Part shown: positions 1-64,000 of the stretch, piece after piece
Layout of the letters: every line of letters begins with the position of its first letter
How positions within the stretch are numbered: position 1 is the first letter of the stretch
Sequence record: LR756501.1
Length of the DNA stretch: 64,000 nt
Direction: 5' to 3' (one strand)
Position numbers and translations under genes: made by a program
The notes under the pieces: model-generated
Told to the model about the DNA's origin: nothing
What the model saw: only the letters and a program-made list of their open reading frames with translations
Database searches by the model: none

Positions 1-363
1 CCAAAAGAAGAGATTGAAAGAATGAAAGACGAAGCTAAAGTGAATGAAGAATCTGATAGAAAAGAAAAAGAGAAGATTGATAAATTGAATATGGCTGATA
101 GTATGATATTCCAAACTGAAAAGAACATTAAAGAGTTTGGTGATAAATTAACTCAGGATGATAGAGATACTCTAAATGAAGTATTAGATAGACTCAAAAC
201 TGCTCATAAATCTCAAAATGTAGATGATTGTGACGTTTATCTGAAAGATTTAAATGATAAGTGGAACGTGATTTCCACAAGAATGTATCAGGAAACTGCT
301 TCCAACGAACAAGGTCCAAAAGCTGAAGATCCAGTAGATGTTGAATACGAAGAGGTTAAATAA
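1..363 (+). CDS. dnaK: DnaK/Hsp70 chaperone, C-terminal part (5' truncated by window edge)
   Basis: Frame open from base 1: KEEIERMKDEAKVNEESDRKEKEKIDKLNMADSMIFQTEK...DVEYEEVK. This is the typical DnaK lid and tail, with a Bacteroidota-like ending. Confidence 0.93.
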   Translation, partial: PKEEIERMKDEAKVNEESDRKEKEKIDKLNMADSMIFQTEKNIKEFGDKLTQDDRDTLNEVLDRLKTAHKSQNVDDCDVYLKDLNDKWNVISTRMYQETASNEQGPKAEDPVDVEYEEVK

Positions 364-392
364 AAAAAGAGGGACTTAAGTCCCTCTTTTTT
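362..392. terminator. Bidirectional rho-independent terminator
   Basis: Inverted repeat AAAAAAGAGGGAC-TTAA-GTCCCTCTTTTTT between convergent genes. Confidence 0.85.
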
Positions 393-2508
393 ATGATCCA
401 TAACTATAATCAGATGCTCCACCTATACTATAATTAGCACCTCTCCAATCTTTATCTACCATTATTCTTCCATCGCCGTTACATCTAGGACAAGGACTTC
501 CGTCTTGTTGTCTCCCCCAACCAGAGCAGTTCCAACATTCTACTTCTTTCAAACCTTTTGTTTTAGGGGTCTTCTTAGGTTCTTCTTTTTTCTTTACTTT
601 ATCTTTAACTGCTTTAGCGATTTCTTCTTCCTCTTTCTCTTCTGGTACTCCGTGTTTTTTAATAAACTCGTCGTATAGTTTTAATTTTGGATCTTCGGAG
701 TATAATTTATCTTCTAATTCTTTTACTTTATCTGGTTCTTTCTTTGCTGCCTTTTTACCTTTTGGTTTGGCTTCAGGTTTGGCTTCTGCTTTTGCCTTAT
801 TATCTTCTTCAGCTATTTTATCTATCTCTTTCACACGTTTTGAGGTGGGAGATTCTTTTCCTATTTTTACCCCCCTTGATATTTCATCATAATAATCACC
901 CAATTCGTAATTATCTTTAAATTTTTGCTTTACAGCTTTTGGTTTACCTTCTACTGGTTCAAGTGTTGCTTCACCCTCATCGAAGTGTACCGTTATAACT
1001 CTACCGTCATCAAGTTCGAATTTAACGCTTTGTTGATTTCTACCATTTTTAATTCTACCACCTTGATAAGTACCAATTTCCCCGTTATATTTACTACCTG
1101 GATTAATATATTTAACAAGATTCTTACCTAATTTAGCATCTTCTTCCTGTAAAAATTTCATCCATTTAGCTGAGCCAGTAAGTTGTTCAGCCTTTTTCGG
1201 ATTATAATTAGCACCAATTATAGGTTTCGAAGAACCAGAAATATCTATTGGTGGAGGATAAGGGTACCCCTTGTCTGACCACGATTGATAATTTTTATAT
1301 TGGTCTGGAGTCAAAATAGGCGCTGCCTTCTTTTTCTTCTTTTCTTCTTCCTCTTCTATAATATCGTCTTCTATAGATCCTATAATATCTTCAACGTCAT
1401 CATGATTCATTTCTGTTAAATCGTCCATGTAATATTCAGCGAATAATCTTGCTTTGACCTTAGGATCACAACCATTTACTATATCTTGAATTTCTTCTTC
1501 ATATTCGTTACCTGGAAGTTCTCCTCTTTTTTGTAAATCTCTATAAATATCATCTTCCATTTTAAGCAGAGCATCCATCGGAACATTTTCTAACTCCTGT
1601 ACATCAAATAATTTCAATATTTCTTTTTTTACTGCTGGTTCTGACCCATCCAAGAAGACCTTTACTTGTTGCTTTGACGTTCCTTTTTTGTTTTTCCAAT
1701 AGTTATTAACATCGTATGGATTTTTAATAAACCATTTATCTTCCCATTTTTCTTCCTCCTTTGGATCTGGATAATCTTTCCACCAATCAGTCTCGCCAGT
1801 TCTTTTCATGTAAGCTTCGCTCTTACCAAATTCTACAATTCCTGCTCCTCCACAAAGATCACAATTACTTTTACCAGTTGACGATTTACCCGAACCACCA
1901 CATGCTGGGCATTCATCTAAAGCATCTTCTGCGTCTTTAATATCATCTTCATCTATGTCGTCTTCATCTATGTTTTTAATTGGTATAACAGGCATTCCCA
2001 TAGCTAATCCTGTTTTTGGATCAACAAAATTATTTCTATTTAATATCTTTTCTTTTTCGTCTTCGTCCCACTTTTCTTCCCCATAAGGATCAATTGATTT
2101 CATTGCTTTATCTTTTATATCGTGTAACACGTAAGCACATTTATCTAACATAAAATCAATAGTGTCTTTATGTTGTGATCTCTTATTAACCTTAAACTTT
2201 CTATCGTAAATTACTTCACCTTCTTTGTTAGTTATAGTGAGTGCGAACAATACTTCGTCATTTAAACCAAGACTTTTCTTTATTACAAAAGTATAACTCT
2301 TCTCAGTAGATTTAGCTTCCTTATTATCTTTATCTATTTCAAAATCATCACCTTTGAGCATTTTGATTTCTTCTTTAGAAAATTCATCAATAGGAAGCTT
2401 ATTAATTCTTTCTGCTTCTTCGTCTTCAAGATGTTGTTTGATTTTAGAAGGAGTCATTTTACGTTTTAACTCTTCGTTTATTTGAGAATATTTCCTGATG
2501 TAGTCCAA
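391..2508 (-). CDS. Large acidic/Lys-rich protein with two pairs of DnaJ-type CxxCxGxG zinc-finger motifs and a DPYGEEKW motif
   Basis: CPACGGSG..CDLCGGAG and CWNCSGWG..CPRCNGDG; no HPD J-domain; TTG start; N-terminus MDYIRKYSQINEE. Confidence 0.7.
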   Translation of the reverse strand: MDYIRKYSQINEELKRKMTPSKIKQHLEDEEAERINKLPIDEFSKEEIKMLKGDDFEIDKDNKEAKSTEKSYTFVIKKSLGLNDEVLFALTITNKEGEVIYDRKFKVNKRSQHKDTIDFMLDKCAYVLHDIKDKAMKSIDPYGEEKWDEDEKEKILNRNNFVDPKTGLAMGMPVIPIKNIDEDDIDEDDIKDAEDALDECPACGGSGKSSTGKSNCDLCGGAGIVEFGKSEAYMKRTGETDWWKDYPDPKEEEKWEDKWFIKNPYDVNNYWKNKKGTSKQQVKVFLDGSEPAVKKEILKLFDVQELENVPMDALLKMEDDIYRDLQKRGELPGNEYEEEIQDIVNGCDPKVKARLFAEYYMDDLTEMNHDDVEDIIGSIEDDIIEEEEEKKKKKAAPILTPDQYKNYQSWSDKGYPYPPPIDISGSSKPIIGANYNPKKAEQLTGSAKWMKFLQEEDAKLGKNLVKYINPGSKYNGEIGTYQGGRIKNGRNQQSVKFELDDGRVITVHFDEGEATLEPVEGKPKAVKQKFKDNYELGDYYDEISRGVKIGKESPTSKRVKEIDKIAEEDNKAKAEAKPEAKPKGKKAAKKEPDKVKELEDKLYSEDPKLKLYDEFIKKHGVPEEKEEEEIAKAVKDKVKKKEEPKKTPKTKGLKEVECWNCSGWGRQQDGSPCPRCNGDGRIMVDKDWRGANYSIGGASDYSYGS

Positions 2509-2585
2509 AGTGAGTATTTTAATTTGTTCTATATATTATTTTTTTACGATAGATTTTTTTATTATATTTGTAAAAATCTGGTGAG

Positions 2586-2780
2586 ATGAACAGTCCTATC
2601 AATTATCCAAACATACACGAACACTTATTGGTTGGATGGCCAAGTGGAGAATCATTTTATATGAACGGATTGCAACTATATAACTTGTATGAGAATGATT
2701 TAATAGAATACGATCCATTCAATGAATTTTGGCGTTTCGACGATAAAAACGTAGAAAAAGTAAAAATGAGAATAAAATGA
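2586..2780 (+). CDS. Hypothetical protein (paralog of next gene)
   Basis: 64-aa ORF sharing GxPSG...Y.P..FW.F.D with the next ORF. Confidence 0.6.
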   Translation: MNSPINYPNIHEHLLVGWPSGESFYMNGLQLYNLYENDLIEYDPFNEFWRFDDKNVEKVKMRIK

Positions 2781-2983
2781 ATTTGCCTATGCCTATGAAT
2801 ATTGAAGTTGAATTGACTGGATTACCAAGTGGTCAGGTTATATACATCTATTCTGCTTATTTACCTATATTATATAACTACGGATATATACTCTATCACC
2901 CAGATTATTTTTGGACATTCAAAGACGAAGACGAACATAGAATACAAAAGATAATTCAGAAAAGAGATATCTGTTTATTTTAA
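2777..2983 (+). CDS. Hypothetical protein (paralog of previous gene)
   Basis: 68-aa ORF with ATGA overlap and the shared motif. Confidence 0.6.
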   Translation: MNLPMPMNIEVELTGLPSGQVIYIYSAYLPILYNYGYILYHPDYFWTFKDEDEHRIQKIIQKRDICLF

Positions 2984-2994
2984 TATATATTAAT

Positions 2995-3474
2995 ATGAGT
3001 AAGATTGATAAATTTTTGGACTATTATTACTTTTTAAGTAATTTTTATATGCACCCTCTTTTCTATAAAGGAAAAGAATATAGATCTGTTGAACACGCTT
3101 ACCAAGCTTGCAAAGCTGATAATGAAGCCGAACACGAGTACATTAGAAATCTTGATACGGCAGGTAAAGCAAAAAGAGCTGGTAGAAATGTGAAGATGCG
3201 TGAAGATTGGGAATTCATTAAGATTGAATTGATGTTTGATCTTCTCAAAACAAAATTCAGAGATAAAGAATTAGCAAAACAATTACTTGAAACAGGTGAC
3301 GATATTCTAATTGAAGGCAATTACTGGCACGACAATTTCTGGGGAGATTGCACATGCGAAGCCTGTAAAGACATTGAAGGCAAAAATATGTTGGGTAAAC
3401 TCTTAATGAAAGTGAGAGATATTAAAAGACAATGGTACGAATTAAACGATTTTCCTAATCAACCTTTCATATGA
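2995..3474 (+). CDS. NADAR (YbiA-like) family protein
   Basis: FLSNFY, SVEHAYQACK, LLETGDDILIEGNYWHDNFWG, GKNMLGKLLMKVR motifs. Confidence 0.93.
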   Translation: MSKIDKFLDYYYFLSNFYMHPLFYKGKEYRSVEHAYQACKADNEAEHEYIRNLDTAGKAKRAGRNVKMREDWEFIKIELMFDLLKTKFRDKELAKQLLETGDDILIEGNYWHDNFWGDCTCEACKDIEGKNMLGKLLMKVRDIKRQWYELNDFPNQPFI

Positions 3475-3731
3475 TAAATTTAATTTGTGATAGTATTGGA
3501 CTTGCTCTTTTCATCTTATTTATAATATGGGCTATTAGATTACAGATTAGACTTTATAAAGAAGAAAAGAAATGCAAAGAGCTTTGGCCCGACTGGGGTA
3601 AGAAACCAGTTAGAGTGAAATTTGAGATCAGAAGAAAAGTATGTACTCAAACACAACCTTTTATAATTGACGATAAAAATAGTATAATCTGCAATTTTCC
3701 ATGTGACGGAAATTGCCAACTAATCAAATAA
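3471..3731 (+). CDS. Hypothetical membrane-anchored protein
   Basis: Hydrophobic N-terminal helix (IGLALFILFIIWAI); coupled to upstream gene. Confidence 0.55.
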   Translation: MINLICDSIGLALFILFIIWAIRLQIRLYKEEKKCKELWPDWGKKPVRVKFEIRRKVCTQTQPFIIDDKNSIICNFPCDGNCQLIK

Positions 3732-3732
3732 A

Positions 3733-3906
3733 ATGAGCGACGAAATTAAAAAAATGGACGAAGAAATTCGTGAAATGGAACATCAATTAGATCACGACTA
3801 CGAAGATATGGCAGATAACATCCGTTTGAAAGAAAAACAAATGGAAGAAGATATTATTAAGAATCAAGAGATTCTAAAGAAATACGTGAAAGAAAATCAT
3901 TTATGA
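3733..3906 (+). CDS. Small coiled-coil hypothetical protein (57 aa, not in ORF track)
   Basis: Translated by hand as MSDEIKKMDEEIREMEHQLDHDYEDMADNIRL...ENHL*; A-rich start immediately after the upstream stop. Confidence 0.6.
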   Translation: MSDEIKKMDEEIREMEHQLDHDYEDMADNIRLKEKQMEEDIIKNQEILKKYVKENHL

Positions 3907-4254
3907 TTTATTTAACTCAATTAGTTTATTATAAATGATTTCACCGTATTTATTACCAACTTGCATACTTTCCATCGCCACAATTCCCATCTTAGATAGA
4001 TAGGTTTTACCTAAATCAGTTTTATAAAATTCAATTATTCCAAGTATTTCTTCGTTAGTGAAGTACTTATCATATATTGGAATAATTTCGTTTTCTATAT
4101 CTTTTATAACATCTTCTATATCAACGTTTTCTTCTTTATAATTTGGAATAAGATGTTTAACGGCGTTTATAACTGTTATAGCGGAATTTTCGTATGATTT
4201 AGTACCACCGTTTAATTCTAAAAGAGTTTTTATATTTTTAATTTTTTCTTCCAT
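3901..4254 (-). CDS. DUF2059-like protein
   Basis: IYDKYFTNEEILGIIEFYKTDLGK matches the DUF2059 signature. Confidence 0.75.
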   Translation of the reverse strand: MEEKIKNIKTLLELNGGTKSYENSAITVINAVKHLIPNYKEENVDIEDVIKDIENEIIPIYDKYFTNEEILGIIEFYKTDLGKTYLSKMGIVAMESMQVGNKYGEIIYNKLIELNKS

Positions 4255-4790
4255 TATTCTGACCAGTTTTCCTCTCCGTAAGGATCAAGTTCGTTATAAA
4301 CTCTAATACCTTCTGAAATGATTTTTTCTTTTGGTTTAATATATTCAGCGTCTGGATTAAACGAGTCATTTGATCTATTAACAGCGTCAAATGAAAAAAC
4401 TTTCTTTATATTCACTGTTCCATCTGAATTAACAGAACCAGCTGCTCTTGGTCTAAATACAAAATCTCCACCTTTATCTAAAATGTCTTTTAGTTCTTTA
4501 CCACAGGATGTGTTTAAAATCTTTATTTCGCCAACTACCTTATCGTCTTCGATTCTAACATTTTCGATGGTGTGGGATACTCTACGTAGAGTAGTATCAA
4601 ATGTATCTGGATAACCTAATTCCCCGTAAGCAACGTGTAATCTCTCTTGTTTTTCGTTGAACTCTTTAATGCAATTTCTCAAGTTTTCGTTATCTTGATA
4701 TATTCTACCGTTTAAATTAAGTTGATTTAAAGGTATTAGTGTTGTTGTAAATTTTTCTTTCATATTATTAGATTGCTTTTTCAAACCCAT
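4254..4790 (-). CDS. T4 gp21-like prohead protease homolog, probably catalytically inactive
   Basis: NLNGRIY, AYGELGYP (gp21 GELNHP), VSH, GEIKILNT.CG, FRPRAAGSV (gp21 VSSRGLGS), FDAV; C-terminal DPYGEENW. Confidence 0.78.
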   Translation of the reverse strand: MGLKKQSNNMKEKFTTTLIPLNQLNLNGRIYQDNENLRNCIKEFNEKQERLHVAYGELGYPDTFDTTLRRVSHTIENVRIEDDKVVGEIKILNTSCGKELKDILDKGGDFVFRPRAAGSVNSDGTVNIKKVFSFDAVNRSNDSFNPDAEYIKPKEKIISEGIRVYNELDPYGEENWSE

Positions 4791-4992
4791 CGGGTCTATT
4801 CATTGTGGGTGGATTTTCGTACCACCATTTTTCAAACCACACTTTATCTCTAAACGCAAAACATTTCCAAGCTTGCCACGCAGCCTCTTTCATAGAATCT
4901 TCTATGAATCTCTTTAGTGATTCATTCTCATTGATTTTTTCTAACCAATAATCACTCATTTCATCGTCCAATATTTTCTCAGATCTCGTCAT
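4768..4992 (-). CDS. Hypothetical protein
   Basis: 74-aa ORF in a co-oriented cluster; start may be at 4959. Confidence 0.5.
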   Translation of the reverse strand: MTRSEKILDDEMSDYWLEKINENESLKRFIEDSMKEAAWQAWKCFAFRDKVWFEKWWYENPPTMNRPDGFEKAI

Positions 4993-5437
4993 TTTTCCAA
5001 GTCCTATCCGCTGTATTTTTTAAAATGTTGTATAATTGTTCACTCATACCGAATTTCTCTTTACCAACTTCCAATGATTTCCAAATATTACCGTTATTAT
5101 TCTTTTCAGATGAAGCTTTCCAATCAAAAAACATTTCACATATATCATATAAATCCATATCATCAATACCGTTTGGATAATGCTCTGGATGATGTGTATT
5201 AACTTTATGGTGAGTTTTAAGAAGAGGTTCAATTGTTTTCAACATTTCTTCGTACTCTTTAGATCCGTATTCAAATTTATATTGTGTTGGTAATTTTTCT
5301 AACATTTCTATTTCTGGTGAAGAAAGTTTAGACATATCGTGAACCGCCGCCCTTGAATTCAGTGTGCTTGTAAACTCTTTCACTAAATTGTAGACTCTAC
5401 TTATATGTAAAGATATTGCTTCCCTAGTTACTCCCAT
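4979..5437 (-). CDS. DUF5662-like HD-related protein
   Basis: HDMSKL, HHKVNTHHPEHY, DICEMFFDWKAS motifs. Confidence 0.8.
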   Translation of the reverse strand: MGVTREAISLHISRVYNLVKEFTSTLNSRAAVHDMSKLSSPEIEMLEKLPTQYKFEYGSKEYEEMLKTIEPLLKTHHKVNTHHPEHYPNGIDDMDLYDICEMFFDWKASSEKNNNGNIWKSLEVGKEKFGMSEQLYNILKNTADRTWKNDEI

Positions 5438-5730
5438 TATTTTATTCTAAATTTTTTATGGCAAATATCACATTCCTCTCCCCAACTTATTTCGAAATAA
5501 GGGTACATCTCATCAATCTTATATCCTTCTTCTAAAAGAAGACCTTTTATAGTTTCTCTATCCATACTGTCTCTATAATCCCATCTTGTAATATAGTGAC
5601 CGTGTTTAGATTCTCTATTTATCTGTGAATGTAAACTATTAAGGTCTCTTTTTAAATGTTTAGCTTTTTTCTTCTCATATTTCTCTTGATTGGCAAGAGC
5701 TATCTGATTTGCTACTGATGCGTTCATCAT
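5437..5730 (-). CDS. Hypothetical protein
   Basis: 97-aa ORF, coupled to neighbours. Confidence 0.6.
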   Translation of the reverse strand: MMNASVANQIALANQEKYEKKKAKHLKRDLNSLHSQINRESKHGHYITRWDYRDSMDRETIKGLLLEEGYKIDEMYPYFEISWGEECDICHKKFRIK

Positions 5731-5733
5731 AAA

Positions 5734-6357
5734 TTATCCTTTCTTTTTAAATATATTTTTAATTGCGTTTATTCCTTTTTCATTTATATCACGTGTTCCA
5801 ATACCAGCAAATCTATCAGTTAATTCTGGTAAAAACTCACTGTACATATTTGTTAAAAAATGTCCACCTGTTTCATTACCGTCCTTATCTACTGCTGTAC
5901 CATACTGGTACCAATATCCACTTTCTTGATCAAAAACGTAAACTGGTATTTTGTTATCTATCGCCATTTGCACAGCCCACCCAGTGCCTCCATTTACTAT
6001 TTTCCAATTCTGTTTCTGAATAACACCAACAGCAAAAACAGCGTCAGAATTTTTAACCTGAAACCAATTTCTAGCCAACAAATTTCTAACATATGGTTTT
6101 AAATTATATACATTTCTCTTTAGTGTTTCATTAGCAATCTTAACGTGTTCAAAACCTTCTCTCAAATGCTCAGCAGTGAGGACTTTTTTATTAATAGATT
6201 TTGTATCATGCCCAGGAAAACTCCAAGCAATAACAGGTATTCCGTTAGCGATACACTCTTCTTCCCATATAGTATCAGATCCTTCCGCGCCACCAGAATT
6301 ACAATACTTTTGACCGTATTTTTCTTTTATCCAATCTTGATCGTCGAAATATTCCAT
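5734..6357 (-). CDS. SLOG-superfamily (YpsA-like) nucleotide-binding protein
   Basis: SGGAEGSD, ARNWFQV..SDAVFA, GGTGWAVQMAID, FAGIGTR motifs. Confidence 0.72.
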   Translation of the reverse strand: MEYFDDQDWIKEKYGQKYCNSGGAEGSDTIWEEECIANGIPVIAWSFPGHDTKSINKKVLTAEHLREGFEHVKIANETLKRNVYNLKPYVRNLLARNWFQVKNSDAVFAVGVIQKQNWKIVNGGTGWAVQMAIDNKIPVYVFDQESGYWYQYGTAVDKDGNETGGHFLTNMYSEFLPELTDRFAGIGTRDINEKGINAIKNIFKKKG

Positions 6358-6361
6358 ATTT

Positions 6362-6805
6362 TTATTTTATTTTTGTACTACCAAACCCACCTTCACCTCT
6401 ATCTGTTTCAGATAATTCACTAGATAATTCCAAATCGCCTTTAACGTATTCACTTATAACCATTTGTGCTATTCTATCACCGTTATAAACGTGGAAAGGT
6501 TCATTTGATAAATTAATTAAGATAACACAAACTTCTCCTCTATAATCACTATCAATTGTACCTGGTGTATTTAATACAGTAATACCGCTCTTTATAGCCA
6601 TTCCACTTCTTGGTCTGATTTGAACTTCGTAACCAATTGGAATTTCCATATATAATCCTGTATGAATCATTTGTCTTTCCATTGGTAGTAATGTAGTTTT
6701 TCCTTCGTGCACATATGCTCTAATGTCCATGCCAGCAGATCCATCTGTGGCGTAGGATGGAAGTTCGTTATTTGATTTATTTACTATTTTTATCTTCATT
6801 TCCAA
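6362..6805 (-). CDS. dut: dUTPase
   Basis: [40 protein letters not shown]: all five conserved motifs. Confidence 0.97.
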
Positions 6806-7100
6806 ATTCTTTTTTTAGTTTTAAATATGTTTTCTTTCTTTTATCTTTACTTTTCTTAGCAAAATCTTTATCTAAAAATTCTTGAATGTAATCTGGCATC
6901 AATTCTAAAAGAGTTACTTTTAAAACTTTTTTACCATCGTGTACAATACAATTACCTTTATGCACTCTTTCTTCTTTACCGTTAAGATAAACATATTTAT
7001 AAGAAGTATGCTCGTAATTTCCCCAACAATCGTGTCCGTCGACGTAGGAGTTTTCCTTCACCAATGGACACTTCTCCATTTTTTCTATAACTATTTTCAT
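6777..7100 (-). CDS. Hypothetical protein
   Basis: 107-aa ORF in a co-oriented cluster. Confidence 0.55.
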
Positions 7101-7133
7101 TTATATTTTATAATTTTTTATAACGAAAGTTTA

Positions 7134-7164
7134 AATAAAAAAGGGAACCATTTCTGGTTCCCTT
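7134..7164 (-). terminator. Rho-independent terminator
   Basis: On the minus strand AAGGGAACCA-GAAA-TGGTTCCCTT followed by a U-tract, downstream of 7190..8068. Confidence 0.8.
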
Positions 7165-7189
7165 AACAGGTTTCCCGATAAGGAAGTGA

Positions 7190-8068
7190 TTACTTAATCA
7201 CCTCACCTGTTTCATTATTTACTATCGATACTTCATTTTCAGATTCAGTCGCTGGCTCTAAAGCCTTACCAACTAACTCACCCTCAACTGTTAAAGCACC
7301 ACCCCACATTTGGAAATCTGTGCTAAGTCTTTGAACTACAACGTTATAAGCGTTGAATAATTTAATACGTTCTCCAATTTTAGTAAGGATTTGTAGGAAG
7401 TCGTAATGTTCTTGTGTTATACCTTTCACTTTATATTTTGAGATAAGGTGATAGAAGATGATAAGATCGTTAACGTTGATCATAGTCATATAGCTACCGT
7501 CTTCGAGTTTATCGAAATCTTTATCAAGATAATTTTCTTTAACGTCTTTGAGTTGGAATACTTCGTTTTGGTCGTATTCTAATTTATTTCTGAATACGTT
7601 GAAGATAAATTTTCTTTCGTCGTTTGTTAAAGGGAACAAGAATAAAAGATCGTTTAATTTCTTTTGGTAGACGTTGAAAAGATATTGTGCTATTTCGTAG
7701 ATTTTATCTTTTTGTTCTTCTTTAAGAGATCTAACTGCGTCCACATTTGGATCAAATTTCTTTATAAGGTTCAATAAGTTTTCTTCTTCTTTATTGAATT
7801 TATCAACAAAATCTGGATCTAAAAAGGTTTTAGCGTGTTTTTCTATAATATTTTTAGCTTCTTTTAGCTTGATTAATTCTTTAACAGCTTCGTCGTCTTC
7901 TTCCTTTTTCATTGTCGAAATAAGTTCGTAGTTTGTTTCAATATCAAATTCTTTATCTGAATTGAAATCGAAGTTATCAAGTTCCTCAGTTGAAGCCACA
8001 ATAGTATAATCTTCTTTGTTTTCGATTATTTCGTCAATTACGAAATCTTTTAATTCTGTGTTGTCCAT
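7190..8068 (-). CDS. Hypothetical acidic helical protein
   Basis: 292-aa ORF followed by a terminator. Confidence 0.7.
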   Translation of the reverse strand: MDNTELKDFVIDEIIENKEDYTIVASTEELDNFDFNSDKEFDIETNYELISTMKKEEDDEAVKELIKLKEAKNIIEKHAKTFLDPDFVDKFNKEEENLLNLIKKFDPNVDAVRSLKEEQKDKIYEIAQYLFNVYQKKLNDLLFLFPLTNDERKFIFNVFRNKLEYDQNEVFQLKDVKENYLDKDFDKLEDGSYMTMINVNDLIIFYHLISKYKVKGITQEHYDFLQILTKIGERIKLFNAYNVVVQRLSTDFQMWGGALTVEGELVGKALEPATESENEVSIVNNETGEVIK

Positions 8069-8087
8069 GTTATATTAACTTATTTTT

Positions 8088-8375
8088 TTAAGGTTTCCAT
8101 TCTTTCTTTTCTTCTGGGTGTACCATTTTCAATTCTTCGTCTGTAAAATGAAAAATATTTTTAACAATCCATTCAACGTTAAAATAAGGTCTTCCTTCTT
8201 TATCGTAAACAGATTGTAAAGAAGATGCTACTGATACTCTTTTTTCAATGAGATCTAAAGCGTTATACTCATCAATCACTTCATCTTGTTTATCGTTGTT
8301 GTAAACAGTATCGAAAGCAATTTGTTCTTGTTCTGTGAGCGAATTATAAAGCTCAAATAATTCTATACCTGTCAT
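8088..8375 (-). CDS. Small protein resembling the C-terminal segment of T4-type portal gp20
   Basis: DLIEKRVS...GRPYFNVEWIVKNIFHFTDEEL resembles gp20 EILERRIN...[21 protein letters not shown] (sequence recalled, not aligned). Confidence 0.45.
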   Translation of the reverse strand: MTGIELFELYNSLTEQEQIAFDTVYNNDKQDEVIDEYNALDLIEKRVSVASSLQSVYDKEGRPYFNVEWIVKNIFHFTDEELKMVHPEEKKEWKP

Positions 8376-8452
8376 TTTCTTGTCTTTTCTTTCTTATATA
8401 CCCACTGTTTGTAAAAGTTTTATATATTGAATAAAAGGGGGTCAAATATTTT

Positions 8453-8899
8453 TTATCCAGTTACTTGATTAAAGTTGGAACTCAAAGGCGAATTCATCTT
8501 TTCGACTCTCTTTTGAGTGTCTTTAGATAATTCGTAGTTTGTTTCCACGTCTTTTTTCAAGTTATCAAACTTGTCTTGCAGTTTATCACATCTAGAGTCA
8601 ATCTTAGATGTTAGAGTATTTAAATTATCTTCACAAATTTTAACCAAATCATTTGTAGATTGATTTATATTTTGTTGAAGATCATCAAATTGTTTTTGAT
8701 TACTTGTTTCACGAATTTCAAATTCCTTGAAAACCGCGTTTTGATTATCGTCTATCCATCTTTCAAGATGTTTAAACGATCCTTCTGCTTTTTTTCTGAA
8801 CTTCATCAACTTATAAGACGTTATACCTAAAAACGTAAAAAACGCGACTAGACACACACCCAACACGGTCAACAAAATCGTCATTAAAATTACATCCAT
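8453..8899 (-). CDS. Membrane-anchored coiled-coil protein
   Basis: N-terminal transmembrane helix followed by heptad-rich region. Confidence 0.65.
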   Translation of the reverse strand: MDVILMTILLTVLGVCLVAFFTFLGITSYKLMKFRKKAEGSFKHLERWIDDNQNAVFKEFEIRETSNQKQFDDLQQNINQSTNDLVKICEDNLNTLTSKIDSRCDKLQDKFDNLKKDVETNYELSKDTQKRVEKMNSPLSSNFNQVTG

Positions 8900-8935
8900 A
8901 TTGTTTTAATTACTTTTTGTTTGACCCCCATTTAT

Positions 8936-9163
8936 TCATACTTTTTCTATTGTTATTCTATAAAGATTATCTCCTCTTTCTTTTGCCACTCTATCAGTTG
9001 CCTTATTGACTCCAAAGCAAATACTTTTCTTATCTTTCCTAACTATTATAGGACCGTAATTACCGAATAATGTGTGCAATTCTTTTGCTACAGAATATTG
9101 TTCATCTGGTATTTCTACATCTTCCATGACGAATGTTTCTTCGTCTCCATATTGCATTTTCAT
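8936..9163 (-). CDS. Hypothetical protein
   Basis: 75-aa ORF in a co-oriented cluster. Confidence 0.55.
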   Translation of the reverse strand: MKMQYGDEETFVMEDVEIPDEQYSVAKELHTLFGNYGPIIVRKDKKSICFGVNKATDRVAKERGDNLYRITIEKV

Positions 9164-9178
9164 ATTTTAAATTTATTT

Positions 9179-9409
9179 TTATCCTTTAATTCTAAATCTA
9201 CCAACAAGTTTCTTGTAAGTACTTTCTAATAGTTTACCTTCGTATTTTCCTTCACTCAAGTAAATATTTTTAATTTCTTCTAAGGTATCTAGATTACAAT
9301 TATCCATCAACTCTTCTAAAATTTCAAATTTCTGTTGGTCGTAAAGATTATCAACTTTGATATAAGAGTAATCCATGTTAGTCTCTACATTTTCTACTTC
9401 TTCTTTCAT
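9179..9409 (-). CDS. Hypothetical protein
   Basis: 76-aa ORF in a co-oriented cluster. Confidence 0.55.
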   Translation of the reverse strand: MKEEVENVETNMDYSYIKVDNLYDQQKFEILEELMDNCNLDTLEEIKNIYLSEGKYEGKLLESTYKKLVGRFRIKG

Positions 9410-9426
9410 AATAGTTCTTTATTTTT

Positions 9427-9885
9427 TTAACAATGTGAAGGACGAATATCCTGCCATTTTGGGTGTCCTGTATAAGGTCTAGGATTTTCACCTTCTTTAA
9501 TGACTTGGCTTGGAGGAGGTGTTGGTTTATTTGGAAAACGATCAGCTGGTGGTTTAGGTGGCTCTTGTCCTTCTTTTAAAATCCTAGGTGGTGGAGGCGG
9601 AGGTGGTGGAGGTATTGGTTTACTTTTATTTTCCTTAATCATAACAGGTTCAGCTATAATTATTTTTGATGGATCAATTTCAATTTTTTCACCTCTTTTC
9701 TTTTGCTCTTTAATAATAGTCATTACCGCTTCTTGTAGTTTAGAAGGTTTTTGTTTACCTTTTAACTTCTTTAACACATCTTTCATTTCATCAGTAATCA
9801 TTACTCTATTAGTAACTGTACCAATAGTGAAAGCATTATTATCCAATAGTAAATCTATTAGTTTTATTAAATGTTTCTTTTTCAT
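9427..9885 (-). CDS. Proline-rich hypothetical protein
   Basis: PIPPPPPPPPR tract; start MKKKHL at 9885 chosen because an upstream small gene ends at 9888. Confidence 0.6.
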   Translation of the reverse strand: MKKKHLIKLIDLLLDNNAFTIGTVTNRVMITDEMKDVLKKLKGKQKPSKLQEAVMTIIKEQKKRGEKIEIDPSKIIIAEPVMIKENKSKPIPPPPPPPPPRILKEGQEPPKPPADRFPNKPTPPPSQVIKEGENPRPYTGHPKWQDIRPSHC

Positions 9886-9887
9886 TT

Positions 9888-10043
9888 TTACTTTTCTATT
9901 TTTACAATACAAATGTCGAAACCATCGTGTACTTCGTTATCCCAATCTAATGTGATTCCGTGTTTACTTGTAATTGCGTTGACTTCTGCTATAATATCGT
10001 ACGCGTTATCGTCATACTCTACTCTAAATCTGTGCTCTTCCAT
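9888..10043 (-). CDS. Small hypothetical protein (51 aa, not in ORF track)
   Basis: Translated by hand as MEEHRFRVEYDDNAYDIIAEVNAITSKHGITLDWDNEVHDGFDICIVKIEK*. Confidence 0.55.
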   Translation of the reverse strand: MEEHRFRVEYDDNAYDIIAEVNAITSKHGITLDWDNEVHDGFDICIVKIEK

Positions 10044-10067
10044 AATTCAATTTTTTAAAAACCCTAG

Positions 10068-10098
10068 AAAAAACTGGGAGATTTCTCTCCCAGTTTTT
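10068..10098 (-). terminator. Rho-independent terminator after the vault-protein gene
   Basis: On the minus strand AAAAACTGGGAGA-GAAA-TCTCCCAGTTTTT with a U-tract. Confidence 0.8.
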
Positions 10099-10118
10099 CT
10101 TCGGATTAGGTGAAAGGA

Positions 10119-12548
10119 TTACTTTTTAACTGTTGATGTTTTTGGTTTCAATTTTTCTGCTACACCTTCTAAAAGAGGTTCTAATGAAGAACCTTTGATA
10201 GTATCTTGTAGAGATTTAAATCCACCGTTTTCACCAAAGAAACCATTGCTTTGTTCCTTTAGATTTCTTGCTAAAATCTCTGTCTGACTTACACCACCAA
10301 TAGTGATAAGAGCTTCGATTAATCCTGGTTGGATTGCTTCGAGTTTTCTTCTTGTCTCTTCAATTCCTATCTCTGTAAGTGCTCTCTTAGTCTCGATTTC
10401 TAAATTATCTGATTTACTCTTATCCGACAAATCAATGTCGTTGAGAGCACTGCCGAATTCAGTATCAGCTAATTTCATTTTTCTGTTACCTTCGTTCAAC
10501 TTATCTTCTTCATTCAATTTTTCAAGTGCCTTTTTGATTGAAAGAATTTCAGTTGTTGCAGTTTCCATTATCTTATTTCTCTGAATAGTCTGTTGAGCTT
10601 TAAAAAGTTCTTCATCTTGTTTCAAAGACATGAAACTCAGATTATTCTGAATGGTTTTCTTCTGAACTGCTTTTAAAAGATTATCAATTTCTTGATCGTC
10701 TATGCTAGTTTGAAGAACCTCTACATCATAAATCTTCATTCCATTCTCTTCAAATTTTCTGCCTGGTCTCTTTTGTCCTTCTACTGATTTACCTAAGATA
10801 GTATCTCTGATTAAATCAACTCCGTTCTTCTGGAATTCATCTACTGATACCTTCTTAATAGTATTTCTAAGGATCGAACGAATGTTCTGTGTAAGTAATT
10901 TAACATAGTTTGATACAGTAAACCAATTCTTAGCGTGAGATTCTTCAAAGTTAACTCTGTAAGAAAGTCTAATTTTGAGTTTTACCATATCAGAAGTTTC
11001 AGCCTCAATAATATCAGAAACAATATTATTACTGATTTGTAAGTAAGCAGTCTTCAAAAGATCGTGATCTGTCTTTGGTTTGCCTGTTGAAAGTTCCATT
11101 ACCTCTAAGGTTTCGTCATATTCCAACATAATAACTTTAGGACCGATTTCGACTCTTCTATCACCTTTCTTACTGATGACTTGTACTGCGTATCCTGGCC
11201 ACACATTGATATTAACCGCTCCATCATATTTAGTATCTAAAGTTATGGTTCTTGGTTTTGTAAATGAACTCTTCCTCTTTAATTCGTCAGAGAAAGCAGC
11301 TGGGCCAGCTGATGATACTGCTCCATAAACTTTATTAACAGCATTTGAGTAAACAGTTGATGCTACGTAACCTCTTGAGAGAGTCTCTGGGGAATTCATT
11401 AAAGAAATTTTAGCCAATTCGTCATTGTGCTCAATTGCTTCAGAATTACCCGGAAACATAACTGCTATAGATTTCTTATCCAAGATACGTTTAATAATAA
11501 CCTTTTTTCTTGGATCTGGAAGTAACATCAATGGACCTTTGACTAAATCAATCTTACCACTTTCTTTATCCAATACGTATCTTGCTTCACCATCTGGGAC
11601 GGTAACTGCGTAATGGATAGGATCTTGATTATCATATGTCACTATTGAGTGCTCTGGTCTTGGGTAATAAATCTTAGTTTCTTTACCTGTGATAAAGAGC
11701 TCTTCACCAGCTTTAAATTCAACATCACCTTCTTTATAATTGGCTATAACCTTAATATAAAGTCCCATATTTTCATTGAGTTCGATGGCTTTAAACTTAC
11801 GTTTACCTTCTTTCTCAACAAAATTTTCAGTAGGCTTTGGAAAAACCACAGCTGGACCGTTTACAAATCTTTTCTCACCATTTTCATCTAAAAGAATACA
11901 ATATTCTAACATTTCTAAGGTCTCAGCCTTGCGAATATAATTGTTTCCTTCTAACGGTATGACTTCCATACCTGTTGGTGGAATAAAAAAAGATACGTCA
12001 GTACCTTTAATAACTATAAGCTTACCTGTAACTAAATTTGATTTATCAAAAATATCTTTCTTGCTTTCTTGATTAGTAATAACAACAGATTTCTCAATGT
12101 TCTCACGAACTTCCTTGTCGTTATAAACTCTTGCGATAAGATATTCATTTGATTTTAATTGGTGCCCATCGATAACCCTGGCTATTTGTCCTGGGTAAAG
12201 AGCGAAAGTATCAGGACCAGAAATGTTTATTTTCTTCCCGATTGATAAAGTAGCGGATTGTTTTGATTTTGATCCTGGGTGTCTGTTAAACGTCTCAGCA
12301 TCAACTTGAGGATTAACTAGTTCGATATATTGGCCTTCAGTTGCCTTTATCCAAGCTAGTATCGCTTCCAGCTTTGAGTCGCATGGTACGAATTTACTAG
12401 ATTTTGGATCGTAAGAGACTAACTTATCTGTATCAGATAAACTTGTCTTAAACGGTCCAACGATTACTTCTACATTTCCAATTGTGCCATCTTGGATGAA
12501 TGCGTACATCCCCTGGGATAGTACGAGATCGCCTTTTTTGTCTTCCAT
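10119..12548 (-). CDS. Major vault protein (MVP) homolog
   Basis: Tandem beta repeats (GPDTFALYPGQ, GPAVVFPKPTE, KGPLMLLPDP), then AVQV..K.GDRRVEIGPKVIMLEYDETLEVMELSTGKPK, SDIIEAETSDMVKLKIRLSYRVNF (MVP shoulder/SPFH domain), then a long cap helix. Confidence 0.85.
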   Translation of the reverse strand: MEDKKGDLVLSQGMYAFIQDGTIGNVEVIVGPFKTSLSDTDKLVSYDPKSSKFVPCDSKLEAILAWIKATEGQYIELVNPQVDAETFNRHPGSKSKQSATLSIGKKINISGPDTFALYPGQIARVIDGHQLKSNEYLIARVYNDKEVRENIEKSVVITNQESKKDIFDKSNLVTGKLIVIKGTDVSFFIPPTGMEVIPLEGNNYIRKAETLEMLEYCILLDENGEKRFVNGPAVVFPKPTENFVEKEGKRKFKAIELNENMGLYIKVIANYKEGDVEFKAGEELFITGKETKIYYPRPEHSIVTYDNQDPIHYAVTVPDGEARYVLDKESGKIDLVKGPLMLLPDPRKKVIIKRILDKKSIAVMFPGNSEAIEHNDELAKISLMNSPETLSRGYVASTVYSNAVNKVYGAVSSAGPAAFSDELKRKSSFTKPRTITLDTKYDGAVNINVWPGYAVQVISKKGDRRVEIGPKVIMLEYDETLEVMELSTGKPKTDHDLLKTAYLQISNNIVSDIIEAETSDMVKLKIRLSYRVNFEESHAKNWFTVSNYVKLLTQNIRSILRNTIKKVSVDEFQKNGVDLIRDTILGKSVEGQKRPGRKFEENGMKIYDVEVLQTSIDDQEIDNLLKAVQKKTIQNNLSFMSLKQDEELFKAQQTIQRNKIMETATTEILSIKKALEKLNEEDKLNEGNRKMKLADTEFGSALNDIDLSDKSKSDNLEIETKRALTEIGIEETRRKLEAIQPGLIEALITIGGVSQTEILARNLKEQSNGFFGENGGFKSLQDTIKGSSLEPLLEGVAEKLKPKTSTVKK

Positions 12549-12617
12549 ATTGCTTTTTTTTTAAGATGACTTTCGCCATCCTATTGTTTATAATAAATTA
12601 AGTTAATTCAATTTTAA

Positions 12618-13082
12618 TTACTTTTTCCATCTTTTAGCAGCTTTAGGAGTTACTTGACTTTCTTGGTCTTTCTTGTCCTTCTTCTGTTTTTCATATTCCT
12701 TTTGTAAACGATTAGCGTTTTCAACTAACTTTAAGGAAAACTTCTCAATGATACCACAAGATGTGTTAATCTCTGGTTCTTTGATACTTATAGTTCCCTT
12801 TTCTAAATCGAATTCAATCTTATCAATCTCTTGTTCTACCAAGATTTGTTTTGTTTGATCGTCGAAGTTATTGAAATAATCTTCGTTGAAAACAACTAGA
12901 ATATCAGCGTCTAAGAGATAAGAGAAAGTATCAGATATTTTAGTTACCTTAACCAATTTCTTTTGTTTACTATTTGCAACGAAAACGAATTTAATATCCA
13001 TTGGCATTGCGAAGGCCTTTTCTATTCCTTTAAAATAAGCGATGATTTCATCACTTAAACTTTCATATTGTTCTTTAGCCAT
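12618..13082 (-). CDS. Phage metallopeptidase-like protein with degenerate active site
   Basis: D..I.FNEDYFNNFDDQTKQILVEQEIDKI; the HExxH position reads QEIDK. Confidence 0.5.
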   Translation of the reverse strand: MAKEQYESLSDEIIAYFKGIEKAFAMPMDIKFVFVANSKQKKLVKVTKISDTFSYLLDADILVVFNEDYFNNFDDQTKQILVEQEIDKIEFDLEKGTISIKEPEINTSCGIIEKFSLKLVENANRLQKEYEKQKKDKKDQESQVTPKAAKRWKK

Positions 13083-13101
13083 AATTTTATTTTTTTATTT
13101 T

Positions 13102-13404
13102 TTATACTTTTCTATTTTTAAATCCACCTATAAATTGTTGTAACATAGTAGGTTCTTTAACCTTTTCTTCTTGTTTCTTTTTCTCTAATAATTCCTCTTG
13201 TTCTTTCCTCCAACTATCATGTACACTAAAGAATAATACTTTCTTATCCTCATCATACATCAAATCATCATCTAAATACCAATCATAAGCAACTAAATTA
13301 CCATCAACCCCTTTTTCAATTAAAGGTGTTAGCATGTCGTATAGGTCTTTGATTGTTAGACGATTGCGTCTATTTTTTGAATTTATCACATTAATTTCTT
13401 TCAT
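13102..13404 (-). CDS. Hypothetical protein
   Basis: 100-aa ORF with ATGA coupling. Confidence 0.6.
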   Translation of the reverse strand: MKEINVINSKNRRNRLTIKDLYDMLTPLIEKGVDGNLVAYDWYLDDDLMYDEDKKVLFFSVHDSWRKEQEELLEKKKQEEKVKEPTMLQQFIGGFKNRKV

Positions 13405-13898
13405 AATACACTGTCTATTAATTCTGTTCTTTTTAAATTCTTAGCGTAATCTTCGTCTCTTATAAAAGCGTATCTTAATCCTATATTGTGCATATTTTTA
13501 AAAACTCTAATACTATAAAGATATAAAAAATCCGCTTCGTCTTTATGGTATTTCTCAAACAACCAAGATAGATTTTTTTCTTCTTCTGTTAGATCAACAA
13601 TTCTAATATCCACATCACCAACTGTGTGATAAGTGACCATTCCGTTTTTTACAATTTCAATTCTAGGAGAGATAGGAATGATGATATTCATACATTTGAA
13701 TTCATCTAATTCTTTGACTTCTTCTTCGTATCTGAGAAGATCTTCACCAGCTACGTGAGTGGTCACTTTAGGTGGTTCTGGTGTATTAGGTTTAATATTT
13801 CCCATTCCACTACCAGTTAAAACCCAACGACCTTGTATTTTATCACCCTCTTCAATTAGGGTGTCGATATTTTTCTCTATCCAGTCGATTATTCTCAT
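13401..13898 (-). CDS. Hypothetical protein
   Basis: 165-aa ORF. Confidence 0.6.
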   Translation of the reverse strand: MRIIDWIEKNIDTLIEEGDKIQGRWVLTGSGMGNIKPNTPEPPKVTTHVAGEDLLRYEEEVKELDEFKCMNIIIPISPRIEIVKNGMVTYHTVGDVDIRIVDLTEEEKNLSWLFEKYHKDEADFLYLYSIRVFKNMHNIGLRYAFIRDEDYAKNLKRTELIDSVL

Positions 13899-13908
13899 AA
13901 ACTTTATA

Positions 13909-14343
13909 TCAAAGCGCGATAATAAAGTTTACTAAAAAAATAATTAATTTTACAAGTACTGTTACGAGAATAACAGATCCAAACAACGTTATGATACCCA
14001 AAATCATATATAAAATTGCCTGATGAACGTTATATTTATATCTCAAAACAACTAAAACGTTCACTGCGTCAAGACTATCTATTTTCGAAATAGAAATAAG
14101 ATCTAACATACCAATAGATAAGAAGTATTCTTCAATAGAAGCAATGTATTTTTTAACTTCGTTGTCCAGATAGTCGTAGCCGTAGGTTTTAAGAACCTCT
14201 TGGCGTTCTTCTGTTACATTTAAAACTGTATATAATCTACCGTATTTTCTATCATATCTAAATTTATAACGTTGTGAAATGATTTCAAAATTCTCATTTA
14301 TTATCTTTCTATATCTGAAATAACCTAAAAACTTGTTGAACAT
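13909..14343 (-). CDS. Hypothetical protein with C-terminal membrane anchor
   Basis: Long hydrophobic C-terminus. Confidence 0.65.
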   Translation of the reverse strand: MFNKFLGYFRYRKIINENFEIISQRYKFRYDRKYGRLYTVLNVTEERQEVLKTYGYDYLDNEVKKYIASIEEYFLSIGMLDLISISKIDSLDAVNVLVVLRYKYNVHQAILYMILGIITLFGSVILVTVLVKLIIFLVNFIIAL

Positions 14344-14397
14344 AAAATTAGCATTTTTCTTTATATATTAACAAATATAAGCATTGTTTAAAAAAAA

Positions 14398-17300
14398 TTA
14401 ATCGTGTGTAGTATTCGTCTGTGAACTACCTACCCCAGCCTTTGGTTTTGCAACTGGTTTATCTTCTGGTTTTTCTTCTTCGGGCTTAGGTTCTTGTGTA
14501 GCAATCTTTGTAACATTAGCGTCCAAATTCTTAACGTAAGCCAATAGTTCTGTATAGAACTTATCTCTACCTGTTGTTTCAGTTTCTTCACTTGCCTTAC
14601 CTTCTATTGTAGTTTCACCGCCAACAGTTTCTTTTGATTTAACAGTCGAATTATCTGATAATATAGCCTTTATATCATTTCTCTTTTTATCTATTATTGA
14701 TATAGCGTCATTTAATTTTTCCTCATCTATTAATGATAATACCATTATACCACTAGAAAATTTAGATAGTTTATCAAATGCGGACATATCAACGTTCTTC
14801 AAAGCGTCACCAAATTCTACCATAGATTTTGCCAACATTCTTATAGATTCACCTGTTGTTGTTCCCATTGATGATATTTTTAATAGAGCTTCACCCAACG
14901 AATCTAAACCATCAGCCATACCAACAGAATTTGGAAGACTATCTGATAATTTTTTCATCGAATCACTAAATGTATCAAATATACCACCCTTTATAAATAA
15001 CTCTTTATTATCTTCAAGTGATACCATTTTCTTAGCGAAACTTATTATTGCGTCACCAACTTGATCCATAGCACCAAAATCATCTGTACCTTTTAACAAA
15101 TTAACAGAATTAGTAAATGCTGATATAGTTTTTTCTATTCCTTCAGCCCAAGTGATTGGAGGGCCTTTTAACCACACATCAGGAGTAACAGTAGCAAAAC
15201 TTCTAGCCGCTTTAATCATAGATATAATAACACCGTCTAAAGCGTCACTATCAAACTCGTTATTTTGGATTTCTATTATATATTTAACAAAGGTTCCAAT
15301 AGCCATACCAACATTATCTGACCATGTTGCTGTTGGTCCTTTTAACCACACATCAGGATTAACAGTAGCAAAACTCTTGGCCGACATTATTATAGATGTA
15401 ACCACTTCATCTAGAGCGTCACTATCGAAATCATTCTTTTGGATTTCGATAATATATTTAACAAAAGTGCCAATAGCCATACTGATATTATTCACCCAAG
15501 TAACTGGAGGGCCTTTTAACCATACATCAGGAGTAACAGTAGCAAAACTTCTGGCTGCCCTAATCATAGATATAATAACACCATCAAGAGCGTCACTATC
15601 AAACTCGTTATTTTGGATTTCTATTATATATTTAACAAAGGTTCCAATAGCCATACTGATATTATTCACCCAAGTAATTGGGGGACCTTTTAACCATACA
15701 TCAGGAGTAACAGTAGCAAAACTTCTGGCTGCCCTAATCATAGATATAATAACTCCATCTAAAGCGTCACTATCGAAATCATTCTTTTGAGTTTCAATTA
15801 TATAATTAACAAAAGTTCCAATTGCTCTACCAACATTATCTGACCATGTTGCAGTTGGTCCTTTTTTCCAAACATCAGCCTCTATTCTACCGAAACTTCT
15901 TGCTGCCTTTATCATACTAACTATGATATTATCTAAATTGTCTAATGAATCTTCATCAAGATCATTTTTCTCTATTTCAATAAGATATTTAACAAATGCC
16001 CCAATTGCTTCACCTACACCTGTTGACCATGTTGTAGGTGGTCCTTTCTTCCAAATTGCCGCGTCTACTCTACCAAAATCTTTTGCTGCCTCAATCATTT
16101 GATTAATGATTCTACTTAAATTCTTTATTTCACCCTTACCAATATCTTTCTTCTCAATCTCTATAAGATATTTAACAAAAGTACTAATGGCTTCACCAAC
16201 ACCTGCTGACCATGTTGTAGGTGGACCTTTTTTCCATACTTCTGATTTAACTTCAGCAAAATCTTCAGCAGCGTCAATCATTTGACTAATAATTCTACTT
16301 AGATTCCTTATATCGCCTTTACCTATATCTTTCTTTTCTATTTCAGCGAGATATTTAACAAAGACATTGATAGCGTTACCTACACCAGTAGCCCAAGTGT
16401 CTGTTGGTCCTTTTTTCCAAACGTCTTGTTCTAAATCAGCAAAATCCTCAGCAGCTGCGATCATTGCCCTAATAGTCATTTTAAGAATTCTTAAATCACC
16501 TCTACCAACGTCGTTCTTCTCGATCTCAACTAAATTTTTTACAAATTTCTCTAAAGCGTTACCAACACCAGTTGTCCAACCAGCACTTGGGTAATTTTTA
16601 GCTTTACTCCAATCGTAATCATTTATAATTTCAGCTGCGGCAACCAAACCTCTTGCTAGTTTCTTTATTCCTGTTACTAAATCGTCACTAAAGAAACCAG
16701 ATTCTTTTTCAAAATCAGTTAAAGGTTTAGCAAAAGCGTTGATTGCGTCACCAACACCTTTTGCCCATCCTTCTGATGGATAATTTTTAATTTTGTTCCA
16801 TTCAAATTCATTAAGTATTTTTGCAGCCATTATTATTCCATGGCATAATGTATATACATATAACATAAATTCTAAACCAGGATCAACACCAGCTTCATCC
16901 AAAGCCGCCATACCTTTCGCAAATGCTAATATAGATCCACCAACACCTTTTGCCCATCCTTCACTTGGATAATTATTACTCCAAGAAACACTGCTCAACG
17001 CCTGATTTGCTATAACCATAGCGTTAGCAATATCTATAATTTTTTGTCCTTGATCCTGCCCAAATATAGCACCTAATAAACTATCTGACTCTGAAAGTGC
17101 TGCTAGACCCAAAGCAAATGCCTGTATTGATCCACCTACTCCCTTAGCCCAAGCCTCTGTTGGACCACCAATATAATTACCACCAGCTAATATATTAGAT
17201 ACCTCTACTATTGTTTCAGCCACTTTCTTCATACTCCAACCACCCAATAATATGAATGGTAATAAAGCACTGAATAATATAGTGGACATACCAACAGCCA

Positions 17301-19473
17301 ATAAAATTGCACCTGTTCCAAGTGACCAATCCATTGTTGGTCCACTAGTATAATCTCCTTCTGATAATATTTTAGATACCATTACAATTGTTCCAGCTAC
17401 TATTAATATCGCTAAAGCACCTATTCCCATTGTAACAAATCCACCTATTCCTAGTGTACTACCTAACAATAACATAGCACCACCAAAAGTAATCATAGAT
17501 AAACCAACTCCTTCTGCCCAATCTAAACTAGGATATTCGTCGTAACTACCTAAATTTAAAATATAAGATACTGCAACAATTGTACCAGCAACCATAAATG
17601 TGGCTAAAGCCCCTATGGCCATTGCTCCTGCCGCTAATCCGCCAGTGGCTAATATTATTCCACCTAATACCATCATTGCTCCACCGAATGCCACTAATGA
17701 TAATCCAACACCAAATGCCCAACTAACGTCTGGGTATTCGTCGTAGTTGCCTAATCCTATTATTAAACTAGTTACCATTATTGTTGCAGCGACACCTATT
17801 GTGGCTAAGGCCCCTACAGCTAAAAGTTCTGTTGCCACACCACCACTAGCTGTAAGAATTGCTCCTAATACCATCATTGATGCACCAAAAGCCACCAATG
17901 TTAATCCAACACCTAGTGCCCATCCAATAGAAGGATATTCATCGTAATTTCCAAATGATAATATCCAACTTGATGCCATAATAACCGCTGATATTCCAAG
18001 AACTGCAATAGCACCAGTAAACATTTGTTTTGCATCTAATCCCATTTTATTGACTAACCATATTGTGCCAGCGTAAGCAGCGATACTTAAACCCGCACCA
18101 AGTGCCCAACTCACATCAGGCACATTATTATATGTACCCAAAGATAATAACCAACTGCTTACCATGATGGCTCCTGCAGCAATAACTATATTCACTGCAG
18201 CCTTTAACATATCTTCATTCTTTATAGATTTAAGAATATATACGGCGGGAGTTATAAATAAAACAGCTAAACCAATCGCCAAACTGTTCATTATTAATAA
18301 TATAGAATCTCTGAAACTCATAAGTTTCATTCCACTTAATATCCAACTTGCTGCTACTAATCCTACTGATAAGGCTATAACTAAAGCCATAACACCTACG
18401 ACTTCTTTAAGTGTAAATTCTTTCATTTTGTCTATAACAGGTTTCATTAGATAAACTAATACTCCAAGAGTTACTGCGGTGAAAACTGCACTTATCATTT
18501 GTCCAAATGATAAAGGCATAATACCTTTTAATATGAAGGAAGATGCCACTAATCCTACGGCCATTGCTGGTAACATAACTGCCAATAAGAAGAATTTACC
18601 AATGTCTTTTGATTCTATTTTTGTTTTCTCAACTGCTTTAGCCATTATGTATAATGATGTACCTACTGCTGTAGCAACAAATATTGTAGTCATAACTTGA
18701 GCAAAAGTCATAGGTACTATTCTAGCCAATATTAAACTTGATACCGCTAATCCTATAGCAATAAGAGGAAGAATAATAGGAAGCATAGCCAATTTTAAAT
18801 AATCTTTAGGTTCTAAATTCGCTTTCCTCACGGCGTAAACCATTAATACTAATGAAGTCCCTAAAGCACCAGCAGTGAATACAAGAGACGCTGCCTGTGC
18901 CAAAGATAATGTCGCGGCTAGGGCGAGGGCCCAGCTGGACACAGTAAGCCCCATAGCCATAATAACCATCATAGCGCTAGTATTAACCACGTCACCAGTG
19001 GTCATGCCCTCCGTGGCAGCGGCAATTAAAACAAACGCTCCAGTAATAAATACGATTGATAATCCTATAGCGACAACAGATAAGAAATTAACTGGTGCTA
19101 TAAGCTTGAATGCCATACCTATAGCGAGAACACCAGCGGCGATAAGAGTGATCACTTTAACTGCGTCAAGAATTTTTCTTTTGTTATCAACGTCAGCGAC
19201 GTCACCGAACATGCCGGTCTCTTTAGCTTTTCTATTGGCTTTAATTTCTGCTAAGATTTTATCGTTTTGGGATTCTATTTTCTTTGTGGATTTAAGAACC
19301 ATTTCCATGTTTTTAACGATACCACTTAGTTTATCGTCCATGTTAGATAACATTTTATTAACGTTATCAACGTTCTTTTTACCTACATCTTGTTGAAGTA
19401 GTTCTACTATGTTTCCTAGGGCTTTATTGAAATCCTGAAGATTTCTTACAAATCTTTCGTCTAATGCTGGCAT
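14398..19473 (-). CDS. Tape-measure-like large protein
   Basis: 1691 aa, Ala/Gly-rich, many hydrophobic helices, periodic Trp (P..W..GVG..I..F) repeats. Confidence 0.62.
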   Translation of the reverse strand: MPALDERFVRNLQDFNKALGNIVELLQQDVGKKNVDNVNKMLSNMDDKLSGIVKNMEMVLKSTKKIESQNDKILAEIKANRKAKETGMFGDVADVDNKRKILDAVKVITLIAAGVLAIGMAFKLIAPVNFLSVVAIGLSIVFITGAFVLIAAATEGMTTGDVVNTSAMMVIMAMGLTVSSWALALAATLSLAQAASLVFTAGALGTSLVLMVYAVRKANLEPKDYLKLAMLPIILPLIAIGLAVSSLILARIVPMTFAQVMTTIFVATAVGTSLYIMAKAVEKTKIESKDIGKFFLLAVMLPAMAVGLVASSFILKGIMPLSFGQMISAVFTAVTLGVLVYLMKPVIDKMKEFTLKEVVGVMALVIALSVGLVAASWILSGMKLMSFRDSILLIMNSLAIGLAVLFITPAVYILKSIKNEDMLKAAVNIVIAAGAIMVSSWLLSLGTYNNVPDVSWALGAGLSIAAYAGTIWLVNKMGLDAKQMFTGAIAVLGISAVIMASSWILSFGNYDEYPSIGWALGVGLTLVAFGASMMVLGAILTASGGVATELLAVGALATIGVAATIMVTSLIIGLGNYDEYPDVSWAFGVGLSLVAFGGAMMVLGGIILATGGLAAGAMAIGALATFMVAGTIVAVSYILNLGSYDEYPSLDWAEGVGLSMITFGGAMLLLGSTLGIGGFVTMGIGALAILIVAGTIVMVSKILSEGDYTSGPTMDWSLGTGAILLAVGMSTILFSALLPFILLGGWSMKKVAETIVEVSNILAGGNYIGGPTEAWAKGVGGSIQAFALGLAALSESDSLLGAIFGQDQGQKIIDIANAMVIANQALSSVSWSNNYPSEGWAKGVGGSILAFAKGMAALDEAGVDPGLEFMLYVYTLCHGIIMAAKILNEFEWNKIKNYPSEGWAKGVGDAINAFAKPLTDFEKESGFFSDDLVTGIKKLARGLVAAAEIINDYDWSKAKNYPSAGWTTGVGNALEKFVKNLVEIEKNDVGRGDLRILKMTIRAMIAAAEDFADLEQDVWKKGPTDTWATGVGNAINVFVKYLAEIEKKDIGKGDIRNLSRIISQMIDAAEDFAEVKSEVWKKGPPTTWSAGVGEAISTFVKYLIEIEKKDIGKGEIKNLSRIINQMIEAAKDFGRVDAAIWKKGPPTTWSTGVGEAIGAFVKYLIEIEKNDLDEDSLDNLDNIIVSMIKAARSFGRIEADVWKKGPTATWSDNVGRAIGTFVNYIIETQKNDFDSDALDGVIISMIRAARSFATVTPDVWLKGPPITWVNNISMAIGTFVKYIIEIQNNEFDSDALDGVIISMIRAARSFATVTPDVWLKGPPVTWVNNISMAIGTFVKYIIEIQKNDFDSDALDEVVTSIIMSAKSFATVNPDVWLKGPTATWSDNVGMAIGTFVKYIIEIQNNEFDSDALDGVIISMIKAARSFATVTPDVWLKGPPITWAEGIEKTISAFTNSVNLLKGTDDFGAMDQVGDAIISFAKKMVSLEDNKELFIKGGIFDTFSDSMKKLSDSLPNSVGMADGLDSLGEALLKISSMGTTTGESIRMLAKSMVEFGDALKNVDMSAFDKLSKFSSGIMVLSLIDEEKLNDAISIIDKKRNDIKAILSDNSTVKSKETVGGETTIEGKASEETETTGRDKFYTELLAYVKNLDANVTKIATQEPKPEEEKPEDKPVAKPKAGVGSSQTNTTHD
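15150..15870 (-). repeat. About four near-identical 174-bp (58-aa) coding tandem repeats
   Basis: WLKGPPITWVNNISMAIGTFVKYIIEIQNNEFDSDALDGVIISMIRAARSFATVTPDV unit; more diverged 61-aa units extend to about 16430. Confidence 0.9.
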
Positions 19474-19495
19474 TAAAAAGGCTACGTTTTATTTT

Positions 19496-19504
19496 TATAT
19501 ATTA
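19496..19504 (-). promoter_or_regulatory. Putative late promoter element TAATATATA (representative copy)
   Basis: The same TAATATATA/TTTATATATA motif precedes many gene starts: 2530, 2981, 14362, 22907, 22940, 26587, 28231, 28976, 35533, 39929, 42215, 46039, 54809, 59718, 62815. It resembles the T4 late promoter TATAAATA. Confidence 0.55.
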
Positions 19505-19537
19505 AAAACGCAGCCTTCTATTTTGTAAAATATTGTT

Positions 19538-19741
19538 CTATTTTGCCATATCAGTTCCTAACCATACTCCAGATATAAATGTTAAAGTAGATTGCCAACC
19601 CATATCATTGTTATTTGTGTTGAATATATTGAATCCGTTGAAATTAACATATATTCTATCACCTCTACCGTCAACTGATATTTGATTTTTACCAGCATTT
19701 ATTTTATTTACTATCATTCTAACTTGGTCTGTTGTTTCCAT
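19538..19741 (-). CDS. Hypothetical protein
   Basis: 67-aa ORF, coupled to upstream gene. Confidence 0.55.
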   Translation of the reverse strand: METTDQVRMIVNKINAGKNQISVDGRGDRIYVNFNGFNIFNTNNNDMGWQSTLTFISGVWLGTDMAK

Positions 19742-20157
19742 TATAAATAATTTTGTTTATGTCTTGCTATTTCGCTTTGAAGATTTTTAATCTCGTCGTC
19801 CAAAACCTTTAGTTTTTGTTGTTGAATTTTAATTTTTTCTTGTTGATCATTCACAAACACCTTTAATTTCTGAGCATTTTGTGGATCACCAGGATTATTA
19901 GGTGCTAAATCTCTTTGAGCACCTTGTAAATTAATAATCTCCTGATTAACTATTTTCTTTTGGTTATTAAGATCAAGAATTCTTTGTTGTACGTCAGTCA
20001 CTTTTAATGTAGCGTTCTTTTGAATACCAGCATTTTGTTGTTGTGGTTGGTTAGGGTTAGGTTGTTGAGCGTCAGTTTTTTCTATACCTAGATCAAGATT
20101 ATTTTTCATATCTTGTGAAGTTACCATTTCGTTAAACTGATCAAATTTAGTTATCAA
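19741..20157 (-). CDS. Gln-rich coiled-coil protein with capsid-targeting-like N-terminus
   Basis: MITKFDQFNE start; Q/N-rich coiled coil. Confidence 0.65.
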   Translation of the reverse strand: MITKFDQFNEMVTSQDMKNNLDLGIEKTDAQQPNPNQPQQQNAGIQKNATLKVTDVQQRILDLNNQKKIVNQEIINLQGAQRDLAPNNPGDPQNAQKLKVFVNDQQEKIKIQQQKLKVLDDEIKNLQSEIARHKQNYL

Positions 20158-20175
20158 TGTTTTAGTTATTATTTT

Positions 20176-20796
20176 TTATTCAACACTCAATACTGTATAT
20201 GTTTTTGAAAAAACTGGTTTTTGTTTAGAATTTGTTATAAAATCCATGTTATCATAAAAATAAAACCAAGTTAAATTCTTATTATCTTTATCTTTAAATG
20301 ATTGGAAAAAGATAGGTTTTGGTGGAGCAGGTTTTGCTGGCTGTTTTGTATTTGGATCTATTATAGTGCCACTACTTTGTTGATCTGTTAGAAGTAATGA
20401 TATCTCTTCTATATTTGATTTTAAAAGTTTACAAAATTTCTTTTTCCCTGATGCTACTACTTGTGCCTTAATATCAATATTAGGTTTCAACTTAATGTCT
20501 ATTGCTTGACCCGCTCTAAAATTCTGAATTTTTAATGTTAATGGATCAGACTGCTGCTGTGTAGTGTTACCGGAAGGTTTATATTTACTTATAAATGTTG
20601 CTATAAGATTTTCCATATTTGTTTTTTCAACTGGTGTACCTGGAGCAGGAGCTGGAACAGGTTTCTTTTTAGCAACAGGAGCTGGGGCACCAGCAGGATT
20701 TGCTGGATCAGGAGGAGCCACCTGAGTAGCTACTTGATTTAGATTAGCTGTACCTTCTGTTAATTTATCATCTATAAATTGAGTAAACTTCAACAT
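20176..20796 (-). CDS. Hypothetical putative virion protein
   Basis: MLKFTQFIDDKLTE start; Pro/Ala linker. Confidence 0.65.
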   Translation of the reverse strand: MLKFTQFIDDKLTEGTANLNQVATQVAPPDPANPAGAPAPVAKKKPVPAPAPGTPVEKTNMENLIATFISKYKPSGNTTQQQSDPLTLKIQNFRAGQAIDIKLKPNIDIKAQVVASGKKKFCKLLKSNIEEISLLLTDQQSSGTIIDPNTKQPAKPAPPKPIFFQSFKDKDNKNLTWFYFYDNMDFITNSKQKPVFSKTYTVLSVE

Positions 20797-20806
20797 TTTT
20801 TATTTA

Positions 20807-22873
20807 TTAATTTTTTAGTTGTATTATTGCTTTATAAGGATCTTGATTGATACATGGTTGTGTAGTCATATATTTAGATAATGTAACTTGTCCAGATGCT
20901 GGAAAATATGTATCGAACCAACCTTGTTCAATTTCGTAAACTTCACCAAATTCCATTCTCAACATTACACTAGCAGTTGACGTTTTAACTTTATCAACAG
21001 CAACATCTTTTAAACTTCCACTATGTAAACATTTCAGTCCGAATTTATCAGCACCTCCTTTAGGACCTTGGAATGCTCCATTTGATTGTGTACTATCAAT
21101 AAAAAGATATAAAAGCCTAACGTTCTTATTTACTGGACTAGCAGCGTAGGAATTTATTCTCTGGTAACCAGTATCAGATAAATAAAGAGAATCAAAAATA
21201 TAATTATTTAATACTGGTACTGGTTTTAATTTCATAAGATTAATGGCTGCAGTATCCGAATCAGTTGTTGTGGCTCCCCAAACAGGTGTAACAAAATTAT
21301 GTGCGTTATTCTTAAAGTCAGACTTATCGTATTCTTTATCTGTTAAAATCTTTTGGAAATTTATACAACCCAAATATTTATATACTTGAGTATTTCCTTC
21401 TGACTTTATTTTAAAGACTGGGTAAAATAAAACACCGTTATGATTTACTGTATAAACAAAAAGTCCCCCTTCATTCACTATATCAGCATTACCTTGTGGC
21501 TTTATTCCCAATTTTGTTTTCTGACTAGCGAGTGCAGTAGAATTAGATAAGGCAGCGGTAGAAGCAGCGTAATTTAATACTGTTGGATCAGTCGAATATT
21601 TACCTCTAGCCCTCATAGCGTCTGTTAAATTTAACAATTTAAAAGGATCTAAAGCTTCCTCTACATCTAGAAAATTTACGAATTCGCTTTTTACAAATTC
21701 TACTTTCTTTTCCCATGATGTTTTCAATTGTGTATCTTCATCGTAATCCACTTTTCCACCAGCACCAGGATTTACTCCAACATTGTCTGGTGTTTTTTTA
21801 GTGTGAAAAATAATTCTAGATACAGCGTATTGTATCTTCTTAACACCATCTTTATTCACGTACTTAGAAGCCTCAGTTTTGTAACTTCCCTCACCAGTCC
21901 CCTTAGAAGCAAACAATTTTTGCAACTCTGTAAAATTTATTTTATTCACGTCGTCAATGCCTTGATCTTTTAACCATTGAAAAATATTTACTTTCATGGC
22001 TGGGGCACCTGGTTCAGTTAATTGATCGCCAAGCATTTGCGTTATACCAACTGATTTATTTAAACTACTAGTTATAGCTTCTTCGATTAAATCATATTCA
22101 GAGTAATTAAAATTATCCAGTAGTGGAACAATTTCATTTGTGGCTTTATCTTTTATAGTTTGTTCAGGAGAAGAAGCAAATCCTTTTAAAAGATTTTTCT
22201 CGTTATCTGTACCCTTATAAGTTGTACATTTTTTAGCTGAATCACTTTCTAAAAAAGCTTTAATGGCGTCTAAAAGTGGAATCACTTTGGTGGCTTCAGT
22301 TGAACCAGTAGTTAAAGCTGCTAGTTCTCTGAATTTATCATTTATAGCTCTTTTATCAGCACAGCATTTAATCATATTATTAGAAAAATCTAGATGTTCT
22401 TGTGCTTGATTTTTAACATCGTCCTGTGTGTTTGGATCAGCAATTATAGCTTGTAAAGTGGTAACATATTGTTTAAAATTATTCTCGTGTGAATAAATAG
22501 TATTACCATTTGAATCTATAATATAATCTATTGCTAAAATTCTACAATATTCTTGTTCATGTGGATCAGCAGTTGGTAAAGGAGGATCGTCTGGTTGTGG
22601 TGTTGGTGTAGCTGGTCCCACACCAGTTTGAAGATTTATCTCTTTTAAAGCACAAAAACGTAAAAGTCCCGCAAAATATTCATTTTCCAATTTTCTTTTA
22701 TAATATTCTAATTTACCAAGATTTATACCTTTCTGGAAATATCTCAATATTCCAAAAACTGCTCTACCAACAAGAGACTCTTTGAAACCCGTATTATTAC
22801 TAAATTCGTTTGGCACAGAAGCCTCTAATATTTTTTTAAATTCTTCAAATGGTGTTATATTCTTAAGGTCCAT
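20807..22873 (-). CDS. Large hypothetical putative virion protein
   Basis: 688 aa; MDLKNITPFEEFKKILEA start. Confidence 0.7.
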   Translation of the reverse strand: MDLKNITPFEEFKKILEASVPNEFSNNTGFKESLVGRAVFGILRYFQKGINLGKLEYYKRKLENEYFAGLLRFCALKEINLQTGVGPATPTPQPDDPPLPTADPHEQEYCRILAIDYIIDSNGNTIYSHENNFKQYVTTLQAIIADPNTQDDVKNQAQEHLDFSNNMIKCCADKRAINDKFRELAALTTGSTEATKVIPLLDAIKAFLESDSAKKCTTYKGTDNEKNLLKGFASSPEQTIKDKATNEIVPLLDNFNYSEYDLIEEAITSSLNKSVGITQMLGDQLTEPGAPAMKVNIFQWLKDQGIDDVNKINFTELQKLFASKGTGEGSYKTEASKYVNKDGVKKIQYAVSRIIFHTKKTPDNVGVNPGAGGKVDYDEDTQLKTSWEKKVEFVKSEFVNFLDVEEALDPFKLLNLTDAMRARGKYSTDPTVLNYAASTAALSNSTALASQKTKLGIKPQGNADIVNEGGLFVYTVNHNGVLFYPVFKIKSEGNTQVYKYLGCINFQKILTDKEYDKSDFKNNAHNFVTPVWGATTTDSDTAAINLMKLKPVPVLNNYIFDSLYLSDTGYQRINSYAASPVNKNVRLLYLFIDSTQSNGAFQGPKGGADKFGLKCLHSGSLKDVAVDKVKTSTASVMLRMEFGEVYEIEQGWFDTYFPASGQVTLSKYMTTQPCINQDPYKAIIQLKN

Positions 22874-22970
22874 ATTTATTTCTTATTTTAGCGGTTTAAT
22901 TTCTTATATATATTAAAAATATTTTTCCATTTTTCAGTTTTTATATATACCAAAAAAAGAAGAATATCCG

Positions 22971-23786
22971 TTGATAACTAAATTCAATAACTATCTCAAA
23001 GAATCCAGATTAATCAAATACATTTTACAATCAGAACAACAACAACTGATACGTGAAGGATCTGAATTTAATCAATACCAGTTAGGATTAGACAACGGTT
23101 TCGGTGGGGGGGCGTTAGGAGTGGGGTATGGATTTGCCACCGACCCAGGACTTTCCATTTATTCACCTGATTCGAATCCATATGTTGATATGTATGCACG
23201 TCAGGCTGGTACAACTAGCAGATTGATGCAGATCATCAAACAAGTTTCTAAAGAAATGATGGATGATCACGTTTTCGCTAGAAAATCTGATAGATTCTTA
23301 GAAGACATCGATGAATATAAAAATATAAAAATCCTTAGAATATTTGCTAACGAAAACTTAAAACTCAACGTTTATATTTCATTTGACTTTATGGAACAAG
23401 AATTTTTTGGTGTCTTCCGTAATTTCAACTCGAGTCACATGAAACCAACTTTTGATACTGAATTATTAGGTAATCCAGCGTTCAATTATATTGATAAAGA
23501 ATACTATCTTAAACTTAATCAATATCTTTATAAGTTAGTTTATAACTTCTTTATTCCAGAAGCAGGTATGTACAAGAATTTAAAGGAAAATTGTGTAGTT
23601 AAAGACGATAATATGGGACAATTAAGATATTTAAAAGAAGGCAAAATAGTTGAAGTACTTGGTTATAACACAGATGAAAATAACGATCCTTATATCGTTC
23701 TAAAAATAGAAGACAAGAAATTTAATATCACTGGAAATAACTATTTCTATTTCAAATATTGGTTTGACCCAATTGTAGTAAAATAA
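22971..23786 (+). CDS. Hypothetical putative virion protein
   Basis: 271 aa; MITKFNNYLKES start; preceded by TTTATATATA. Confidence 0.7.
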   Translation: MITKFNNYLKESRLIKYILQSEQQQLIREGSEFNQYQLGLDNGFGGGALGVGYGFATDPGLSIYSPDSNPYVDMYARQAGTTSRLMQIIKQVSKEMMDDHVFARKSDRFLEDIDEYKNIKILRIFANENLKLNVYISFDFMEQEFFGVFRNFNSSHMKPTFDTELLGNPAFNYIDKEYYLKLNQYLYKLVYNFFIPEAGMYKNLKENCVVKDDNMGQLRYLKEGKIVEVLGYNTDENNDPYIVLKIEDKKFNITGNNYFYFKYWFDPIVVK

Positions 23787-23796
23787 ATATAAAACA

Positions 23797-24717
23797 TTGG
23801 ACTCTAAAGAATTACAAGATAAAATAGCTCAATCATTCGCAATCTTTGGAGATACTCCAATTGAGGAAAGATTGGACGATATCGAAAGAGAATTTAGACA
23901 CCTTATAAGACACGACGGACCAAAAGCCTTAAAAGAAGAAACAGGTGATTTAATTTCTAGCCTTATTCAATTATGCAACGAATACGGTTGGAGTCTCGAT
24001 GAAGTCGTTGAGGGTACAATTAAAAAAATAGATAGAAGAAAAGAACAATACGCAGCCTTAGGTAGAAGAACTGAAGTAGCTATCCTAGGTGGTGCTTTCG
24101 ATCCTGTTCATAACGGACATATTCAACTAGCCCAACACGTATTAAATAATAGTGGAATTATAGAAAAAGTTTGGATGATGCCACCATACGCTCACATGTA
24201 TGGTAAGAAAATGGCTTCTCCACAAGATAGATTCGAAATGTGTAAATTAGCATCTGAAAAAGATAGAAGAATCACAGCATTCAATTACGAAATAGAAAAT
24301 AAATTAGCGGGCGAAACTTACTTCTTCTTCAAAAAATTACTGGCAGATAAAGAATATACCGATAAAAACGAATTCTCAATGATCATAGGTTTAGATAACG
24401 CTAACTCATTCCATAAATGGGTGAACTATAAATACTTAGAAAGAATGGTTAGATTTATAGTTGTACCAAGAAAGGGTGTGGAAAGAGATCCAAAAGTTGA
24501 GTGGTATTTAAGACCTCCTCATATTTTTATGAAAGAGGAAACAGACATTATGGAAATATCTTCAACTCAAGTAAGAGAAATGTTAAAAAATGACGATCCT
24601 AATATAACTAAGTTTTTAGATCCAAAAGTTGTACAGTACATAAAAGAGCACAATCTATATGGTGCAGGTGGTGTTATTGAAAGCTACAAGAAATTTATAA
24701 GAAATGGTAAAAATTAA
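23797..24717 (+). CDS. nadD: MazG-like pyrophosphohydrolase fused to nicotinate/nicotinamide-nucleotide adenylyltransferase (NadD)
   Basis: N-terminal KEETGDLISSLIQLCNEYGWSLDEVV (MazG-like); GGAFDPVHNGH (HxGH), IIGLDNANSFHKW, ISSTQVRE (NadD). Confidence 0.88.
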   Translation: MDSKELQDKIAQSFAIFGDTPIEERLDDIEREFRHLIRHDGPKALKEETGDLISSLIQLCNEYGWSLDEVVEGTIKKIDRRKEQYAALGRRTEVAILGGAFDPVHNGHIQLAQHVLNNSGIIEKVWMMPPYAHMYGKKMASPQDRFEMCKLASEKDRRITAFNYEIENKLAGETYFFFKKLLADKEYTDKNEFSMIIGLDNANSFHKWVNYKYLERMVRFIVVPRKGVERDPKVEWYLRPPHIFMKEETDIMEISSTQVREMLKNDDPNITKFLDPKVVQYIKEHNLYGAGGVIESYKKFIRNGKN

Positions 24718-25264
24718 AAGAATATACGAATTCTTAGAATTAGAAAAGATCTATCCTTACGAAGAATATAGTAAAAAGGCTAGTATGAGTTATTATTCCT
24801 TTAATTCAGCCGATACTAAATATATTGTTCAGGTGTATATAATGAATCATGGTAAAAATGTGCCTTTTGCTAATTTAGCTTGGGCAAGTAAAGAAGATTG
24901 GAATAATTCTAATGGAAAACCGTTTTCAGATAGAACTAGTAAAACTATAAATTTAAATGATTTATTTAAAATATTAAATACAGTATTTAAAATATTTTTT
25001 GAATTTATGGATAAAAGAAATATTGAATACGGTCAAGTAGGTTCTTGTAGTAAGAGTAAATTTAAAGTATATAAGCAAATCATAGAAGAAGAAAATGATT
25101 ACGAAATAGTTAGAGAAAATTCAGAACCTTGGAATAGTACTAGAACATTATATTATATAGATTTTAAAAGAAAGAACTATATTCCAACACCACCTAAACC
25201 GAAGAATATTCCAACACCCGATCCTAAACCAAAGACAGGAATAAGAAGATTCTTCAATTTTTAA
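24704..25264 (+). CDS. Hypothetical putative virion protein
   Basis: MVKIKRIYEFLE start; Pro-rich tail. Confidence 0.65.
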   Translation: MVKIKRIYEFLELEKIYPYEEYSKKASMSYYSFNSADTKYIVQVYIMNHGKNVPFANLAWASKEDWNNSNGKPFSDRTSKTINLNDLFKILNTVFKIFFEFMDKRNIEYGQVGSCSKSKFKVYKQIIEEENDYEIVRENSEPWNSTRTLYYIDFKRKNYIPTPPKPKNIPTPDPKPKTGIRRFFNF

Positions 25265-25536
25265 TAAAAGACTCCCATAGGATCGCTTCTCCATTTTTCA
25301 CCGTCCCACTCGCCATTTATAAGTCCTCCTCCACAAATAAAAGTACACGCTTCTTTATTATATTCATTTAATCCAGAATCGTACATAGCTTGTGCGTCAT
25401 ATACATCAATTCCTTTAGAGTGTTCAAATATTAATTTTACAACTTCTCCTTTTTTAGTTCTGGGAATATATGGTTTATACTTATCTTTTACTTCTTGATA
25501 CACTCCATATAATTTTTCAATCTCCCAATTGCTCAT
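25261..25536 (-). CDS. Hypothetical protein
   Basis: 91-aa ORF. Confidence 0.55.
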   Translation of the reverse strand: MSNWEIEKLYGVYQEVKDKYKPYIPRTKKGEVVKLIFEHSKGIDVYDAQAMYDSGLNEYNKEACTFICGGGLINGEWDGEKWRSDPMGVFY

Positions 25537-25537
25537 T

Positions 25538-25942
25538 TTATGAGTTTATTTTTTCAGAGTCTTCGAATCCAGTTTTTCTTAAACTTTGGTTCTGTCCGTT
25601 TATAGTAACAGTTAGTCTATCAGCCAAAGAATTATTGAAAAACGAAGTAGGATCTACTTGCTCTACTTCCTTATACATTTGCATAAATAGTATAATAGGA
25701 ATTTTACTACCGTCATTTAAATAGTGGAAAGTATCATCGCTTCTTCTTATTGTTACGGAATAACTTGGATTTGTTTTTAAAACATACACTTTATCCACGT
25801 GCCCCATATTATTATCGTCCAAAAATTTATTTATACAGTTCTCAATAAATGAACTTTTGTTTATATTTCTTTCATCAGTAATGTGATCAAAAGCTTCGTA
25901 AAGTTTTTGATCAACTGAGTACGTTTTAGTTATTTTTGCCAT
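25538..25942 (-). CDS. Ribbon-helix-helix DNA-binding protein
   Basis: KITKTYSVDQKLYEAFDHITDERNINKSSFIENCINKFL matches the RHH/CopG pattern. Confidence 0.7.
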   Translation of the reverse strand: MAKITKTYSVDQKLYEAFDHITDERNINKSSFIENCINKFLDDNNMGHVDKVYVLKTNPSYSVTIRRSDDTFHYLNDGSKIPIILFMQMYKEVEQVDPTSFFNNSLADRLTVTINGQNQSLRKTGFEDSEKINS

Positions 25943-25961
25943 TTCTTTTTATAATTATTTT

Positions 25962-26288
25962 TTACATATATGCTCCATCTGGAACATGAATTGGTTTACT
26001 CCTCAAAAGAACACAATCGTGATCGTAATCTTTATCTTCTAAAGTAAAAGGTAATTTTTCACCACCATTCTTCAATATTATATCATACGGTTTTTGAAAA
26101 TCAAATGTTTCTATTTCAAGAACTTTATTATCGTAATCTTTCCATTCAAAATTAATATCATTAACCAATAACTCAATAGTCATATTTATCAGTTGCGTTT
26201 CATTAGCTCTATAATATCCACACATCTTCATAGCGTAAGGATTAATATCCTCATTTAATCTTTTAAAATCGTCCCATTTACTAATCAT
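25962..26288 (-). CDS. Hypothetical putative virion protein
   Basis: MISKWDDFKRLNE start. Confidence 0.6.
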   Translation of the reverse strand: MISKWDDFKRLNEDINPYAMKMCGYYRANETQLINMTIELLVNDINFEWKDYDNKVLEIETFDFQKPYDIILKNGGEKLPFTLEDKDYDHDCVLLRSKPIHVPDGAYM

Positions 26289-26289
26289 T

Positions 26290-26568
26290 TTAACTATTTA
26301 TTTTTTCAGCGTTACTATTATCCCACATAGCCCCACTATTCTCAACAGAAGGACCTTGAAATTTTTCAACTTCTGACTTTACACCTTCTATATTCATCAT
26401 AGCAGTACATTCAATAGGGAAACATAACATATTATAATCAGGTCTCTTTCTGAATAAAGTTATATCAACTTTGATATATTCATATTCATCACCATACATC
26501 TCGTAAAGTTTCTTGTAGAGCTTTTCCTTTAAGTCGGAAACATTATTCTCCATTTCTTGATATTCCAT
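26290..26568 (-). CDS. Hypothetical protein
   Basis: 92-aa ORF preceded by TAATATATA. Confidence 0.6.
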   Translation of the reverse strand: MEYQEMENNVSDLKEKLYKKLYEMYGDEYEYIKVDITLFRKRPDYNMLCFPIECTAMMNIEGVKSEVEKFQGPSVENSGAMWDNSNAEKINS

Positions 26569-26652
26569 AATAACAATTTTTATTCGTATATATTAAATAA
26601 AAAATGTCAGAAATGTCAGAAATGATAAAAAAGTGAAAAATAATTAAAAAAA

Positions 26653-26988
26653 TTATCTATATTTCCATTCTTTGAATTCGTTGGATTTTGGATCGTATTT
26701 TTTCCAATCATCGCCTGGGGCGTAACATTCATTCTCAATAGTTATTTTAATTTGTTTTCTATAACTATAATCTTTTTCAACTGAGTCTAAAATATATTCT
26801 TTTAACATACTATCATCGAACGGGTTGGAATCACCAAGACAAATAAAAATATGATTTTCACTTTCCTTATAAAAAGTTATACCATACTCTCCTGCACAAC
26901 ATAAAGATATACCAAGAGCATATTTTTTCAATTTATCTAAATTGATTGGATTGGTTTCCAATGTTTCATTTAATCTTTTTATTCTCAT
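26653..26988 (-). CDS. Hypothetical putative virion protein
   Basis: MRIKRLNETLE start. Confidence 0.6.
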   Translation of the reverse strand: MRIKRLNETLETNPINLDKLKKYALGISLCCAGEYGITFYKESENHIFICLGDSNPFDDSMLKEYILDSVEKDYSYRKQIKITIENECYAPGDDWKKYDPKSNEFKEWKYR

Positions 26989-26989
26989 A

Positions 26990-27313
26990 TTATTGTTTAT
27001 TTAATATCATGTTGATTGCTTCGATATTGAAATTAGAAAGAAAATCTTTCACTTCTATAAGATATTCTTGAAGGGTTTCACTATCGTCTGAAACGTTTAT
27101 AGCGTTAACAAGATCCCACCATTCTTTTTCGTTATCGAAACCTATAACGTTTAAAACGTCTTCTGATGAATTTTTCAATATGAAATATACGTTATCTTTA
27201 TATTCGTAGAATTCATCTGGATCGTTTAAATCAACGTAACCAGCGTCTTCGTCCCAGGGGAAAATGATTACGTTTTCGTTTCCAAAATTTTCAAACATTT
27301 TTAACTTTGCCAT
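26990..27313 (-). CDS. Hypothetical putative virion protein
   Basis: MAKLKMFENFGNE start; acidic. Confidence 0.6.
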   Translation of the reverse strand: MAKLKMFENFGNENVIIFPWDEDAGYVDLNDPDEFYEYKDNVYFILKNSSEDVLNVIGFDNEKEWWDLVNAINVSDDSETLQEYLIEVKDFLSNFNIEAINMILNKQ

Positions 27314-27317
27314 ATCT

Positions 27318-28208
27318 TTATTTTATTATTTTACTAAATAACCACACTTTAAAAATATATTGACTATTAATAACCTTAGTGGTTAAAATCTCTTTACCTA
27401 TAATAGCCTTTATAACTTTATATGTGCCTATTAATTTTTTATCTTCAAAAACTTTTGCCACTCTTCCTTCTGTACCTGCTGCACCAAGAATAGCAATATA
27501 TTCATTACCCATTACAGTTCTCATTATAGTCACTCTAGTTTCATCTATCTTCTTCTTATCCATAAGAGTATTTGTCCAAGGATCTCTTAAATTGAGTTCA
27601 GTATCAGTTGGTCTAATATCAATCTTTACAACAGTATTAGTATCATTAGTTACTTTTGATTCTTCTTCTAATTCAATCTTTCCTTCATTCAAAAGATTCT
27701 GTTGATTCCTTCTTATAATATTGAAATCAGCCTGTGCTATAATTCTTTCAGTCATAGCCCTATCATTCATCCTATATCCAACTGGCGGCAATCTGTAAAA
27801 ATCACCTGTAAACATCATAGATTTTATATTAGTAGTCTTAAATAATCTCCAAACCTTCTCAGTATTTCTCTTTTCGTGAACAGACCAACCATTTAAATGC
27901 CAACCTCTTACTAACATATTACGAGTATTTCTGTTAACACCAAGGACCATAGGGTATATAACTCTTTCTCTACCACCACGCCATTCGTCTTTATCGCCAG
28001 CGTAGTTAATAAGGATTATCATACCATTTTGAATAGCTTTGACCATAAGACCTTCGTTGAAAGGCATCTGTTTATTAACTGGAAAACCTGGTACAATATC
28101 TTTATTTTCAGCTGCTTCGCGAATGAGTCTACCGTTTTTAGTATTATATTTGTATCTAATTTTTGGTACAAAATAAAGATCTGTTGTATTTAAGTATTTT
28201 TCTACCAT
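27318..28208 (-). CDS. WYL-domain-like protein
   Basis: AIQNGMIILINY...RERVIYPMVLG...VRGWHLNG...WRLFKTTNI..TG.FY..P.GY..ND. Confidence 0.55.
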   Translation of the reverse strand: MVEKYLNTTDLYFVPKIRYKYNTKNGRLIREAAENKDIVPGFPVNKQMPFNEGLMVKAIQNGMIILINYAGDKDEWRGGRERVIYPMVLGVNRNTRNMLVRGWHLNGWSVHEKRNTEKVWRLFKTTNIKSMMFTGDFYRLPPVGYRMNDRAMTERIIAQADFNIIRRNQQNLLNEGKIELEEESKVTNDTNTVVKIDIRPTDTELNLRDPWTNTLMDKKKIDETRVTIMRTVMGNEYIAILGAAGTEGRVAKVFEDKKLIGTYKVIKAIIGKEILTTKVINSQYIFKVWLFSKIIK

Positions 28209-28256
28209 TAAAATTTTATTAAATTTTCGTTATATATTAATTTATAGAAATGATTT

Positions 28257-28943
28257 TTAAACTGTGAGTGTTTTCATAATAAAGAAACTATCTATTATAT
28301 CGTCCCAAGGTTTTGGCACGTTCTTCAATTTTAAAAGATCGTCCTTGTATTTATTTAACAATAAAGATAATTTATCATTCCCGTTAAGATCTATCAACGC
28401 TTTCATCATATCTTTCTTCACAAAACTACCACCTGATATACCTTCGCTGTTTTTGTTAATCTTCTTATTTTTCGCTTTAGGACTTAAAGTGTAACCGTAA
28501 ACTAACTCAGCAGTCATTGATTTTACGGTCATAGGTGAAAGTATAATCATCTTTTCTAATTTAGGAAGAGATAATAACTTCTGTCTCAAAAGAGTTGAAA
28601 AAGTTACAATATCAACTATACTATTAGTATTCTTTAAACCGTAATTATAACCCTCAATAGCCAAAAGAGTCTTGTCCTTTTTATTCACGTTTCCAATTAT
28701 CTTATTATATATCAAGTCAGTAACGTAATCATATTCTCTAAGTCTCATTATTTCGCTCTCAGTATAATTATCTATATCTTTATAGGTATAGTTAATAAAT
28801 TCGTAGTCAATAGTGTCCATAGTTTTTTTAACCCAACCAACGTTTCTTTTGAGAGTGGTAAAATTAGATATTATTATTTCTTCATCTCTTAATAAAGACA
28901 TTCCAGTTGAATCTATTGATATGTCTATTCCTACTAGGTTCAT
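28257..28943 (-). CDS. RuvC-like Holliday junction resolvase
   Basis: VGIDIS..STG, AIEGY, SPMTVK, KKDMM, DDIIDSF acidic tetrad pattern. Confidence 0.82.
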   Translation of the reverse strand: MNLVGIDISIDSTGMSLLRDEEIIISNFTTLKRNVGWVKKTMDTIDYEFINYTYKDIDNYTESEIMRLREYDYVTDLIYNKIIGNVNKKDKTLLAIEGYNYGLKNTNSIVDIVTFSTLLRQKLLSLPKLEKMIILSPMTVKSMTAELVYGYTLSPKAKNKKINKNSEGISGGSFVKKDMMKALIDLNGNDKLSLLLNKYKDDLLKLKNVPKPWDDIIDSFFIMKTLTV

Positions 28944-29006
28944 TGATTTTATTTATTTTTTTCAATTCATATATTTTTATATATAGAAAAAAACGGGTCC
29001 GCTTGT

Positions 29007-31220
29007 ATGATTAATTTCTTATTTGAAAATATGTTGGAAGGAGTTGCTGTTCATGAGATGATTTATGATGAAAGTGGAACTCCAATCGATTACAAAATAT
29101 TAAAAGTTAATAAAGGTTTCGAGAACATTTTAGATTTAAAAAGAGATAACGTTGTTGGTAAATTGGCCAGTGAGGTGTACGGTGATATACCTGCTTTAGC
29201 TGAATATAGTGACGTGGTTTTAAATAAGAAATCAGCACAATTTGAATTTTATTATCCTAAGATTAGAAGACATTTCCACGTGTCTGCTTCTTATTGGGAA
29301 ACAGGATTTGTGACTATTTTTTCTGACGTAACTGAATCTAAGAGAATATTAGAAAATTACAAATCTCTTTTGAGAGCTATACCAGATATGATGGCTAGAG
29401 TTAATTCACGTGGAATAATACTAGATATAAAACCAGGAGAGGGTATTTATTCTGATGTTGGACAATCTTTAATTTTTGTTGGTGGAAATATACTTGATTT
29501 ACCTTTCGGTGATGTGATAACAAGTGAGTTTAAAAAGATAATAGATGAAGTAATAGAAAAAAACGATCCCATTGAATTTTGTTATTCTCTTATAATAAGA
29601 AATGATGAGAGACATTATTATTCTAGAACTGTGAAGAGTGGTGAACACGAAGTTATTGTAATAGTAAGAGATATAACAGAGGAAAGAAATATAGGTAGAG
29701 AACTTAGAAATTCAAAAGATTTCGCTGAGAATTTAATGAATACCGCCAACGTTATGATAGTTGGTTTAGATATAAATGGACAAGTGATAATTTTTAATAA
29801 ATCGGCAGAAACCTTAACTGGTTATAATAAAGAAGAAATTATAGGGAAAAACTGGTTTAAAGATATTCCAATATTGGCAAAACAAGACGTTAAAAGAATA
29901 AACGAAACATTCGAATATTTAATTAGTGAAGAAGGATCTTTCAACGTTGTAGAAAATCCAATCATTACAAAAGAAGGTGAAATTAGATACATCTTGTGGC
30001 AAAATAACGAAATCAAAGAAAACGGAAAAGTTAGTGGAACTATATCTTTCGGATTGGACATTACAGATAGAAGGAAATTTGAAGAAGAACTAATGGACGC
30101 TAAAAATAAAGCTGAACAATCAGATAAAATGAAACTAGAATTTTTAGCCAATATGAGTCACGACCTACGTACCCCAATGAATTCAATTATAGGTTTTTCA
30201 GATTTATTGAGAACTAACAATCTCACCAAATCCGAGAAGGCAGATTATATAAACACAATAATAAACAACGGTAAATTCTTAATGGCACTCATAGACGATA
30301 TTATTGATATATCTAAAATAGACGCAGGTAGTCTGAAAGTTGAAAATAGAGACTTCGAACTTAATAAGCTCATGGAAGAACTCAGACTTTCATATTCTAA
30401 ACAAATTAAAGATAAAAATATAGAAATTATTATAGATGTTGATGTAAATAAAAACGTGATACTAAATTCAGATAAATACAGATTAAGACAAATACTTATG
30501 AACCTTATAGGCAACGCTATAAAATTTACTAACGATGGTTACGTTAAATTTGGATATAAAATATTGAATAACAAACAATTAGAGATATACGTTGAGGATA
30601 CTGGAGTAGGTATTGCTCGTCAAAATCAAAGAGTTATATTTGAAAGATTTAAGCAGATCGATAATAGTAATAAATTTAAAGGGGCTGGTCTTGGTTTATC
30701 TATTACAAGGTCGTTAGTTGAACTATTAGGATTTAAAGAAATAAGATTAATTTCAGAATTAGATAAGGGTAGTAAATTTTATTTTAACGCTTCTTACGTT
30801 ATAAAACCTTATAATTATATGAATGAAATCAAAGAAAAATCCAAACATAAAAAGATGGATTTTAGTGGTAAAAATATTTTAGTAGTTGAAGATAATCAGG
30901 AAAGTAGAACAATTATTAAATTTTATTTATATCATACTAAGGCTAATATAATAGAAGTGACAGATGGCACTAAAGTGTTGGATATAGTTAAAAATCAAGA
31001 TATAGATCTAGTGTTATTAGATATAGGATTACCTGGTAAGAACGGATATGATGTATTAAAAGAGTTAAGAGATTACGATAATAGACTACCTATTATTATA
31101 GAATCAGCGTTAGCTATGCCAGACCAGAAAAGTAAGGCTTTTAATTTGGGGTGTGATGATTTTATATCGAAACCTTTTACCAGAGAAGATTTTTTAAACA
31201 AAATAGACAATTTACTATAA
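29007..31220 (+). CDS. Cytoplasmic hybrid sensor histidine kinase (PAS x3, HisKA, HATPase, receiver)
   Basis: FLANMSHDLRTPMNSIIGF, LMNLIGNAIKFT, DTGVGI, GAGLGLSI; receiver ILVVEDN, LLDIGLP, ISKP; no transmembrane helices. Confidence 0.95.
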   Translation: MINFLFENMLEGVAVHEMIYDESGTPIDYKILKVNKGFENILDLKRDNVVGKLASEVYGDIPALAEYSDVVLNKKSAQFEFYYPKIRRHFHVSASYWETGFVTIFSDVTESKRILENYKSLLRAIPDMMARVNSRGIILDIKPGEGIYSDVGQSLIFVGGNILDLPFGDVITSEFKKIIDEVIEKNDPIEFCYSLIIRNDERHYYSRTVKSGEHEVIVIVRDITEERNIGRELRNSKDFAENLMNTANVMIVGLDINGQVIIFNKSAETLTGYNKEEIIGKNWFKDIPILAKQDVKRINETFEYLISEEGSFNVVENPIITKEGEIRYILWQNNEIKENGKVSGTISFGLDITDRRKFEEELMDAKNKAEQSDKMKLEFLANMSHDLRTPMNSIIGFSDLLRTNNLTKSEKADYINTIINNGKFLMALIDDIIDISKIDAGSLKVENRDFELNKLMEELRLSYSKQIKDKNIEIIIDVDVNKNVILNSDKYRLRQILMNLIGNAIKFTNDGYVKFGYKILNNKQLEIYVEDTGVGIARQNQRVIFERFKQIDNSNKFKGAGLGLSITRSLVELLGFKEIRLISELDKGSKFYFNASYVIKPYNYMNEIKEKSKHKKMDFSGKNILVVEDNQESRTIIKFYLYHTKANIIEVTDGTKVLDIVKNQDIDLVLLDIGLPGKNGYDVLKELRDYDNRLPIIIESALAMPDQKSKAFNLGCDDFISKPFTREDFLNKIDNLL

Positions 31221-31243
31221 ATATAAAAAACAACAAATCAATT

Positions 31244-31522
31244 ATGTACGTAATAACAGATTTAAGAAGAAAACAGATAAATGATTATATGTCTTCAATC
31301 GAATTAAATGAAGAATCAATCAGCGTTAGTCAAATAAAGAGTGATCTTCAAAGAATACTCGGTGAAAAGCCTGGTGTTGAATTAAAGTATAAAACAGACG
31401 CGATGCTCGTGGAAGGTGGCCAGAAGGTCAGAAAAAAAGGTATATTAGAATCAATTACGATCTTCTATACCTTTGAAGATATGGATGGTCCACACTTCGA
31501 TAGAGTTTCCTATTTTGTTTAA
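31244..31522 (+). CDS. Hypothetical protein
   Basis: 92-aa ORF. Confidence 0.55.
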   Translation: MYVITDLRRKQINDYMSSIELNEESISVSQIKSDLQRILGEKPGVELKYKTDAMLVEGGQKVRKKGILESITIFYTFEDMDGPHFDRVSYFV

Positions 31523-32469
31523 TTCTTTTTATAGGCTCTAAAATAATCACAGTATATACTCTTTGGTACATCAGCGGGATTTGGACCATATTCCTTATCG
31601 TATGTATAATTGAATGTTATCAGAGTCAACATGTCTCTATTTGGAATATGTTTATCTAAGACATAAACGGCTAAATTATCAATATACCACACTACTTTAT
31701 CTGGTGTCCACTCACAGGCGTAAATATGATAATCGTTCGCTAAGAAATCTTTTCCTGGGAATTTTAATCTTCTTCCTTTCATTTCTATTGGTGTTTGAGC
31801 TTGTAAAGCGATAATAAAATCCGTTTTTTGTTGTTCCCAAGGTTCTTGTTGTAAAAATTTACAGGTGTCGTCAAAATCTGTTGCAACATAACCGTATGCT
31901 AAGTAAATTTGATCGTATATAGCTTGTATTTCTTTTGCATTTTTCCAAGTATTTCTCCAATGTAAAGTCATTGTGAAATATGAACTATTATCGCCCATCA
32001 ATTCAAAAATATCAATTTCTGGAGGCCAACTATCGGAAGAACTTAACCAAAATGCAGGCCAGTATTTAAGTCCACCAGGTGATAATTTTTCTCTTGCTTC
32101 AAAATAACCGTATTTGGTATTAAAGAAATTCCAACTATAAAGCCCGCCAGATTTAACTAAAGGTTCATCAGGCACATTATTTAAATCAGAAGTTAAAACA
32201 GCGTCACTTCCTGTTTGTGTAACCTGAGATTGTTTAAATATAACCATATCCCTTTGGCAACCCCACTGTTCACACCATCTCCAAGTGTTCCAATCGATAG
32301 GTTGATCAAATTCATCAGCGTACACTTTTGTATATCCTAATTTATCTGGTGAATTATTATGATCTCTTTTAAAATAATTAGTAAACCACGCTTTTGTGTA
32401 AAAACGAACATAGTACCAACCATTGGTCAACCATGTTTTAAAACTCATGTTGTAAAATAAATTGCACAT
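31519..32469 (-). CDS. Glycoside hydrolase family 16
   Basis: YGYFEAR, WPAFWL, EIDIFE catalytic motif, HIYACEWTPDKVVWYIDN, DYFRAY. Confidence 0.9.
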   Translation of the reverse strand: MCNLFYNMSFKTWLTNGWYYVRFYTKAWFTNYFKRDHNNSPDKLGYTKVYADEFDQPIDWNTWRWCEQWGCQRDMVIFKQSQVTQTGSDAVLTSDLNNVPDEPLVKSGGLYSWNFFNTKYGYFEAREKLSPGGLKYWPAFWLSSSDSWPPEIDIFELMGDNSSYFTMTLHWRNTWKNAKEIQAIYDQIYLAYGYVATDFDDTCKFLQQEPWEQQKTDFIIALQAQTPIEMKGRRLKFPGKDFLANDYHIYACEWTPDKVVWYIDNLAVYVLDKHIPNRDMLTLITFNYTYDKEYGPNPADVPKSIYCDYFRAYKKN

Positions 32470-32486
32470 ATATTTTGGATTATTTT

Positions 32487-34700
32487 TTAACTTATTCTTT
32501 TTATAAAAAATTTTAACATCTTCTGTAGCACTTTGTTCTTCTCGAAGAAATCATGGTTCAATAACTGTAAGTAATATTCTTTATTTGCTACAAAATATTT
32601 TTTAGATTCCCCCGTATCTTCGTAATTAAATACTACACCACCGTCCTTTTCCAATTCCACTTTAGCTCCACCAAATGTACTAGGTGCTATCATTTTAAAT
32701 AAATGTCTGAAAATAACTCTCGGTGGTGTTTTGAAATTATATCTCTTTACCAATACATTAACCATATCAGCAGTCATCATACCCCATACTGGTTTATTTT
32801 CTTTTATTAGTTCGTTTAGTCCTCTCATAATAGATTTAATATCCCCCGCTGACCCCACTAATTTATAGAAACCAGACGCTTGTGGTCTTACTGCTATATA
32901 ACCGTTATAATCACCGTAAAATTCCCAATTTTGACTCCTTTCTTTAAATTTATCGAAATCCCAAGCTGAACCAGTTGCTTTTTCGTAAGAAGCTTTAAAC
33001 AATTCATACCTTCTCTCAGTATCTTCAGCCTGCTTCTTTTCTGCTGGATCGTCATCTTTAAACATATCCCACATACTTCTCACACCACCAAAAACATATG
33101 AATTCATATCTTTATGTTTCTTAATCAATTTTGGATCGTCATGTAAAAATTCTATTTCCTCTTTAAAATTATATTCTTTGTGTCTATTAAGAAATTCTAT
33201 TGTTTTTTGTTTATTGGCGTTCAATAAACTACCAATTAATATCTTTCTTTTTAAATCAATAGTATCACCCAAATCTAACATTGGTTTATAACTCATATAA
33301 GTATCAATATACTTCTTAAAAAATTCGTCTCCAAACTTATTAATCAATATTTTTATTAATCTCTCATCCAATCTATCTATTCTAAATTTACCAAAGTTAT
33401 TCATGTAAACTTGTAAAGCGTTGATCATTATCCTATTATCTTTATTCATTTCAATAAACTCTGGATGACCACTTATAAAATCGTAATCCCCTTTATTAAC
33501 TTTTAATAAGAAAATATTAATAACCCAGTTTGGATCTTTCTTATAAATCCTTTCTAATTTATTAGTATCAATCCATTCACCGTCGTCAACACACTTTTTA
33601 ATTTCATTTTTATAACTGGATAAATCGTTTATTTCAATAATATCAAAATTATTAAACATCTTAGGAGCAAGTAATAAAGCTTGATGTGGTTCGTTACTAT
33701 GAATAAAACCGTCGCCGTGATCAACAAAAGCATCTATGCCAATTTTTCTAAACATATTACCCCACCTAGATACGTCTTCGTCAGCTAAATGATAAGTTAA
33801 CGTCCAAAATTTATGCACCTCAATATCTTGATCTTTTCTTATATTATAAGTCATATTGGAAAACATATCGTAATGAAATAAATGATGCTTGTCCTCCTCT
33901 TCTGGCTCCCCTTTAATATACTTCTTCACATTATCCAGTATCCTTTCAAAATAAGCACCCTTATTATAATACATATCAATTAACTTCTGGTAAAAAGGCT
34001 TTATATCTTCAAAAGTGGAATCATTATCCAGTACAACAGCCTTAGGATTAAGCTGATATAAATATATAAAACTAGGATCGTTTCTACCTTTATATGGAAA
34101 TAGGTCAAGGAATTCTTGAACTGTATTACATTCTTTAATTTTTGGTAAGAAGTCTATAGCTGGGTATGAGTAGACACCTGTTGGTGTACCAAAAGTATTT
34201 TTAGGGTTAATGAGTGAAACGTTAACTGAATCTCTAAATGATATGAATATATTTGGTTTAGAGCAGTCTGATTTTATTTTATCTATATTTGATTCTTCTG
34301 ATTTACTTTCGTTTACTTCAAGTTTTCCTTTTTTGTACCATCTTATTTTAGTAGTTTTATTTTCTACTGCTTCTTCTAATTTATAAACGGTGTCTGTACT
34401 GATTACATTAAATTGATCTGGCGTATCTCCCATTTTGATATTAGTTATTTTATCTTCACTAATATTTTGACTTCCAGAGTTTCCGCGTTCATATTTAGCA
34501 ATCAATCTTTTTTTATTATCATCGTAAACATATTCTTTTATATAATAAATACCATTCATAGAAATATCATCGTTAGTAAAAAGCACCCACCCTAAAAACT
34601 CTTGTTTTAGAACATAATAAGTCATTTCATCAGGAAAACGTCCTTTAAAATATTCATCCATTCTTGCTACAGGACCAACCTTTTCAAAATCCATCGTCAT
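32487..34700 (-). CDS. Large multi-module hypothetical protein, possibly with an ADP-ribosyltransferase-like domain
   Basis: 737 aa; RWYKKGKL motif followed by VNES; INPKNTFGTPTGVYSYP and GIDAFVDHGDGFIHSNEPHQ segments. Confidence 0.55.
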   Translation of the reverse strand: MTMDFEKVGPVARMDEYFKGRFPDEMTYYVLKQEFLGWVLFTNDDISMNGIYYIKEYVYDDNKKRLIAKYERGNSGSQNISEDKITNIKMGDTPDQFNVISTDTVYKLEEAVENKTTKIRWYKKGKLEVNESKSEESNIDKIKSDCSKPNIFISFRDSVNVSLINPKNTFGTPTGVYSYPAIDFLPKIKECNTVQEFLDLFPYKGRNDPSFIYLYQLNPKAVVLDNDSTFEDIKPFYQKLIDMYYNKGAYFERILDNVKKYIKGEPEEEDKHHLFHYDMFSNMTYNIRKDQDIEVHKFWTLTYHLADEDVSRWGNMFRKIGIDAFVDHGDGFIHSNEPHQALLLAPKMFNNFDIIEINDLSSYKNEIKKCVDDGEWIDTNKLERIYKKDPNWVINIFLLKVNKGDYDFISGHPEFIEMNKDNRIMINALQVYMNNFGKFRIDRLDERLIKILINKFGDEFFKKYIDTYMSYKPMLDLGDTIDLKRKILIGSLLNANKQKTIEFLNRHKEYNFKEEIEFLHDDPKLIKKHKDMNSYVFGGVRSMWDMFKDDDPAEKKQAEDTERRYELFKASYEKATGSAWDFDKFKERSQNWEFYGDYNGYIAVRPQASGFYKLVGSAGDIKSIMRGLNELIKENKPVWGMMTADMVNVLVKRYNFKTPPRVIFRHLFKMIAPSTFGGAKVELEKDGGVVFNYEDTGESKKYFVANKEYYLQLLNHDFFEKNKVLQKMLKFFIKRIS

Positions 34701-35527
34701 ATTCTAATCTTCTTTTTATCCTTACCAGATGTATCAAATAAATAATAACTTATATCATATTTATTCTCAACATCTAACGATTTCTCACCAGAGAAAAATT
34801 CACCAACGTCTTGAATAGTTCTACTTCTATCATCTGAGAATCCTACCTTTGCTGGTAGTCCAAGTTTTCTACTTGATCTTTTTATTCTATCTAAAAATCT
34901 CTTTATAACAACTGATTTGCCGTAACCAACAAGTTGACTTATTTTCATATTTGGAACTTTAAAAGTTTCTTTAAAATAATCACTCATAACTCCAACGTAA
35001 TCACATTTATCAAGATAGTCTTCAATTACGTCATCGGGTTCGTTACCAAATAATTTATGGAATTTCTTACAATTATTTTCCATTTCTTCTCTTTGATCAT
35101 CATCGAGATAATTATTTATAATCCACTCTACAGCTTTTCTTATAGAGGATGGTTCGTGACCACGTGCTGTTATAATTAAAAATATTCTACCATCTATTAA
35201 TGAATAAATAAAATCATCCCACGATGGTCCAAAATGTCCGTATTTTATAGCCTTAATAGTATCAAGTAAAAAAGCTTTATTACCTCTTGGTCCTGTATCA
35301 GATTGTTCCTCAAACGTTTCGTGATAATTTCCGTTTCTCATTCTTGTTTTTTCACTTGATATATATTTATGAAATTGTGAAGCTGGTACGTCAACTGCCA
35401 CCCATTCACCGTGAACAAGTCTGTCTAGGTGCACTGTTGAAGGCATGTATAAAATATTGTCGTCCCAATCTAGCATACTATAGCGAAGTACCTCATTTTT
35501 ACTATAATCTTCGTATTTTTTGATCAT
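34697..35527 (-). CDS. HAD-superfamily phosphatase
   Basis: LDWDDNI (DxD), IITARGH, GFSDD; MIKKYEDYSKNE start. Confidence 0.75.
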   Translation of the reverse strand: MIKKYEDYSKNEVLRYSMLDWDDNILYMPSTVHLDRLVHGEWVAVDVPASQFHKYISSEKTRMRNGNYHETFEEQSDTGPRGNKAFLLDTIKAIKYGHFGPSWDDFIYSLIDGRIFLIITARGHEPSSIRKAVEWIINNYLDDDQREEMENNCKKFHKLFGNEPDDVIEDYLDKCDYVGVMSDYFKETFKVPNMKISQLVGYGKSVVIKRFLDRIKRSSRKLGLPAKVGFSDDRSRTIQDVGEFFSGEKSLDVENKYDISYYLFDTSGKDKKKIRI

Positions 35528-35542
35528 ATATCTATATATTAA

Positions 35543-35836
35543 AAAACAAAATTAAAATACAGAGGCACTTATGAGAAAGATTTTTTAGATTATTGTTATT
35601 CTAATAATATATTAATTGAGAAAGGACCAACTATTATATACTATCATAAGAATAAGAATAAGAAAAAATATTATCACTCTGATTTTTATATACCTGGTAA
35701 GAATTTAATATGTGAAATAAAATCTGATTATTATTTAAATAAATATTATGATATAAACCAATCTAAAAAAGAATATGCTATTAAAGAAGGGTACAATTTC
35801 AATTTCATTGTGAATAAGAACTATTCAGAATTGTAA
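35543..35836 (+). pseudogene. 5'-truncated PD-(D/E)xK endonuclease remnant
   Basis: 97-codon frame without a start codon, translated by hand: YRGTYEKDFLDYC...YYHSDFYIPGKNLICEIKS...GYNFNFIV. Confidence 0.65.
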
Positions 35837-35847
35837 TTTTCTTATCA

Positions 35848-36807
35848 TTAGTACCTATTTCTGTTCCATTTATTATTAAGATCTCCCCAAAAACCATCAC
35901 CAGATGGCGTATCACTCCAGTGTAAACAATTATCTATAATATCTAATTTTGAATTTTTCAGTACGTTATTAAAATTATCTTTATATTTTTGGTGGCAATA
36001 TTTAATGAATTCATCGTAAGCCCCATTTTTTATAAGAAAGTCTCTAAACTTATCGTCTGTTATAAAATCAATATAATCTGGTACATTATAATCTATATTT
36101 GGGTCAAGGGTTAATTTGCCTTTATTATACCATTTAACAGCCTCATCCATATCATCGTCGTAGGCTCCAATTTTTTTATTCCATTTTGTATCAAGATTAG
36201 ACCAAAATCTAGAACCTCTTGAATTGTGTGTTGAATCATCCCAAGAAAAAGCGTTATCTATATATTGTTCTCTATCGTTATTTTTAAAATCTCTTTTAAA
36301 ACCTGGTTCACAACTAGCGACATAATCATCGTAACAAAAATTATATATTAGAAACTCTCTAAACTCGTTATCTGTTATAAAATCATCGAATTCTTTCTCT
36401 GGTGGCGATACGAAGTTTGTATCTATTGTTAATTTACCTTTCTTATACCATTTGACTGCTTCGTTATTTATTACTAATCTGAATAAGTCTGATATAACTG
36501 ATTCAAGATGGCAATTATATCTTGTTTTTGTTTTACCTTCTGGTGTATTATAAAAATAATATTTTAATTGGTCTTCTAATTGATCAGATATTTTATTATA
36601 TACTTCTCTGAAAGTTTTCATGTATTCATCGTTGGAATATTCGTTCCATTTTTTAAATTTATATTTATTAAATACAGAAAGAATTACACTTTTCTCTATT
36701 TCTACATCTTCTGGTTTTATTATCAAACCAAATTCAGCTTCACTTTTAAGAACGTTATTGTGAATAATATCAAGTAATAAACTATGGTCTTTAAATTCTC
36801 TAATCAT
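35848..36807 (-). CDS. Hypothetical protein with internal module duplication
   Basis: Two copies of EAVKWYxKGKL...FITD..FR.FL...ID....W......FW..L..KW. Confidence 0.7.
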   Translation of the reverse strand: MIREFKDHSLLLDIIHNNVLKSEAEFGLIIKPEDVEIEKSVILSVFNKYKFKKWNEYSNDEYMKTFREVYNKISDQLEDQLKYYFYNTPEGKTKTRYNCHLESVISDLFRLVINNEAVKWYKKGKLTIDTNFVSPPEKEFDDFITDNEFREFLIYNFCYDDYVASCEPGFKRDFKNNDREQYIDNAFSWDDSTHNSRGSRFWSNLDTKWNKKIGAYDDDMDEAVKWYNKGKLTLDPNIDYNVPDYIDFITDDKFRDFLIKNGAYDEFIKYCHQKYKDNFNNVLKNSKLDIIDNCLHWSDTPSGDGFWGDLNNKWNRNRY

Positions 36808-37399
36808 TGTCTATATTATCTTTTAGGAAATCTGAAAATCTATTATATTTTTTCCATTCTGTTTTTAAAAATATTCCCTCAGCCTTATTTATTAATTCTA
36901 CACTTTCCTTATTTCTCAATTTATGTGGTTTAACTTCGTAATCTAATCTACATAAATCTAAACCATCTGCGTCTCTTAATATAGAAACAGTTTGCCAATA
37001 CGGATTTTCTCTTTCTATTTCATATCTTTCTGAATGATTAGATATAGCTAATCTTATAGCTTTTAAATCTTCTTCATTCATACCATTTTTAATAAAGAGT
37101 TCTTTAAAGAGTGGGAATTTTTCTGAAGCAGCGTCTTTACCGTGTACTTTACAATTATCGTCATTTCTTCTTGCCATATCGTGAACAAAAGCCGCCATGA
37201 ATGCCCTTTTAGTGTTGAGTTTATCTCCTATTTCATTACCAATCATAAGACAATTAAACATAACTCTGAATGTGTGATTAATACCGTGTATATCAGATTT
37301 ATGATTAAAATTATCATCAGATAAATTAAAATCGTTAAAGTTTATATTTAAACTCTTGGTGAAGTCCATAAAGTTATATTTACTAAATTCTTTAATCAT
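36800..37399 (-). CDS. HD-domain phosphohydrolase
   Basis: IHGINHTFRV, FVHDMAR, HG..AA, NHS, LRDADGLD; probable start MIKEFSKY at 37399. Confidence 0.85.
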   Translation of the reverse strand: MIKEFSKYNFMDFTKSLNINFNDFNLSDDNFNHKSDIHGINHTFRVMFNCLMIGNEIGDKLNTKRAFMAAFVHDMARRNDDNCKVHGKDAASEKFPLFKELFIKNGMNEEDLKAIRLAISNHSERYEIERENPYWQTVSILRDADGLDLCRLDYEVKPHKLRNKESVELINKAEGIFLKTEWKKYNRFSDFLKDNIDND

Positions 37400-39923
37400 T
37401 CCATTCCTCCTCTCCATATGGATCATTTGGATGTAATTTCAATCTCAACTCTTCTCTTTTTCTATTTATCTCTGTATTAAAGATATGTTGAATTTTTACT
37501 TCCTTATAATCTCTTAATTTATCCATTTGTATATAATCTTTGAACGGATTGACTTCTTCAATCTCACCATGCTTATAAATTCTATCACACATTATAGCGT
37601 TCCATCCCCAGTCACTATGAGTAGAATGGAATCTAAAAACATACAACAACATTTTCTTTCTTTTTTTAGTTATAAGTTTATTTTCTTTTCCTGGTCGTTC
37701 AAGAACGTCGTAATCATTTTTATCATAAGGAATTTCACATATTATTCTGTACCATTCGCCCTTTCTTAAAAAAGGAACTATATAATCTTCGAAGTAATTG
37801 TGCCAACGTTTTAACTCCAGTTCTTCGCCTGTTTTATTAAATTCAACGTATTCATTTATTTTACTTTCATTCCATATTTCTTCACCGTAAGGATCAATAT
37901 CTATGTTTATCAAACTCAATTCCTCTTTATCTTTATCAAATTTTTTACACAATTTTTCTCTCTCGTCATAAGTTATTTTTAAAGCTTTTTCGGATTTTAT
38001 TGGGTAAAATAATTTGCCCCTAACCTCGCGATCTAATTTAACTGTATAACTATTAAAATGACTATCATCAACAAAAACTATTTCACCTGTTAGATTTGGA
38101 TATTTATCATATACACAAAGTATTGAATCACCAACTTTAAAATTTTCATTTATTTTACTCTCATTCATATATAAATAATTATCCATATAATCTTGGTCTA
38201 AAAATAGAACATCTTTATTAAGCGATGAATATCGAACTCTTTCAGCGTTACCGTATTCATTTTTATTATATTTTCCTACCCAATGATAAGGCACTAATTC
38301 AATTTTATCTTTTTTAATTCTTTCTATTTCTCTTTCTGAGATAGGTGATAAAACTTGATGTTTTTTAATTATATTCAAATCTTGTGTTCCGCCAAAAGAA
38401 TGTATTTGGTAATGACTTGTTAAAAAAGCAAAATAATAATCGTAACTACCTAAAAATTTCTTTTTGAAGACAATATACTTATCCTTAAAGTCGTCGTCGT
38501 TAATTTTAACATCCCAACCCCAGTCTTCTTCACCGTAAGGATCAATTTCAGCCATTTTTATTCTAGTGGCGTTTCTTTTCTTACTCTTTTTGGATTCCCA
38601 TACTTCTTCACCATAAGGATCTAGTTCTTTTTGTTTTAATCTTCTTTCTTCTTTCTCCTTCTCTAATTTTCTCCATAACTCTTTTATTCTATCTTCATAT
38701 TCTTCATAAGGAACTACATCAAAATTGGCTAAATTCCACCAACCATCTTTATCAATCCAATTATCATTTTTCGGTAATGGCCCTCTAATAAGAGTTATAC
38801 CATGTGAAATAGTTCTCACATCTTGAATTTTAATAGGTAATCCGACTGGATAACCACTCCCAGTGAACACTGGTTCTCCGCCTCTGTCAAACGCAAATGA
38901 TGCTTGATCTTTACTCTTTAAAATAGCTATTTTACCAATTAATTCATTACCTAGGTTTTCAACTATTTCCAATGGCATAATCTTATGAACACCGATATCT
39001 TTTCCTTTTACTCTACTCCAATAATAATGATCAGTATTATTTATATTTGTGATTCTAAATTCTATATCTTCTAAACCAGGATTTGATACTTTAACAATAT
39101 CATTTATCTTTATATTTAAATTTTTAAATTTATTTCTATTTTCTCTATTTTCAGCTAATTCAATATGTTCAATAATTATATTTCTTTTTTCGTTCCATGT
39201 ATCTATTTTAATAGTTCCGAATCCACTTGGAGCCGGTCTAATTTCACCTTTTCTATATTCAAACATATAACCAATAGTGAAAATATCTGACAAATTAGCA
39301 GAAGTCTCCATTACCTTGATAACTTTATATCTATAATCATCGAATTTTATTCTATACCAGTTATCAATTTGGATAAAATCTTTTAATAACCCCATTCTAA
39401 CCAATTTAGCACGATCTTGTAAAACAAAAATCTCTTTTCCTCCACCAAAAAATTTATTATTTTTATTTATATACATATAATCAGGCACATGTGAAAAGTC
39501 AACGTATTCATTTAAATCATCATTTTTTTGTAATTTACCGTGCTTAAACCATCTCACTCTTGGTTCCTGTTCTGTTTCGGAGTAAACTTGAATAATATTC
39601 GGATTCATACAAAAATCAATAGTTCTAAATCTTATAGCTCGATCTTCTTTACTACCAATGTTAATGTATGGTTGATTTGATCCGAATACAATTTCTTTAG
39701 ACACTAATCCTACTATATCATTATCATCGTAATGAATCTTAATAAGTTTTCCTTTTAACGTATATGATAAATATTCTTTTACAGCGATATTATTATCCAC
39801 GTTCTCACGATATTTATAAGCATCAATTACTCTATTTAAACTTTTTAAATCATTTTCATTTAAATAATCAAGAAGATTGATCCATTCATCCACGTTCTCA
39901 AAGATGTTGTATTTTGTAATCAT
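37392..39923 (-). CDS. Multi-module polyprotein-like putative virion protein with four DPYGEExW motifs
   Basis: 843 aa; MITKYNIFEN start; internal LNE/INE junctions; KOW/SH3-like FKVGD...GEIV module. Confidence 0.7.
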   Translation of the reverse strand: MITKYNIFENVDEWINLLDYLNENDLKSLNRVIDAYKYRENVDNNIAVKEYLSYTLKGKLIKIHYDDNDIVGLVSKEIVFGSNQPYINIGSKEDRAIRFRTIDFCMNPNIIQVYSETEQEPRVRWFKHGKLQKNDDLNEYVDFSHVPDYMYINKNNKFFGGGKEIFVLQDRAKLVRMGLLKDFIQIDNWYRIKFDDYRYKVIKVMETSANLSDIFTIGYMFEYRKGEIRPAPSGFGTIKIDTWNEKRNIIIEHIELAENRENRNKFKNLNIKINDIVKVSNPGLEDIEFRITNINNTDHYYWSRVKGKDIGVHKIMPLEIVENLGNELIGKIAILKSKDQASFAFDRGGEPVFTGSGYPVGLPIKIQDVRTISHGITLIRGPLPKNDNWIDKDGWWNLANFDVVPYEEYEDRIKELWRKLEKEKEERRLKQKELDPYGEEVWESKKSKKRNATRIKMAEIDPYGEEDWGWDVKINDDDFKDKYIVFKKKFLGSYDYYFAFLTSHYQIHSFGGTQDLNIIKKHQVLSPISEREIERIKKDKIELVPYHWVGKYNKNEYGNAERVRYSSLNKDVLFLDQDYMDNYLYMNESKINENFKVGDSILCVYDKYPNLTGEIVFVDDSHFNSYTVKLDREVRGKLFYPIKSEKALKITYDEREKLCKKFDKDKEELSLINIDIDPYGEEIWNESKINEYVEFNKTGEELELKRWHNYFEDYIVPFLRKGEWYRIICEIPYDKNDYDVLERPGKENKLITKKRKKMLLYVFRFHSTHSDWGWNAIMCDRIYKHGEIEEVNPFKDYIQMDKLRDYKEVKIQHIFNTEINRKREELRLKLHPNDPYGEEEWND

Positions 39924-40005
39924 GAATCTATATATAAAAAAACGAATATAAACTTTTAGAACAATGAATTATATAATCGGAGACTAAAAAAATAATTAAT
40001 TATGA

Positions 40006-40971
40006 ATGATTAAATTTAACCTAATAATTGATGGCAACTACCTACTACAAAAATCTGTTCACATACTTCACAAAAATAAAATATTAGTATCAGAATTATA
40101 CAACGTAATAGAAAGAGATTATCACACACTTACAAAATTATACCCATTCGATAAGATATACTTTATATCAGATAGTTTTAGAAATTGGAGAAAAGAATTT
40201 TTTGAAGGGTACAAAGGCACAAGAAAACGTGACGATAAAGTGGATTGGGACTTCGTCTTCGGTGAATACACCAAACTCAAAGAATTCCTTAAAACTAAAA
40301 AGAACTGCGTACAATTCCAAATGGATAACCTAGAAGGCGATGATCTTATTGCCTACGTTATGAAGACACTTAACAACAAAGGACAATCAAACTTCTTAAT
40401 GTCTAACGATAGTGACCTTTTACAACTAATTAACTACGACTTAGATAAGAGATATATCAATATAATGTATAATTACAAGATGACTGATGATAGAGTATTT
40501 ATACCTGAGCATTACCAAATATTTACTAAGTACGTAAAAGACACCTACGTTGATGATATGTTTGAAGATAACAATGAAACGGAATTCTTATCTTTTCTTG
40601 ATAATTTCACAAGAACAAGAAAGACTTCTCTTATCAATTCTGAATTAGAACTCTTTATGAAAGTAATGGGCCATAACAAAGATAATATCAAATCAGTATA
40701 TATGAAAGGTGATAGAGGTATAGGTAAAAGTGGTATTCTTAAAATATATGATACATACAAAGAAACCCATTCTGAACCAATTGATTTTAACTCAATTGAA
40801 TTTAAAGATAGAATTATAGATCATATTAAACTATATAAAAGATTGAAAGACAACAGCATGAATGAAATGATGAGTGATAGATTAACAAGAAATTTGACTT
40901 TAGTTAAATTGGATGAAACGTCTATGCCACCACATTTATATAAATTAATGAAGAAGGAGGTAAACTTATGA
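40006..40971 (+). CDS. T4 RNase H-like 5'-3' exonuclease (FEN family)
   Basis: IIDGNYL, WRKEFFEGYKGTR, EGDDLIA, SNDSDLLQL, KDNI motifs. Confidence 0.85.
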   Translation: MIKFNLIIDGNYLLQKSVHILHKNKILVSELYNVIERDYHTLTKLYPFDKIYFISDSFRNWRKEFFEGYKGTRKRDDKVDWDFVFGEYTKLKEFLKTKKNCVQFQMDNLEGDDLIAYVMKTLNNKGQSNFLMSNDSDLLQLINYDLDKRYINIMYNYKMTDDRVFIPEHYQIFTKYVKDTYVDDMFEDNNETEFLSFLDNFTRTRKTSLINSELELFMKVMGHNKDNIKSVYMKGDRGIGKSGILKIYDTYKETHSEPIDFNSIEFKDRIIDHIKLYKRLKDNSMNEMMSDRLTRNLTLVKLDETSMPPHLYKLMKKEVNL

Positions 40972-41489
40972 AAATAAAAGACATTTTGAAGAAATTAGGA
41001 ATTATTAAAAAAGAGTATGTTCCAATCGAACCTTATAGAGGCGGTAATATGTACGATTTGTTTGTTAAAAAGACTATTGATAAACGTTTAGGACGTAAAA
41101 ACACAGCGGTTATTGATGACGATAAAATTAATTGGAACTCAACTTATGAAGGACCAAAAATTAGGAGATTTACTATTCCTGTTAATGGTTTATCAAGAGA
41201 AGAGGCTGAAGATCAAATTAAGAAATTGATGAGTGAGTACCACGAAGATGTGGAGTGGAAGGATGATTATAAATTACCAGAAGTTAAAAGAGAATATTCC
41301 GATTTAGATCCTTACGGTGAAGAAAATTGGAACGATGATATTCACTCTTTTGATAAAGATTACTGGTTTCCCACTAAAAGACAAAAAAGTTTGATTGAAC
41401 AAGCCAAGATTATGTATTCAAAGAATAACGCCGCGATATATAAAAAGTTTGTAATACCTATTCCTAATTGGAACGCAGTTTTAGAATAA
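40968..41489 (+). CDS. Small protein with portal gp20-like segment and DPYGEENW motif
   Basis: RRFTIPVNGLSREEAEDQIKKLMSEYHEDV...DYWFP resembles the portal RRIFYIDVGNLP..KAEQ....M..Y...ED(F/Y)WLP segment. Confidence 0.5.
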   Translation: MKIKDILKKLGIIKKEYVPIEPYRGGNMYDLFVKKTIDKRLGRKNTAVIDDDKINWNSTYEGPKIRRFTIPVNGLSREEAEDQIKKLMSEYHEDVEWKDDYKLPEVKREYSDLDPYGEENWNDDIHSFDKDYWFPTKRQKSLIEQAKIMYSKNNAAIYKKFVIPIPNWNAVLE

Positions 41490-41525
41490 AAAAAAAGAGG
41501 ACTTAAGTCCTCTTTTTTTTATTCT
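41483..41525. terminator. Bidirectional terminator
   Basis: AGAATAAAAAAAAAGAGGAC-TTAA-GTCCTCTTTTTTTTATTCT between convergent genes. Confidence 0.85.
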
Positions 41526-41788
41526 ATTTTCCTTAACCAATATTTAATGTAAGGCAAGAGTTCTTTACACTCTCGTGTAAGTCCGTTAAGTAATTTCTCT
41601 TTATCTTCATATGATATATTATCGTCTTCTATTACTGTAAAATAAGTAAAGAATGGAGATAGGAAATTTCTTAATCTTTCACCAGGTTTGGAATTTAAAC
41701 CTGATGCGTACAATCTATCCTTGTCCAAGTTTACTGGAATATCATGCGGATATTCAAATAATTCATCTACTTTCTTAATCTTCGTCAT
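41519..41788 (-). CDS. Hypothetical putative virion protein
   Basis: MTKIKKVDELFE start. Confidence 0.6.
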   Translation of the reverse strand: MTKIKKVDELFEYPHDIPVNLDKDRLYASGLNSKPGERLRNFLSPFFTYFTVIEDDNISYEDKEKLLNGLTRECKELLPYIKYWLRKIE

Positions 41789-41790
41789 TG

Positions 41791-42201
41791 TTATAAATTT
41801 ATTCTTTTAGTAAATACTTGTGTACCGTCTGTTATTTTTATAAAATATAATCCATTTGTTAATCCTTCTTTCTTAAAAGTCGTTTCACATTTTAAATCTT
41901 TTTCCACTAATTTTCTTCCAAATATATCGTATAAAAACATTTTATATCCAGTGGCATCAGATTTAACCATAAAATCAATATTGCCTGGATTTACTTTCAT
42001 ATAAATTTCAACACTACAACTCTCTGTTTTTATTTCTGTCCATTTATCACAATCAAATATTTTCAAATATCCAAATTGGTCAAAATGATAATTGTTTTCA
42101 GTACTAACAATCCCACCACCACAAGGTTTAGCTGGTTGGGCAATTGATATTATTAATACCAAAGCAAATAAAATTGATAAAATAAGTTTCTTCATCGTCA
42201 T
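41791..42201 (-). CDS. Secreted protein with T9SS (Por) type A C-terminal sorting domain
   Basis: Signal peptide MKKLILSILFALVLIISIAQ; C-terminus LYDIFGRKLV...GLTNGLYFIKITDGTQVFTKRINL. Confidence 0.75.
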   Translation of the reverse strand: MTMKKLILSILFALVLIISIAQPAKPCGGGIVSTENNYHFDQFGYLKIFDCDKWTEIKTESCSVEIYMKVNPGNIDFMVKSDATGYKMFLYDIFGRKLVEKDLKCETTFKKEGLTNGLYFIKITDGTQVFTKRINL

Positions 42202-42287
42202 AATTTTTTCTTCCTATATATTAAGAACAAAATTCCATAAATGAAAAATCCATCTAATTGATGGATTTCCAACACGTTGCGTGTTGA

Positions 42288-42860
42288 CTATTTAGATTTT
42301 TGTTCTTGGTTTCTTTTTTTGGTAATTGGTTTTACTTGTTCTGTTATAACTGTTTGGTCGTCTTTTATCAAGTCTTTTTCTTCAAATGGAATGATCTGTG
42401 TTTTCAATCTTACTCTAAATTCTATAAGAATTTTAGTGAGAGTATTTGTGGAATTTTTGTTCATTGAAAAATCCATCATTGCTCTATCTCTTCTGACTGC
42501 TTTTTTGAACATTATATTCATTTTCCTTGTTGTATTTACGGGAAAATCTTCGTCATAAAGATATTCGTGATTAACAATATTACATTTACTATCACCATCC
42601 AATCCTTTTGTGATATGAGTGATGAATAATTCCGCATCACCAGTGAGAAAATAATCTTTACTTACGATATATTTTTTATCAAGTCCACCGCCATCTTCAA
42701 TATCTAATAGTCTAACACAGTTTGAGTCGTTAAGCGCGTCAACGAATATACTAAAAACTAATTTTTGTCTATCTGTTAATGCGTCATCTGGATACATTTT
42801 TTTATTAATGGTTTTTCTCCAGTTATGATATACGTCTTTAATCCAATATCCTATATTCAT
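42288..42860 (-). CDS. Hypothetical protein
   Basis: 190-aa ORF. Confidence 0.6.
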   Translation of the reverse strand: MNIGYWIKDVYHNWRKTINKKMYPDDALTDRQKLVFSIFVDALNDSNCVRLLDIEDGGGLDKKYIVSKDYFLTGDAELFITHITKGLDGDSKCNIVNHEYLYDEDFPVNTTRKMNIMFKKAVRRDRAMMDFSMNKNSTNTLTKILIEFRVRLKTQIIPFEEKDLIKDDQTVITEQVKPITKKRNQEQKSK

Positions 42861-42866
42861 TTCTAA

Positions 42867-43085
42867 TTATTTAGTAATTATTCTTATATCTATTCCAGTG
42901 TCTGGATATTTCAATTTAAGAACTTCATAAGCAACGTTATAAGCTCTGCGTATTGAAAATTCTTTAATCTCTAGGGCGTCAACTAATTTGTCTTCTCCCT
43001 TTTTATCATCAATATAGGCCATACATTTATATGTAACTCTTCTATTGATGAGTCTGTTAAAATATTCTGATACAAATTCGAACAT
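42867..43085 (-). CDS. Hypothetical protein
   Basis: 72-aa ORF. Confidence 0.5.
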   Translation of the reverse strand: MFEFVSEYFNRLINRRVTYKCMAYIDDKKGEDKLVDALEIKEFSIRRAYNVAYEVLKLKYPDTGIDIRIITK

Positions 43086-43135
43086 AATAATACATTATTT
43101 TTTGAACTCTTTATATCAAAAAAAATTGAAGAAGT

Positions 43136-43666
43136 TTATTTTTTAGGAGATACCATAACCCATAGTCTTCTCCCCTCCATCTTAGGAAGAGCTTCTGGTT
43201 TACCATATTCTGTTAAAGCGTCTATAAATCTCAACAAAAGAATATTACCCATTTCAACGTAGTTACATTCTCTACCCGAGAAGAATACAAAAGCCTTCAC
43301 TTTGTTTCCTTCTTTGAGGAATTCTGTAGCGTGTTTTAATTTGAAATTGAAATCGTGATCTCCTGTATTATAAGTAAATCTCAACTCTTTTACTTTAACT
43401 TTTTTATTGTTTGCTTTTTGGATTTTCTCTTTTTGTTTTCTTTCATATAAGAGTTTTCCGTAATCAACAATTTTACAAATAGGTGGAACGGCATTTGGGG
43501 AAATTTCCACTAAGTCTAATTCTCTATCTTCAGCCATTCTCAATGCTTCGTGAATAGTAACCACTTGTGATTCTATCCCTTCGCCAACAACTCTCACTTC
43601 ATTAACACCTCTGATGTGCTTGTTAATTCTTTCAGTTGCTTCTTTTTTGCTCATAATTTTCTTCAA
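43136..43666 (-). CDS. infC: Translation initiation factor IF-3
   Basis: RINKHIR..EVRVVG, LDLVEISPNAVPPICKIVDYGK, KELRF, DHDFNFKLKHATEFLKEGNKVK. Confidence 0.95.
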   Translation of the reverse strand: MKKIMSKKEATERINKHIRGVNEVRVVGEGIESQVVTIHEALRMAEDRELDLVEISPNAVPPICKIVDYGKLLYERKQKEKIQKANNKKVKVKELRFTYNTGDHDFNFKLKHATEFLKEGNKVKAFVFFSGRECNYVEMGNILLLRFIDALTEYGKPEALPKMEGRRLWVMVSPKK

Positions 43667-43679
43667 ATTTGTTTTTTTT

Positions 43680-43880
43680 TTAGTTTTTTAATTTATATTT
43701 AGAAAAATTTATTATTTGAATATCATCTACCTCACACTTTAGGTCGTGAGCTATCTCATTTACAAATTCGTAAATGTTTTCTTCTGCCATCTCTAAATCT
43801 AAAGTATCAGATAGCACCCAACGTCCGTCGTTGTTACTATTAAAATTCACACACTTACCGTCTTTCTTGAATATAATCAT
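43680..43880 (-). CDS. Hypothetical protein
   Basis: 66-aa ORF in a co-oriented cluster. Confidence 0.5.
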   Translation of the reverse strand: MIIFKKDGKCVNFNSNNDGRWVLSDTLDLEMAEENIYEFVNEIAHDLKCEVDDIQIINFSKYKLKN

Positions 43881-43881
43881 A

Positions 43882-44079
43882 TTAGTTTACACCGTCAATT
43901 TTATTGATAACTCCTCTTCTTACCCACACATTAATTCTATATGGATTAAATTCTTGTGTTCTATAAAAAGATTGTCCGTCTTCGTCAGCCACGAAAATAA
44001 AATATCTTGGTGGGAGCTCTGGTATTGCTGCGTCTAATGTTTTACCTACTAGGTATTTGAAATCGTCTACCGTCATCAT
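43882..44079 (-). CDS. Protease inhibitor I78/potato-I-like small protein
   Basis: LVGKTLDAA...DG..YRTQEFNPYRINVWVRRGVI...G. Confidence 0.5.
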   Translation of the reverse strand: MMTVDDFKYLVGKTLDAAIPELPPRYFIFVADEDGQSFYRTQEFNPYRINVWVRRGVINKIDGVN

Positions 44080-44096
44080 GTTTGTTTAATTATTTT

Positions 44097-44498
44097 TTAT
44101 AATTCTGTGTGCTTTTTGAAATTTCTTATATAGTGTCTTATGTTGTCTGAACCAGTCTGATTAAATGAATGAACTAAAGTTTCTGGCAATTTAATATTGT
44201 TATCCAAACAATAATCACATAACCATTTGGCGCATTCGTAACCAGTCTTCTCTTTATATGAGAAATAATCAATAGAGTTTTCAGTCGACCAAGGCTGATT
44301 ATCACTAAAATAGTGTTCGTCTGCTAAATCGTGATCAAAAGAAACTAAACGTGGCACACCATTTTTAGTAATATACTTCACAAACTCGTCGTAAGATCTA
44401 ACAATGATCCATTTAAGTTGTAAGTATCTAGTGTCCTTTGTATAAGGATAGGAATCGTAGGGATGACGTATGTCGTCAAGGAATAAATTATAATCCAT
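44097..44498 (-). CDS. Cyclic-phosphate-processing receiver-like domain protein
   Basis: LFLDDIRHP, WIIVRSYDEF, VSFDHDL, TGYECAKWL, VHSFN. Confidence 0.78.
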   Translation of the reverse strand: MDYNLFLDDIRHPYDSYPYTKDTRYLQLKWIIVRSYDEFVKYITKNGVPRLVSFDHDLADEHYFSDNQPWSTENSIDYFSYKEKTGYECAKWLCDYCLDNNIKLPETLVHSFNQTGSDNIRHYIRNFKKHTEL

Positions 44499-44557
44499 TC
44501 AATTAAATTTTAATTAATAATGATACAAAATTAAGCGTTTGTTTCGGCATAAAAAAA

Positions 44558-44713
44558 TTATACAACTTCTTTTTGATTATAAAGTTTAGTTGTTTCTTCT
44601 TCAGCCAATCTTTCAAGAGCTTCTTTTTCTTCGTCAGACATTCCATATCCTTTTGATAATTCTTCTATGAAATTTCTTAACACAAACGTAATCTTGTTTT
44701 CTTTGTTATCCAT
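44558..44713 (-). CDS. Small hypothetical protein (51 aa, not in ORF track)
   Basis: Translated by hand as MDNKENKITFVLRNFIEELSKGYGMSDEEKEALERLAEEETTKLYNQKEVV*. Confidence 0.5.
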   Translation of the reverse strand: MDNKENKITFVLRNFIEELSKGYGMSDEEKEALERLAEEETTKLYNQKEVV

Positions 44714-44864
44714 TATTATTTAACTTCTTTTTTTAATTTTGTTTAAATTATTAATTGAATAGATAAATAGAAGCCTGTAGATCAATGAATTAAAAAAGCC
44801 TATTATTGGTTAATTGGTAGTATATATTTATATTTTTTTCTAGTTTTTTTCTATATGTGGATAT

Positions 44865-45974
44865 TTACATAAATTCTCTTTTATCTACACTCTTATAGAA
44901 ATTATCAACTGTATAATATTTTTTATATGTTTCTATAACATTATCTAGTGTTATATCGTGAATATTGTTTTCTATAGCCCAAGTTTCTGGTTTTATATAA
45001 GTTTCAACATTGATATGTCTATTTATATCGACAGTATCTATTTTATTTATTATTGAATTTTTAACCTGATCAAATTTAGATTTTGTTAAAAAACTTAAAT
45101 CAGATAATGTGTCGTCTAGAGTCACCATGAGTTTATTCACTTTATCGTCATCTGTTTCAGTTGATATTATATTAATGCCCGAATAATCACTAAGTCTATC
45201 TATTGTACATCTTATATAATAAGCTAGGCCGGCTTTTTTTCTTATATTCTTATAGAGTGGTGAATTTATACCGTTCGATAATAAATAATTTATAAAGAAT
45301 ACAGTGTCCCAGTTATCTTCTATTATAGGTGATAAGTATATTATTGAAGATTTATTTAAAAGACTCTTATATTTATCTATATCTTTATTAGAATTATTAA
45401 CATAACTATAATGATAATCGTTTCTAAAATCGTTGAACTTAATATCAGATACGAAAGGATTATTTTTCGACACATTAATTATCTTGGATGGCTTACTATA
45501 ATGATTGTTAAAGTATTGTTCACATTCTTCCAAAGTTATTCTCTCTATATCTTTCTTTTTCCCTATTGAATTATAAGAGTTCAGTTTCTTTCTGTATAAA
45601 TTTAAAAGATGTGAAGGACTTTGCATATTGAATATAGATGTGTATTCCTCCAGTAGTACAGTTTTTTCTAACTGAAATTCTTTTTGATTAATATTTATAT
45701 GTGATAATCTACCTAAGAATTCATTTTTGTATTTTGTAACATATTTATCTAGACCACTCAAATAGAATACTATATTAGTCGGTGATGTATATGCGTTCCA
45801 AGCTAATCCTGAATTTTGGAACTCCTCTACCAAAGTATCATCGAAATTATGACTCATTAAATGTTCTATTAAATGAGAGATGCCGTAGGTTCCTTCTTTT
45901 TCGTTAATAACAGTTCGGTTGTAAACTACATAGAATCCAGAAAGTTCCGTCTGGCTTTCAATATTTAGAATCAT
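44865..45974 (-). CDS. M16 (insulinase) family zinc peptidase
   Basis: GISHLIEHLM (HxxEH), NAYTS, EKTVLLEE, LYKNIRKKAGLAY. Confidence 0.85.
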   Translation of the reverse strand: MILNIESQTELSGFYVVYNRTVINEKEGTYGISHLIEHLMSHNFDDTLVEEFQNSGLAWNAYTSPTNIVFYLSGLDKYVTKYKNEFLGRLSHININQKEFQLEKTVLLEEYTSIFNMQSPSHLLNLYRKKLNSYNSIGKKKDIERITLEECEQYFNNHYSKPSKIINVSKNNPFVSDIKFNDFRNDYHYSYVNNSNKDIDKYKSLLNKSSIIYLSPIIEDNWDTVFFINYLLSNGINSPLYKNIRKKAGLAYYIRCTIDRLSDYSGINIISTETDDDKVNKLMVTLDDTLSDLSFLTKSKFDQVKNSIINKIDTVDINRHINVETYIKPETWAIENNIHDITLDNVIETYKKYYTVDNFYKSVDKREFM

Positions 45975-46071
45975 TACATAATTTCTTTTTTCACTGTTAT
46001 ATATTTATTTTTAGGATTGACTTTTTGATAAAAGTTTTTTTATATATAGAACAAAAACCTAAATTTCTTAA

Positions 46072-46215
46072 ATGAAAGATACTTGGAATCAAGAGTTTTT
46101 CTGGTCATTGGAGTCAAATACTTGGATCAAAAAAGAGAGAGCATTAATACTAGACTCAGACGGCACAACCGTTCTAACAACTATAAGCGGAACAACTTCT
46201 GGTACAACCTCTTAA
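46072..46215 (+). CDS. Small hypothetical protein (47 aa, not in ORF track)
   Basis: MKDTWNQEFFWSLESNTWIKKER...SGTTS*; follows the TTTATATATA motif and leads the structural operon. Confidence 0.5.
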   Translation: MKDTWNQEFFWSLESNTWIKKERALILDSDGTTVLTTISGTTSGTTS

Positions 46216-46232
46216 AAAAGATAATCACGTGA

Positions 46233-49200
46233 ATGAAAGTTTTTAATATAAACGACACCTATTTCAAATACCAAAAATGTCTTTCAGGTATAACATATCA
46301 ATTTGTTAATCAACTAGATAATATCTACGATAAAAATCTGATGGTTGGTACTAATTATTGTATATACTGTATGTATAATGAATTTGATATTATTAACAAT
46401 TTCATGATAAACCTTTACCAGGTTGACGTTTGTAGTACAATCAATTTAGATTTAACTAAAAGATATTACGATATAGATGGTGCTTATTTGAGAACAGGAC
46501 ACAGAGTATTACTTGTTAATCAAACAGATCCGATTGAGAATGATGTTTATAATGTAGATTCTAGAGGTTTCCTTATTCTTTCAGACGAATTAGCAACAAC
46601 AGGTAAAACATGGAGATATAAAGCTTATGTTAAGTTAGGCGGTAATAAAGGTAAACAATTTCATCTTAAAAATTCAGGTAACAGATTCCCACTTAAAGGT
46701 GAAAGAAAATACTTCTTGGACGGACACGGTTATATTGTTAAAAGTCTTTTTAATTACGACTTATTTGATACTGGTCCAATATACCCAAAACTGATTTTTA
46801 CTGATTACGAATTAGCAAGAATATCAGTTAATAAGAACTACGAATTATACGACAGTTTTCAATTTGAAACTGGCACAACTGTTGATATTCAATATCACGG
46901 TGGTAATTATTTGATAAATATTGATAACGTAGAAAGTAATTACACTTATAATGGAATAGTATCAGGCACTACAATTTATAATTTTAATAATTTCCCATTA
47001 GACGGATTTGGATATGAAACACATATAGAGGCTGGTGCAACTTTTTGTAGCAACGCTAGTGTTTACGATTACGTTAAATTAGAAATATCAGGCAATACTA
47101 ACCTAACGTTGAAGACTTTTATCAAGAGCACAGGAACCACAGAAATTGTTATATCTGACTATATACCAGATAACGTTTTAAATGATTATTATACAGGTGG
47201 CACATCAACATACACACTTACTAATTTAATGTTCGCTACAACAGGAACAACAAAAGACGTTGTTTTGGAGTCATTCTACGCAAAATATTTTGATATAGAC
47301 TCTTCTGATTTCTTATATCCTATACCAAATCCAAATAACATGTATTTTGATTACGACGGACTCAAATTCGTTATCAACTCAAATCTAAAAATATTTAATA
47401 CAAATAACCATTATATTAAATACCAATTATACGAACATCTAAACGAAATCAATTCATATTTGTTCAATTCAGGATATTCGTTTTTAATTAGTTATCCAAT
47501 GAACGCAGCCGAATTTTCAACAGAATATTACGACGGTAGAAATTTAACATCTTGGAACCCAATAGTATATCCAGATACTTATGGTGATACTAAAGGTACT
47601 CTTATTAAAATAAAGCCTTATACTCCTAGTACTGTGAACTATTTTAAAAATCATACTTACGTTAATATAACTAACAGTACTGGTAAATATAAGACTTTGA
47701 TTGTTGATTTAGTTTCAGATGATTATTTTGTAATAGAAACTTATAAATCTAACTCTGGTTTAACTATATCAGGAATAGAAACTATATACAATTTGAAAGA
47801 AATATCAGATATATTATATGACGTTTATATCAATGATGAAACACCAACAAATACTGATTATTTTAGAGTTCGCGACGAAGATATGAAAAGAAATATTTGT
47901 AATGGGTACGCTGACTTTATAAGTCAAGATATTGGTGTGATTAGTAACGTTACAGCTTTCTTAATGCAAGACGAACAACATAAATTCATTTTGAAAATTT
48001 ACGATCCAGAAAATTACGCAAATGGAGGTGTACCTAGAAAACCTGTTGTTGTTACAAAATTAAATGAAACTCACACTAGTACATCTGCAACGTTGCCTGG
48101 TGAAATAACAAGTGACGGTGGTACAAATATAACAGGTAGAGGTATATGTTGGTCAGCCTCACCTTTTGTGCAAAATACGTGTGTAATGGCTTCAACTTAT
48201 ACTAGTGGCGTTGGACCTTTTTCAAGTAATATTACGGGTCTAACACCAGAAACAACGTATTATTATAAGGCATACGCTACCAACGTTCAAGGAACTTCTT
48301 ACGGTGAACCTTATCCTTTTTTCACATCTACCGCTGTTTATACAGGGGCTACAGTAACTACAAATAGTGCTTCAGCGACATCTCATAAAATAACAGTTAA
48401 CGCTGATGTTATAGATAGAGGATATTGTTCAATATTAACAAGAGGAGTTGTTTATAAAACAGGAATATCTGGACCAACTATCGCTGATAATGTAGTAGTA
48501 TTTACACCAGAACCAGGTATTATTGGTCCTTACACTCTTGATTTAACTGGATTAACACATAATCAAATGTATTCTTATAACGCTTTCGCTGAAAATATTT
48601 GTGGGATAACATATGGTATCGGTGGTAACATATCAACTTTATATCCTTACGCACCAGTCTTAGATACAATAGGATGGAATAGTCCTACCACTTATAATAG
48701 CATAGACGTATTATGTAATCTAATAGATAACGACGGATCATTAACTGATCCTATTCACGGTGTAAACGAATTAGGAGTCGTGTGGTCAACTGATCCATAT
48801 AATGATCCAACAACAGGAAACACTGTTCAACCATTTGGTCCTTATCCTTACACTCTTGGCCCATATACTATTTATTTAACAGGATTAACATTTAACACAA
48901 CTTATTATTTCAGATCTTACGCTAAAAACACATTATATACTGGTCCTACTACGGCTTACGGTCCTGTAAAATCAGTAGCGACTTTACCTTTACCTGTTAC
49001 TCCAACGGTACAAATAAGTGGAGTATTATCTTACGGTACTTATTACGCTAATATATCTAATTTATTAGTATCAAATGGTAATTCACCGATAGTATCAGAA
49101 GGTTTGTATATTTCTACATCAAATCCTCCAACTATAAGTGATCCATTCTGGTCAGCAACAGGTACAACTAATTGGCACACGAATTTAACTGGATTAACTC

Positions 49201-50885
49201 CAATTACACAATATTATATAATGGCTGCTGCCACTAACTTATACGGTTTAACAGGTTATTCATCCGTATCTAATTTTACAACGTTACCAATTCAGACTTT
49301 ACCAACTGTAACTTTATCTTTCATATCATCTGGGTCTAGCACTGCAATATTAGGTGGTGTTATAACAAGTGACGGAAACGCCAGTATAACATCAAAAGGA
49401 GTATGTTATTCTACATCACCAACACCGACTTCACCAATTTGGTACGAAGGAACTGGATCTTCTTCGTGGACTTCAACAATTACTGGTCTAACAAACTTAA
49501 CTACATATTACGTTAGAGCTTACGCTACTAATTCTATTGGCACATCATATAGTGCTGACGTTCCATTTGTAACAGCTTCTGGTTATTCTAAACCTTCATT
49601 TAGTATAAGTAGTCCTGTAATAAGTAATATCGGAACTATTAGTGCGGATGTTACAAGTCAAATAGTAAGTGACGGTGGAGCATCAGTAACATCAAGGGGA
49701 CTTCAGTACTCTGGTACTACTATTCCTTCTTTATTAGATTGGTATGGTGGAACAGGAACTGGATCTTGGACTTCTACATTAACTGGATTAACTTTAGGTG
49801 GAAATTATTACGTGTTTGCTTACGCTACAAATAGTGAAGGAACAACTTATACTCCATCTGTTAATTTCTCTACATTATCTGCTGTTCTTCCTACTGTTGT
49901 TATAAATAATGTAGATGATGTTTCAATAAATGGTGCCACAATAAATAGTACAGTAACAAGTGATGGTTACGCTACTGTAACAGCAAGAGGTACAACTGGT
50001 AACACAATGGGATTATGGCCATACGCTACTGGTGGAGTTGGTTCTTTCTCTTTAATATTAACGGGGTTAACACAGGGCACTGCATATACGGGACAATCAT
50101 ACGCTACTAATTCTGTTGGAACGGGTTGGAGTAATAATATTTATTTTACTACTTTATATCTTAATGACGCTGCTCTTAAAATGTTTGTATCTTCTGTATC
50201 TAGCGTAGATCCTCTTGTTTACCAGATAGGCACATCCACAACAGATATAGTTACGACTATTGCAGTTTTACAAAATAATGTACCTACAAATGAATTGTGG
50301 AGTGGCAATACTACTTTCACGTGGGATTCAAGCACAGGTTTAACTTGGGGATTAGGAGTAATATCAGCAAATAACGCTTCTTCGCCATATACATATACAC
50401 CAACTATTGAAGAAACTCAAAATTTCGTAGCAATAGAAAGTTGTGGTACACCGTCTGAAATAAAAGAAATGATTGTATCAGTAAATGCCGTATATCCATT
50501 CTTAACATGTAATAGAAAACCAAATATTCCACCAATATTATCAGATAGAGATATGAGAACTTATTGTAATCTTGGTAATTTCTATCTTGGTACAATGCCA
50601 CCAAATAACGAACCAATGCTTAAAAAGGTTGAAACATATTCAGCTAGTAAAACGTATTCTTACACAATTGGAGCCACTACTAATTTAGTATATTTTGCTC
50701 ATCCAGCTAGTTATGGTATAATATCATCTATTAAGGCTAATGGAATAAATAAAATTCCAACAACTTATTTGAATGTGAGTATGGCATCAAGTGGATTAGT
50801 TAATAATTGGAATGTATTGTATAATGTATATGCTTTCCAAGTTGCTGCTGGATCAGGACCAATATACATAGTTTACGAATTTTAA
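46233..50885 (+). CDS. Large tail/adhesin structural protein with seven FN3-like repeats
   Basis: IDGAYLRTGHRVLLVNQTDPIENDVY tail-fibre-type motif; seven SDGG..IT.RG...TGLT..T.YY..AYATN repeats. Confidence 0.75.
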   Translation: MKVFNINDTYFKYQKCLSGITYQFVNQLDNIYDKNLMVGTNYCIYCMYNEFDIINNFMINLYQVDVCSTINLDLTKRYYDIDGAYLRTGHRVLLVNQTDPIENDVYNVDSRGFLILSDELATTGKTWRYKAYVKLGGNKGKQFHLKNSGNRFPLKGERKYFLDGHGYIVKSLFNYDLFDTGPIYPKLIFTDYELARISVNKNYELYDSFQFETGTTVDIQYHGGNYLINIDNVESNYTYNGIVSGTTIYNFNNFPLDGFGYETHIEAGATFCSNASVYDYVKLEISGNTNLTLKTFIKSTGTTEIVISDYIPDNVLNDYYTGGTSTYTLTNLMFATTGTTKDVVLESFYAKYFDIDSSDFLYPIPNPNNMYFDYDGLKFVINSNLKIFNTNNHYIKYQLYEHLNEINSYLFNSGYSFLISYPMNAAEFSTEYYDGRNLTSWNPIVYPDTYGDTKGTLIKIKPYTPSTVNYFKNHTYVNITNSTGKYKTLIVDLVSDDYFVIETYKSNSGLTISGIETIYNLKEISDILYDVYINDETPTNTDYFRVRDEDMKRNICNGYADFISQDIGVISNVTAFLMQDEQHKFILKIYDPENYANGGVPRKPVVVTKLNETHTSTSATLPGEITSDGGTNITGRGICWSASPFVQNTCVMASTYTSGVGPFSSNITGLTPETTYYYKAYATNVQGTSYGEPYPFFTSTAVYTGATVTTNSASATSHKITVNADVIDRGYCSILTRGVVYKTGISGPTIADNVVVFTPEPGIIGPYTLDLTGLTHNQMYSYNAFAENICGITYGIGGNISTLYPYAPVLDTIGWNSPTTYNSIDVLCNLIDNDGSLTDPIHGVNELGVVWSTDPYNDPTTGNTVQPFGPYPYTLGPYTIYLTGLTFNTTYYFRSYAKNTLYTGPTTAYGPVKSVATLPLPVTPTVQISGVLSYGTYYANISNLLVSNGNSPIVSEGLYISTSNPPTISDPFWSATGTTNWHTNLTGLTPITQYYIMAAATNLYGLTGYSSVSNFTTLPIQTLPTVTLSFISSGSSTAILGGVITSDGNASITSKGVCYSTSPTPTSPIWYEGTGSSSWTSTITGLTNLTTYYVRAYATNSIGTSYSADVPFVTASGYSKPSFSISSPVISNIGTISADVTSQIVSDGGASVTSRGLQYSGTTIPSLLDWYGGTGTGSWTSTLTGLTLGGNYYVFAYATNSEGTTYTPSVNFSTLSAVLPTVVINNVDDVSINGATINSTVTSDGYATVTARGTTGNTMGLWPYATGGVGSFSLILTGLTQGTAYTGQSYATNSVGTGWSNNIYFTTLYLNDAALKMFVSSVSSVDPLVYQIGTSTTDIVTTIAVLQNNVPTNELWSGNTTFTWDSSTGLTWGLGVISANNASSPYTYTPTIEETQNFVAIESCGTPSEIKEMIVSVNAVYPFLTCNRKPNIPPILSDRDMRTYCNLGNFYLGTMPPNNEPMLKKVETYSASKTYSYTIGATTNLVYFAHPASYGIISSIKANGINKIPTTYLNVSMASSGLVNNWNVLYNVYAFQVAAGSGPIYIVYEF

Positions 50886-50899
50886 AATAAAAATATAAA

Positions 50900-51577
50900 A
50901 TGGACCCAAAACTACAATTAAAACCAATAGAATTACTAGATATAGGAATAGACAAACTAACAAAAATACCTGTTCCTATATTAAACGATAATATGGTATC
51001 AACTTTTGATATGGATAATGGTGTGCCTAGTGATTCTTTTGTTTTAACATTTGACGCTAATTATAGTAATAAGATTTTTTCGTCAACTATCACATCAAGT
51101 TATCTTATGAATTTATCATTTGATTACGGTGACGGTGTAACTGAAAGTTGGCTTATTACAACTGGTGGTACATCAATCACTCATACCTACGCTAGTGCCA
51201 TCACATATACTATAACAGCAACTGGTTGGATAGAAAAAATAACCAGTTTAATGATATTACCAGCATCAGGAACAGGTGGATTAACAATCGCTTCAATTAG
51301 TAAAATAAAAACTTTATCGTATCTAAATTTAACAAATAATAGATTAACTAAATTAAGTTTAGACGGTTTAATCTATTTGAACACTATAACATTAACTGAT
51401 AATTATTTTCCAAATGATGTTATAGATGATTTATATATAGAGGCTGATACTTTTTTAACATTTAGTGGTAACATGAATACAACTGGGACAAATAACGGTA
51501 AACCATCTGTTTATTCACTGGCTTCTAGAAATAGTCTGACTGTAAATAAATGGTGGACATTAAGTTACAACACATAA
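50900..51577 (+). CDS. Putative structural protein with PKD-like and LRR-like segments
   Basis: FDYGDG...ITHTY; LSYLNLTNNRLTKLSLDGLIYLNTITLTDN. Confidence 0.6.
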   Translation: MDPKLQLKPIELLDIGIDKLTKIPVPILNDNMVSTFDMDNGVPSDSFVLTFDANYSNKIFSSTITSSYLMNLSFDYGDGVTESWLITTGGTSITHTYASAITYTITATGWIEKITSLMILPASGTGGLTIASISKIKTLSYLNLTNNRLTKLSLDGLIYLNTITLTDNYFPNDVIDDLYIEADTFLTFSGNMNTTGTNNGKPSVYSLASRNSLTVNKWWTLSYNT

Positions 51578-51591
51578 AATAAGATATAAAA

Positions 51592-53679
51592 ATGGCTTTT
51601 AAAGTTGAGATAGTAAATATAAATGAAAACGCTGATAATATCATATTAGTCAGTGGTTTAACTATTGAAAGATTAAAAATCAGATATAATTGGGTATTAA
51701 ATGCCAGTGTTAAAGATTGTATCATAGGTGAGGACGATTATGGATTAGTATGGTACTCGGGTGAGTGGGTATGTGGTGAATGGATTGACGGAACTTGGTA
51801 TTCTGGTATATGGCACGATGGTATATGGAATAATGGTAAATGGTATTCTTATTTGATAGATAAAGCTATGGTTGTATCTAATAGATTTGTTATACTTGAT
51901 AAGAATGAAACATATTCCGAATTTAGAAGTGGTTTATGGAAACAAGGAGATTTTTACGACGGAATATTTGGTTACGATAGAGATATATCTAATAAATCTT
52001 ATAGTGATTTAACAGGAAAAACATTTTCCAGTTCTTACTGGGAAGACGGTAAATTTCACGACGGAATTTTCACTAACTCTGTTTGGTATAATGGTATATT
52101 ATATTACGGTAATATGATTAATTCTTATTGGTTAAATGGTAAATTTTACTCTGGAACTTTCAATCATCATCAATGGTACGATGGAATATGGTACGGTGGT
52201 GATTTCGTTGAGGGTAAATGGATATATGGCACTTTTGATAGAATTAATTCTAGTATAAATAGTAGATTCGGCACAGCTAATTTAGAATTATCTAGAACAG
52301 AGTGGATTAATGGTAATTTTTATAACGGTGAATTTCACTCTGGTTTAAATATAGACGCTAGCGGAAATACTATACCAAGTATAGATAGTAATAAAACTCA
52401 TTGGTTGAATGGCAATTTCTACGGTGGTAAATGGTACGGTGGTCATTTTCATAATGGGAAATTTTATACTGGTAATTGGTACGGCGGAGTATTCAATACT
52501 GATACTGGTACTACAAACGCTTCAGCTTGTATATGGTACGATGGTAATTGGTACAACGGATTATGGATAAATGGTATATTTTACGACGGTCATTTTTACG
52601 ACGGAATGTGGATGGACGGACAATTTGTAAACGGTTACATGTCGACGAATACTGTTGAAAATCCGTTATTACAACAAATATTAGCTACTAATGTCGTCGC
52701 ACCAACTGTTATAACAAACAGTGCGACTACAATAACAACCACTAGTGCGATAGGTAATGGTAGAGTAACGAACAATGGGGGTGCTACTATACTTGATAGA
52801 GGTATATGTTGGTGTTTATATCCTGCCTATCCAGTAACTGGAAACACCGGTAGTAATCACAGTATAAGTGACGGTGGATCCATGGGTAATATAAGTATAT
52901 TGATGAATAGTTTATCAGTAGGTACAATATATAATATTAAAGCTTACGCTAGAAACATAACAGGTTTAACATACGGAAATAATATTACGTTCACAACTGA
53001 GACTTCAACAAATGACGTTCCGTCAGTGATCACTAATTATATTACTGATATAATAGATGTTAGTGCTAAAGCTGTCGGGTTTGTGACTAACAATAACGGG
53101 AGCAATGTTACAGCATGTGGTTTTTATTATTCACTTAATCCAAATCCAGGACCAACCGATTTTGATCAACCGGCTACTCCTCCAACTTTACCAGGTATAG
53201 GCGAATTTAGTGCCACTTTATCTTCATTATCACCTAATACTCCTTATTATGTTAAGGCTTATGCTACTAATAGTAGTGGCACTAAAATAGGAAACGAATT
53301 ACTATTTACTACACAAATTACAAGTCCTGTTGTAGCACCAACTGTCGAAATATATTACGTAGATACATTGGCTGATACAAGTGCAATAACCTACGGATCT
53401 GTTACTTTTAATGGTAACGCTATAATAACAGCTTTTGGTGCTTGTTGGTCAACATCACCAAATCCAACATTGTCTGACCCAAATACATCTGGTGTAGGAT
53501 CATCAGGTAGTTTCTCCACTCTTATGACTGGATTATTACCAAATACGACGTATTATGTAAGAACTTACGCTACAAATAGTTTAACAACTTCATATAGTAC
53601 AAACATTGTTTTAACATTTACAACCTTACCATTAAGAACTTTACCATCTGTAGATCTTCTTGGTGTTACAGCAGAATAA
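51592..53679 (+). CDS. Putative tail/adhesin protein with G-x-W/F pentapeptide repeats and three FN3-like repeats
   Basis: WYSGEWVCGEWIDGTWYSGIWHDGIW...; three FN3-type repeats plus the start of a fourth. Confidence 0.7.
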   Translation: MAFKVEIVNINENADNIILVSGLTIERLKIRYNWVLNASVKDCIIGEDDYGLVWYSGEWVCGEWIDGTWYSGIWHDGIWNNGKWYSYLIDKAMVVSNRFVILDKNETYSEFRSGLWKQGDFYDGIFGYDRDISNKSYSDLTGKTFSSSYWEDGKFHDGIFTNSVWYNGILYYGNMINSYWLNGKFYSGTFNHHQWYDGIWYGGDFVEGKWIYGTFDRINSSINSRFGTANLELSRTEWINGNFYNGEFHSGLNIDASGNTIPSIDSNKTHWLNGNFYGGKWYGGHFHNGKFYTGNWYGGVFNTDTGTTNASACIWYDGNWYNGLWINGIFYDGHFYDGMWMDGQFVNGYMSTNTVENPLLQQILATNVVAPTVITNSATTITTTSAIGNGRVTNNGGATILDRGICWCLYPAYPVTGNTGSNHSISDGGSMGNISILMNSLSVGTIYNIKAYARNITGLTYGNNITFTTETSTNDVPSVITNYITDIIDVSAKAVGFVTNNNGSNVTACGFYYSLNPNPGPTDFDQPATPPTLPGIGEFSATLSSLSPNTPYYVKAYATNSSGTKIGNELLFTTQITSPVVAPTVEIYYVDTLADTSAITYGSVTFNGNAIITAFGACWSTSPNPTLSDPNTSGVGSSGSFSTLMTGLLPNTTYYVRTYATNSLTTSYSTNIVLTFTTLPLRTLPSVDLLGVTAE

Positions 53680-53694
53680 AAAATAAATTAAAAA

Positions 53695-54780
53695 ATGGCA
53701 TTAAAAAATTTAGTATGTAAAGGTAAAATCACAAACACTGGATCTTTAGGAATAATAGATAAAGGTTTTTGTTACTCTACAACAACAACATATCCTACAT
53801 TAGCTGATTCTGTGTGGAGTGAACCATCACCGCTAGTTAATGATAATTTTAAGAGCATAATTACAGGTCTTACTCAAGCCACATATTACTATGTTAACGC
53901 ATATGCTATTAATTCAATGGGAGTATCATATTCAGCAGCAGACCAAACAATTTGGATAAAAACTTCTGGTATTGTTAATTTCCCAACAATATCAGTAAGT
54001 ATTACGAATAACGGAATACCTCAAACAGTTTACGAAATGGGAACGAGTTCAAATCTTGTAGTATCTGGGGAAACAATAAAATGGGACGAAACAATATTTA
54101 CAAATGGTTATTTAAATCAAATAAGCAGTCCTCCACCACCAGGAAATAACACTATTATGAACTGGACTGGTTATCAATCAACATATATAACTACACCAAA
54201 TTCTAATCCTCCTCCTACTAATATAACTGTGAATTTTTCACCGATAGCACTTGACCAAGGATCTTGGTTTATGAGACAAGAAGCTTATTATAATTGTGGA
54301 AACCCTCAATATACTATAAGTTCTACCACCACAATAGACGCTGTATTTCCTTTTTTATGGGTGTTGAAAAGTGGTTATCAAGCAAATCAATATTTTAACC
54401 CTACTATAATGATAGGTAATAATTATTTTTACTACGAAGCATCTTCCACCCCAAATCCAACGACACCTTTTAACGGTAAATTAATAGAAAAAATGGGAGA
54501 TAAAACTATATGGGTAACTCCAAATAATAATACTCACAAAGTTTTAGTTCTTGGTTATCCAGCGTCTTACGGAATTATTCAATATAGTGGGTCAACAACA
54601 GGCGGTTGGGTAAACGCTACACTTCAAAATCCACTCGTGAAATCCTCTACTAATGGTCAATTCGGAATAGTAACACCTTGGCCAACATGTTCTTACTACG
54701 TTTTACAATATCAATTCCCAAGTTATTCTAATGTACCTATTCCGTTCTATATTCATTTTCCACCTCCGGTGTTGGTATAA
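53695..54780 (+). CDS. Putative tail/adhesin protein (partial FN3 plus a C-terminal domain shared with 46233..50885)
   Basis: DKGFCYS...ITGLTQATYYYVNAYAIN; AVFPFL and YPASYGII match the 1550-aa protein tail. Confidence 0.65.
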   Translation: MALKNLVCKGKITNTGSLGIIDKGFCYSTTTTYPTLADSVWSEPSPLVNDNFKSIITGLTQATYYYVNAYAINSMGVSYSAADQTIWIKTSGIVNFPTISVSITNNGIPQTVYEMGTSSNLVVSGETIKWDETIFTNGYLNQISSPPPPGNNTIMNWTGYQSTYITTPNSNPPPTNITVNFSPIALDQGSWFMRQEAYYNCGNPQYTISSTTTIDAVFPFLWVLKSGYQANQYFNPTIMIGNNYFYYEASSTPNPTTPFNGKLIEKMGDKTIWVTPNNNTHKVLVLGYPASYGIIQYSGSTTGGWVNATLQNPLVKSSTNGQFGIVTPWPTCSYYVLQYQFPSYSNVPIPFYIHFPPPVLV

Positions 54781-54843
54781 AAATATTTAAATTATTTGAA
54801 AAAAAAAATTTATATATAACGAAAAATTACTAACTTTGCTAAA

Positions 54844-55887
54844 ATGAACAATTACGTATTAAAGTTTAATGGATATATGAAAAAAGAATCTAATGAAGTT
54901 CAAGAAGCTACTGAATGGCCTTTGTACATATCTGATGAATTAGAGAAAATCTTAAAAAGAATCATATCTAATCCTATAGCAAAAAAATTAGTAGATTGTG
55001 GTAGATCCGGATTAAGTGGCAAGAAAGTAGTTAGTGACGTGTCTTTCCTTGATGTAGAAGGAGATAGTAAAAGTGTATCTTATTTTCCTATTACAAGAAT
55101 GGGGAAACTAGAAAAAGATATATCTCCCACATATAGACCAGAAAAAGATGATTCCATTTGGAGTTCGAGGTTGAGACAAAATATGACCTGGGGGAAAATG
55201 ATTAATAAATTATTTCCTGGTGAATTTACAAACATGGACATAGATAATTTCTATAATAGGTTTCGTCCAGAAATTGATGTGAAACAAAAAGAACAAGAAA
55301 GATTTAAAGTTGTTCGCGGCGAAGATATTAGATATTGGTACCTTGCAGATCATTGGGACGGATCTTTCAACTCTTGTATGCAAGGTTCTGGATCACAACC
55401 ATTTTTCGATATTTATTGTAACAATCCAGAGAAATGTGGAATGTTAATTTATTTTAGTGAAAGAAACCCTGATAAAATTATAGGTAGAGCACTTGTTTGG
55501 AACAATTTATTAAAACCAAGTGGCGATACCGCCGAGGATAAAAATCCATATACTTTATTAGATAGGGTTTATTTTCTTAATAATCAAGGTCCTCAAATAG
55601 AGGCAGCTTTTCATAAATACGCTATAGACCATAAATGGTTATACAAAAAAGGTGATTCATTTATGATGGACGGTGTAAGAAAAACAACATCTGTTGCAAC
55701 ACGTTTGAAACCAATAGATTATACTTATTATCCATATGTAGATACTATGGCTTATTATACACCAGCAACGGGTAGGGCAGCGTCAACACCAGGTAATCCT
55801 GGTAGAGATCCAAACAATCCAGCGAGAACTTTTCCTCGTTACAGTTTAAAAAATCAAAATGGTACTAAGTCACCAGTAGATAGATAA
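54844..55887 (+). CDS. Paralog 1 of a four-gene SCM/GRAL-W/DRxY/YPY-DT family
   Basis: GEDIRYWY, NSCM, FDIYCNNPEKC, GRALVW, DRVY, YPYVDT. Confidence 0.75.
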   Translation: MNNYVLKFNGYMKKESNEVQEATEWPLYISDELEKILKRIISNPIAKKLVDCGRSGLSGKKVVSDVSFLDVEGDSKSVSYFPITRMGKLEKDISPTYRPEKDDSIWSSRLRQNMTWGKMINKLFPGEFTNMDIDNFYNRFRPEIDVKQKEQERFKVVRGEDIRYWYLADHWDGSFNSCMQGSGSQPFFDIYCNNPEKCGMLIYFSERNPDKIIGRALVWNNLLKPSGDTAEDKNPYTLLDRVYFLNNQGPQIEAAFHKYAIDHKWLYKKGDSFMMDGVRKTTSVATRLKPIDYTYYPYVDTMAYYTPATGRAASTPGNPGRDPNNPARTFPRYSLKNQNGTKSPVDR

Positions 55888-55904
55888 AAAATAAAAATTA
55901 AGAT

Positions 55905-56990
55905 ATGAGCACATTATCACATTATAAAAACTTTGTTAATGAAGCAGGAGAACCAGTGATTGAACCAGAAAAACCTAAATTCGTTAAAGGTGAAAAGAAA
56001 CTCTTGAAGTTATTTATTTCGCCTAAGCTAGAAGGATTGCTTCAGAAGATGATGAAAACGGCGGATTTTCAAGCTAAAGCTATAGCTAGTAAGATTCTAA
56101 ATATTGATCAAGAACCAGATGAAAATCTTTTCGATATATCTTATATAGATGTTGATAATGATAAGGACGATTCTCTATCTTTTATGCCAGCTCAAAGAGC
56201 TTGGTTCAAAATGGGATTTACTGATCAAGCTGATGCAGATAAAAAACCTGCACCAAATTGTGAAATGTGGACAGGTGCTGGTAGACAATCTTTAGGTGTT
56301 GGTAAGTTTATTAATAGACTTTTTGATAATTTCTCAGATAAAGCAATAGATAGTTTTGTTAAATCATATAGGGCTGAAATCGCAGCAACTATGATTTATG
56401 ATAGATTTAAATTGGTAACTGGTGAAGATATTAGATTCTGGTACGCTGAATCAAATTATTATAAAGATCCAGGTGGTGGAAAAGACGCTGGCCTTAATAA
56501 CTCTTGTATGAGGTACGACGCTAGTTCAAGAGAAGGTAAAAATTGCCAACCATATTTTGATATTTATGTTAAAAACCCAGAAAAATGTGCAATGTTAATT
56601 TTAACAAACACACAAAATAAACTTCTTGGTAGAGCACTCGTATGGTCAAATCTTAGAAAACCAACAGATAAAACATTCATGGATAGAATTTATGTTTTCA
56701 AACAATCTGACGCTGAATTATTTAAGAAATACGCTATGGAAAAAGGTTGGTTATATAAATACGATCAACAAGCTTACGACGCTTCATATGTAGAAAACGG
56801 ACAAAGAGTTAATAAATCAGTTGCTCTTCAATTAAAACCCGCTGAATATAAAACTTATCCTTTCATGGATAGTTTAAAATATTACAATCCAGGTACTGGT
56901 AGATTGGGTTCAGATCCAGGTAACCCAGTTGAAGGAATGAAAAGACTAAAACTCGAAGGCGGTGGAGGACAAGCCGGTAGAGTAGACTAA
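55905..56990 (+). CDS. Paralog 2 of the same family
   Basis: GEDIRFWY, NSCM, FDIYVKNPEKC, GRALVW, MDRIY, YPFMDS. Confidence 0.75.
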   Translation: MSTLSHYKNFVNEAGEPVIEPEKPKFVKGEKKLLKLFISPKLEGLLQKMMKTADFQAKAIASKILNIDQEPDENLFDISYIDVDNDKDDSLSFMPAQRAWFKMGFTDQADADKKPAPNCEMWTGAGRQSLGVGKFINRLFDNFSDKAIDSFVKSYRAEIAATMIYDRFKLVTGEDIRFWYAESNYYKDPGGGKDAGLNNSCMRYDASSREGKNCQPYFDIYVKNPEKCAMLILTNTQNKLLGRALVWSNLRKPTDKTFMDRIYVFKQSDAELFKKYAMEKGWLYKYDQQAYDASYVENGQRVNKSVALQLKPAEYKTYPFMDSLKYYNPGTGRLGSDPGNPVEGMKRLKLEGGGGQAGRVD

Positions 56991-56999
56991 AAATAATAT

Positions 57000-58067
57000 T
57001 TGATAGTGGGACTTAAAAATTTTAATGGTTATGTATATGAAAGTGATATTAACGTGAAAGAACTTCCGATGTTTTTTTCGCCTAAACTTACTGAACTATT
57101 AAATTCAATAGATTCTAAAATATCAAAAGAATTATTAGATTTACCAAAGTCTGATGTTAAATTTCAAAATTCTTACGCTGATCTAACTAACGATATTGAT
57201 ACTATTAGTGTTCTACCAGCAAATAGAGTTGGTAGATTAGCTGGCGTAACAGAAGAAGATCTAGTTAATCCAAAGCCAAATAGTCCAGTATGGGGTGAAA
57301 AAGGAAGACAATCAATGAGAATTGGTGCTTTCGTCACAAGAACTTTACCAAAATATGCTGGAACAAAAGACCTTGAGAATTTTGTACATCTCATTAAAGG
57401 TAAATTAGATCAGGATAATTACGAATTAAAGATGGTAAGAGGTGAAGAGATACGTAAATGGTACCACGTTAAATCTTATTATAATCCTCATCCAGGTATG
57501 GAAGAAGCACCAGAAGAGGGAGTACTTGATGTTAGAACTCCTCTTATGAAGTCTTGTCTTAAACAACCAGAAAAACAATCATTTTTTGATATTTATTGCC
57601 AAAATCCCGAACAAGTTGGCATGTTAATCATGTTAAATAAAGAAGGCAAATTGGTAGCAAGAGCAATAATATGGTTTGATTGTTTTGTTGTGGATATACC
57701 AGGCAATCCAACAAAGGGTGTATTAATGGATAGGATTTATTATACAAACGAATCAGATGTAAATATCTTTATTGATTACGCTAAGGAGCGTGGTTGGTGG
57801 TACAAACCAAATCAGGCAAAAGAGGTTTATACTTTTGTAAAGGACGGACAAGTATGTGATAAAGGTATTACAACCAGATTAAAAAATCACGGTGTATTTG
57901 CTCGTTACCCATATATAGATACAATGTGTTTTTACACACCAGACACAGGAAGATTATCAACAATTAGAGGTAAACCCACTAAAAGTCCATTTACTGGTGA
58001 AACAATGGAAAGGTTCCAATTACATAAAGCCAACGGTGGTACAAAAAGACTCGCCAGAGACAAATAA
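57000..58067 (+). CDS. Paralog 3 of the same family
   Basis: GEEIRKWY, KSCL, FDIYCQNPEQ, ARAIIW, MDRIY, YPYIDT; GTG start. Confidence 0.75.
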   Translation: MIVGLKNFNGYVYESDINVKELPMFFSPKLTELLNSIDSKISKELLDLPKSDVKFQNSYADLTNDIDTISVLPANRVGRLAGVTEEDLVNPKPNSPVWGEKGRQSMRIGAFVTRTLPKYAGTKDLENFVHLIKGKLDQDNYELKMVRGEEIRKWYHVKSYYNPHPGMEEAPEEGVLDVRTPLMKSCLKQPEKQSFFDIYCQNPEQVGMLIMLNKEGKLVARAIIWFDCFVVDIPGNPTKGVLMDRIYYTNESDVNIFIDYAKERGWWYKPNQAKEVYTFVKDGQVCDKGITTRLKNHGVFARYPYIDTMCFYTPDTGRLSTIRGKPTKSPFTGETMERFQLHKANGGTKRLARDK

Positions 58068-58083
58068 AATAAACAAATTTTAA

Positions 58084-59109
58084 ATGGCCCTGTATAACTA
58101 TAACGGATTTTTATTTGAAGCAGACGATAAAGAAAAAAAGAAAATCCCACTTTATATTTCAGAAACATTATTATCTATATTATCTAATATAGATTCACCT
58201 ATAGCTAAAAAACTTATAGAATTAGATGCCACTAAACAGCCAACAGTTAAAGGTCATAATAAATTTGAAATATCTTATTTAGATTGTGATAGAACAAAAA
58301 AAGATAAAGAAGATAAAATATCTTTTATGCCCGCGGCTAAGGCTTCTGAAGTACCTGGAATATTGAGCAAAGTAGGAAGTATGGAAGAAATTATGCTTCC
58401 ATGTAATGATTGTTATAACTCTAAGTTAAGACAAGAAATGTCTGTTGGTAAAATAGTAAATAGATTATTCCCAGATACTTACAAACAAGTTGAGATTGAA
58501 AAGTTTGTAAATGATTTCAAAGCTGAAATGGGTAAAGCTTCAGCTAAATTCAAATTAGTTGAAGGAGAAGAAATAAGATATTGTTATCTTGAAAGTAATT
58601 ACGAGAATACGTCACAAGGTGATCTTAATAGTTCTTGCATGAAACACGAATACGCACAAAAATATTTAGATATTTATTGTAAGAATCCAGATAAATGTAA
58701 GTTATTAGTATTAATGAGTGATAAAAACGATAAAAAGATTAAAGGGAGAGCATTGGTTTGGATGGGATTACGCAAACCAACAGGTAAAGTTTACATGGAT
58801 AGAATTTACGTTTTAAATTACGCAGACCAAAAATTATATATTGATTACGCTATCGAGCACGATTGGTTGCATAAAGCACAACAAGTGATGCACGACGCGT
58901 CTTATATAGAGAACGGTAAAAGGGTTCACGCCTCAGTAGCCATTCAATTAAATCCTGCTATGTATGATTATTACCCATCAATGGACACTCTTGCTTATTA
59001 CACTCCAAGTACTGGTAGGTTAGGAAGTAACGCTGGAAATTACGTTAAAGGACATCCACGTTACACACTTAACAGTGCGGAAGGCGGAGCTACAAAATTA
59101 GACAAATAA
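58084..59109 (+). CDS. Paralog 4 of the same family
   Basis: GEEIRYCY, SSCM, LDIYCKNPDKC, GRALVW, MDRIY, YPSMDT. Confidence 0.75.
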   Translation: MALYNYNGFLFEADDKEKKKIPLYISETLLSILSNIDSPIAKKLIELDATKQPTVKGHNKFEISYLDCDRTKKDKEDKISFMPAAKASEVPGILSKVGSMEEIMLPCNDCYNSKLRQEMSVGKIVNRLFPDTYKQVEIEKFVNDFKAEMGKASAKFKLVEGEEIRYCYLESNYENTSQGDLNSSCMKHEYAQKYLDIYCKNPDKCKLLVLMSDKNDKKIKGRALVWMGLRKPTGKVYMDRIYVLNYADQKLYIDYAIEHDWLHKAQQVMHDASYIENGKRVHASVAIQLNPAMYDYYPSMDTLAYYTPSTGRLGSNAGNYVKGHPRYTLNSAEGGATKLDK

Positions 59110-59155
59110 ATTGTTAAAAAATTCCAAAATCTCTTAAAAATTAATTAAAACACAC

Positions 59156-59413
59156 ATGGGTTGTGAAATCAATTTGTCCAGATTAAAGGGCATAGCTGAT
59201 AATATAATCAAAACGGAAAACAACTATGAGGATAAGAGTTTAAAATTGCACTATAAGTGTGATCCAGACAGGAGATGCATTATGAGTATCATAAAGTATC
59301 TTAATAACACAGACTGGAAAAATTATAAATTCAATCAATATAGCATTAGAAAAAACGAACAAGATTATATCATTACATTAAATTACGTAGCACCATCACT
59401 TTTTTCCAAATAA
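59156..59413 (+). CDS. Hypothetical protein
   Basis: 85-aa ORF. Confidence 0.45.
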   Translation: MGCEINLSRLKGIADNIIKTENNYEDKSLKLHYKCDPDRRCIMSIIKYLNNTDWKNYKFNQYSIRKNEQDYIITLNYVAPSLFSK

Positions 59414-59455
59414 GCAATATATTTTTAAATATATATTGGGAAAAAAGCTGATTTT

Positions 59456-59692
59456 ATGACTACCATAGACAACATTTTTTACATTTTCATCGACGAACAG
59501 AACGAAAAATGTACTATTAAACTCGTTCAAGACTTTGACTGGAAAATCACGCCCATCGCTGGAACCCTTCCAGACGATATAATATCTTATTCCAATAAGT
59601 TTGATATTGATGATATTATGGATGATCTCAGAAGTAGATTCGATTACGTAGAAGAAATCTCCTATAACGATATCGATGATTACATGTCGTAA
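59456..59692 (+). CDS. Hypothetical acidic protein
   Basis: 78-aa ORF preceded by TAAATATATA. Confidence 0.55.
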   Translation: MTTIDNIFYIFIDEQNEKCTIKLVQDFDWKITPIAGTLPDDIISYSNKFDIDDIMDDLRSRFDYVEEISYNDIDDYMS

Positions 59693-59786
59693 TTGGAAAA
59701 AAATCAGTTTTTTCTCTTAATATATATCTTTGTATTGAATCAATTTTTTACTAAATGTAAAAGATACGAAAAAATAAAACGAAGAT

Positions 59787-60668
59787 ATGAATAACTTAAA
59801 CGAATACAAATTATTCAAAGGGACAAATAAACCACGAACAAAGTATAGTTTGAAACCACCAACTGATGATACCCCATATTACGGATATGATTACAATAAA
59901 AGTCCGGAGCAAGATCCAGATGAACCATTTCTTAGTGTGAATAAAGATAAATATTTCACTAAAAAGAACGACGATGTTGTTAAACAACAGAGAGAATTAA
60001 ATAGCACAATTGGAATTGCTAAATTAAAAGAGTTTGGATTTGTTGATGAAGATCTTGAAAAATTAAAAACTTTAGGATTTATAAGTAATCCATCATACAA
60101 CAAAGATGAGAATTCTTGGCATTTTTATGTTAGTTTACAAAATTCTGAATACGGAATAGGTTTTTCTTATTATTTGCCTGAAAAAGATTTCATTGTTAGT
60201 TCACCAGATTTTGTTGATTATAAAAAATCTCATAAAAAAAGATTCACTAATGCTAGTGACGCTGTAAATTGGGTATTGGAAGTCAGAAACTCGATAAAAA
60301 CTAGAAGAAGAGAAATGGGAAGAAGAGTTACAGAATCAAATGAACCAGGTTTAGACGTTTTTAATTTCAAAGGAATTGATAAGAAATTAAACAACTTAAT
60401 CGAGTTTGATGATTTTGATAAAACTTTAAAACCAAAACAACAAAAATCAACAAAAAGAACTGAAGTTGGTTTGGATATTTTAAATGAAAGTGTAGTTAAC
60501 AAAATTACATTAGATGTACCTTTATTTATAAGAATGTTAGAATACGCTAAGGAAGACGCCAAAACAGATATGGATTTACACAAAGTAACAGAAAATATAC
60601 TTGATATGAGTGCAGACGGTAAAATGTTAACAATGGCAAATTACGATAGTATAGTAAAAATAAAATAG
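59787..60668 (+). CDS. Multi-module hypothetical putative virion protein
   Basis: MNNLNEY start; internal VTES and LNES junctions; C-terminal ITLDVPLFIRMLEYAKED module. Confidence 0.65.
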   Translation: MNNLNEYKLFKGTNKPRTKYSLKPPTDDTPYYGYDYNKSPEQDPDEPFLSVNKDKYFTKKNDDVVKQQRELNSTIGIAKLKEFGFVDEDLEKLKTLGFISNPSYNKDENSWHFYVSLQNSEYGIGFSYYLPEKDFIVSSPDFVDYKKSHKKRFTNASDAVNWVLEVRNSIKTRRREMGRRVTESNEPGLDVFNFKGIDKKLNNLIEFDDFDKTLKPKQQKSTKRTEVGLDILNESVVNKITLDVPLFIRMLEYAKEDAKTDMDLHKVTENILDMSADGKMLTMANYDSIVKIK

Positions 60669-60674
60669 AATACT

Positions 60675-60851
60675 ATGAAACACGTGAAGAAATTTACAAT
60701 AAATGAGGGTCAAGGACCAGATGAAATAGAAACTGATTTAAACGCCATAGCTCAAGATGTTTGGTTATATATTATGGATACTTACCATCTGAATGAAAGA
60801 CAGGTACAAATAGTTATAGATAAATTAAGTGAAAATTACAGATTGATGTAA
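60675..60851 (+). CDS. Small putative virion protein (58 aa, not in ORF track)
   Basis: Translated by hand as MKHVKKFTINEGQGPDEIETDLNAIAQDVW...YRLM*. Confidence 0.65.
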   Translation: MKHVKKFTINEGQGPDEIETDLNAIAQDVWLYIMDTYHLNERQVQIVIDKLSENYRLM

Positions 60852-60875
60852 AAATAAAAAAAAAATATAAACGAT

Positions 60876-62165
60876 ATGAAAAACTTTAAATTAGAATTAT
60901 TTAACTTCAAGAACAGATTAACTTTCGATCAGACTGATATTTCAAGTCTTGTAGAAGGGTTCATAATCAATTATGATCAATATTCTGAGAAAGAACTCGT
61001 TAAATCTGTTAACGAAAAACTTTTAAAATACACCTATGATACAGATGTAAAAATGTTCTTAGAAGGATTAGATAGCGAAATGAAATCCTATCCTTTGATT
61101 TACGAATTGAAAGATTTGTACAAGAGAGTAGAAAGAGAAAATCAAGGTATGTTATACAGACAACCTTTGAATACTATTCTTGAAATTATCAATAAATCAG
61201 ATGATGACGCAAGAATGGAAGCAATCCTTAATGAGCTTCGTATGTATGATTGGGTACCACAAATTAAGAGCTTTGTATTCGGTTTAACAAAATCACCATT
61301 AGAAAGACAAAACATGTCGAACTCTGGTAAAGCTGAAAAAGTTTACACCATAGTTGAAAAAGTAGATAATGGTTACATGGCATTTGTAAGCGATAGATGG
61401 TTTATGATTGACGATAAAGAAGTAAAACAAATCTTAGCAGAAGACTACATCGAAGACGAAGATAAAATTAAAGAAATCAGAGTCCTCGAGCAATGTATGA
61501 AACTTTCAACAATCGAAAATGATAAAATTTCTTTCAAAATTGACGAAAACGTTATCGTTGCTTTATCAACAAAGAACGACAAATCGATGTTTATCAACGA
61601 AGAAAAATTAGATCCAGAAACAACTTTGGAAAACATTTTCAATTCACCTATCATCCCTTATTTAAAGAGAGACTATTTTATGTTAATCAACACATTAAAA
61701 GAAAACTTAAATAACCTCGTTGAATTAGATATAGCTTTGAAGGTTACAAATATTCTTAATCCTTACTTAGAAGCATACGCTTTCAATTATAAAGATAAGA
61801 TGTATTTATATAACAAAGATATTCGTACAGGCAGTTCATTCTACGCTTATGAATCAGTTAACGAACTTATCAACGATACAAAGAAAGATTTAGATTACGA
61901 TCTTACACACTTCTTTGAAAATAAGCTTTCAAAAGAATTGAAACAATTGAAAACTTTAGAAGATAAAGAAAAATCAATTGAACTCAAAATCAAAGACATC
62001 AACGAAGCAATTGACGAACTTAAGAACGAACAAGCTTTATTGGAATCAGATAAATCTCTTAAATTAACTTTTGATAATTTATTAGTTCACAGACACAATC
62101 TATACAAAGAACTTAACAAAACAAAAGACGAAAAAATTCAATTTAAGAAATCCTTATTGAAGTAA
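60876..62165 (+). CDS. Hypothetical helical/coiled-coil protein, probably morphogenesis-related
   Basis: 429 aa; C-terminal coiled coil; sits beside the late sigma and head-completion genes. Confidence 0.65.
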   Translation: MKNFKLELFNFKNRLTFDQTDISSLVEGFIINYDQYSEKELVKSVNEKLLKYTYDTDVKMFLEGLDSEMKSYPLIYELKDLYKRVERENQGMLYRQPLNTILEIINKSDDDARMEAILNELRMYDWVPQIKSFVFGLTKSPLERQNMSNSGKAEKVYTIVEKVDNGYMAFVSDRWFMIDDKEVKQILAEDYIEDEDKIKEIRVLEQCMKLSTIENDKISFKIDENVIVALSTKNDKSMFINEEKLDPETTLENIFNSPIIPYLKRDYFMLINTLKENLNNLVELDIALKVTNILNPYLEAYAFNYKDKMYLYNKDIRTGSSFYAYESVNELINDTKKDLDYDLTHFFENKLSKELKQLKTLEDKEKSIELKIKDINEAIDELKNEQALLESDKSLKLTFDNLLVHRHNLYKELNKTKDEKIQFKKSLLK

Positions 62166-62185
62166 TAATCAGACGTTTAAGCTGG

Positions 62186-62223
62186 GTGCCCATATTTTAA
62201 TGATAAATATGGGCACTTTTTTT
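62186..62223 (+). terminator. Rho-independent terminator
   Basis: GTGCCCATATTT-TAATGAT-AAATATGGGCAC followed by a T-run. Confidence 0.85.
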
Positions 62224-62389
62224 AAACTTTTATATTCAGTGGGCGTATAAGTTTCGATTTGATTACTAAAGCATTACAGGCACCCTAGCAAAATTGAGCA
62301 TCTCCTAACAAAAACAAGCTTTTCAAGCATCTTAGCTGTTAATTTCCTAACAAATTTTTTTAATACCCTTAAAAAATAATTAAAGATGC

Positions 62390-62764
62390 ATGGCTAATTA
62401 TCTTGATGATAACGAACTCTTCTACGAGATTGTCCTTAGCAAGGGCAAAGGCTTTCTAACCAAAAAAGCGGAAAGAATGTTTATAATGATTGGTGAGAAC
62501 ATGATTCGTAAAAAGAATAATATGTACAAGACCCAAGACGATAAAAATGATTGTTTACAAACTGGATTACTATTCATGTTTGAGAAGTGGACCAACTTCA
62601 ACGAAAAAAAGTACAAATTAGCACTTCCTTATTTTTCTGAAATTTTTAAGCGAGGAATGGCACAAGGTTATAATGACTTAACCAATAAAAAGACTAATCA
62701 AGAAAAAATTGTAATGATCAGTTTAGATTCTTGTAATGATGGCGAAGGATTCCATAATTTTTAA
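62390..62764 (+). CDS. T4 gp55-like late sigma factor (sigma region 2 type)
   Basis: NYLDDNELF, DDKNDCLQTGL...WTNFNEKK...PYFSEIFKRG resembles gp55 YVNNKEL...NFD..K..NP.AYFT. Confidence 0.72.
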   Translation: MANYLDDNELFYEIVLSKGKGFLTKKAERMFIMIGENMIRKKNNMYKTQDDKNDCLQTGLLFMFEKWTNFNEKKYKLALPYFSEIFKRGMAQGYNDLTNKKTNQEKIVMISLDSCNDGEGFHNF

Positions 62765-62767
62765 AAT

Positions 62768-62811
62768 AAAAAAGGTCATAGTTTTCAAAACGGAAAATTA
62801 TGACCTTTTTT
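62768..62811 (+). terminator. Rho-independent terminator
   Basis: AAAAAAGGTCATAGTTTTC-AAAACG-GAAAATTATGACCTTTTTT hairpin. Confidence 0.75.
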
Positions 62812-62842
62812 ATTTAATATATAATGTAAAGACAAAGTAAAT

Positions 62843-62998
62843 ATGGATAAAGATAAAAAAATTTTATTTAATTTCAGAATTCATAAAGAATTGTATAATT
62901 ATTTATCGAGAAAATCAAAAGATAATTATACTACAATGACTCAATATATTATAGATTTAATAAAAAAAGATAAGGAACTTGATGGGAAAAATTTGTAA
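62843..62998 (+). CDS. Small RHH-like DNA-binding protein (51 aa, not in ORF track)
   Basis: MDKDKKILLISEFHKELYNYLSRKSKDNYTTMTQYIIDLIKKD; overlaps the HNH start. Confidence 0.45.
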   Translation: MDKDKKILFNFRIHKELYNYLSRKSKDNYTTMTQYIIDLIKKDKELDGKNL

Positions 62999-63581
62999 AA
63001 AATGTGGTGAAGAAAAAGAGATTATTCCGAAAACAACTCTGTGTAAAGAATGCGTGAAAGAAAGGAAAAAAATATACACTTCTACATATTTTAATAAACA
63101 TAAGGATGATCTATTATCTAGATCTAGAAAATACTATCAAAATAATAAAGAAAAACATAAAATATCAGTTAACAATTGGATAAGTAATAATAAAGAACAT
63201 AGATTAGAAACAGAAAGAATAAGAAAAAAGAAAGATAGAAAATTAAGGCCTTACATTCATGCTTGGAGAGATTCATTAAAGAGTGCTTTAGATAGATTAG
63301 GTAGGAAAAAAGAAGGACACACTATTGATATTTTAGGATATTCTGCAATACAATTAAAAGAACATATTGAGAAACAATTCACAGAAGGAATGTCCTGGAA
63401 TAACTATGGTGAATGGCAAATAGATCATATAAAAGAGGTCTGCACTTTTGATGAAAACACCCCAATTCACGTAGTAAATTCTTTAGATAATCTGCAACCT
63501 TTATGGTATAAAGAAAATCTGGATAAATGGTTTTCTTTAAAAAAGAAATTAAAAGACAATGGGATATCGAGCCAAGCCTAA
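62982..63581 (+). mobile_element. HNH homing endonuclease gene
   Basis: KICKKCGEEK..CKEC zinc finger; WQIDHIK...NSLDNLQPLWYKEN HNH core. Confidence 0.85.
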
Positions 63582-64000
63582 TTCACCGAAAAGATCAGAC
63601 GGTAAGGATAAGTATAAACAAGGAACTTATAATTTAATTAATCCATCCAAGTATTTAGGGGATCCGTCAGTTATATACTGGAGGTCTTCTTGGGAATATA
63701 AACTTTATTTTTTTCTCGATAACGAACCAAGAGTGTTGAAATGGAATGTTGAAGGCACAACGATTCCATATGAAATAGAAATTAATGAAAGATGGGAAAC
63801 TTGTAGGTATCACCCAGATTGTTATTGTGAAATTCAAAAATTGGATGGTTCAATATCCAAAACACTATTAGAAATAAAACCATATGCTGAAACTATACCA
63901 CCAGTATATCCAAAAAGAGTTACTGCCAAATCTCTCGAAAACCATGAGTATAGACAAAAAATGTTCTTGAGAAATCTAGCTAAATGGACAGCAGCCAAGA
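63559..64000 (+). CDS. T4 gp4-like head completion nuclease (3' truncated by window edge, not in ORF track)
   Basis: Translated by hand: YKQGTYNLINPSKYLGDPSVIYWRSSWE...W.VEGTTIPY...RYHPD...LEIKPYAET...NLAKWTAAK. Confidence 0.88.
   Translation, partial: MGYRAKPNSPKRSDGKDKYKQGTYNLINPSKYLGDPSVIYWRSSWEYKLYFFLDNEPRVLKWNVEGTTIPYEIEINERWETCRYHPDCYCEIQKLDGSISKTLLEIKPYAETIPPVYPKRVTAKSLENHEYRQKMFLRNLAKWTAAK

What the first reader, a model, noticed from the sequence alone, without database searches (positions are those of the whole stretch)
391..60851. About 20 genes share a T4 capsid-targeting-like N-terminus, suggesting a large packaged-protein arsenal
Seen in sequence: otherwise unrelated ORFs start with M-x-(K)-F/Y-x-x-F/Y...(I/L/F/V)-x-E. 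Examples are MITKFDQFNE (19741..20157), MITKFNNYLKES (22971), MIKKYEDYSKNE (34697..35527), MITKYNIFEN (37392..39923), MISKWDDFKRLNE, MRIKRLNE, MAKLKMFENF, MSTLSHYKNFVNEA, MALYNYNGFLFEA, MKHVKKFTINEG and MDYIRKYSQINEE. Established: T4 internal proteins use a 10-aa capsid targeting sequence (MKTYQEFIAE) that gp21 cleaves after Glu. Inference: these are head-packaged proteins injected with the DNA, far more than T4's handful. Most are of unknown function, so they are candidate anti-defence or host-takeover effectors.
Basis: partly seen in the sequence, partly recalled or inferred. Interest (0 to 1): 0.82.

Follow-up and report, generated by a model that had tools for sequence, protein, structure and literature searches.

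The report
Capsid-address tags on 100+ phage proteins
In the largest known phage genome (735 kb), at least 111 otherwise unrelated proteins begin with one short tag that matches both phage T4's capsid-targeting peptide and the repeat unit of this phage's own head scaffold, so the phage probably loads an unusually large set of enzymes into its capsid, though no protein-level evidence exists yet.

Summary
The window is 100% identical to LR756501.1, the 735-kb Lac Pavin "Mahaphage". The N-terminal motif is real: M-x-x-K-[FY]-x-[QE]-[FY]-[ILV]-N-E-[AES]. In the window 9-10 genes carry it robustly, four of them tandem paralogs, and about 6-9 carry looser variants. Genome-wide, 111 of 967 ORFs pass a 0.5% false-positive threshold (4.8 expected). 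Selection acts on the peptide, not the DNA. The tag is an add-on before diverse enzyme domains and is unstructured in an AlphaFold model.

Five independent sequence lines support the T4 capsid-targeting reading:
- A matrix trained only on this phage ranks T4 ipIII and ipII first among 205 T4 ORFs.
- Its four conserved columns have the spacing of T4's mapped targeting and processing residues.
- A T4-type portal, gp21-like protease-scaffold fusion and gp23 capsid gene lie just past the window.
- The scaffold part is about 13 tandem 14-residue repeats of the same pattern.
- Related Mahaphages with such repeats carry the tag; Tenacibaculum phage PTm1, whose scaffold repeat differs, showed none in the 29 kb examined.

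Packaging, cleavage and injection remain unshown. A second pervasive motif, DPYGEExW, is unexplained.

The parts
22971..23786 (+). Tagged gene, 271 aa, TTG start, N-terminus MITKFNNYLKES. No known family.
   Evidence: Matrix score 15.5, above the 99.9% null. No Pfam or PHROG match.
26990..27313 (-). Tagged gene, 107 aa, N-terminus MAKLKMFENFGNEN.
   Evidence: Matrix score 15.8, above the 99.9% null. No Pfam match.
34697..35527 (-). Tagged gene, 276 aa, N-terminus MIKKYEDYSKNE. The element TTTTTTAATATATAG ends 5 nt before the ATG.
   Evidence: Matrix score 14.3. Upstream sequence. No Pfam match.
37392..39923 (-). Tagged gene, 843 aa, N-terminus MITKYNIFENVDE. It also holds four DPYGEExW motifs, one of them 10 residues from the C-terminus. 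The TATATAG element ends 5 nt before the ATG.
   Evidence: Matrix score 14.6. DPYGEE positions. No Pfam or PHROG match.
54844..55887 (+). Tagged paralog 1 of 4, 347 aa, N-terminus MNNYVLKFNGYMKKES.
   Evidence: Matrix score 10.3. Paralogy shown by BLASTP E 1e-46 to 1e-66.
55905..56990 (+). Tagged paralog 2 of 4, 361 aa, N-terminus MSTLSHYKNFVNEA. The tag is followed by a variable linker and a folded domain with a weakly GNAT-like part.
   Evidence: Matrix score 15.7. 99 homologs, none named. In 40 aligned homologs the tag columns are 90-98% conserved. AlphaFold pLDDT is 88.7 overall, with residues 1-24 below 50. Best Foldseek hit has E 9e-3, to GNAT folds.
57000..58067 (+). Tagged paralog 3 of 4, 355 aa, TTG start, N-terminus MIVGLKNFNGYVYES.
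   Evidence: Matrix score 12.2. Paralogy.
58084..59109 (+). Tagged paralog 4 of 4, 341 aa, N-terminus MALYNYNGFLFEA.
   Evidence: Matrix score 15.1. Paralogy.
20176..20796 (-). Tagged gene, 206 aa, N-terminus MLKFTQFIDDKLTEG. This is a variant with the Glu further downstream.
   Evidence: Matrix score 10.0, above the 99.5% null. No Pfam match.
391..2508 (-). Probable tagged gene, 705 aa, TTG start, N-terminus MDYIRKYSQINEE. It has a DPYGEEKW at residue 140 and a weak DnaJ-type zinc finger at the C-terminus.
   Evidence: Matrix score 5.3, above the 99% null. Pfam DnaJ_CXXCXGXG 8.6e-5, below the cut-off. DPYGEE position.
19741..20157 (-). Loose variant, 138 aa, TTG start, N-terminus MITKFDQFNE. 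The spacing is one residue shorter.
   Evidence: Matrix score 2.8, above the 95% null only. The regex matches.
25962..26288 (-). Loose variant, 108 aa, N-terminus MISKWDDFKRLNE. The spacing before L-N-E is longer.
   Evidence: Not scored by the ungapped matrix (-0.9). Matches the gapped regex.
26653..26988 (-). Doubtful variant, 111 aa, N-terminus MRIKRLNE. It has only the L-N-E end and no aromatic pair.
   Evidence: Sequence read. Not among the matrix hits.
36800..37399 (-). Loose variant on an HD-domain phosphohydrolase, 199 aa from the ATG at 37399, N-terminus MIKEFSKYNFMDF.
   Evidence: Pfam HD 3.8e-7. Matrix score 2.2.
20807..22873 (-). Loose variant, 688 aa, N-terminus MDLKNITPFEEFKKILEA.
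   Evidence: Matrix score 2.1, above the 95% null. The regex matches.
60675..60851 (+). Loose variant, 58 aa, N-terminus MKHVKKFTINEG. It was too short for the genome-wide set.
   Evidence: Sequence read. No Pfam match.
13909..14343 (-). Loose variant, 144 aa, N-terminus MFNKFLGYFRYRKIINENFE.
   Evidence: Matches the gapped regex. No Pfam match.
63559..64000 (+). Context: the start of a T4 gp4-like head-completion gene, cut by the window end. It is the first gene of the T4-type head module. The portal, the protease-scaffold and the gp23-type capsid gene follow at record 71969-78166, which is 0.9 to 7.1 kb beyond the window.
   Evidence: phmmer against T4 gp4, 2.2e-21. Pfam Portal_T4 1.1e-69, Peptidase_S77 6.7e-5 and Gp23 1.9e-25 for the downstream genes.

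Best explanation
The shared N-terminus is a capsid-targeting propeptide of the T4 kind. It is a 10-14-residue add-on tag with the pattern aromatic-x-x-aromatic-[ILV]-x-Glu.

Proposed mechanism (all inferred):
- The tag imitates one 14-residue repeat of the phage's own prohead scaffold.
- The tagged protein therefore co-assembles with the scaffold core while the head shell forms.
- The gp21-family prohead protease, fused to that scaffold, then cuts after the Glu. It cuts the scaffold repeats at the same site.
- This frees the mature protein inside the head. It stays there with the DNA and presumably enters the host cell at infection.

Shown here:
- The tag exists and is under peptide-level selection.
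- It is modular, detached from the folded domain and strictly N-terminal.
- It matches the T4 CTS and the scaffold repeats.
- A T4-type head module is present.

Inferred: binding to the scaffold, cleavage, presence in particles, injection, and any role after injection.
For: 1. A distinct sub-population of genes carries the tag.
- 111 of 967 ORFs pass, against 4.8 expected from interior windows and a mean of 10.7 from position-preserving shuffles.
- The aromatic pair peaks sharply at residue 5: 82 genes against 12.8 expected.

2. Selection is on the peptide. Synonymous codons at the tag columns follow genome usage, and F and Y interchange.

3. The tag is modular.
- Carriers are unrelated by BLAST apart from one paralog family.
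- They span many Pfam enzyme families.
- In CoaE and a DHH protein the tag sits directly before the normal start of the domain.

4. In 40 homologs of the window paralogs (26-86% identity):
- The two aromatic columns are each kept in 39 of 40 sequences.
- The following hydrophobic column is kept in 38 of 39.
- The Glu is kept in 36 of 40, with Asp in the other 4.
- A hypervariable, indel-rich linker follows.
- AlphaFold leaves residues 1-24 below pLDDT 50 on a domain otherwise near 90.

5. Match to T4.
- The matrix trained only on this phage ranks T4 ipIII and ipII first and second of 205 ORFs in 100 kb of T4. Their score is 13.7, the 99.9% null is 11.4 and the next ORF scores 8.9.
- The T4 literature maps targeting to CTS residues 4 and 7 and processing to residues 8 and 10, and says gp21 cuts after L/I-x-E (PMC9026906). 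This is the spacing of matrix columns 0, 3, 4 and 6.

6. A T4-type head module lies just beyond the window.
- Portal_T4 scores 1e-69 and Gp23 scores 2e-25.
- Between them is an 807-aa protein with a Peptidase_S77-like N-terminal domain.
- That domain shares 22 invariant columns with T4 gp21, including H85 and S140 in T4 numbering.
- The same fusion is annotated in phage PTm1 as 'prohead core scaffolding protein and protease'.

7. The scaffold repeats the motif.
- Residues about 304-485 of the 807-aa protein are about 13 tandem 14-residue repeats of [KDN]-[YF]-[ST]-E-Y-[IV]-A-E-[NH]-[LV]-D-[KN]-[ST]-I.
- It holds 5 of the 28 best interior matrix matches in the whole proteome.
- It also holds 5 of the 39 interior phi-N-E-[AS] sites (P=5e-7).

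8. Distribution.
- Mahaphages LR756504 and LR756500 have the same scaffold repeats.
- LR756504 has tags on 9 of 280 sampled ORFs, against 1.4 expected.
- PTm1, whose scaffold repeat differs, has none in the 29 kb examined.

9. About half of the tagged genes (50 of 111, against 21% of other genes) have an ATATATA element upstream. This element also precedes the portal and protease-scaffold genes.

10. None of the proteins with T4 homologs outside the head interior carries the tag: terminase-like, gp32-like, gp5-like, portal and capsid protein.
Against: - There is no protein-level evidence of any kind: no particle proteome, no observed N-termini.
- At least 11% of all genes is far beyond any known packaged set.
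- The recognisable carriers are housekeeping-type enzymes (PPK2, CoaE, DeoC aldolase, transketolase-like, glycosyltransferase) with no obvious need to travel in a capsid.
- About 40% of hits lack Glu at the aligned column, for example CoaE with I-N-K, so cleavage cannot be universal.
- The protease match is below Pfam's gathering score (22.9 against 27 bits), and a sequence search of the PDB found nothing.
- T4's own scaffold gp22 lacks the aromatic-pair repeats, so the scaffold-mimicry step has no experimental precedent.
- T4 Alt, gp24 and ipI, which are also targeted and cleaved, do not score with the matrix.
- The promoter element is not specific to head genes. It lies upstream of about 23% of all genes.
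Confidence: 0.6

Rival explanations
1. The tag is a short linear motif that docks many phage proteins onto some other shared partner or compartment in the infected cell. Candidates include a chaperone, a replication or translation factory, or a vault-like shell made by the major-vault-protein homolog in the same window. The likeness to the T4 CTS and to the scaffold repeats would then only reflect a common amphipathic-helix pattern.
For: - The cargo list looks cytoplasmic and metabolic.
- 11% of the proteome is more typical of a localisation or hub signal than of capsid cargo.
- A second pervasive motif, DPYGEExW, co-occurs with the tag (odds ratio 4.6) and is not explained by the capsid model.
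- The phage encodes an MVP homolog, the tail of a DnaK-like ORF and a DnaJ-type zinc finger.
Against: - It does not explain why the best interior copies of the motif sit as tandem repeats in the protease-scaffold protein.
- It does not explain why the motif ends in the phi-x-Glu-[Ala/Ser] signature of gp21-type cleavage, or why T4's known CTS proteins are the top T4 matches.
- No candidate receptor was identified.
Confidence: 0.17
2. The tag is a substrate site for the gp21-like protease, or another Glu-specific protease, used to switch proteins on or off late in infection without any packaging.
For: The conserved phi-x-Glu end and the enrichment of phi-N-E-[AS] in the protease-scaffold protein. 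The near-invariant Glu in the paralog family.
Against: - In T4 the protease acts inside the prohead (PMC9026906).
- The most conserved tag columns are the aromatic pair, which T4 genetics assigns to targeting rather than to processing.
- About 40% of tags lack the Glu at the aligned column.
Confidence: 0.08
3. The pattern is a by-product of translation start constraints in an AT-rich, Shine-Dalgarno-less, partly leaderless genome. On this view the selection is on the mRNA 5' end, not on a protein signal.
For: - K, I and N are enriched at residues 2-4 in all genes.
- There is no Shine-Dalgarno sequence upstream.
- The tag is 6.5-fold associated with an ATATATA element ending 5 nt before the start codon.
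Against: - Synonymous codons vary as in the rest of the genome, and Phe and Tyr interchange.
- Position-preserving shuffles give 10.7 hits, not 111.
- 88 of the 111 tagged genes are not of the leaderless class.
- Equally AT-rich relatives showed none: PTm1 and the sampled Lak-B4 region.
- The motif recurs in the interior of the scaffold protein.
Confidence: 0.03
4. The resemblance is chance, or comes from hidden paralogy or wrongly called starts.
For: Four of the window examples are paralogs. Several starts are TTG or GTG. Some quoted examples are weak.
Against: - 82 genes pass a 0.1% false-positive threshold.
- The carriers span many unrelated Pfam families.
- The motif is kept in 159 of 1176 ORFs of related metagenomic contigs and across a family down to 26% identity.
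- 9 of the 28 best 'interior' matches lie right after an in-frame Met, so they are really N-terminal.
Confidence: 0.02

Closest known systems
[quoted passage not shown]
   Same: - Strictly N-terminal, 10-14 residues, appended to unrelated proteins.
- Two aromatic positions three residues apart, then Ile/Leu-x-Glu followed by Ala/Ser.
- T4 ipII and ipIII are the top T4 matches to this phage's matrix.
- The genome has the homologous portal, protease and capsid genes in T4 order.
   Different: - At least 111 carriers instead of a handful, including large enzymes of up to 1233 aa.
- Asn is preferred before the Glu.
- The register is shifted by one residue in most genes, with the Glu at residue 11 or 13.
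- The protease is fused to the scaffold, and the scaffold itself is a tandem array of CTS-like units, which T4 gp22 is not.
- Host phylum is Bacteroidota.
- Nothing has been verified at the protein level.
Propeptides of head and ejection proteins in phiKZ, 201phi2-1 and SPN3US giant phages
   Same: Many different proteins (about 50) are packed in the head. Paralog clusters of packaged proteins occur. N-termini are conserved between diverged paralogs. A prohead protease of the same superfamily cuts after Glu (PMC5694885).
   Different: Their propeptides are mostly longer than 100 residues, with an A/S/G-x-E cleavage motif and no single shared short tag. Here there is one short common tag with phi-x-E.
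Cargo-loading peptides of encapsulins and encapsulation peptides of bacterial microcompartments
   Same: A short, detachable, amphipathic terminal peptide on otherwise unrelated enzymes acts as an address label for a protein shell (my own knowledge, not tested here).
   Different: Those shells are not virus heads and the peptide is not removed. No encapsulin or microcompartment shell gene was looked for or seen. Here the motif ends in a protease site and matches a phage scaffold.
Scaffold-mediated cargo incorporation in other tailed phages
   Same: Cargo enters the procapsid by associating with the internal scaffold before the DNA (general knowledge).
   Different: No other system is known to me in which the cargo tag copies a tandem repeat unit of the scaffold. 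This point is an inference here.

Membership tests
T4-type capsid targeting sequence (CTS) propeptide | Short propeptide (10-19 residues) at the extreme N-terminus | tested here: met
   - The aligned Glu falls at residue 10-14 in 60 of 111 tags.
- The motif frequency peaks at residues 4-7 and falls to background by residue 12.
- 9 of the 28 best interior matches follow an in-frame Met.
- The length range is from PMC9026906.
T4-type capsid targeting sequence (CTS) propeptide | Targeting residues at positions i and i+3 and processing residues at i+4 and i+6 (T4 residues 4, 7, 8 and 10), ending in L/I-x-Glu | tested here: met
   Matrix columns 0 and 3 are Phe/Tyr, column 4 is Ile/Leu/Val and column 6 is Glu. 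T4 ipII and ipIII score 13.7, the top of 205 T4 ORFs. The positions are from PMC9026906.
T4-type capsid targeting sequence (CTS) propeptide | Modular: attached to otherwise unrelated proteins | tested here: met
   No BLAST relation among carriers except one paralog family. 32 different Pfam families occur among the carriers. The tag is an add-on before the CoaE P-loop and before the DHH domain.
T4-type capsid targeting sequence (CTS) propeptide | The genome encodes a gp21-family prohead protease and a scaffold core | tested here: met
   - phmmer against T4 gp21 gives 0.004.
- Pfam Peptidase_S77 gives 6.7e-5, which is below the gathering score.
- 22 columns are invariant with T4 gp21, including H85 and S140-S141-R142.
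- The gene sits between the Portal_T4 and Gp23 genes.
- The PTm1 ortholog is annotated as scaffold plus protease.
- A sequence search of the PDB found nothing.
T4-type capsid targeting sequence (CTS) propeptide | The propeptide is cleaved after the Glu during head maturation | not testable with these tools
   There are only indirect signs. The same phi-N-E-[AS] tetrapeptide is concentrated in the protease-scaffold protein (5 of 39 interior sites, P=5e-7). A phi-x-E-N site is conserved in the capsid-protein N-terminal region of three Mahaphages.
T4-type capsid targeting sequence (CTS) propeptide | The tagged proteins are physically inside the capsid and leave it at infection | not testable with these tools
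   No particle proteome exists for this uncultured phage. No paper in the library links a CTS to huge phages.
phiKZ-type long head-protein propeptides | Propeptides longer than about 100 residues with an A/S/G-x-E cleavage motif | tested here: not met
   The tags are 10-14 residues and have Ile/Leu/Val, not Ala/Ser/Gly, two residues before the Glu. The definition is from PMC5694885.
Cargo peptides of non-viral protein shells (encapsulin, microcompartment, vault) | A dedicated non-capsid shell protein to which the peptide binds | tested here: inconclusive
   A major-vault-protein homolog is present in the window (Pfam MVP_shoulder 1.2e-28; PDB MVP 6e-20). Nothing links it to the tag. Encapsulin and microcompartment shell genes were not searched for.

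The most novel reading that the evidence does not exclude
The N-terminal tag, perhaps together with the DPYGEExW motif, is an address label for a second, non-capsid protein shell that the phage builds in the infected cell. An example would be a vault-like particle made from the major-vault-protein homolog encoded in this same window. The phage would then assemble an enzyme-filled organelle rather than, or besides, a loaded capsid.
Probability: 0.05. Interest if true: 0.95.

Novelty: new variant of a known kind. Interest (0 to 1): 0.8.

Why it matters
If the tags work as in T4, this phage ships on the order of a hundred different proteins with its DNA, many of them enzymes. That would be a pre-made starter proteome far beyond T4's handful or the roughly 50 head proteins of phiKZ-like phages. 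It would change how the gene content of huge phages is read: many 'auxiliary metabolic genes' would be virion cargo.

The finding also suggests a simple mechanism for cargo loading that descriptive work can test. The tag copies one repeat unit of the scaffold and carries the scaffold's own cleavage site. It also points to a possible origin of the T4 CTS from a scaffold repeat.

Practically, the tag gives a sequence-only way to predict packaged proteins in uncultured T4-superfamily megaphages. The four-residue rule (aromatic, aromatic, Ile/Leu, Glu) can be checked against any particle-fraction metaproteome.

Tried and rejected
- **Start-site model:** A model based only on upstream A-richness truncated many genes, including tagged ones. 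I dropped it for the first-start rule, which gives 94.6% coding density.
- **First matrix:** The first matrix included Met1, which inflated N-terminal scores. I rebuilt it without Met1.
- **DNA-level repeat or cassette boundary:** Rejected for the tag because synonymous sites vary freely. DPYGEExW does show skewed codon choice (CCT, TAC, GGT), which I could not explain.
- **PDB sequence search with the protease domain:** No hit.
- **Pfam and PHROGs on the window's tagged proteins:** Almost nothing.
- **Foldseek on the paralog model:** Only weak GNAT-fold matches, best E 9e-3 and none at or below 1e-3. I do not call the family an acetyltransferase.
- **First control around the LR756504 portal:** 0 hits. 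This at first suggested the tag was private to the 735-kb lineage. Wider sampling corrected it to 9 of 280 ORFs.
- **Capsid-protein alignment with T4 gp23:** Too weak at the N-terminus to place the cleavage site.
- **Literature searches:** DPYGEE, and a CTS in huge phages or megaphages, found nothing relevant.
- **T4 coverage:** Only 100 of the 169 kb of T4 were scanned.

Full report
**What the window is.** The window is 100% identical to LR756501.1 (also LR756503.1), an unannotated 735,411-bp 'uncultured phage'. Window position equals record position minus 7060. This is the 735-kb genome of Al-Shayeb et al. 2020, the largest phage genome then known. It belongs to the 'Mahaphage' clade and is predicted to infect Bacteroidetes (PMC7162821). 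G+C is about 30%. Start codons are preceded by A-rich leaders without a Shine-Dalgarno sequence. There are no tRNA genes in the window.

**The observation in the window.**
- All quoted N-termini are present at the stated ORFs.
- Compared with the interior of the same 81 proteins, K[FYW]xx[FYW] starts within the first ten residues in 9 genes against 0.86 expected. The fuller pattern with phi-x-Glu does so in 11 genes against 2.0 expected.
- Only the four tandem genes at 54844-59109 are related to each other. No other tagged pair gives a BLASTP hit.
- With the genome-trained matrix, 9 window genes pass the 99.5% null quantile and one more passes 99%. 19 of 82 pass 95%, against 4.1 expected.
- So 'about 20' is lenient. 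About 10 are solid, about 15 is the excess over chance, and some quoted cases are weak (MRIKRLNE, MISKWDDFKRLNE, MITKFDQFNE).

**Genome-wide test.** I read the whole record in 16 separate pieces and called 967 non-overlapping ORFs of at least 60 aa, covering 94.6% of the sequence.
- An aromatic pair three residues apart starts at residue 5 in 82 genes, against 12.8 expected from the interior rate.
- K[FYW]xx[FYW] starts at residue 4 in 34 genes, against 1.2 expected.
- Glu is enriched at residues 9-14.
- A 10-column matrix that never includes Met1 converges on K/N-[FY]-x-[QE]-[FY]-[ILV]-[NK]-E-[AES]-x.
- It finds 111 genes above the 99.5% quantile of interior windows (4.8 expected) and 82 above the 99.9% quantile (1 expected).
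- Shuffling residues among genes within each N-terminal position keeps any general start-of-gene composition bias. It gives a mean of 10.7 hits and a maximum of 19 in 200 trials.
- The carriers are therefore a distinct class, about 11% of the genes, spread over the whole genome.

**A peptide signal and an add-on.**
- At the conserved columns the synonymous codons occur in genome-typical proportions (TTT/TTC, TAT/TAC, AAT/AAC, GAA/GAG), and Phe and Tyr interchange. Selection therefore acts on the peptide.
- Scanning all 111 carriers against Pfam gives 32 different families. Each occurs once, apart from DUF7919, which occurs twice. They include PPK2, CoaE, a polyA/CCA polymerase, SAM methyltransferase, DeoC aldolase, radical SAM, HD, GNAT, glycosyltransferase, deaminase, DHH and a transketolase-like domain. 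Most carriers match nothing.
- In the CoaE homolog the tag directly precedes the P-loop that normally opens the enzyme. In the DHH protein it precedes the domain by about 20 residues.
- For the window's paralog family, a database search gave 99 unnamed homologs.
- In a 40-sequence alignment (26-86% identity) the two aromatic columns are each kept in 39 of 40 sequences and the hydrophobic column in 38 of 39. The Glu is kept in 36 of 40, with 4 Asp.
- The next 15 columns are hypervariable and full of indels. The conserved domain starts near residue 30.
- AlphaFold models the domain at pLDDT about 90 and leaves residues 1-24 below 50.
- Foldseek finds only weak GNAT-fold similarity, with the best E at 9e-3.

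**Comparison with T4, made with T4's own record.** A literature search showed the accession AF158101. I read 100 of its 169 kb.
- The matrix trained only on the 735-kb phage ranks ipIII and ipII first and second among 205 T4 ORFs. They score 13.7, the 99.9% null is 11.4 and the next ORF scores 8.9.
- ipI shares the aromatic pair only. Alt and gp21 to gp24 do not score.
- The T4 literature states that IP propeptides are 10-19 residues long and that the first 10 residues of IPIII suffice for targeting.
- It maps targeting mainly to residues 4 and 7 and processing to residues 8 and 10. It says gp21 cuts after L/I-x-E, first seen as a Glu-Ala bond (PMC9026906).
- Those four positions have exactly the spacing of the four most conserved matrix columns (0, 3, 4 and 6).

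**The head module next door.** T4 head proteins used as local queries find homologs immediately past the window's right end:
- A gp4-like gene at record 70619-71140. Its start is window 63559.
- The portal at 71969-73795 (Pfam Portal_T4, 1e-69).
- An 807-aa protein at 73913-76336.
- The capsid protein at 76340-78166 (Pfam Gp23, 2e-25).

The N-terminal 170 residues of the 807-aa protein resemble the gp21 protease.
- Pfam Peptidase_S77 scores 6.7e-5, which is below the gathering score.
- 22 columns are invariant with T4 gp21 and two relatives, including H85 and S140 in T4 numbering. To my knowledge these are the catalytic His and Ser.
- A phi-x-E sits at residue 9, where T4 gp21 has its own candidate autocleavage site.
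- The orthologous fusion in Tenacibaculum phage PTm1 is annotated 'prohead core scaffolding protein and protease'.

**The scaffold is made of the motif.** This is the strongest new evidence.
- I listed the best interior matches to the tag matrix across the whole proteome. Five of the 28 fall in this one protein, and 9 others lie right after an in-frame Met, so they are really N-terminal.
- Residues about 304-485 of the 807-aa protein are about 13 tandem 14-residue repeats of [KDN]-[YF]-[ST]-E-Y-[IV]-A-E-[NH]-[LV]-D-[KN]-[ST]-I. This is aromatic-x-x-aromatic-phi-x-Glu again, at two-heptad periodicity.
- The protein has 6.1 phi-x-E sites per 100 residues, against about 2-3.5 in its neighbours.
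- It holds 5 of the proteome's 39 interior phi-N-E-[AS] sites (P=5e-7).
- The capsid protein has a phi-x-E-N-V-G-Y site near residue 68, and LR756504 keeps the same site. LR756500 has L-Y-E-N at the matching place. T4 gp23 loses 65 residues (PMC5694885). The alignment is too weak to equate the sites.

From this I infer the mechanism. A tag is one scaffold repeat grafted onto a cargo protein. It joins the scaffold bundle and is released when the protease cuts every repeat after its Glu.

**Distribution.**
- The scaffold regions of Mahaphages LR756504 (636 kb) and LR756500 (462 kb) carry the same repeats. PTm1 has a different repeat, and T4 gp22 has only I-A-E-type sites.
- In 191.5 kb of LR756504, 9 of 280 ORFs carry the tag, against 1.4 expected.
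- Distant homologs of the window paralogs, from contigs of about 630 kb, also keep it.
- In 29 kb of PTm1 and 41 kb of Lak-B4, both equally AT-rich, nothing passes the threshold.
- In 120 stretches of related IMG/VR contigs, 159 of 1176 ORFs carry it, against 5.9 expected.
- So the tag is a Mahaphage trait that tracks the repeat-type scaffold, and it is greatly expanded in the 735-kb lineage. This also rules out a generic AT-rich N-terminal bias.

**Expression hint.**
- An ATATATA element lies within 80 nt upstream of about 23% of genes and falls into two position classes.
- In one class it ends 5 nt before the start codon, which suggests leaderless mRNAs. That class is 6.5-fold enriched among tagged genes.
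- In the other it ends about 20-24 nt upstream. That class includes the portal and protease-scaffold genes.
- Sharing the element with head genes fits co-expression but does not prove it.

**Plausibility and caveats.**
- T4 packs about 1,100 IP molecules plus 40 Alt molecules (table in PMC9026906). SPN3US packs more than 40 MDa of ejection proteins with 240 kb of DNA (abstract of PMC7411985).
That is tens of copies of each of about 110 species, similar to Alt.
- The number of carriers and their housekeeping-like enzymes are still surprising.
- About 40% of tags lack Glu at the aligned column.
- Nothing here shows a protein in a particle.
- I put the capsid-targeting reading at 0.6.

**Rivals.**
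- *Docking motif for another partner or compartment (0.17).* This fits the cargo list and the unexplained second motif. It does not explain the scaffold repeats, the protease-type ending or the T4 match.
- *Protease-controlled activation without packaging (0.08).* This fits the Glu but not the dominance of the aromatic pair.
- *A translation-start artefact (0.03), and chance or paralogy (0.02).* The controls above contradict both.

**A second motif.**
- DPYGEExW occurs 105 times in 90 proteins, against 0.14 expected from composition. D-P-Y-G-E-E is invariant, and Trp is kept in 99 of the 105.
- 38 copies lie 8-12 residues from the C-terminus and 21 lie just after the N-terminal tag. The rest sit between domains, with up to four copies per protein.
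- It co-occurs with the tag (odds ratio 4.6, P=2e-8).
- It is frequent in the related IMG/VR contigs but absent from LR756504, PTm1, Lak-B4 and T4.
- Its codon choice is skewed.
- Y-G-E fits phi-x-Glu, so it could be a further processing site, but I have no evidence for that.
- A 207-aa protein (L013:43760-44383) combines three scaffold-type repeats with a C-terminal DPYGEEDW.

**Novelty.**
- No paper in the library links a capsid-targeting sequence to huge phages or megaphages, or mentions DPYGEE in phages.
- A 2026 review of jumbo phages mentions neither targeting sequences nor Mahaphages.
- The kind is known: CTS propeptides removed by a gp21-type protease. The scale, the host phylum and the scaffold built of CTS-like repeats are new, so I rate this a new variant of a known kind.

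Noticed in passing
window 37392-39923 (4 copies), 4254-4790 (C-terminal copy), 391-2508 (residue 140), 40968-41489 (residue 114); genome-wide in L001-L016: A second pervasive motif, DPYGEExW.
- It occurs 105 times in 90 proteins, against 0.14 expected.
- 38 copies lie 8-12 residues before the stop codon, 21 lie just after the N-terminal tag and the rest lie between domains.
- It co-occurs with the tag (odds ratio 4.6).
- Its codon choice is skewed (CCT, TAC, GGT).
- It is abundant in related IMG/VR contigs but absent from LR756504, PTm1, Lak-B4 and T4.
- Function unknown.
   Followed up: partly
window 35528-35547 and 39924-39943 (upstream of the two minus-strand starts); also before 2995: A TTTTT(T)AATATATAG element.
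- In 36 genes it ends exactly 5 nt before the start codon, which suggests leaderless transcripts.
- A second class ends about 20-24 nt upstream, including before the portal and protease-scaffold genes.
- ATATATA lies within 60 nt upstream of 218 of 967 genes, against 12 expected.
- It is probably a phage promoter. Its timing class is unknown.
   Followed up: partly
window 10119-12548 (-): An 809-aa homolog of the eukaryotic major vault protein: Pfam MVP_shoulder 1.2e-28 and Vault_3 4.9e-11, PDB MVP 6e-20 over residues 445-725. Viral MVPs have been described in gut phages (bioRxiv 10.1101/2023.11.10.566534). This one is in a lake megaphage.
   Followed up: partly
L002:25913-28336 (record 73913-76336, 2.9 kb beyond the window end): The prohead protease is fused to a scaffold. 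The scaffold's core is about 13 tandem 14-residue repeats, followed by a Q/A/G-rich and acidic low-complexity stretch. The same repeat array occurs in LR756504 and, in degenerate form, in LR756500. PTm1 has a different repeat.
   Followed up: yes
L013:43760-44383 (record 619760-620383, +): A 207-aa protein with a Gly/Ser-rich middle, three scaffold-type 14-residue repeats and a C-terminal DPYGEEDWSV. It may be a second scaffold-associated protein.
   Followed up: no
window 43136-43666 (-), 22-363 (+), 29007-31220 (+): Cell-like genes without the tag: a full translation initiation factor IF-3 (IF3_N 4e-25, IF3_C 5e-29), what looks by eye like the C-terminal end of a DnaK-like ORF running off the window start (not searched), and a PAS / histidine kinase / receiver hybrid sensor.
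   Followed up: partly
window 46233-54780 (+): Three consecutive proteins of 1550, 695 and 361 aa share internal fibronectin-III-like repeats (BLASTP E down to 1e-15; Pfam fn3 3.9e-6). They lie directly upstream of the four tagged paralogs. They are likely fibre or decoration proteins.
   Followed up: no
window 2995-3474 (+), 6362-6805 (-), 31519-32469 (-), 44865-45974 (-), 40006-40971 (+): Untagged enzymes among the tagged genes: NADAR domain (6e-26), dUTPase (2e-28), glycoside hydrolase family 16 (4e-16), M16 insulinase-type peptidase (3e-11) and a 5'-3' exonuclease (2e-14).
   Followed up: no
L015:27854-29026, L013:33226-35493, L013:47865-48410: T4 terminase large subunit gp17 matches three separate ORFs far apart in the genome, of 390, 755 and 181 aa (E 2e-35, 6e-29 and 3e-15). 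They could be paralogs or a gene in pieces. I did not examine this.
   Followed up: no
L142 (Lak-B4, record 397481-438827): With the standard code only 59% of the Lak-B4 stretch is covered by ORFs. With TAG read as sense the figure is 83%. This agrees with the published alternative coding of Lak phages (PMC8346664 abstract). N-terminal surveys there therefore need the other code.
   Followed up: no

What the first reader, a model, noticed from the sequence alone, without database searches (positions are those of the whole stretch)
4254..4790. Protease-dead gp21 homolog carrying the DPYGEENW tag
Seen in sequence: a gp21-type scaffold in which GELNHP reads GELGYP and VSSRG reads FRPRA. Established: the T4 gp21 catalytic triad is His85/Ser140/Asp168, and the His and Ser fall in these two motifs. 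Inference: a pseudo-protease lying outside the head operon, possibly a regulator of head maturation (functionally like T4 Inh) or a dominant-negative poison against co-infecting T4-like phages.
Basis: partly seen in the sequence, partly recalled or inferred. Interest (0 to 1): 0.7.

Follow-up and report, generated by a model that had tools for sequence, protein, structure and literature searches.

The report
Inactive head-protease copy carrying shared tag
A 735-kb phage carries, besides its real capsid-maturation protease, a well-conserved extra copy of the protease domain that has lost the catalytic serine and histidine and ends in a short peptide label that this group of huge phages attaches to hundreds of accessory proteins; what it does is still unknown.

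Summary
The gene (probably 4254-4763, minus strand, 169 aa) encodes a T4 gp21-type protease domain: phrog_207 E 3e-19, AlphaFold2 pLDDT 90.5, Foldseek probability 1.0 to T4 gp21 (5JBL). T4 Ser140 is Arg, Ser141 is Pro, His85 is Tyr, and Asp168 is kept. The window is LR756501.1, the 735-kb "Mahaphage". Its real protease is the N-terminal domain of an 807-aa protease-scaffold fusion, lying between portal and capsid genes about 2.9 kb past the window end.

The copy is not a decaying remnant. Of 143 short homologues, 119 carry Arg at the serine column, while 28/28 active-type references (27 long homologues plus T4 gp21) keep H/SSR/D. dN/dS is 0.15.

DPYGEE.W is a clade-wide terminal peptide: 7 copies in the window against 0.00 expected, and 268 instances in 120 viral loci. 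It sits on a predicted disordered tail. Other carriers include LRR proteins and mini-proteins built from fragments of capsid, portal, scaffold and sheath proteins.

My best reading is a non-cleaving mimic of the protease domain, docked through the tag. That mechanism is inferred. An inactive prohead-protease paralogue has a precedent (SPN3US gp117). I found no published description of the tag or of the fragment-mimic gene class.

The parts
4254..4763 (-). Pseudo-protease gene (169 aa plus stop): a standalone gp21/S77-fold domain (residues ~1-135), a variable disordered linker (~136-153) and a terminal tag
   Evidence: ORF. Start inferred from orthologues and the gene call P0001. phrog_207 E 3.4e-19. 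AF2 pLDDT 90.5. Foldseek match to 5JBL, probability 1.0. dN/dS 0.15 against the L128 orthologue.
4764..4790 (-). In-frame upstream extension (MGLKKQSNN) of the maximal ORF; probably not translated, and it overlaps the end of the upstream gene
   Evidence: The upstream ORF 4768-4992 ends at 4768. All orthologues start at MK(D/E)xFT.
4605..4625 (-). GELGYPD, the counterpart of T4 GELNHPP; Tyr51 (4611-4613) occupies the His85 position and Gly50 the position that is Asp in 96% of the active set (Asn84 in T4)
   Evidence: Alignments; family-specific positions; codons.
4443..4463 (-). FVFRPRA, the counterpart of T4 GVSSRG; Arg104 (4452-4454) occupies the Ser140 nucleophile position and Pro105 the Ser141 position; Arg106 = Arg142 is retained
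   Evidence: In the short family, 119 of 143 have Arg at this column; 28 of 28 active-type references have Ser.
4386..4388 (-). Asp126, the retained counterpart of T4 Asp168; it covaries with Arg106/Arg142 across the family
   Evidence: Fisher test, p 1e-8.
4263..4286 (-). DPYGEENW tag at residues 160-167, two residues before the stop, preceded by the semi-conserved RVYNEL
   Evidence: The tail is predicted disordered (pLDDT under 50; 63-69).
3901..4254 (-). Downstream DUF2059 gene whose start overlaps the pseudo-protease stop (TAATG); the same pairing is found in the 84%-identical relative
40968..41489 (+). Tagged 173-aa mosaic of portal segments (true-portal residues 64-89, 272-334, 259-285), with DPYGEENW in place of a portal loop; belongs to the same class of tagged assembly-protein mimics
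   Evidence: BLASTP and phmmer against the true portal. Orthologue L107:9117-9560.
8088..8375 (-). Untagged 95-aa copy of portal residues 448-500
   Evidence: Conserved at the same relative position in L128/L129.
37392..39923 (-). 843-aa protein of unknown family carrying four DPYGEE.W tags, the last one at its C-terminus
   Evidence: No Pfam or PHROG match.
391..2508 (-). 705-aa protein with one internal tag and DnaJ-type CXXCXGXG zinc-finger motifs

Best explanation
Shown. The gene encodes a folded, standalone copy of the prohead-protease (T4 gp21 / S77) domain. It lacks the nucleophile Ser (now Arg), the following Ser (now Pro) and the general-base His (now Tyr). It also lacks the N-terminal segment that blocks the catalytic centre in T4 gp21 and that the true proteases of this clade retain, and it lacks the long scaffold extension of this phage's real protease. 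It belongs to a large family kept under purifying selection. That family retains the non-catalytic framework residues of the fold: N16, N18, R20, Y22, S63-H64 and the R106-D126 pair. A disordered linker of variable length joins the domain to a terminal peptide, (K/R)(I/V)(Y/F)xx(L/I)-DPYGEE.W. This phage clade places that peptide at the N- or C-terminus of hundreds of unrelated accessory proteins.

Inferred. The protein is a non-cleaving mimic of the protease domain. It binds in trans something the real protease domain binds, either partner protease/scaffold subunits or Glu-containing cleavage motifs, without cutting. The tag is an address or docking peptide. The tag most likely brings the protein, along with the other tagged proteins, to the assembling prohead core, in the way T4's capsid-targeting sequence or encapsulin cargo-loading peptides work. 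There it would modulate maturation rather than perform it.
For: Fold and dead site.

Real protease elsewhere: an 807-aa protease-scaffold fusion with YGEFDHPD and IFVSSRAAG lies between portal and MCP. It is 45% identical to the pseudo-protease over 119 residues.

Family census: 2076 homologues at E<=1e-3 among 1.84 billion representatives. All 28 active-type references (27 homologues of 400 aa or more plus T4 gp21) have H/SSR/D. Of 143 short homologues, 119 have Arg at the Ser140 column; among those, Pro follows in 98 and the His column reads Y 51, H 33, F 20. The catalytic states cluster on the tree.

Selection: dN/dS is 0.15 and 0.20 against two orthologues.

Missing pro-segment: alignments start at about T4 residue 36-40. 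T4 gp21 is a pentamer whose N-terminal region blocks the active centre until nine residues are self-cleaved (PMC9958956). The true proteases of this clade keep an equivalent VLI(V/I)E|N N-terminus.

Tag as a peptide-level signal: 7 in the window against 0.00 expected. Flanking DNA is not conserved and the motif codons vary synonymously. There are 268 instances in about 235 ORFs, enriched at both ends of the proteins, with 83 within 5 residues of the stop. The linker varies in length and the tail is predicted disordered.

Head connection of the tag (indirect): tagged carriers include fragments of MCP, portal, scaffold repeats and the pseudo-protease. PYGE|E resembles the repeated Y(I/L/V)(A/G)E of the scaffold domain and the SEYAE at the MCP N-terminus. 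That pattern fits the hydrophobic-x-Glu rule of T4 gp21. I rely on prior knowledge for that rule.
Against: There is no direct evidence for any binding partner, for presence in proheads or virions, or for cleavage at the tag.

The gene sits in a tight minus-strand run with dUTPase and small genes, not with late or structural genes. Distant family members sit in unrelated contexts: a replication module, and a baseplate/neck module.

A tagged sheath fragment and many tagged LRR or enzyme-like proteins do not obviously belong inside a capsid.

Arg at the nucleophile position could simply fill the pocket rather than bind a Glu.

Tag-less family members exist in tag-free loci, so whatever the domain does, it does not need the tag.
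Confidence: 0.4

Rival explanations
1. Anti-defence decoy. The pseudo-protease and the other tagged fragments of capsid, portal, scaffold and sheath proteins mimic the conserved phage proteins that bacterial immune sensors recognise. A non-cleaving protease domain could occupy or shield protease-sensing loops, such as those of CBASS CD-NTases, or bind other sensors without triggering them.
For: Prohead-protease activity is reported as a CBASS trigger (bioRxiv 10.64898/2026.03.04.709575). STAND receptors are reported to sense MCP, portal, tail tube and other core proteins (bioRxiv 10.64898/2026.01.04.697583). The mimic set found here covers protease, MCP, portal, scaffold and sheath, and is built from the most conserved segments of those proteins. 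Many co-tagged proteins are LRR binding modules. The gene sits among early-type accessory genes.
Against: No defence or anti-defence family matches. Fragments of sensed proteins could just as well trigger sensors as block them. No host or sensor is known for this uncultured phage. Nothing links the tag to host proteins.
Confidence: 0.2
2. Inh-like regulator of the phage's own head maturation. The dead domain enters mixed oligomers with the protease-scaffold protein, or caps its substrate sites, and so delays or limits activation.
For: It is 45% identical to the phage's own protease domain. T4 gp21 works as a pentamer (PMC9958956), so mixed rings are conceivable. Framework residues are retained. 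The genome also has a separate 76-aa copy of the protease N-terminal blocking segment (record ~240978-241205), which suggests that protease control by paralogous pieces may occur.
Against: There is no homology to T4 Inh. The gene is not co-located with head genes, and the three related 634-642-kb phages give only one protease-domain match each; two of these matches were read as ORFs and are the true protease. Oligomer-interface conservation was not tested.
Confidence: 0.15
3. Receptor for the tag. The former protease groove, now unblocked and lined by Arg104/Arg106, binds the acidic DPYGEE.W peptide, or Glu-containing sites in general, without cutting. The pseudo-protease would then be the reader that gathers tagged proteins.
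For: The tag and the pseudo-protease are both present in the 735-kb genome. The three related huge phages give no second protease-domain match, and no tag was found in the 150 kb sampled from two of them, LR756502 and LR756504. The tag contains a hydrophobic-small-Glu triplet similar to the presumed cleavage sites. The groove lacks the auto-inhibitory N-terminal segment.
Against: The Arg140 family extends to phages whose loci carry no tag. The protein carries the tag itself, like a client. The models give no sign that the tail docks onto the domain: tail pLDDT is under 50 with tagged orthologues only. Sampling of the relatives was partial.
Confidence: 0.1
4. Poison subunit against co-infecting related phages. 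The dead domain, like the other fragments, co-assembles into competitors' proheads and blocks their maturation.
For: Dominant-negative behaviour is expected in general for inactive subunits of oligomeric enzymes. The fragments consist of the segments most conserved between related phages.
Against: It would also threaten the phage's own assembly. Nothing marks the self/non-self difference. There is no exclusion phenotype or context.
Confidence: 0.08
5. Still a hydrolase, using other residues (for example the conserved Ser63-His64 with Asp126), or else a decaying remnant without function.
For: Ser63 and His64 are 97-99% conserved in the family. A minority of short relatives keep the canonical H/S/D (P0103, P0074, P0095, P0037).
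Against: Ser63-His64 are equally conserved in the active proteases that also have the canonical triad, and they are absent from T4 gp21, so they look like a clade-specific framework feature. Decay is contradicted by dN/dS of 0.15, by the invariant Arg, and by more than 100 clusters at 50% identity.
Confidence: 0.05

Closest known systems
T4 gp21 prohead protease (MEROPS/Pfam Peptidase_S77; PDB 5JBL)
   Same: Same fold (Foldseek probability 1.0, TM 0.61-0.63). Shared invariant framework residues N51, N53, R55, Y57, G81, R142, G145 and D168 in T4 numbering.
   Different: Ser140 is Arg, Ser141 is Pro and His85 is Tyr. There is no N-terminal blocking/self-cleavage segment. The gene is not in the head module. 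It scores below the Pfam gathering threshold (24.7 against 27). It has a C-terminal disordered tail with the DPYGEE.W tag.
The phage's own protease-scaffold fusion (LR756501.1 73913-76336, 807 aa) and its Mahaphage/Lak orthologues
   Same: 45% identity over the protease domain. Both share the clade-specific VSH motif.
   Different: The fusion keeps H/SSR/D and the N-terminal VLIVE|N segment. It also carries about 600 aa of scaffold with about twelve Y(I/L/V)(A/G)E repeats, and it lies between portal and MCP. It has no tag.
'Cryptic' prohead-protease paralogues of phiKZ-like giant phages (SPN3US gp117, 201phi2-1 gp206, PhiPA3 gp143; PMC5694885)
   Same: A short standalone extra copy of the prohead-protease fold, in a giant phage that also has a real protease, presumed inactive and of unknown function. 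The model matches the 145-aa 201phi2-1 protein B3FJ68 (E 3.8e-6, probability 1.0).
   Different: A different lineage, with 12% identity in the structural alignment. gp117 is reported to align with the catalytic Ser and Asp and to lack only the His. Here the Ser is replaced by a family-invariant Arg. No tag is reported for those proteins.
T4 capsid-targeting sequence and encapsulin cargo-loading peptides (functional analogy for the tag only)
   Same: A short peptide at the N- or C-terminus, on a flexible tether, shared by unrelated proteins. N-terminal carriers have a 16-24-residue leader (MIKNFKIFEQLxxxDI-DPYGEE.W), comparable in length to the ~10-aa T4 CTS described in PMC9958956.
   Different: No sequence relation. 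Packaging of tagged proteins has not been shown. The tag also occurs internally and in several copies per protein.
T4 Inh (minor head protein, inhibitor of gp21)
   Different: No detectable sequence similarity (best BLASTP E 0.10).

Membership tests
Peptidase S77 (T4 gp21 prohead protease) | gp21 / herpesvirus-assemblin-like fold | tested here: met
   AF2 pLDDT 90.5. Foldseek match to 5JBL, probability 1.00, TM 0.61-0.63. phrog_207 E 3.4e-19.
Peptidase S77 (T4 gp21 prohead protease) | Nucleophile Ser (T4 Ser140) | tested here: not met
   Arg104 aligns with Ser140. The same holds in 119 of 143 short homologues.
Peptidase S77 (T4 gp21 prohead protease) | General-base His (T4 His85) | tested here: not met
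   Tyr51 aligns with His85.
Peptidase S77 (T4 gp21 prohead protease) | Third triad residue Asp (T4 Asp168) | tested here: met
   Asp126 aligns with Asp168, an invariant column.
Peptidase S77 (T4 gp21 prohead protease) | Score above the Pfam gathering threshold | tested here: not met
   24.7 bits against a cut-off of 27.
Peptidase S77 (T4 gp21 prohead protease) | N-terminal pro-segment that blocks the active centre and is self-cleaved | tested here: not met
   The alignment begins at about T4 residue 36-40. The true proteases of the clade have VLI(V/I)E|N at residues 5-10. The T4 mechanism is taken from PMC9958956.
Peptidase S77 (T4 gp21 prohead protease) | Gene within the head module, next to or fused with scaffold, portal and MCP | tested here: not met
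   The gene lies 62 kb from the portal / protease-scaffold / MCP cluster and is flanked by DUF2059, DUF5662 and dUTPase genes.
Peptidase S77 (T4 gp21 prohead protease) | Proteolytic activity on core and capsid proteins after Glu | not testable with these tools
   Requires recombinant protein and peptide substrates.
Inactive prohead-protease paralogues of giant phages (SPN3US gp117 type, PMC5694885) | A short standalone second copy of the protease fold in a genome that also has a complete protease | tested here: met
   There are two matches in LR756501.1, this gene and the 807-aa fusion.
Inactive prohead-protease paralogues of giant phages (SPN3US gp117 type, PMC5694885) | Common descent with gp117 / 201phi2-1 gp206 | tested here: inconclusive
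   Only a structural match to B3FJ68 (E 3.8e-6, 12% identity). The nearest sequence relatives are Mahaphage-type proteases. Independent duplication is likely.
T4 Inh protease inhibitor | Sequence homology to Inh | tested here: not met
   Best BLASTP E 0.10.
Capsid-targeting / cargo-loading peptide (analogy for the tag) | Terminal position on a flexible tether, on many unrelated proteins | tested here: met
Capsid-targeting / cargo-loading peptide (analogy for the tag) | Tagged proteins are found inside proheads or virions, and the tag is sufficient for loading | not testable with these tools
   The phage is uncultured. This needs proteomics of particles or a heterologous assembly system.

The most novel reading that the evidence does not exclude
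DPYGEE.W is the address label of a previously undescribed protein-targeting system in a clade of huge phages. It gathers dozens to hundreds of accessory proteins per genome, including LRR binders and a battery of mini-proteins copied from conserved pieces of capsid, portal, scaffold, sheath and protease. The gp21 fold would be the element that recognises the label: the real protease as its processing enzyme, and the Ser-to-Arg pseudo-protease as a non-cleaving reader or competitor. The tagged mimics would then be either loaded into the capsid for injection or deployed as decoys against host sensors of the core phage proteome.
Probability: 0.2. Interest if true: 0.85.

Novelty: new variant of a known kind. 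Interest (0 to 1): 0.62.

Why it matters
Inactive copies of the prohead protease have been noted once before in phiKZ-like giant phages, and their function is still unknown. This case adds three things.

- It shows a large, separately evolved family in which the nucleophile is replaced by an invariant arginine. That points to a new function rather than decay.
- It ties one branch of that family to a short peptide label shared by hundreds of accessory proteins in the largest known phages.
- It shows that these phages keep whole sets of small genes copied from pieces of their own capsid, portal, scaffold and sheath proteins.

If the label is a capsid-loading or docking signal, it would give a direct handle on which proteins huge phages package or co-localise. 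It would also be a simple portable tag to test. If the mimics are decoys, they would be a new anti-defence strategy aimed at sensors of conserved phage proteins.

Tried and rejected
1. DNA repeat or mobile-element origin of the tag. Rejected: the flanks are unrelated and the motif codons vary synonymously.

2. The tail docks onto its own domain (cis auto-inhibition). Not supported: tail pLDDT is 63-69 with the broad alignment and under 50 with tagged orthologues only.

3. Homology to T4 Inh. None found.

4. Defence or anti-defence and NCBIfam annotation of the gene and its neighbours. Nothing relevant.

5. Sequence search of the PDB with the query and with the true protease domain. No useful hit; only the fold search found 5JBL.

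6. Literature search for the tag peptide. Only unrelated eukaryotic hits.

7. Conserved synteny as a clue. Only the closest relative keeps the DUF2059 pairing. Distant members sit in replication or baseplate/neck modules.

8. Promoter and terminator scan. Promoter-like sites are at chance level. One strong terminator-like hairpin at 7141-7164 (minus strand) lies upstream of the gene string.

9. PHROG annotation of the large genes at 46-62 kb. Uninformative.

10. A first count of eight tags in the window was an artefact of overlapping search patterns. The correct number is seven.
Full report
**Source of the window.** Bases 1-25000 are identical to LR756501.1 positions 7061-32060. This is the 735,411-bp "uncultured phage", the largest genome reported in Al-Shayeb et al. 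2020 (PMC7162821). It belongs to the Mahaphage clade, with a predicted Bacteroidetes host. The window has no N and is 31% G+C.

**The observation.** A 178-aa ORF lies at 4254-4790 on the minus strand. It contains AYGELGYPD, FVFRPRAAG and a C-terminal DPYGEENWSE. Orthologues and the database gene call start at the second Met (MKEKF...). The upstream gene stops at 4768-4770. The gene is therefore most likely 4254-4763, 169 aa.

Evidence that it is a gp21-type domain:
- phrog_207 "head maturation protease" scores E 3.4e-19.
- Pfam Peptidase_S77 scores 24.7 bits, below the cut-off of 27.
- The AlphaFold2 model built on 120 sequences has pLDDT 90.5 and pTM 0.78.
- Foldseek finds T4 gp21 (5JBL) as the only strong PDB match: probability 1.00, TM 0.61-0.63, rmsd 2.9 A over 134 columns. 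Herpesvirus proteases follow far behind.

In alignments that include T4 gp21 itself (sequence taken from NC_000866):
- Tyr51 falls on His85.
- Arg104 falls on Ser140, and Pro105 on Ser141.
- Arg106 falls on Arg142, and Asp126 on Asp168.

The H/S/D triad of T4 gp21 is the one quoted in PMC5694885.

**The real protease.** tblastn shows two matching places in this genome. The second is at record 73916-74623. It is the N-terminal domain of an 807-aa protein (record 73913-76336) lying between a T4-type portal (608 aa) and the major capsid protein (608 aa). That is about 2.9 kb beyond the window's end and 62 kb from the pseudo-protease.

This protein keeps YGEFDHPD and IFVSSRAAG. It starts MIKNVLIVE|N, comparable to T4's MNEPQLLIE|T. 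It continues into a scaffold region with about twelve Y(I/L/V)(A/G)E repeats. The 634-642-kb relatives (LR745206, LR756502, LR756504) each give only one protease-domain match. In the two whose ORFs I read, that match is the same kind of fusion.

The pseudo-protease is 45% identical to its own genome's protease domain over 119 residues. It lacks about the first 36-40 residues. In T4 that segment blocks the catalytic centre until self-cleavage (PMC9958956).

**Not a remnant.** The word-indexed search of 5.8 billion clusters gave 25 homologues. Among them are standalone orthologues of 158-175 aa at 51-84% identity, all with FR(P/S)R, and most with the C-terminal tag. The exhaustive search of 1.84 billion representatives gave 2076 hits at E<=1e-3 and 333 at E<=1e-10.

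I aligned all 169 sequences retrieved, plus T4 gp21 and the true protease of this phage. The states at the catalytic columns are:
- All 28 active-type references (27 homologues of 400 aa or more, including this phage's own fusion, plus T4 gp21) have H / SSR / D.
- Of 143 short proteins, 119 have Arg at the Ser140 column. Pro follows in 98 of those.
- In those 119, the His column reads Tyr 51, His 33 and Phe 20.

Positions that separate the two groups are Ser140Arg (100%), Ser141Pro (82%) and Asp84Gly (75%). N16, N18, R20, Y22, G47, S63-H64, R106 and D126 are shared by both groups. Arg142 and Asp168 covary inside the Arg family (Fisher p 1e-8), so that pair looks structural. The catalytic states cluster strongly on a FastTree phylogeny. 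Nei-Gojobori dN/dS is 0.15 against the 84%-identical orthologue and 0.20 against a 58% one. A few short relatives keep H/S/D (P0103, P0074, P0095, P0037).

**Genomic context.** The gene sits in a tightly packed minus-strand string. It runs downstream of a strong terminator-like hairpin at 7141-7164. The string comprises a 107-aa ORF, dUTPase, three unknown ORFs (207, 97 and 74 aa), DUF5662, the pseudo-protease, and a DUF2059 gene whose ATG overlaps the pseudo-protease stop as TAATG.

The 84%-identical relative keeps this arrangement. More distant family members lie among small unknown genes, between RecA and DnaB-like genes, or among baseplate and neck genes. No member examined lies in a head module.

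**The tag.** The degenerate DNA pattern for DPYGEE.W occurs 7 times in the window, against 0.00 expected. The carriers are:
- the pseudo-protease;
- a 705-aa protein with DnaJ-type zinc fingers;
- an 843-aa protein (four copies, one of them C-terminal);
- a 173-aa portal mosaic.

Flanking DNA is unrelated and the motif codons vary synonymously, so selection acts on the peptide.

These hold 268 instances in about 235 ORFs, and 83 instances lie within five residues of the stop. The position distribution is bimodal. One class has an N-terminal leader, MIK(N/K)(F/Y)K(I/L)FEQLxxxD(I/V)-DPYGEE.W. The other has a C-terminal (K/R)(I/V)(Y/F)(S/N)(D/E)(I/L/V)-DPYGEE.W-(D/E)(D/E/N)-stop.

Of 136 tagged proteins of at least 110 aa, 19 are LRR proteins. 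Most have no Pfam family.

In 380 kb sampled from the 735-kb genome I counted 42 tags, 16 of them between 130 and 180 kb. No tags were found in the 150 kb sampled from LR756502 and LR756504, two of the three relatives without a second protease-domain match. None were found in the head modules either. Tag-less pseudo-proteases sit in tag-free loci. Tagged ones fall mostly in one subclade (21 of 23 in a 35-row clade).

The linker between domain and tag varies from about 6 to 30 residues. The tail is predicted disordered when only tagged orthologues are used (pLDDT under 50). I found no paper that mentions this peptide in a phage context.

**A class of tagged mimics.** I searched the tagged ORFs with this phage's portal, protease-scaffold and MCP, and with T4 structural proteins. 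Thirteen small proteins (117-237 aa) turned out to be built from pieces of virion proteins:
- six MCP fragments or mosaics, one of which also carries a piece of the protease domain;
- two scaffold-repeat fragments;
- one portal mosaic;
- a T4-gp18-like sheath C-terminal domain;
- two pseudo-proteases;
- one further small ORF with a weaker MCP match.

Locus L104 has five such genes in a row. In L041 the pseudo-protease is followed directly by a tagged MCP fragment.

The window itself holds two portal copies: 40968-41489, tagged, a mosaic of portal residues 64-89, 272-334 and 259-285; and 8088-8375, untagged, residues 448-500. Elsewhere in the sampled genome there are a portal 64-268 paralogue, three MCP fragments (one tagged), and a 76-aa copy of the protease's N-terminal blocking segment. 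The pseudo-protease is the most complete member of this class.

**Mechanism.** Shown:
- a folded gp21 domain without the nucleophile and the base;
- no pro-segment and no scaffold region;
- conserved as a family with an invariant Arg;
- a disordered tether ending in a clade-wide terminal peptide.

Inferred: it acts as a non-cleaving mimic of the protease domain, in trans, and the tag is a docking or address peptide.

I favour delivery to the prohead core (confidence about 0.4) for these reasons:
- the label's terminal, tethered placement;
- the N-terminal leader class, which recalls the ~10-aa T4 capsid-targeting sequence (PMC9958956);
- the head-protein origin of many carriers;
- the likeness of PYGE|E to the scaffold repeats Y(I/L/V)(A/G)E and to SEYAE near the MCP N-terminus.

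The weaknesses are the early-type gene context, the tagged sheath fragment, and the complete lack of direct evidence.

Rivals:
- a decoy for host sensors of protease activity or of core phage proteins (bioRxiv 10.64898/2026.03.04.709575 and 10.64898/2026.01.04.697583);
- a receptor for the tag;
- a poison subunit against competing phages;
- residual or alternative catalysis;
- decay, which the conservation data exclude.

**Comparison with what is known.** The closest precedent is the "cryptic protease" paralogue of phiKZ-like giant phages (SPN3US gp117, 201phi2-1 gp206, PhiPA3 gp143; PMC5694885). The model matches the 145-aa 201phi2-1 protein structurally.

The present family differs in three ways. 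Its nearest sequence relatives are Mahaphage-type proteases. Its serine is replaced by an invariant Arg, whereas gp117 is reported to align with the Ser and Asp. One branch carries the tag. It is not a member of S77 in the enzymatic sense, because two defining residues, the pro-segment and the Pfam threshold are all not met. It shows no relation to T4 Inh.

**Verdict.** I rate the finding a new variant of a known kind (inactive prohead-protease paralogues). It has an unexplained and apparently undescribed companion feature, the DPYGEE.W label and the tagged mimic genes, which is where most of the interest lies.

Noticed in passing
It comes with a stereotyped N-terminal leader class (MIKNFKIFEQLxxxDI-) and a C-terminal class (KRIYSDI-...-EE-stop). 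I found no publication on it.
   Followed up: partly
window 40968-41489 (+) and 8088-8375 (-): Two small genes are copies of pieces of the phage's own portal protein. One is a scrambled mosaic of residues 64-89, 272-334 and 259-285 with the tag replacing a loop. The other is an untagged copy of residues 448-500. Both are conserved in relatives (L107, L128).
   Followed up: partly
L104:877-3253, L041:1507-2803, L102:4887-5336, L081:6565-7131, L024:8621-9238; LR756501.1 142020-143045, 145888-146124, 276345-276932, 730388-730708: Arrays of small tagged genes are built from fragments, often scrambled, of the major capsid protein, scaffold repeats, portal and tail-sheath C-terminal domain. They use the most conserved segments of those proteins.
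   Followed up: partly
LR756501.1 ~240978-241205 (L142 ~10978-11205, +): A 76-aa ORF (MKNVLIKEKD...) copies residues 2-65 of the real protease. This includes the N-terminal segment that blocks the active centre in T4 gp21, so it is a more direct candidate for a protease inhibitor than the pseudo-protease.
   Followed up: no
L004:5998-8421 (LR756501.1 73913-76336), just beyond the window end: The real prohead protease is fused to a ~600-aa scaffold region with about twelve 14-residue repeats, NI(A/K)Y(S/A)EY(I/L/V)AE(N/H)(L/V)D. These are presumably serial cleavage sites. The MCPs of this clade share SEYAE/AEYAE near the N-terminus.
   Followed up: partly
window 53695-59109 (+): Five tandem genes of 341-361 aa, without a PHROG match, follow a 1550-aa protein with a weak minor-tail-protein match. 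They look like a paralogous structural gene array upstream of the head module.
   Followed up: no
window 391-2508 (-) and 22-363 (+); L128:8428-12418: The tagged 705-aa protein with DnaJ-type CXXCXGXG zinc fingers lies next to a phage-encoded Hsp70/MreB-like gene in the close relative. The window start probably cuts the same gene.
   Followed up: no
window 2995-3474 (+), 4979-5437 (-), 6362-6805 (-), 36800-37426 (-), 40006-40971 (+): Accessory genes around the finding: NADAR domain, DUF5662, dUTPase, HD-domain protein and 5'-3' exonuclease.
   Followed up: no
window 7141-7164 (-): A strong terminator-like hairpin (10-bp stem followed by a T-run) lies upstream of the minus-strand gene string that contains the pseudo-protease.
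   Followed up: no
proteins P0103, P0074, P0095, P0037, P0072: A minority of short standalone relatives keep His, Ser and Asp at the catalytic columns. P0037 also carries the tag. The short family therefore spans possibly active and clearly inactive members.
   Followed up: no

What the first reader, a model, noticed from the sequence alone, without database searches (positions are those of the whole stretch)
37392..39923. Polyprotein-like gene: modules delimited by DPYGEExW and Glu cleavage-like sites
Seen in sequence: the 843-aa ORF reads leader (MITKYNIFE|N), module, RWFKHGKL..DLNE|, module, DPYGEEVWE|S, short spacer, DPYGEEDW, module, MNESKINE|, KOW/SH3-like module, DPYGEEIWNESKINE|, module, DPYGEEEWND*. 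NESKINE occurs twice. Inference: a cassette-built polyprotein that the prohead protease processes after (I/L)xE into several small effectors, with the tags acting as module borders for gene shuffling.
Basis: inference. Interest (0 to 1): 0.75.

Follow-up and report, generated by a model that had tools for sequence, protein, structure and literature searches.

The report
Tag-delimited mosaic protein in giant phage
The 843-residue gene is a string of at least six independent small domains joined by a conserved peptide tag (DPYGEExW) that about 9% of the proteins of this 735-kb phage also carry; relatives gain, lose, split and fuse domains at this tag, and what it does is unknown and undescribed.

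Summary

The motif is not special to this gene. The window is part of LR756501.1, the 735-kb "uncultured phage". There DPYGEE occurs 106 times in 91 of about 1005 ORFs, against 0.009 expected. Forty copies are C-terminal tails (mostly ...DPYGEExWxx-stop), 22 are near N-termini and 44 lie between domains. The carriers are mostly unrelated in sequence.

AlphaFold places the motifs in low-confidence linkers between separate domains, so the protein does not fold as one unit. Relatives carry single modules as stand-alone genes. At the same locus (5'-3' exonuclease | variable gene | HD gene) they have 162-, 383-, 512- or 641-aa versions. A roughly 90%-identical ortholog lacks two modules exactly at the tags.

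"Cassette-built, tags as borders" is therefore supported. Cleavage by the prohead protease is untested. It has indirect support: the N-terminal leader has the same spacing as the T4 capsid-targeting sequence, [ILV]xE sits before module starts, and S77 protease homologs are present.

Best reading: a disordered docking or sorting tag on fused units, most likely head-cargo proteins. Confidence is moderate.

The parts
37392..39923 (-). 843-aa mosaic ORF (stop codon at 37392-37394)
   Evidence: 100% identical to LR756501.1 44455-46983
39928..39937 (-). Promoter-like TTATATATAG, 4 nt (ATTC) before the ATG
   Evidence: this motif class is 15-fold enriched upstream of genes genome-wide
39897..39923 (-). 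N-terminal leader MITKYNIFE (residues 1-9). It belongs to the class M-I-K-K-[FY]-x-x-[FY]-I-[NK]-E and ends in IxE
   Evidence: 63 ORFs have the leader, 26 of 91 carriers against 37 of 914 others (p=6e-13). The spacing matches T4 IpII/IpIII MKTYQEFIAE, read from AF158101
39564..39896 (-). Module A (residues 10-120)
   Evidence: homologous stretches in P0031 and P0041 in other contexts; alpha+beta, pLDDT about 45-65
39507..39560 (-). Basic junction RVRWFKHGKLQKNDDLNE (residues 122-139), ending in LNE before module B1
   Evidence: genome-wide class (V/I)(R/K)WY(K/S)KGKL, 24 copies in 17 ORFs; pLDDT below 50
38934..39506 (-). Module B1 (residues 140-330), starts YVDF; beta-rich, confidently modelled
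   Evidence: pLDDT 76-89 over about residues 180-260; stand-alone as leader+B1+tail in P0020 (196 aa) and P0032; weak Foldseek hits to Tudor/KOW/Sm-type barrels
38622..38933 (-). Module B2 (residues 331-434, including the K/E-rich helix 406-432); absent from the L118 ortholog
   Evidence: homologs at the N-termini of P0016 and P0036
38598..38621 (-). DPYGEEVW tag no. 1 (residues 435-442)
   Evidence: pLDDT below 50
38544..38597 (-). Basic spacer ESKKSKKRNATRIKMAEI (residues 443-460), conserved N-terminal extension of module C
   Evidence: alignment. In L138 this junction is a gene boundary...DPYGEEIIDD-stop overlapping MIKKFEIFEAKKAK...
38520..38543 (-). DPYGEEDW tag no. 2 (residues 461-468)
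   Evidence: D, P, E, E, D and W are the invariant columns of the 16-sequence module-C family, yet pLDDT is about 50 with no regular structure
38169..38519 (-). Module C (residues 469-585), the most widespread module
   Evidence: pLDDT 84-96; stand-alone in P0012, P0019, P0022 and P0037; no PDB fold match, best E=0.7
38145..38166 (-). Direct repeat copy 1, GAATGAGAGTAAAATAAATGAA (encodes NESKINE, residues 587-593)
37896..38144 (-). Module D (residues 594-676): FKVGD-type, SH3/KOW-like by sequence only, followed by a helix. Absent from L118 and stand-alone in P0010
   Evidence: poorly modelled, pLDDT 28-38
37872..37895 (-). DPYGEEIW tag no. 3 (residues 677-684)
37851..37872 (-). Direct repeat copy 2, GAATGAAAGTAAAATAAATGAA (NESKINE, residues 685-691), identical to copy 1 at 21 of 22 positions
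37425..37850 (-). Module E (residues 692-833), starts YVEF
   Evidence: stand-alone in P0008 (162 aa) at the syntenic position next to the 5'-3' exonuclease; also in P0014, P0006 and P0035
37395..37424 (-). C-terminal tail DPYGEEEWND
   Evidence: the genome-wide tail class has exactly four residues after EE (xWxx-stop) in 28 of 40 cases
36800..37399 (-). Downstream HD-domain gene. Its start MIKEF... overlaps the ORF843 stop by 8 nt (ATGATTAA)
   Evidence: the same ND-stop/MI(K/R) overlap joins the HD gene to the next gene and occurs in L138
35848..36807 (-). Next gene in the same string (319 aa, starts MIREF), with two VKWY(K/N)KGKL junctions at 36430-36450 and 36112-36132
   Evidence: In L139 its homolog is preceded in frame by DPYGEDIWESK-LIKEF
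4254..4790 (-). S77/T4-gp21-family protease homolog (178 aa) ending ...RVYNELDPYGEENWSE-stop
   Evidence: phrog_207 head maturation protease, E=3.4e-19; motif position
40968..41489 (+). 173-aa ORF with an internal DPYGEENW (41307-41330)
391..2508 (-). 705-aa ORF with an internal DPYGEEKW (2068-2091)

Best explanation
ORF843 is an in-frame fusion of at least six autonomous gene units of a lineage-specific system. A unit has three parts:
1. A leader, M-I-K-K-[FY]-x-x-[FY]-I-[NK]-E.
2. A small domain of any fold.
3. A tail, usually ...(K/R)(V/I)(F/Y)(S/T)xx-DPYGEExW-xx-COOH, or less often (V/I)RWYKKGKL.

Units exist as separate genes, often overlapping by ATGATTAA, or fused into chains.

Shown here: the tags lie in disordered linkers; they are conserved more strongly than the domains they join; they sit on about 9% of the proteome on mostly unrelated proteins; and they mark the points where relatives insert, delete, split or fuse modules.

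Inferred: DPYGEExW is a short linear docking or sorting tag that a common partner reads in trans. It is neither a structural part of the domains nor a DNA signal.

Most likely destination, a further inference: the prohead. In this reading the units are head-internal 'ejection' proteins, like the diverse T4 internal proteins that share only a capsid-targeting leader. The T4-family (S77) protease would cut after the leader-derived [ILV]xE sites (IFE-9, LNE-139, INE-593, INE-691), releasing small proteins. The acidic tail may be the handle that holds cargo to the core or shell.
For: Mosaic build and shuffling:
- Stand-alone or recombined homologs exist for every module.
- The syntenic locus varies between 162, 383, 512, 641 and 843 aa.
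- The L118 ortholog lacks B2 and D exactly at the tags, and D is flanked by a 22-nt repeat.
- A fused junction here corresponds to an overlapping gene boundary in L138.

The tag as a trans-read linear motif:
- 106 copies against 0.009 expected.
- Only 12 of 91 carriers have any paralog once the motif is masked.
- The motif residues are the invariant columns of the module-C family, yet pLDDT is about 50 with no secondary structure while the adjacent domain reaches 84-96; the full-length model agrees.
- All synonymous codons are used, with 48 distinct 18-mers and unrelated flanks.
- The tail length is fixed both here and in about 25 IMG/VR contigs.

Prohead destination:
- Aromatic residues at leader positions 5 and 8 and I/E at 9 and 11 match the T4 CTS residues 4, 7 (targeting) and 8, 10 (processing) (PMC9026906; T4 sequences).
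- 33 of 63 leaders carry [ILV]xE against 153 of 942 other ORFs, p=3e-10.
- Leader and tail co-occur, p=6e-13.
- Four of the 12 [IL]xE sites sit at module starts, p about 0.002, and are kept in stand-alone homologs.
- S77 homologs are present, and two small ones carry the tail themselves.
- Giant-phage virions can hold about 89 different proteins (PMC9026906), so about 90-130 tagged proteins is not excessive.
Against: - No proteomic or biochemical data exist. No cultured phage carries the motif.
- [IL]xE is not enriched in the ORF overall.
- Some carriers are unlikely head cargo: at least two proteins with transmembrane helices, and large metabolic fusions such as deaminase + CCA-adding enzyme + HD.
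- Most tail-only small proteins lack the leader.
- ORF843 sits between a 5'-3' exonuclease and an HD gene and has the TTATATATAG upstream motif that the structural block mostly lacks.
- The 808-aa S77 paralog beside portal-like and other large structural-looking genes, probably the real prohead protease by position (its function was not scanned), has no tag.
- The resemblance to the T4 CTS covers only four positions and is shifted by one residue.
- No partner for the tag has been identified.
Confidence: 0.4

Rival explanations
1. The tag is a docking motif, but for a cytoplasmic hub and not the prohead. DPYGEExW (acidic) and RWYKKGKL (basic) would recruit many phage proteins to a scaffold, chaperone, unfoldase/protease, or a multivalent assembly such as a condensate or replication factory. 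The partner could be the abundant SH3/Tudor-like modules, a TPR-type clamp that reads acidic-aromatic C-termini, or pairing of the acidic and basic tags with each other. ORF843 would work as an uncleaved multivalent adaptor.
For: - The evidence for a linear motif is the same as in the best explanation.
- Carriers include enzymes and membrane proteins that fit a cytoplasmic role better.
- Many chains have several tags, which gives multivalency.
- FKVGD-type small barrels often follow the tag.
- Foldseek gives weak hits to Tudor/KOW/Sm reader folds.
- The promoter class differs from that of the structural genes.
Against: - No reader has been identified.
- This does not explain the T4-CTS-like leader or the conserved [ILV]xE before module starts.
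- The fold hits are not significant: E>=1e-3 and TM<0.2 for the whole model.
Confidence: 0.25
2. The tags have no partner. They are self-contained linker or cap elements (short acidic or basic hairpins) that keep neighbouring domains soluble and independent. They persist because frequent fusion, fission and recombination spread them. ORF843 is simply an uncleaved multi-domain protein.
For: - The tags mark every observed fusion, fission or indel point.
- Codon choice at the motif is strongly biased (CCT, TAC, GGT; p from 1e-5 to 1e-15), which fits common descent of the coding segment.
- AlphaFold draws a tiny hairpin at one copy.
Against: - A passive linker should not be the most conserved part of a family.
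- It should not keep an exact xWxx-COOH ending in 28 of 40 tails here, and in 54 of 92 in other phages.
- It should not be attached to the end of single-domain proteins.
- The flanks show no DNA homology.
Confidence: 0.15
3. DPYGEExW is itself a protease site, which would make ORF843 a true polyprotein cut at the tags. Cleavage could follow G-E-E, like the S/A/G-x-E rule of phiKZ-type S77 proteases. Alternatively it could be made by the retropepsin-like aspartic protease that lies next to another modular gene, or happen at the acid-labile Asp-Pro bond.
For: - S77 proteases cut after Glu with few other determinants (PMC9026906 and PMC5694885).
- E-E is invariant.
- A 139-aa retropepsin-like gene is convergent with a modular DPYGEE gene here and in L141.
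Against: - The residue at the G position varies (G/D/N/S/Q/C), while D, P and W, which are not needed for such a site, are invariant.
- Removing four residues from 40 C-termini has no obvious purpose.
- Eight conserved residues is far more than known prohead-protease sites show.
Confidence: 0.1
4. The tag acts during translation. As a nascent peptide at a fixed distance from the stop codon it would tune termination and re-initiation at overlapping stop/start junctions. Inside chains it would cause a 2A-like break between modules.
For: - The spacing to the stop codon is fixed.
- Many tails overlap or abut the next start codon, including the repeated ATGATTAA junction.
Against: - Sixty-six of 106 copies are not at a stop codon.
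- There is no resemblance to D(V/I)ExNPGP.
- Many tails are followed by gaps of 13-90 nt.
- No such mechanism is known in bacteria.
Confidence: 0.05

Closest known systems
T4 internal proteins (IpI/II/III, Alt) with the N-terminal capsid-targeting sequence, processed by the gp21 (S77) prohead protease
   Same: - Otherwise unrelated proteins share only a short leader. [quoted passage not shown]
- The leader here has aromatic/aromatic/I/E at positions 5/8/9/11, against 4/7/8/10 in T4.
- An S77-family protease is encoded.
- The loci are hypervariable between relatives.
   Different: - There are about 63 leader-bearing and 91 tail-bearing ORFs, against a handful in T4.
- The dominant tag is a C-terminal or internal acidic peptide that has no T4 counterpart.
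- Units are fused into chains.
- Packaging and cleavage are unproven.
Encapsulin cargo-loading peptides and the C-terminal capsid-targeting tails of HK97-type proteases and scaffolds (from established knowledge, not tested here)
   Same: A short conserved terminal peptide on unrelated proteins directs them into an HK97-fold shell. The position is mostly C-terminal and sometimes N-terminal.
   Different: - The sequence is different.
- The carriers are scattered over the genome, not next to a shell gene.
- 41% of copies are internal.
- Some carriers are membrane proteins.
Eukaryotic-style short linear motifs in disordered regions, for example PCNA PIP boxes, W-acidic kinesin-light-chain motifs and EEVD/TPR clamps (from established knowledge)
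   Same: - 8-10 residues, disordered, and more conserved than the surroundings.
- Present on many unrelated proteins at N-terminal, C-terminal or internal sites.
- Acidic and aromatic in character.
   Different: No reader domain is known. The setting is a bacteriophage proteome. The sequence conservation is unusually strict for a short linear motif.
Polyvalent proteins of phages and conjugative elements, and viral polyproteins
   Same: A long chain of independent modules, probably aimed at the host, with module content that varies between relatives.
   Different: - None of the known polyvalent-protein domains was detected.
- There is no embedded protease domain.
- Processing is unproven.
- The delimiting tag is shared with single-domain proteins.

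Membership tests
T4-type CTS-tagged head-internal (ejection) proteins | N-terminal propeptide of 10-19 aa with targeting residues (aromatic at 4 and 7) and processing residues (I/L at 8, E at 10) | tested here: inconclusive
   ORF843 starts M-I-T-K-Y5-N-I7-F8-E9. The genome-wide leader has aromatic residues at 5 and 8 (54 of 63 at position 8), I at 9 and E at 11, which is the T4 pattern shifted by one residue. The resemblance is short.
T4-type CTS-tagged head-internal (ejection) proteins | The phage encodes a gp21/S77-family prohead protease | tested here: met
   Pfam Peptidase_S77 and phrog_207 hits; a four-member paralog family that includes an 808-aa member
T4-type CTS-tagged head-internal (ejection) proteins | The protein is present in the head and its leader is removed after (L/I)xE | not testable with these tools
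   The phage is uncultured and no relative in GenBank phages carries the motif
Proteolytically processed viral polyprotein | Conserved cleavage sites at every module junction | tested here: inconclusive
   [IL]xE precedes modules A, B1, D and E and is kept in homologs. It does not precede B2 or C. The overall count equals chance.
Proteolytically processed viral polyprotein | Demonstrated cleavage into separate products | not testable with these tools
   No proteomic data
Short linear motif (docking tag) in a disordered region | Short, locally conserved, and in a region without stable structure | tested here: met
   The motif columns are invariant in module-C family alignment A5; pLDDT is about 50 with no DSSP element at the motif in two models
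Short linear motif (docking tag) in a disordered region | Recurs on unrelated proteins | tested here: met
   91 carriers, of which only 12 have any BLAST paralog after masking; Pfam families are heterogeneous
Short linear motif (docking tag) in a disordered region | Binds a defined globular partner | not tested
   No multimer prediction or binding assay was available
Polyvalent proteins (phage and conjugative-element multi-effector proteins) | Contains the characteristic effector domains (methylases, anti-restriction domains, peptidases, etc.) | tested here: not met
   No Pfam family at E<=0.1; no significant Foldseek match
2A/StopGo peptides | D(V/I)ExNPGP consensus at the junction | tested here: not met
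   The junctions read (L/I)DPYGEExW; there is no NPGP
DNA-level repeat (regulatory or mobile element read in frame) | Nucleotide conservation that exceeds the amino-acid constraint and extends into the flanks | tested here: not met
   48 distinct 18-mers with all synonymous codons used; flanks are unrelated; the motif is coded on both strands. There is a codon bias, but it favours particular synonymous codons and not a fixed sequence.

The most novel reading that the evidence does not exclude
A clade of giant, AT-rich, uncultured phages has a proteome-wide peptide 'address label' system. It would consist of an acidic tag (DPYGEExW), a basic tag (RWYKKGKL) and a T4-CTS-like leader. Together these would route about a tenth of the phage's proteins to one destination, either loading into the giant head for co-injection or a tag-driven multivalent assembly in the cell. 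The same tags would serve as the joints at which effector domains are fused, split and swapped. ORF843 would then be a six-effector cargo chain that is cut up after loading.
Probability: 0.3. Interest if true: 0.9.

Novelty: new variant of a known kind. Interest (0 to 1): 0.7.

Why it matters
- **Functional grouping.** If the tag is a sorting signal, it labels about 90-130 proteins of unknown function in the largest known phage genome as one functional class. That would turn an uninterpretable set of hypothetical genes into a testable list, for example a list of ejected anti-host effectors.
- **Reach of T4-style targeting.** It would show that leader-based head targeting scales to giant phages and has acquired a second, C-terminal or internal tag.
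- **Evolution of variable loci.** It gives a concrete picture of how these hypervariable phage loci change: units with standard ends, overlapping ATGATTAA junctions, and short-repeat-flanked cassettes.
- **Practical uses.** The 8-residue pattern finds members of this uncultured clade in metagenomes. The tag might also be usable to load foreign proteins into capsids.

Tried and rejected
1. **DNA motif or Shine-Dalgarno signal inside the tail.** Rejected. Gly is mostly GGT, all synonymous codons occur, and the flanks are unrelated.
2. **One expanded paralog family.** Rejected. Only 12 of 91 carriers have a paralog after masking, and ORF843 has no paralog in its own genome.
3. **Host mimicry or a cellular origin.** The DNA pattern gives 72 single hits in 596 Gb of bacterial and archaeal genomes, equal to the roughly 69 expected by chance.
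4. **Known domains.** ORF843 was scanned against Pfam only and gave nothing. Foldseek of the full model against PDB and BFVD, and of module C against PDB, gave no hit at E<=1e-3.
5. **Literature.** 'DPYGEE' appears in no phage paper.
6. **GenBank phages.** Only the two records of this same genome match the ORF or a tag consensus, so no virion proteome can be borrowed.
7. **Internal repeats.** Self-BLAST of the ORF found no module-to-module similarity.
8. **Word-indexed search of 5.8e9 proteins.** It added nothing beyond the exhaustive phmmer search.
9. **Overall [IL]xE enrichment.** None. After the tag genome-wide there is only a mild excess, 28% against 15%.
10. **Promoter class as a timing clue.** Carriers are not enriched for the TTATATATAG motif, while leader-bearing genes are, modestly. 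This does not settle early or late expression.
11. **Tail sheath and Gp23 hits among carriers.** These probably come from small ORFs that share a domain with larger non-carrier proteins, so they were not counted as evidence for virion proteins. The ORFs that gave these hits were not identified.


Full report
**1. What is there**

ORF 37392..39923 on the minus strand is a clean 843-codon reading frame.
- leader MITKYNIFE, residues 1-9
- RVRWFKHGKL..DLNE, residues 122-139
- DPYGEEVW, 435-442
- an 18-residue basic spacer, 443-460
- DPYGEEDW, 461-468
- NESKINE, 587-593
- an FKVGD-type module
- DPYGEEIW-NESKINE, 677-691
- DPYGEEEWND-stop, 834-843

The window is 100% identical to LR756501.1 (and its duplicate LR756503.1), the 735,411-bp 'uncultured phage'. 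This is the largest phage genome of Al-Shayeb et al. 2020. It belongs to the Mahaphage clade and its predicted host is Bacteroidetes (PMC7162821). Window position = record position minus 7060.

**2. The motif is proteome-wide**

I read the whole record in 15 overlapping pieces and scanned each piece separately.
- DP[YFW]GE[ED] occurs 109 times in six-frame translation, always as DPYGEE.
- In a simple ORF call (1005 ORFs, 93% coverage) there are 106 copies in 91 ORFs. Amino-acid composition predicts 0.009. It is the commonest hexapeptide apart from low-complexity collagen-like repeats.
- 100 of the 106 copies have W two residues after EE. The extended consensus is (K/R)(K/R)(V/I)(F/Y)(S/T)x(L/E)-DPYGEE-(N/D/E)-W-(D/E/N)(D/E/N).
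- Position: 40 copies are C-terminal tails, 28 of them ending exactly xWxx-stop. Another 22 lie within 40 residues of the N-terminus, and 44 lie between domains.
- A second, basic junction motif, (V/I)(R/K)WY(K/S)KGKL, behaves the same way, with 24 copies in 17 ORFs. ORF843 has one, the next-but-one gene has two, and ORF 32487-34700 has one.

**3. Selection acts on the protein, not the DNA**

The 106 copies use 48 different 18-mers and all synonymous codons. Gly is mostly GGT, so the tail does not hide a GGAG ribosome-binding site. Flanking DNA is unrelated between copies. The motif is coded on both strands.

There is a marked codon preference for CCT, TAC and GGT (p from 1e-5 to 1e-15). This could reflect accuracy selection at critical residues or common descent of the segment. 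I cannot tell which.

**4. The carriers are mostly unrelated to each other**

With the motif masked, only 12 of the 91 carriers have any BLAST paralog in the genome. Their Pfam and PHROG hits are heterogeneous:
- a 1179-aa fusion of cytidine/dCMP deaminase, three small modules, a CCA-adding enzyme and an HD domain, with four tags between the parts
- a GNAT acetyltransferase
- methyltransferases
- a phosphoribosyltransferase
- nucleotidyltransferases
- DUF7919
- two small S77 (T4 gp21-family) protease homologs, one in this window at 4254-4790, ending RVYNELDPYGEENWSE-stop

At least two carriers have transmembrane helices, and one ORF begins directly MKRVYSELDPYGEENW.

**5. Distribution outside this genome**

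In those stretches there are 303 copies with the same positional rule: 92 are C-terminal, and 54 of these have exactly two residues after W.

In 596 Gb of bacterial and archaeal genomes there are 72 single hits, equal to the roughly 69 expected by chance. No other GenBank phage record has the motif, and no phage paper mentions it. The tag is therefore a hallmark of one uncultured, AT-rich phage lineage.

**6. ORF843 is a mosaic**

An exhaustive phmmer search of 1.8e9 representative proteins found 41 relatives. Most match only part of the ORF. Single modules exist as complete small proteins with the same leader and tail:

| Module | Stand-alone or recombined homologs |
|---|---|
| B1 | P0020 (196 aa) |
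| C | P0012, P0019, P0022, P0037 (about 150 aa) |
| D | P0010 (114 aa) |
| E | P0008 (162 aa) |
| A, B2 | found in other chains |

Synteny is conserved while content varies. Between the divergent 5'-3' exonuclease and the HD gene, relatives carry the following:
- only module E, 162 aa (L137; its contig ends at the gene's stop, so only the exonuclease side is seen)
- a 512-aa chain with other modules (L142)
- a homing-endonuclease-like gene plus a 383-aa chain (L139)
- a 641-aa ortholog that is 89-91% identical over modules C and E and about 60% over A-B1, lacking B2 (residues 331-432) and D (residues 594-691) exactly at the tags (L118)

Module D is bracketed in the window by a 22-nt direct repeat identical at 21 of 22 positions, which encodes NESKINE.

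The fused junction DPYGEEVW-ESKKSKK...RIKMAEIDPYGEEDW of ORF843 corresponds in L138 to a gene boundary. There...DPYGEEIIDD-stop overlaps by ATGATTAA the start MIKKFEIFEAKKAK...RIRMTDIDPYDEEDW. The same 8-nt overlap joins ORF843 to the HD gene and the HD gene to the next gene. The converse also occurs: in L139 the homolog of the gene that starts MIREF here is preceded in frame by DPYGEDIWESK-LIKEF. A second variable modular locus shows the same behaviour (478 aa here against 842 aa in L141).

**7. Structure**

AlphaFold2 on the full length, with a 31-row query-anchored alignment, gives mean pLDDT 61 and pTM 0.36.
- Two domains are confident: B1 (pLDDT 76-89 over about residues 180-260) and C (about residues 470-590, pLDDT 86-98).
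- All four tags and the RWFKHGKL junction fall in stretches with pLDDT about 40-58 (three of them partly below 50).
- Three of the four tags (nos. 1, 3 and 4) are preceded by a K/E-rich helix.

Module C was also modelled alone with a cleaner 16-row alignment. The domain has pLDDT 84-96, while the 30 residues that hold the spacer and DPYGEEDWGWD stay at about 50 with no secondary structure. Yet D, P, E, E, D and W are the invariant columns of that family.

Strong conservation combined with predicted disorder is the usual signature of a linear motif read in trans. Foldseek finds nothing significant. Weak hits for the whole model are to Tudor/KOW/Sm-type small barrels. Module C has no PDB counterpart, and BFVD gives nothing. 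The protein does not fold as one unit.

**8. The leader**

Sixty-three ORFs begin M-[ILV]-[KRTNE]-x-[FY]. The split is 26 of 91 carriers against 37 of 914 others (odds ratio 9.5, p=6e-13).
- Position 8 is aromatic in 54 of the 63.
- I at 9 and E at 11 are the commonest residues at those positions.
- 33 of the 63 have [ILV]xE ending at positions 8-13, against 153 of 942 other ORFs (p=3e-10).

T4 IpII and IpIII begin MKTYQEFIAEA (read from AF158101). In T4, residues 4 and 7 carry head targeting and residues 8 and 10 carry processing by gp21 (PMC9026906). The T4 internal proteins are otherwise a diverse set that shares only this leader (PMC3012670). The leader here has the same four positions, shifted by one residue.

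In ORF843, 4 of the 12 [IL]xE sites (IFE-9, LNE-139, INE-593, INE-691) sit directly before modules A, B1, D and E (p about 0.002). Stand-alone homologs keep [ILV]xE at the end of their leaders, so the residue after the site is the same (YVEF..., FKVGD...) in both fused and free forms.

The total number of sites equals chance, however (12 against 13 +/- 3), and modules B2 and C have no such site.

**9. Interpretation**

- **Shown:** a unit grammar (leader, domain, tail) shared by roughly a tenth of the genes; fusion, fission and cassette exchange at the tags; and tags that are disordered and under strong protein-level constraint.
- **Inferred:** the tag is a docking or sorting signal.
- **Most likely, but unproven:** the destination is the prohead, with S77-type trimming at the leader-derived sites, which would make ORF843 a chain of head-cargo proteins. 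It moves the cleavage signal to the leader remnants and leaves DPYGEExW as the handle, not the cut site.

Against it:
- some carriers are membrane proteins or metabolic fusions
- most tail-only proteins lack the leader
- the gene neighbourhood is not structural, and the upstream TTATATATAG motif is one that the structural block mostly lacks
- the large S77 paralog beside portal-like and other large structural-looking genes carries no tag

The rivals are a cytoplasmic hub or multivalent assembly, passive linkers, cleavage at the tag itself, or a co-translational role. They are listed with their tests. None can be excluded without proteomics or binding data.

**10. Novelty**

The modular, variable gene and a T4-like leader are variations on known themes. 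A strictly conserved acidic peptide on 9% of a phage proteome, at C-termini and domain junctions, has no description that I could find.

Noticed in passing
window 39928-39937 (-), and genome-wide in LR756501.1: A promoter-like motif T(T/A)ATATATA(G/A) lies upstream of 216 of 1005 ORFs. The 8-mer ATATATAG is 15-fold over background. The motif ends either about 5-9 nt or about 15-24 nt before the ATG, so some mRNAs may be nearly leaderless. The structural-gene block (window 46-64 kb) mostly lacks it.
   Followed up: partly
window 36112-36132, 36430-36450, 34320-34340 and 39531-39551; record 290091-291557: A second, basic junction motif (V/I)(R/K)WY(K/S)KGKL has 24 copies in 17 ORFs and the same C-terminal, N-terminal and internal behaviour as DPYGEExW. 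One 488-aa ORF has five copies separating roughly 90-aa modules. Its charge is opposite to that of the acidic tag.
   Followed up: partly
window 37392-37399 and 36800-36807; L138 281-288: A recurrent 8-nt stop/start overlap, ATGATTA(A/G), reads (N/D)-D-stop in one frame and M-I-(K/R) in the other. It links three consecutive genes here, so a 1-nt indel would fuse neighbouring genes in frame.
   Followed up: partly
L006 38618-39037 (record 283618-284037, -); L141 10530-10955: A 139-141-aa retropepsin-like aspartic protease (Pfam Asp_protease_2 / gag-asp_proteas in L141) is convergent with a variable modular DPYGEE gene. The synteny with an SbcC-like gene is conserved in two phages.
   Followed up: partly
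L118 10631-11752; L139 3224-4336; absent at window 39924-40005: A 370-373-aa homing-endonuclease-like gene (DUF7487, with repeated N..KYG units) sits between the 5'-3' exonuclease and the modular gene in two relatives but not in this genome.
   Followed up: no
window 53695-59109 (+): Five tandem paralogs of 341-361 aa. At least four of them belong to a 24-member family scattered over the genome, and one small member of that family carries the tag.
   Followed up: no
LR756501.1 proteome (for example record 399879-422930): GTSGTS/GSSGTS collagen-like triplet repeats are by far the most frequent hexapeptides (more than 900 copies) and occur in very large ORFs.
   Followed up: no
window 4254-4790 (-); record 619760-620383 and 73913-76336: The S77 (T4 gp21-like) protease domain is present in at least three or four paralogs. 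Two small ones (178 and 207 aa) end in the DPYGEExW tail, and an 808-aa one beside portal-like and other large structural-looking genes does not.
   Followed up: partly
all 106 DPYGEE copies: Codon choice within the motif is strongly skewed: CCT 68% against 36% genome-wide, TAC 73% against 36%, GGT 67% against 51%. The flanks have no DNA homology. The skew is unexplained; it could be accuracy selection or shared descent.
   Followed up: partly
record 154866-158402 (L004 7866-11402, -): A 1179-aa fusion of a cytidine/dCMP deaminase, three small FKVGD-type modules, a CCA-adding tRNA nucleotidyltransferase and an HD domain, with four DPYGEExW tags at the joints.
   Followed up: no
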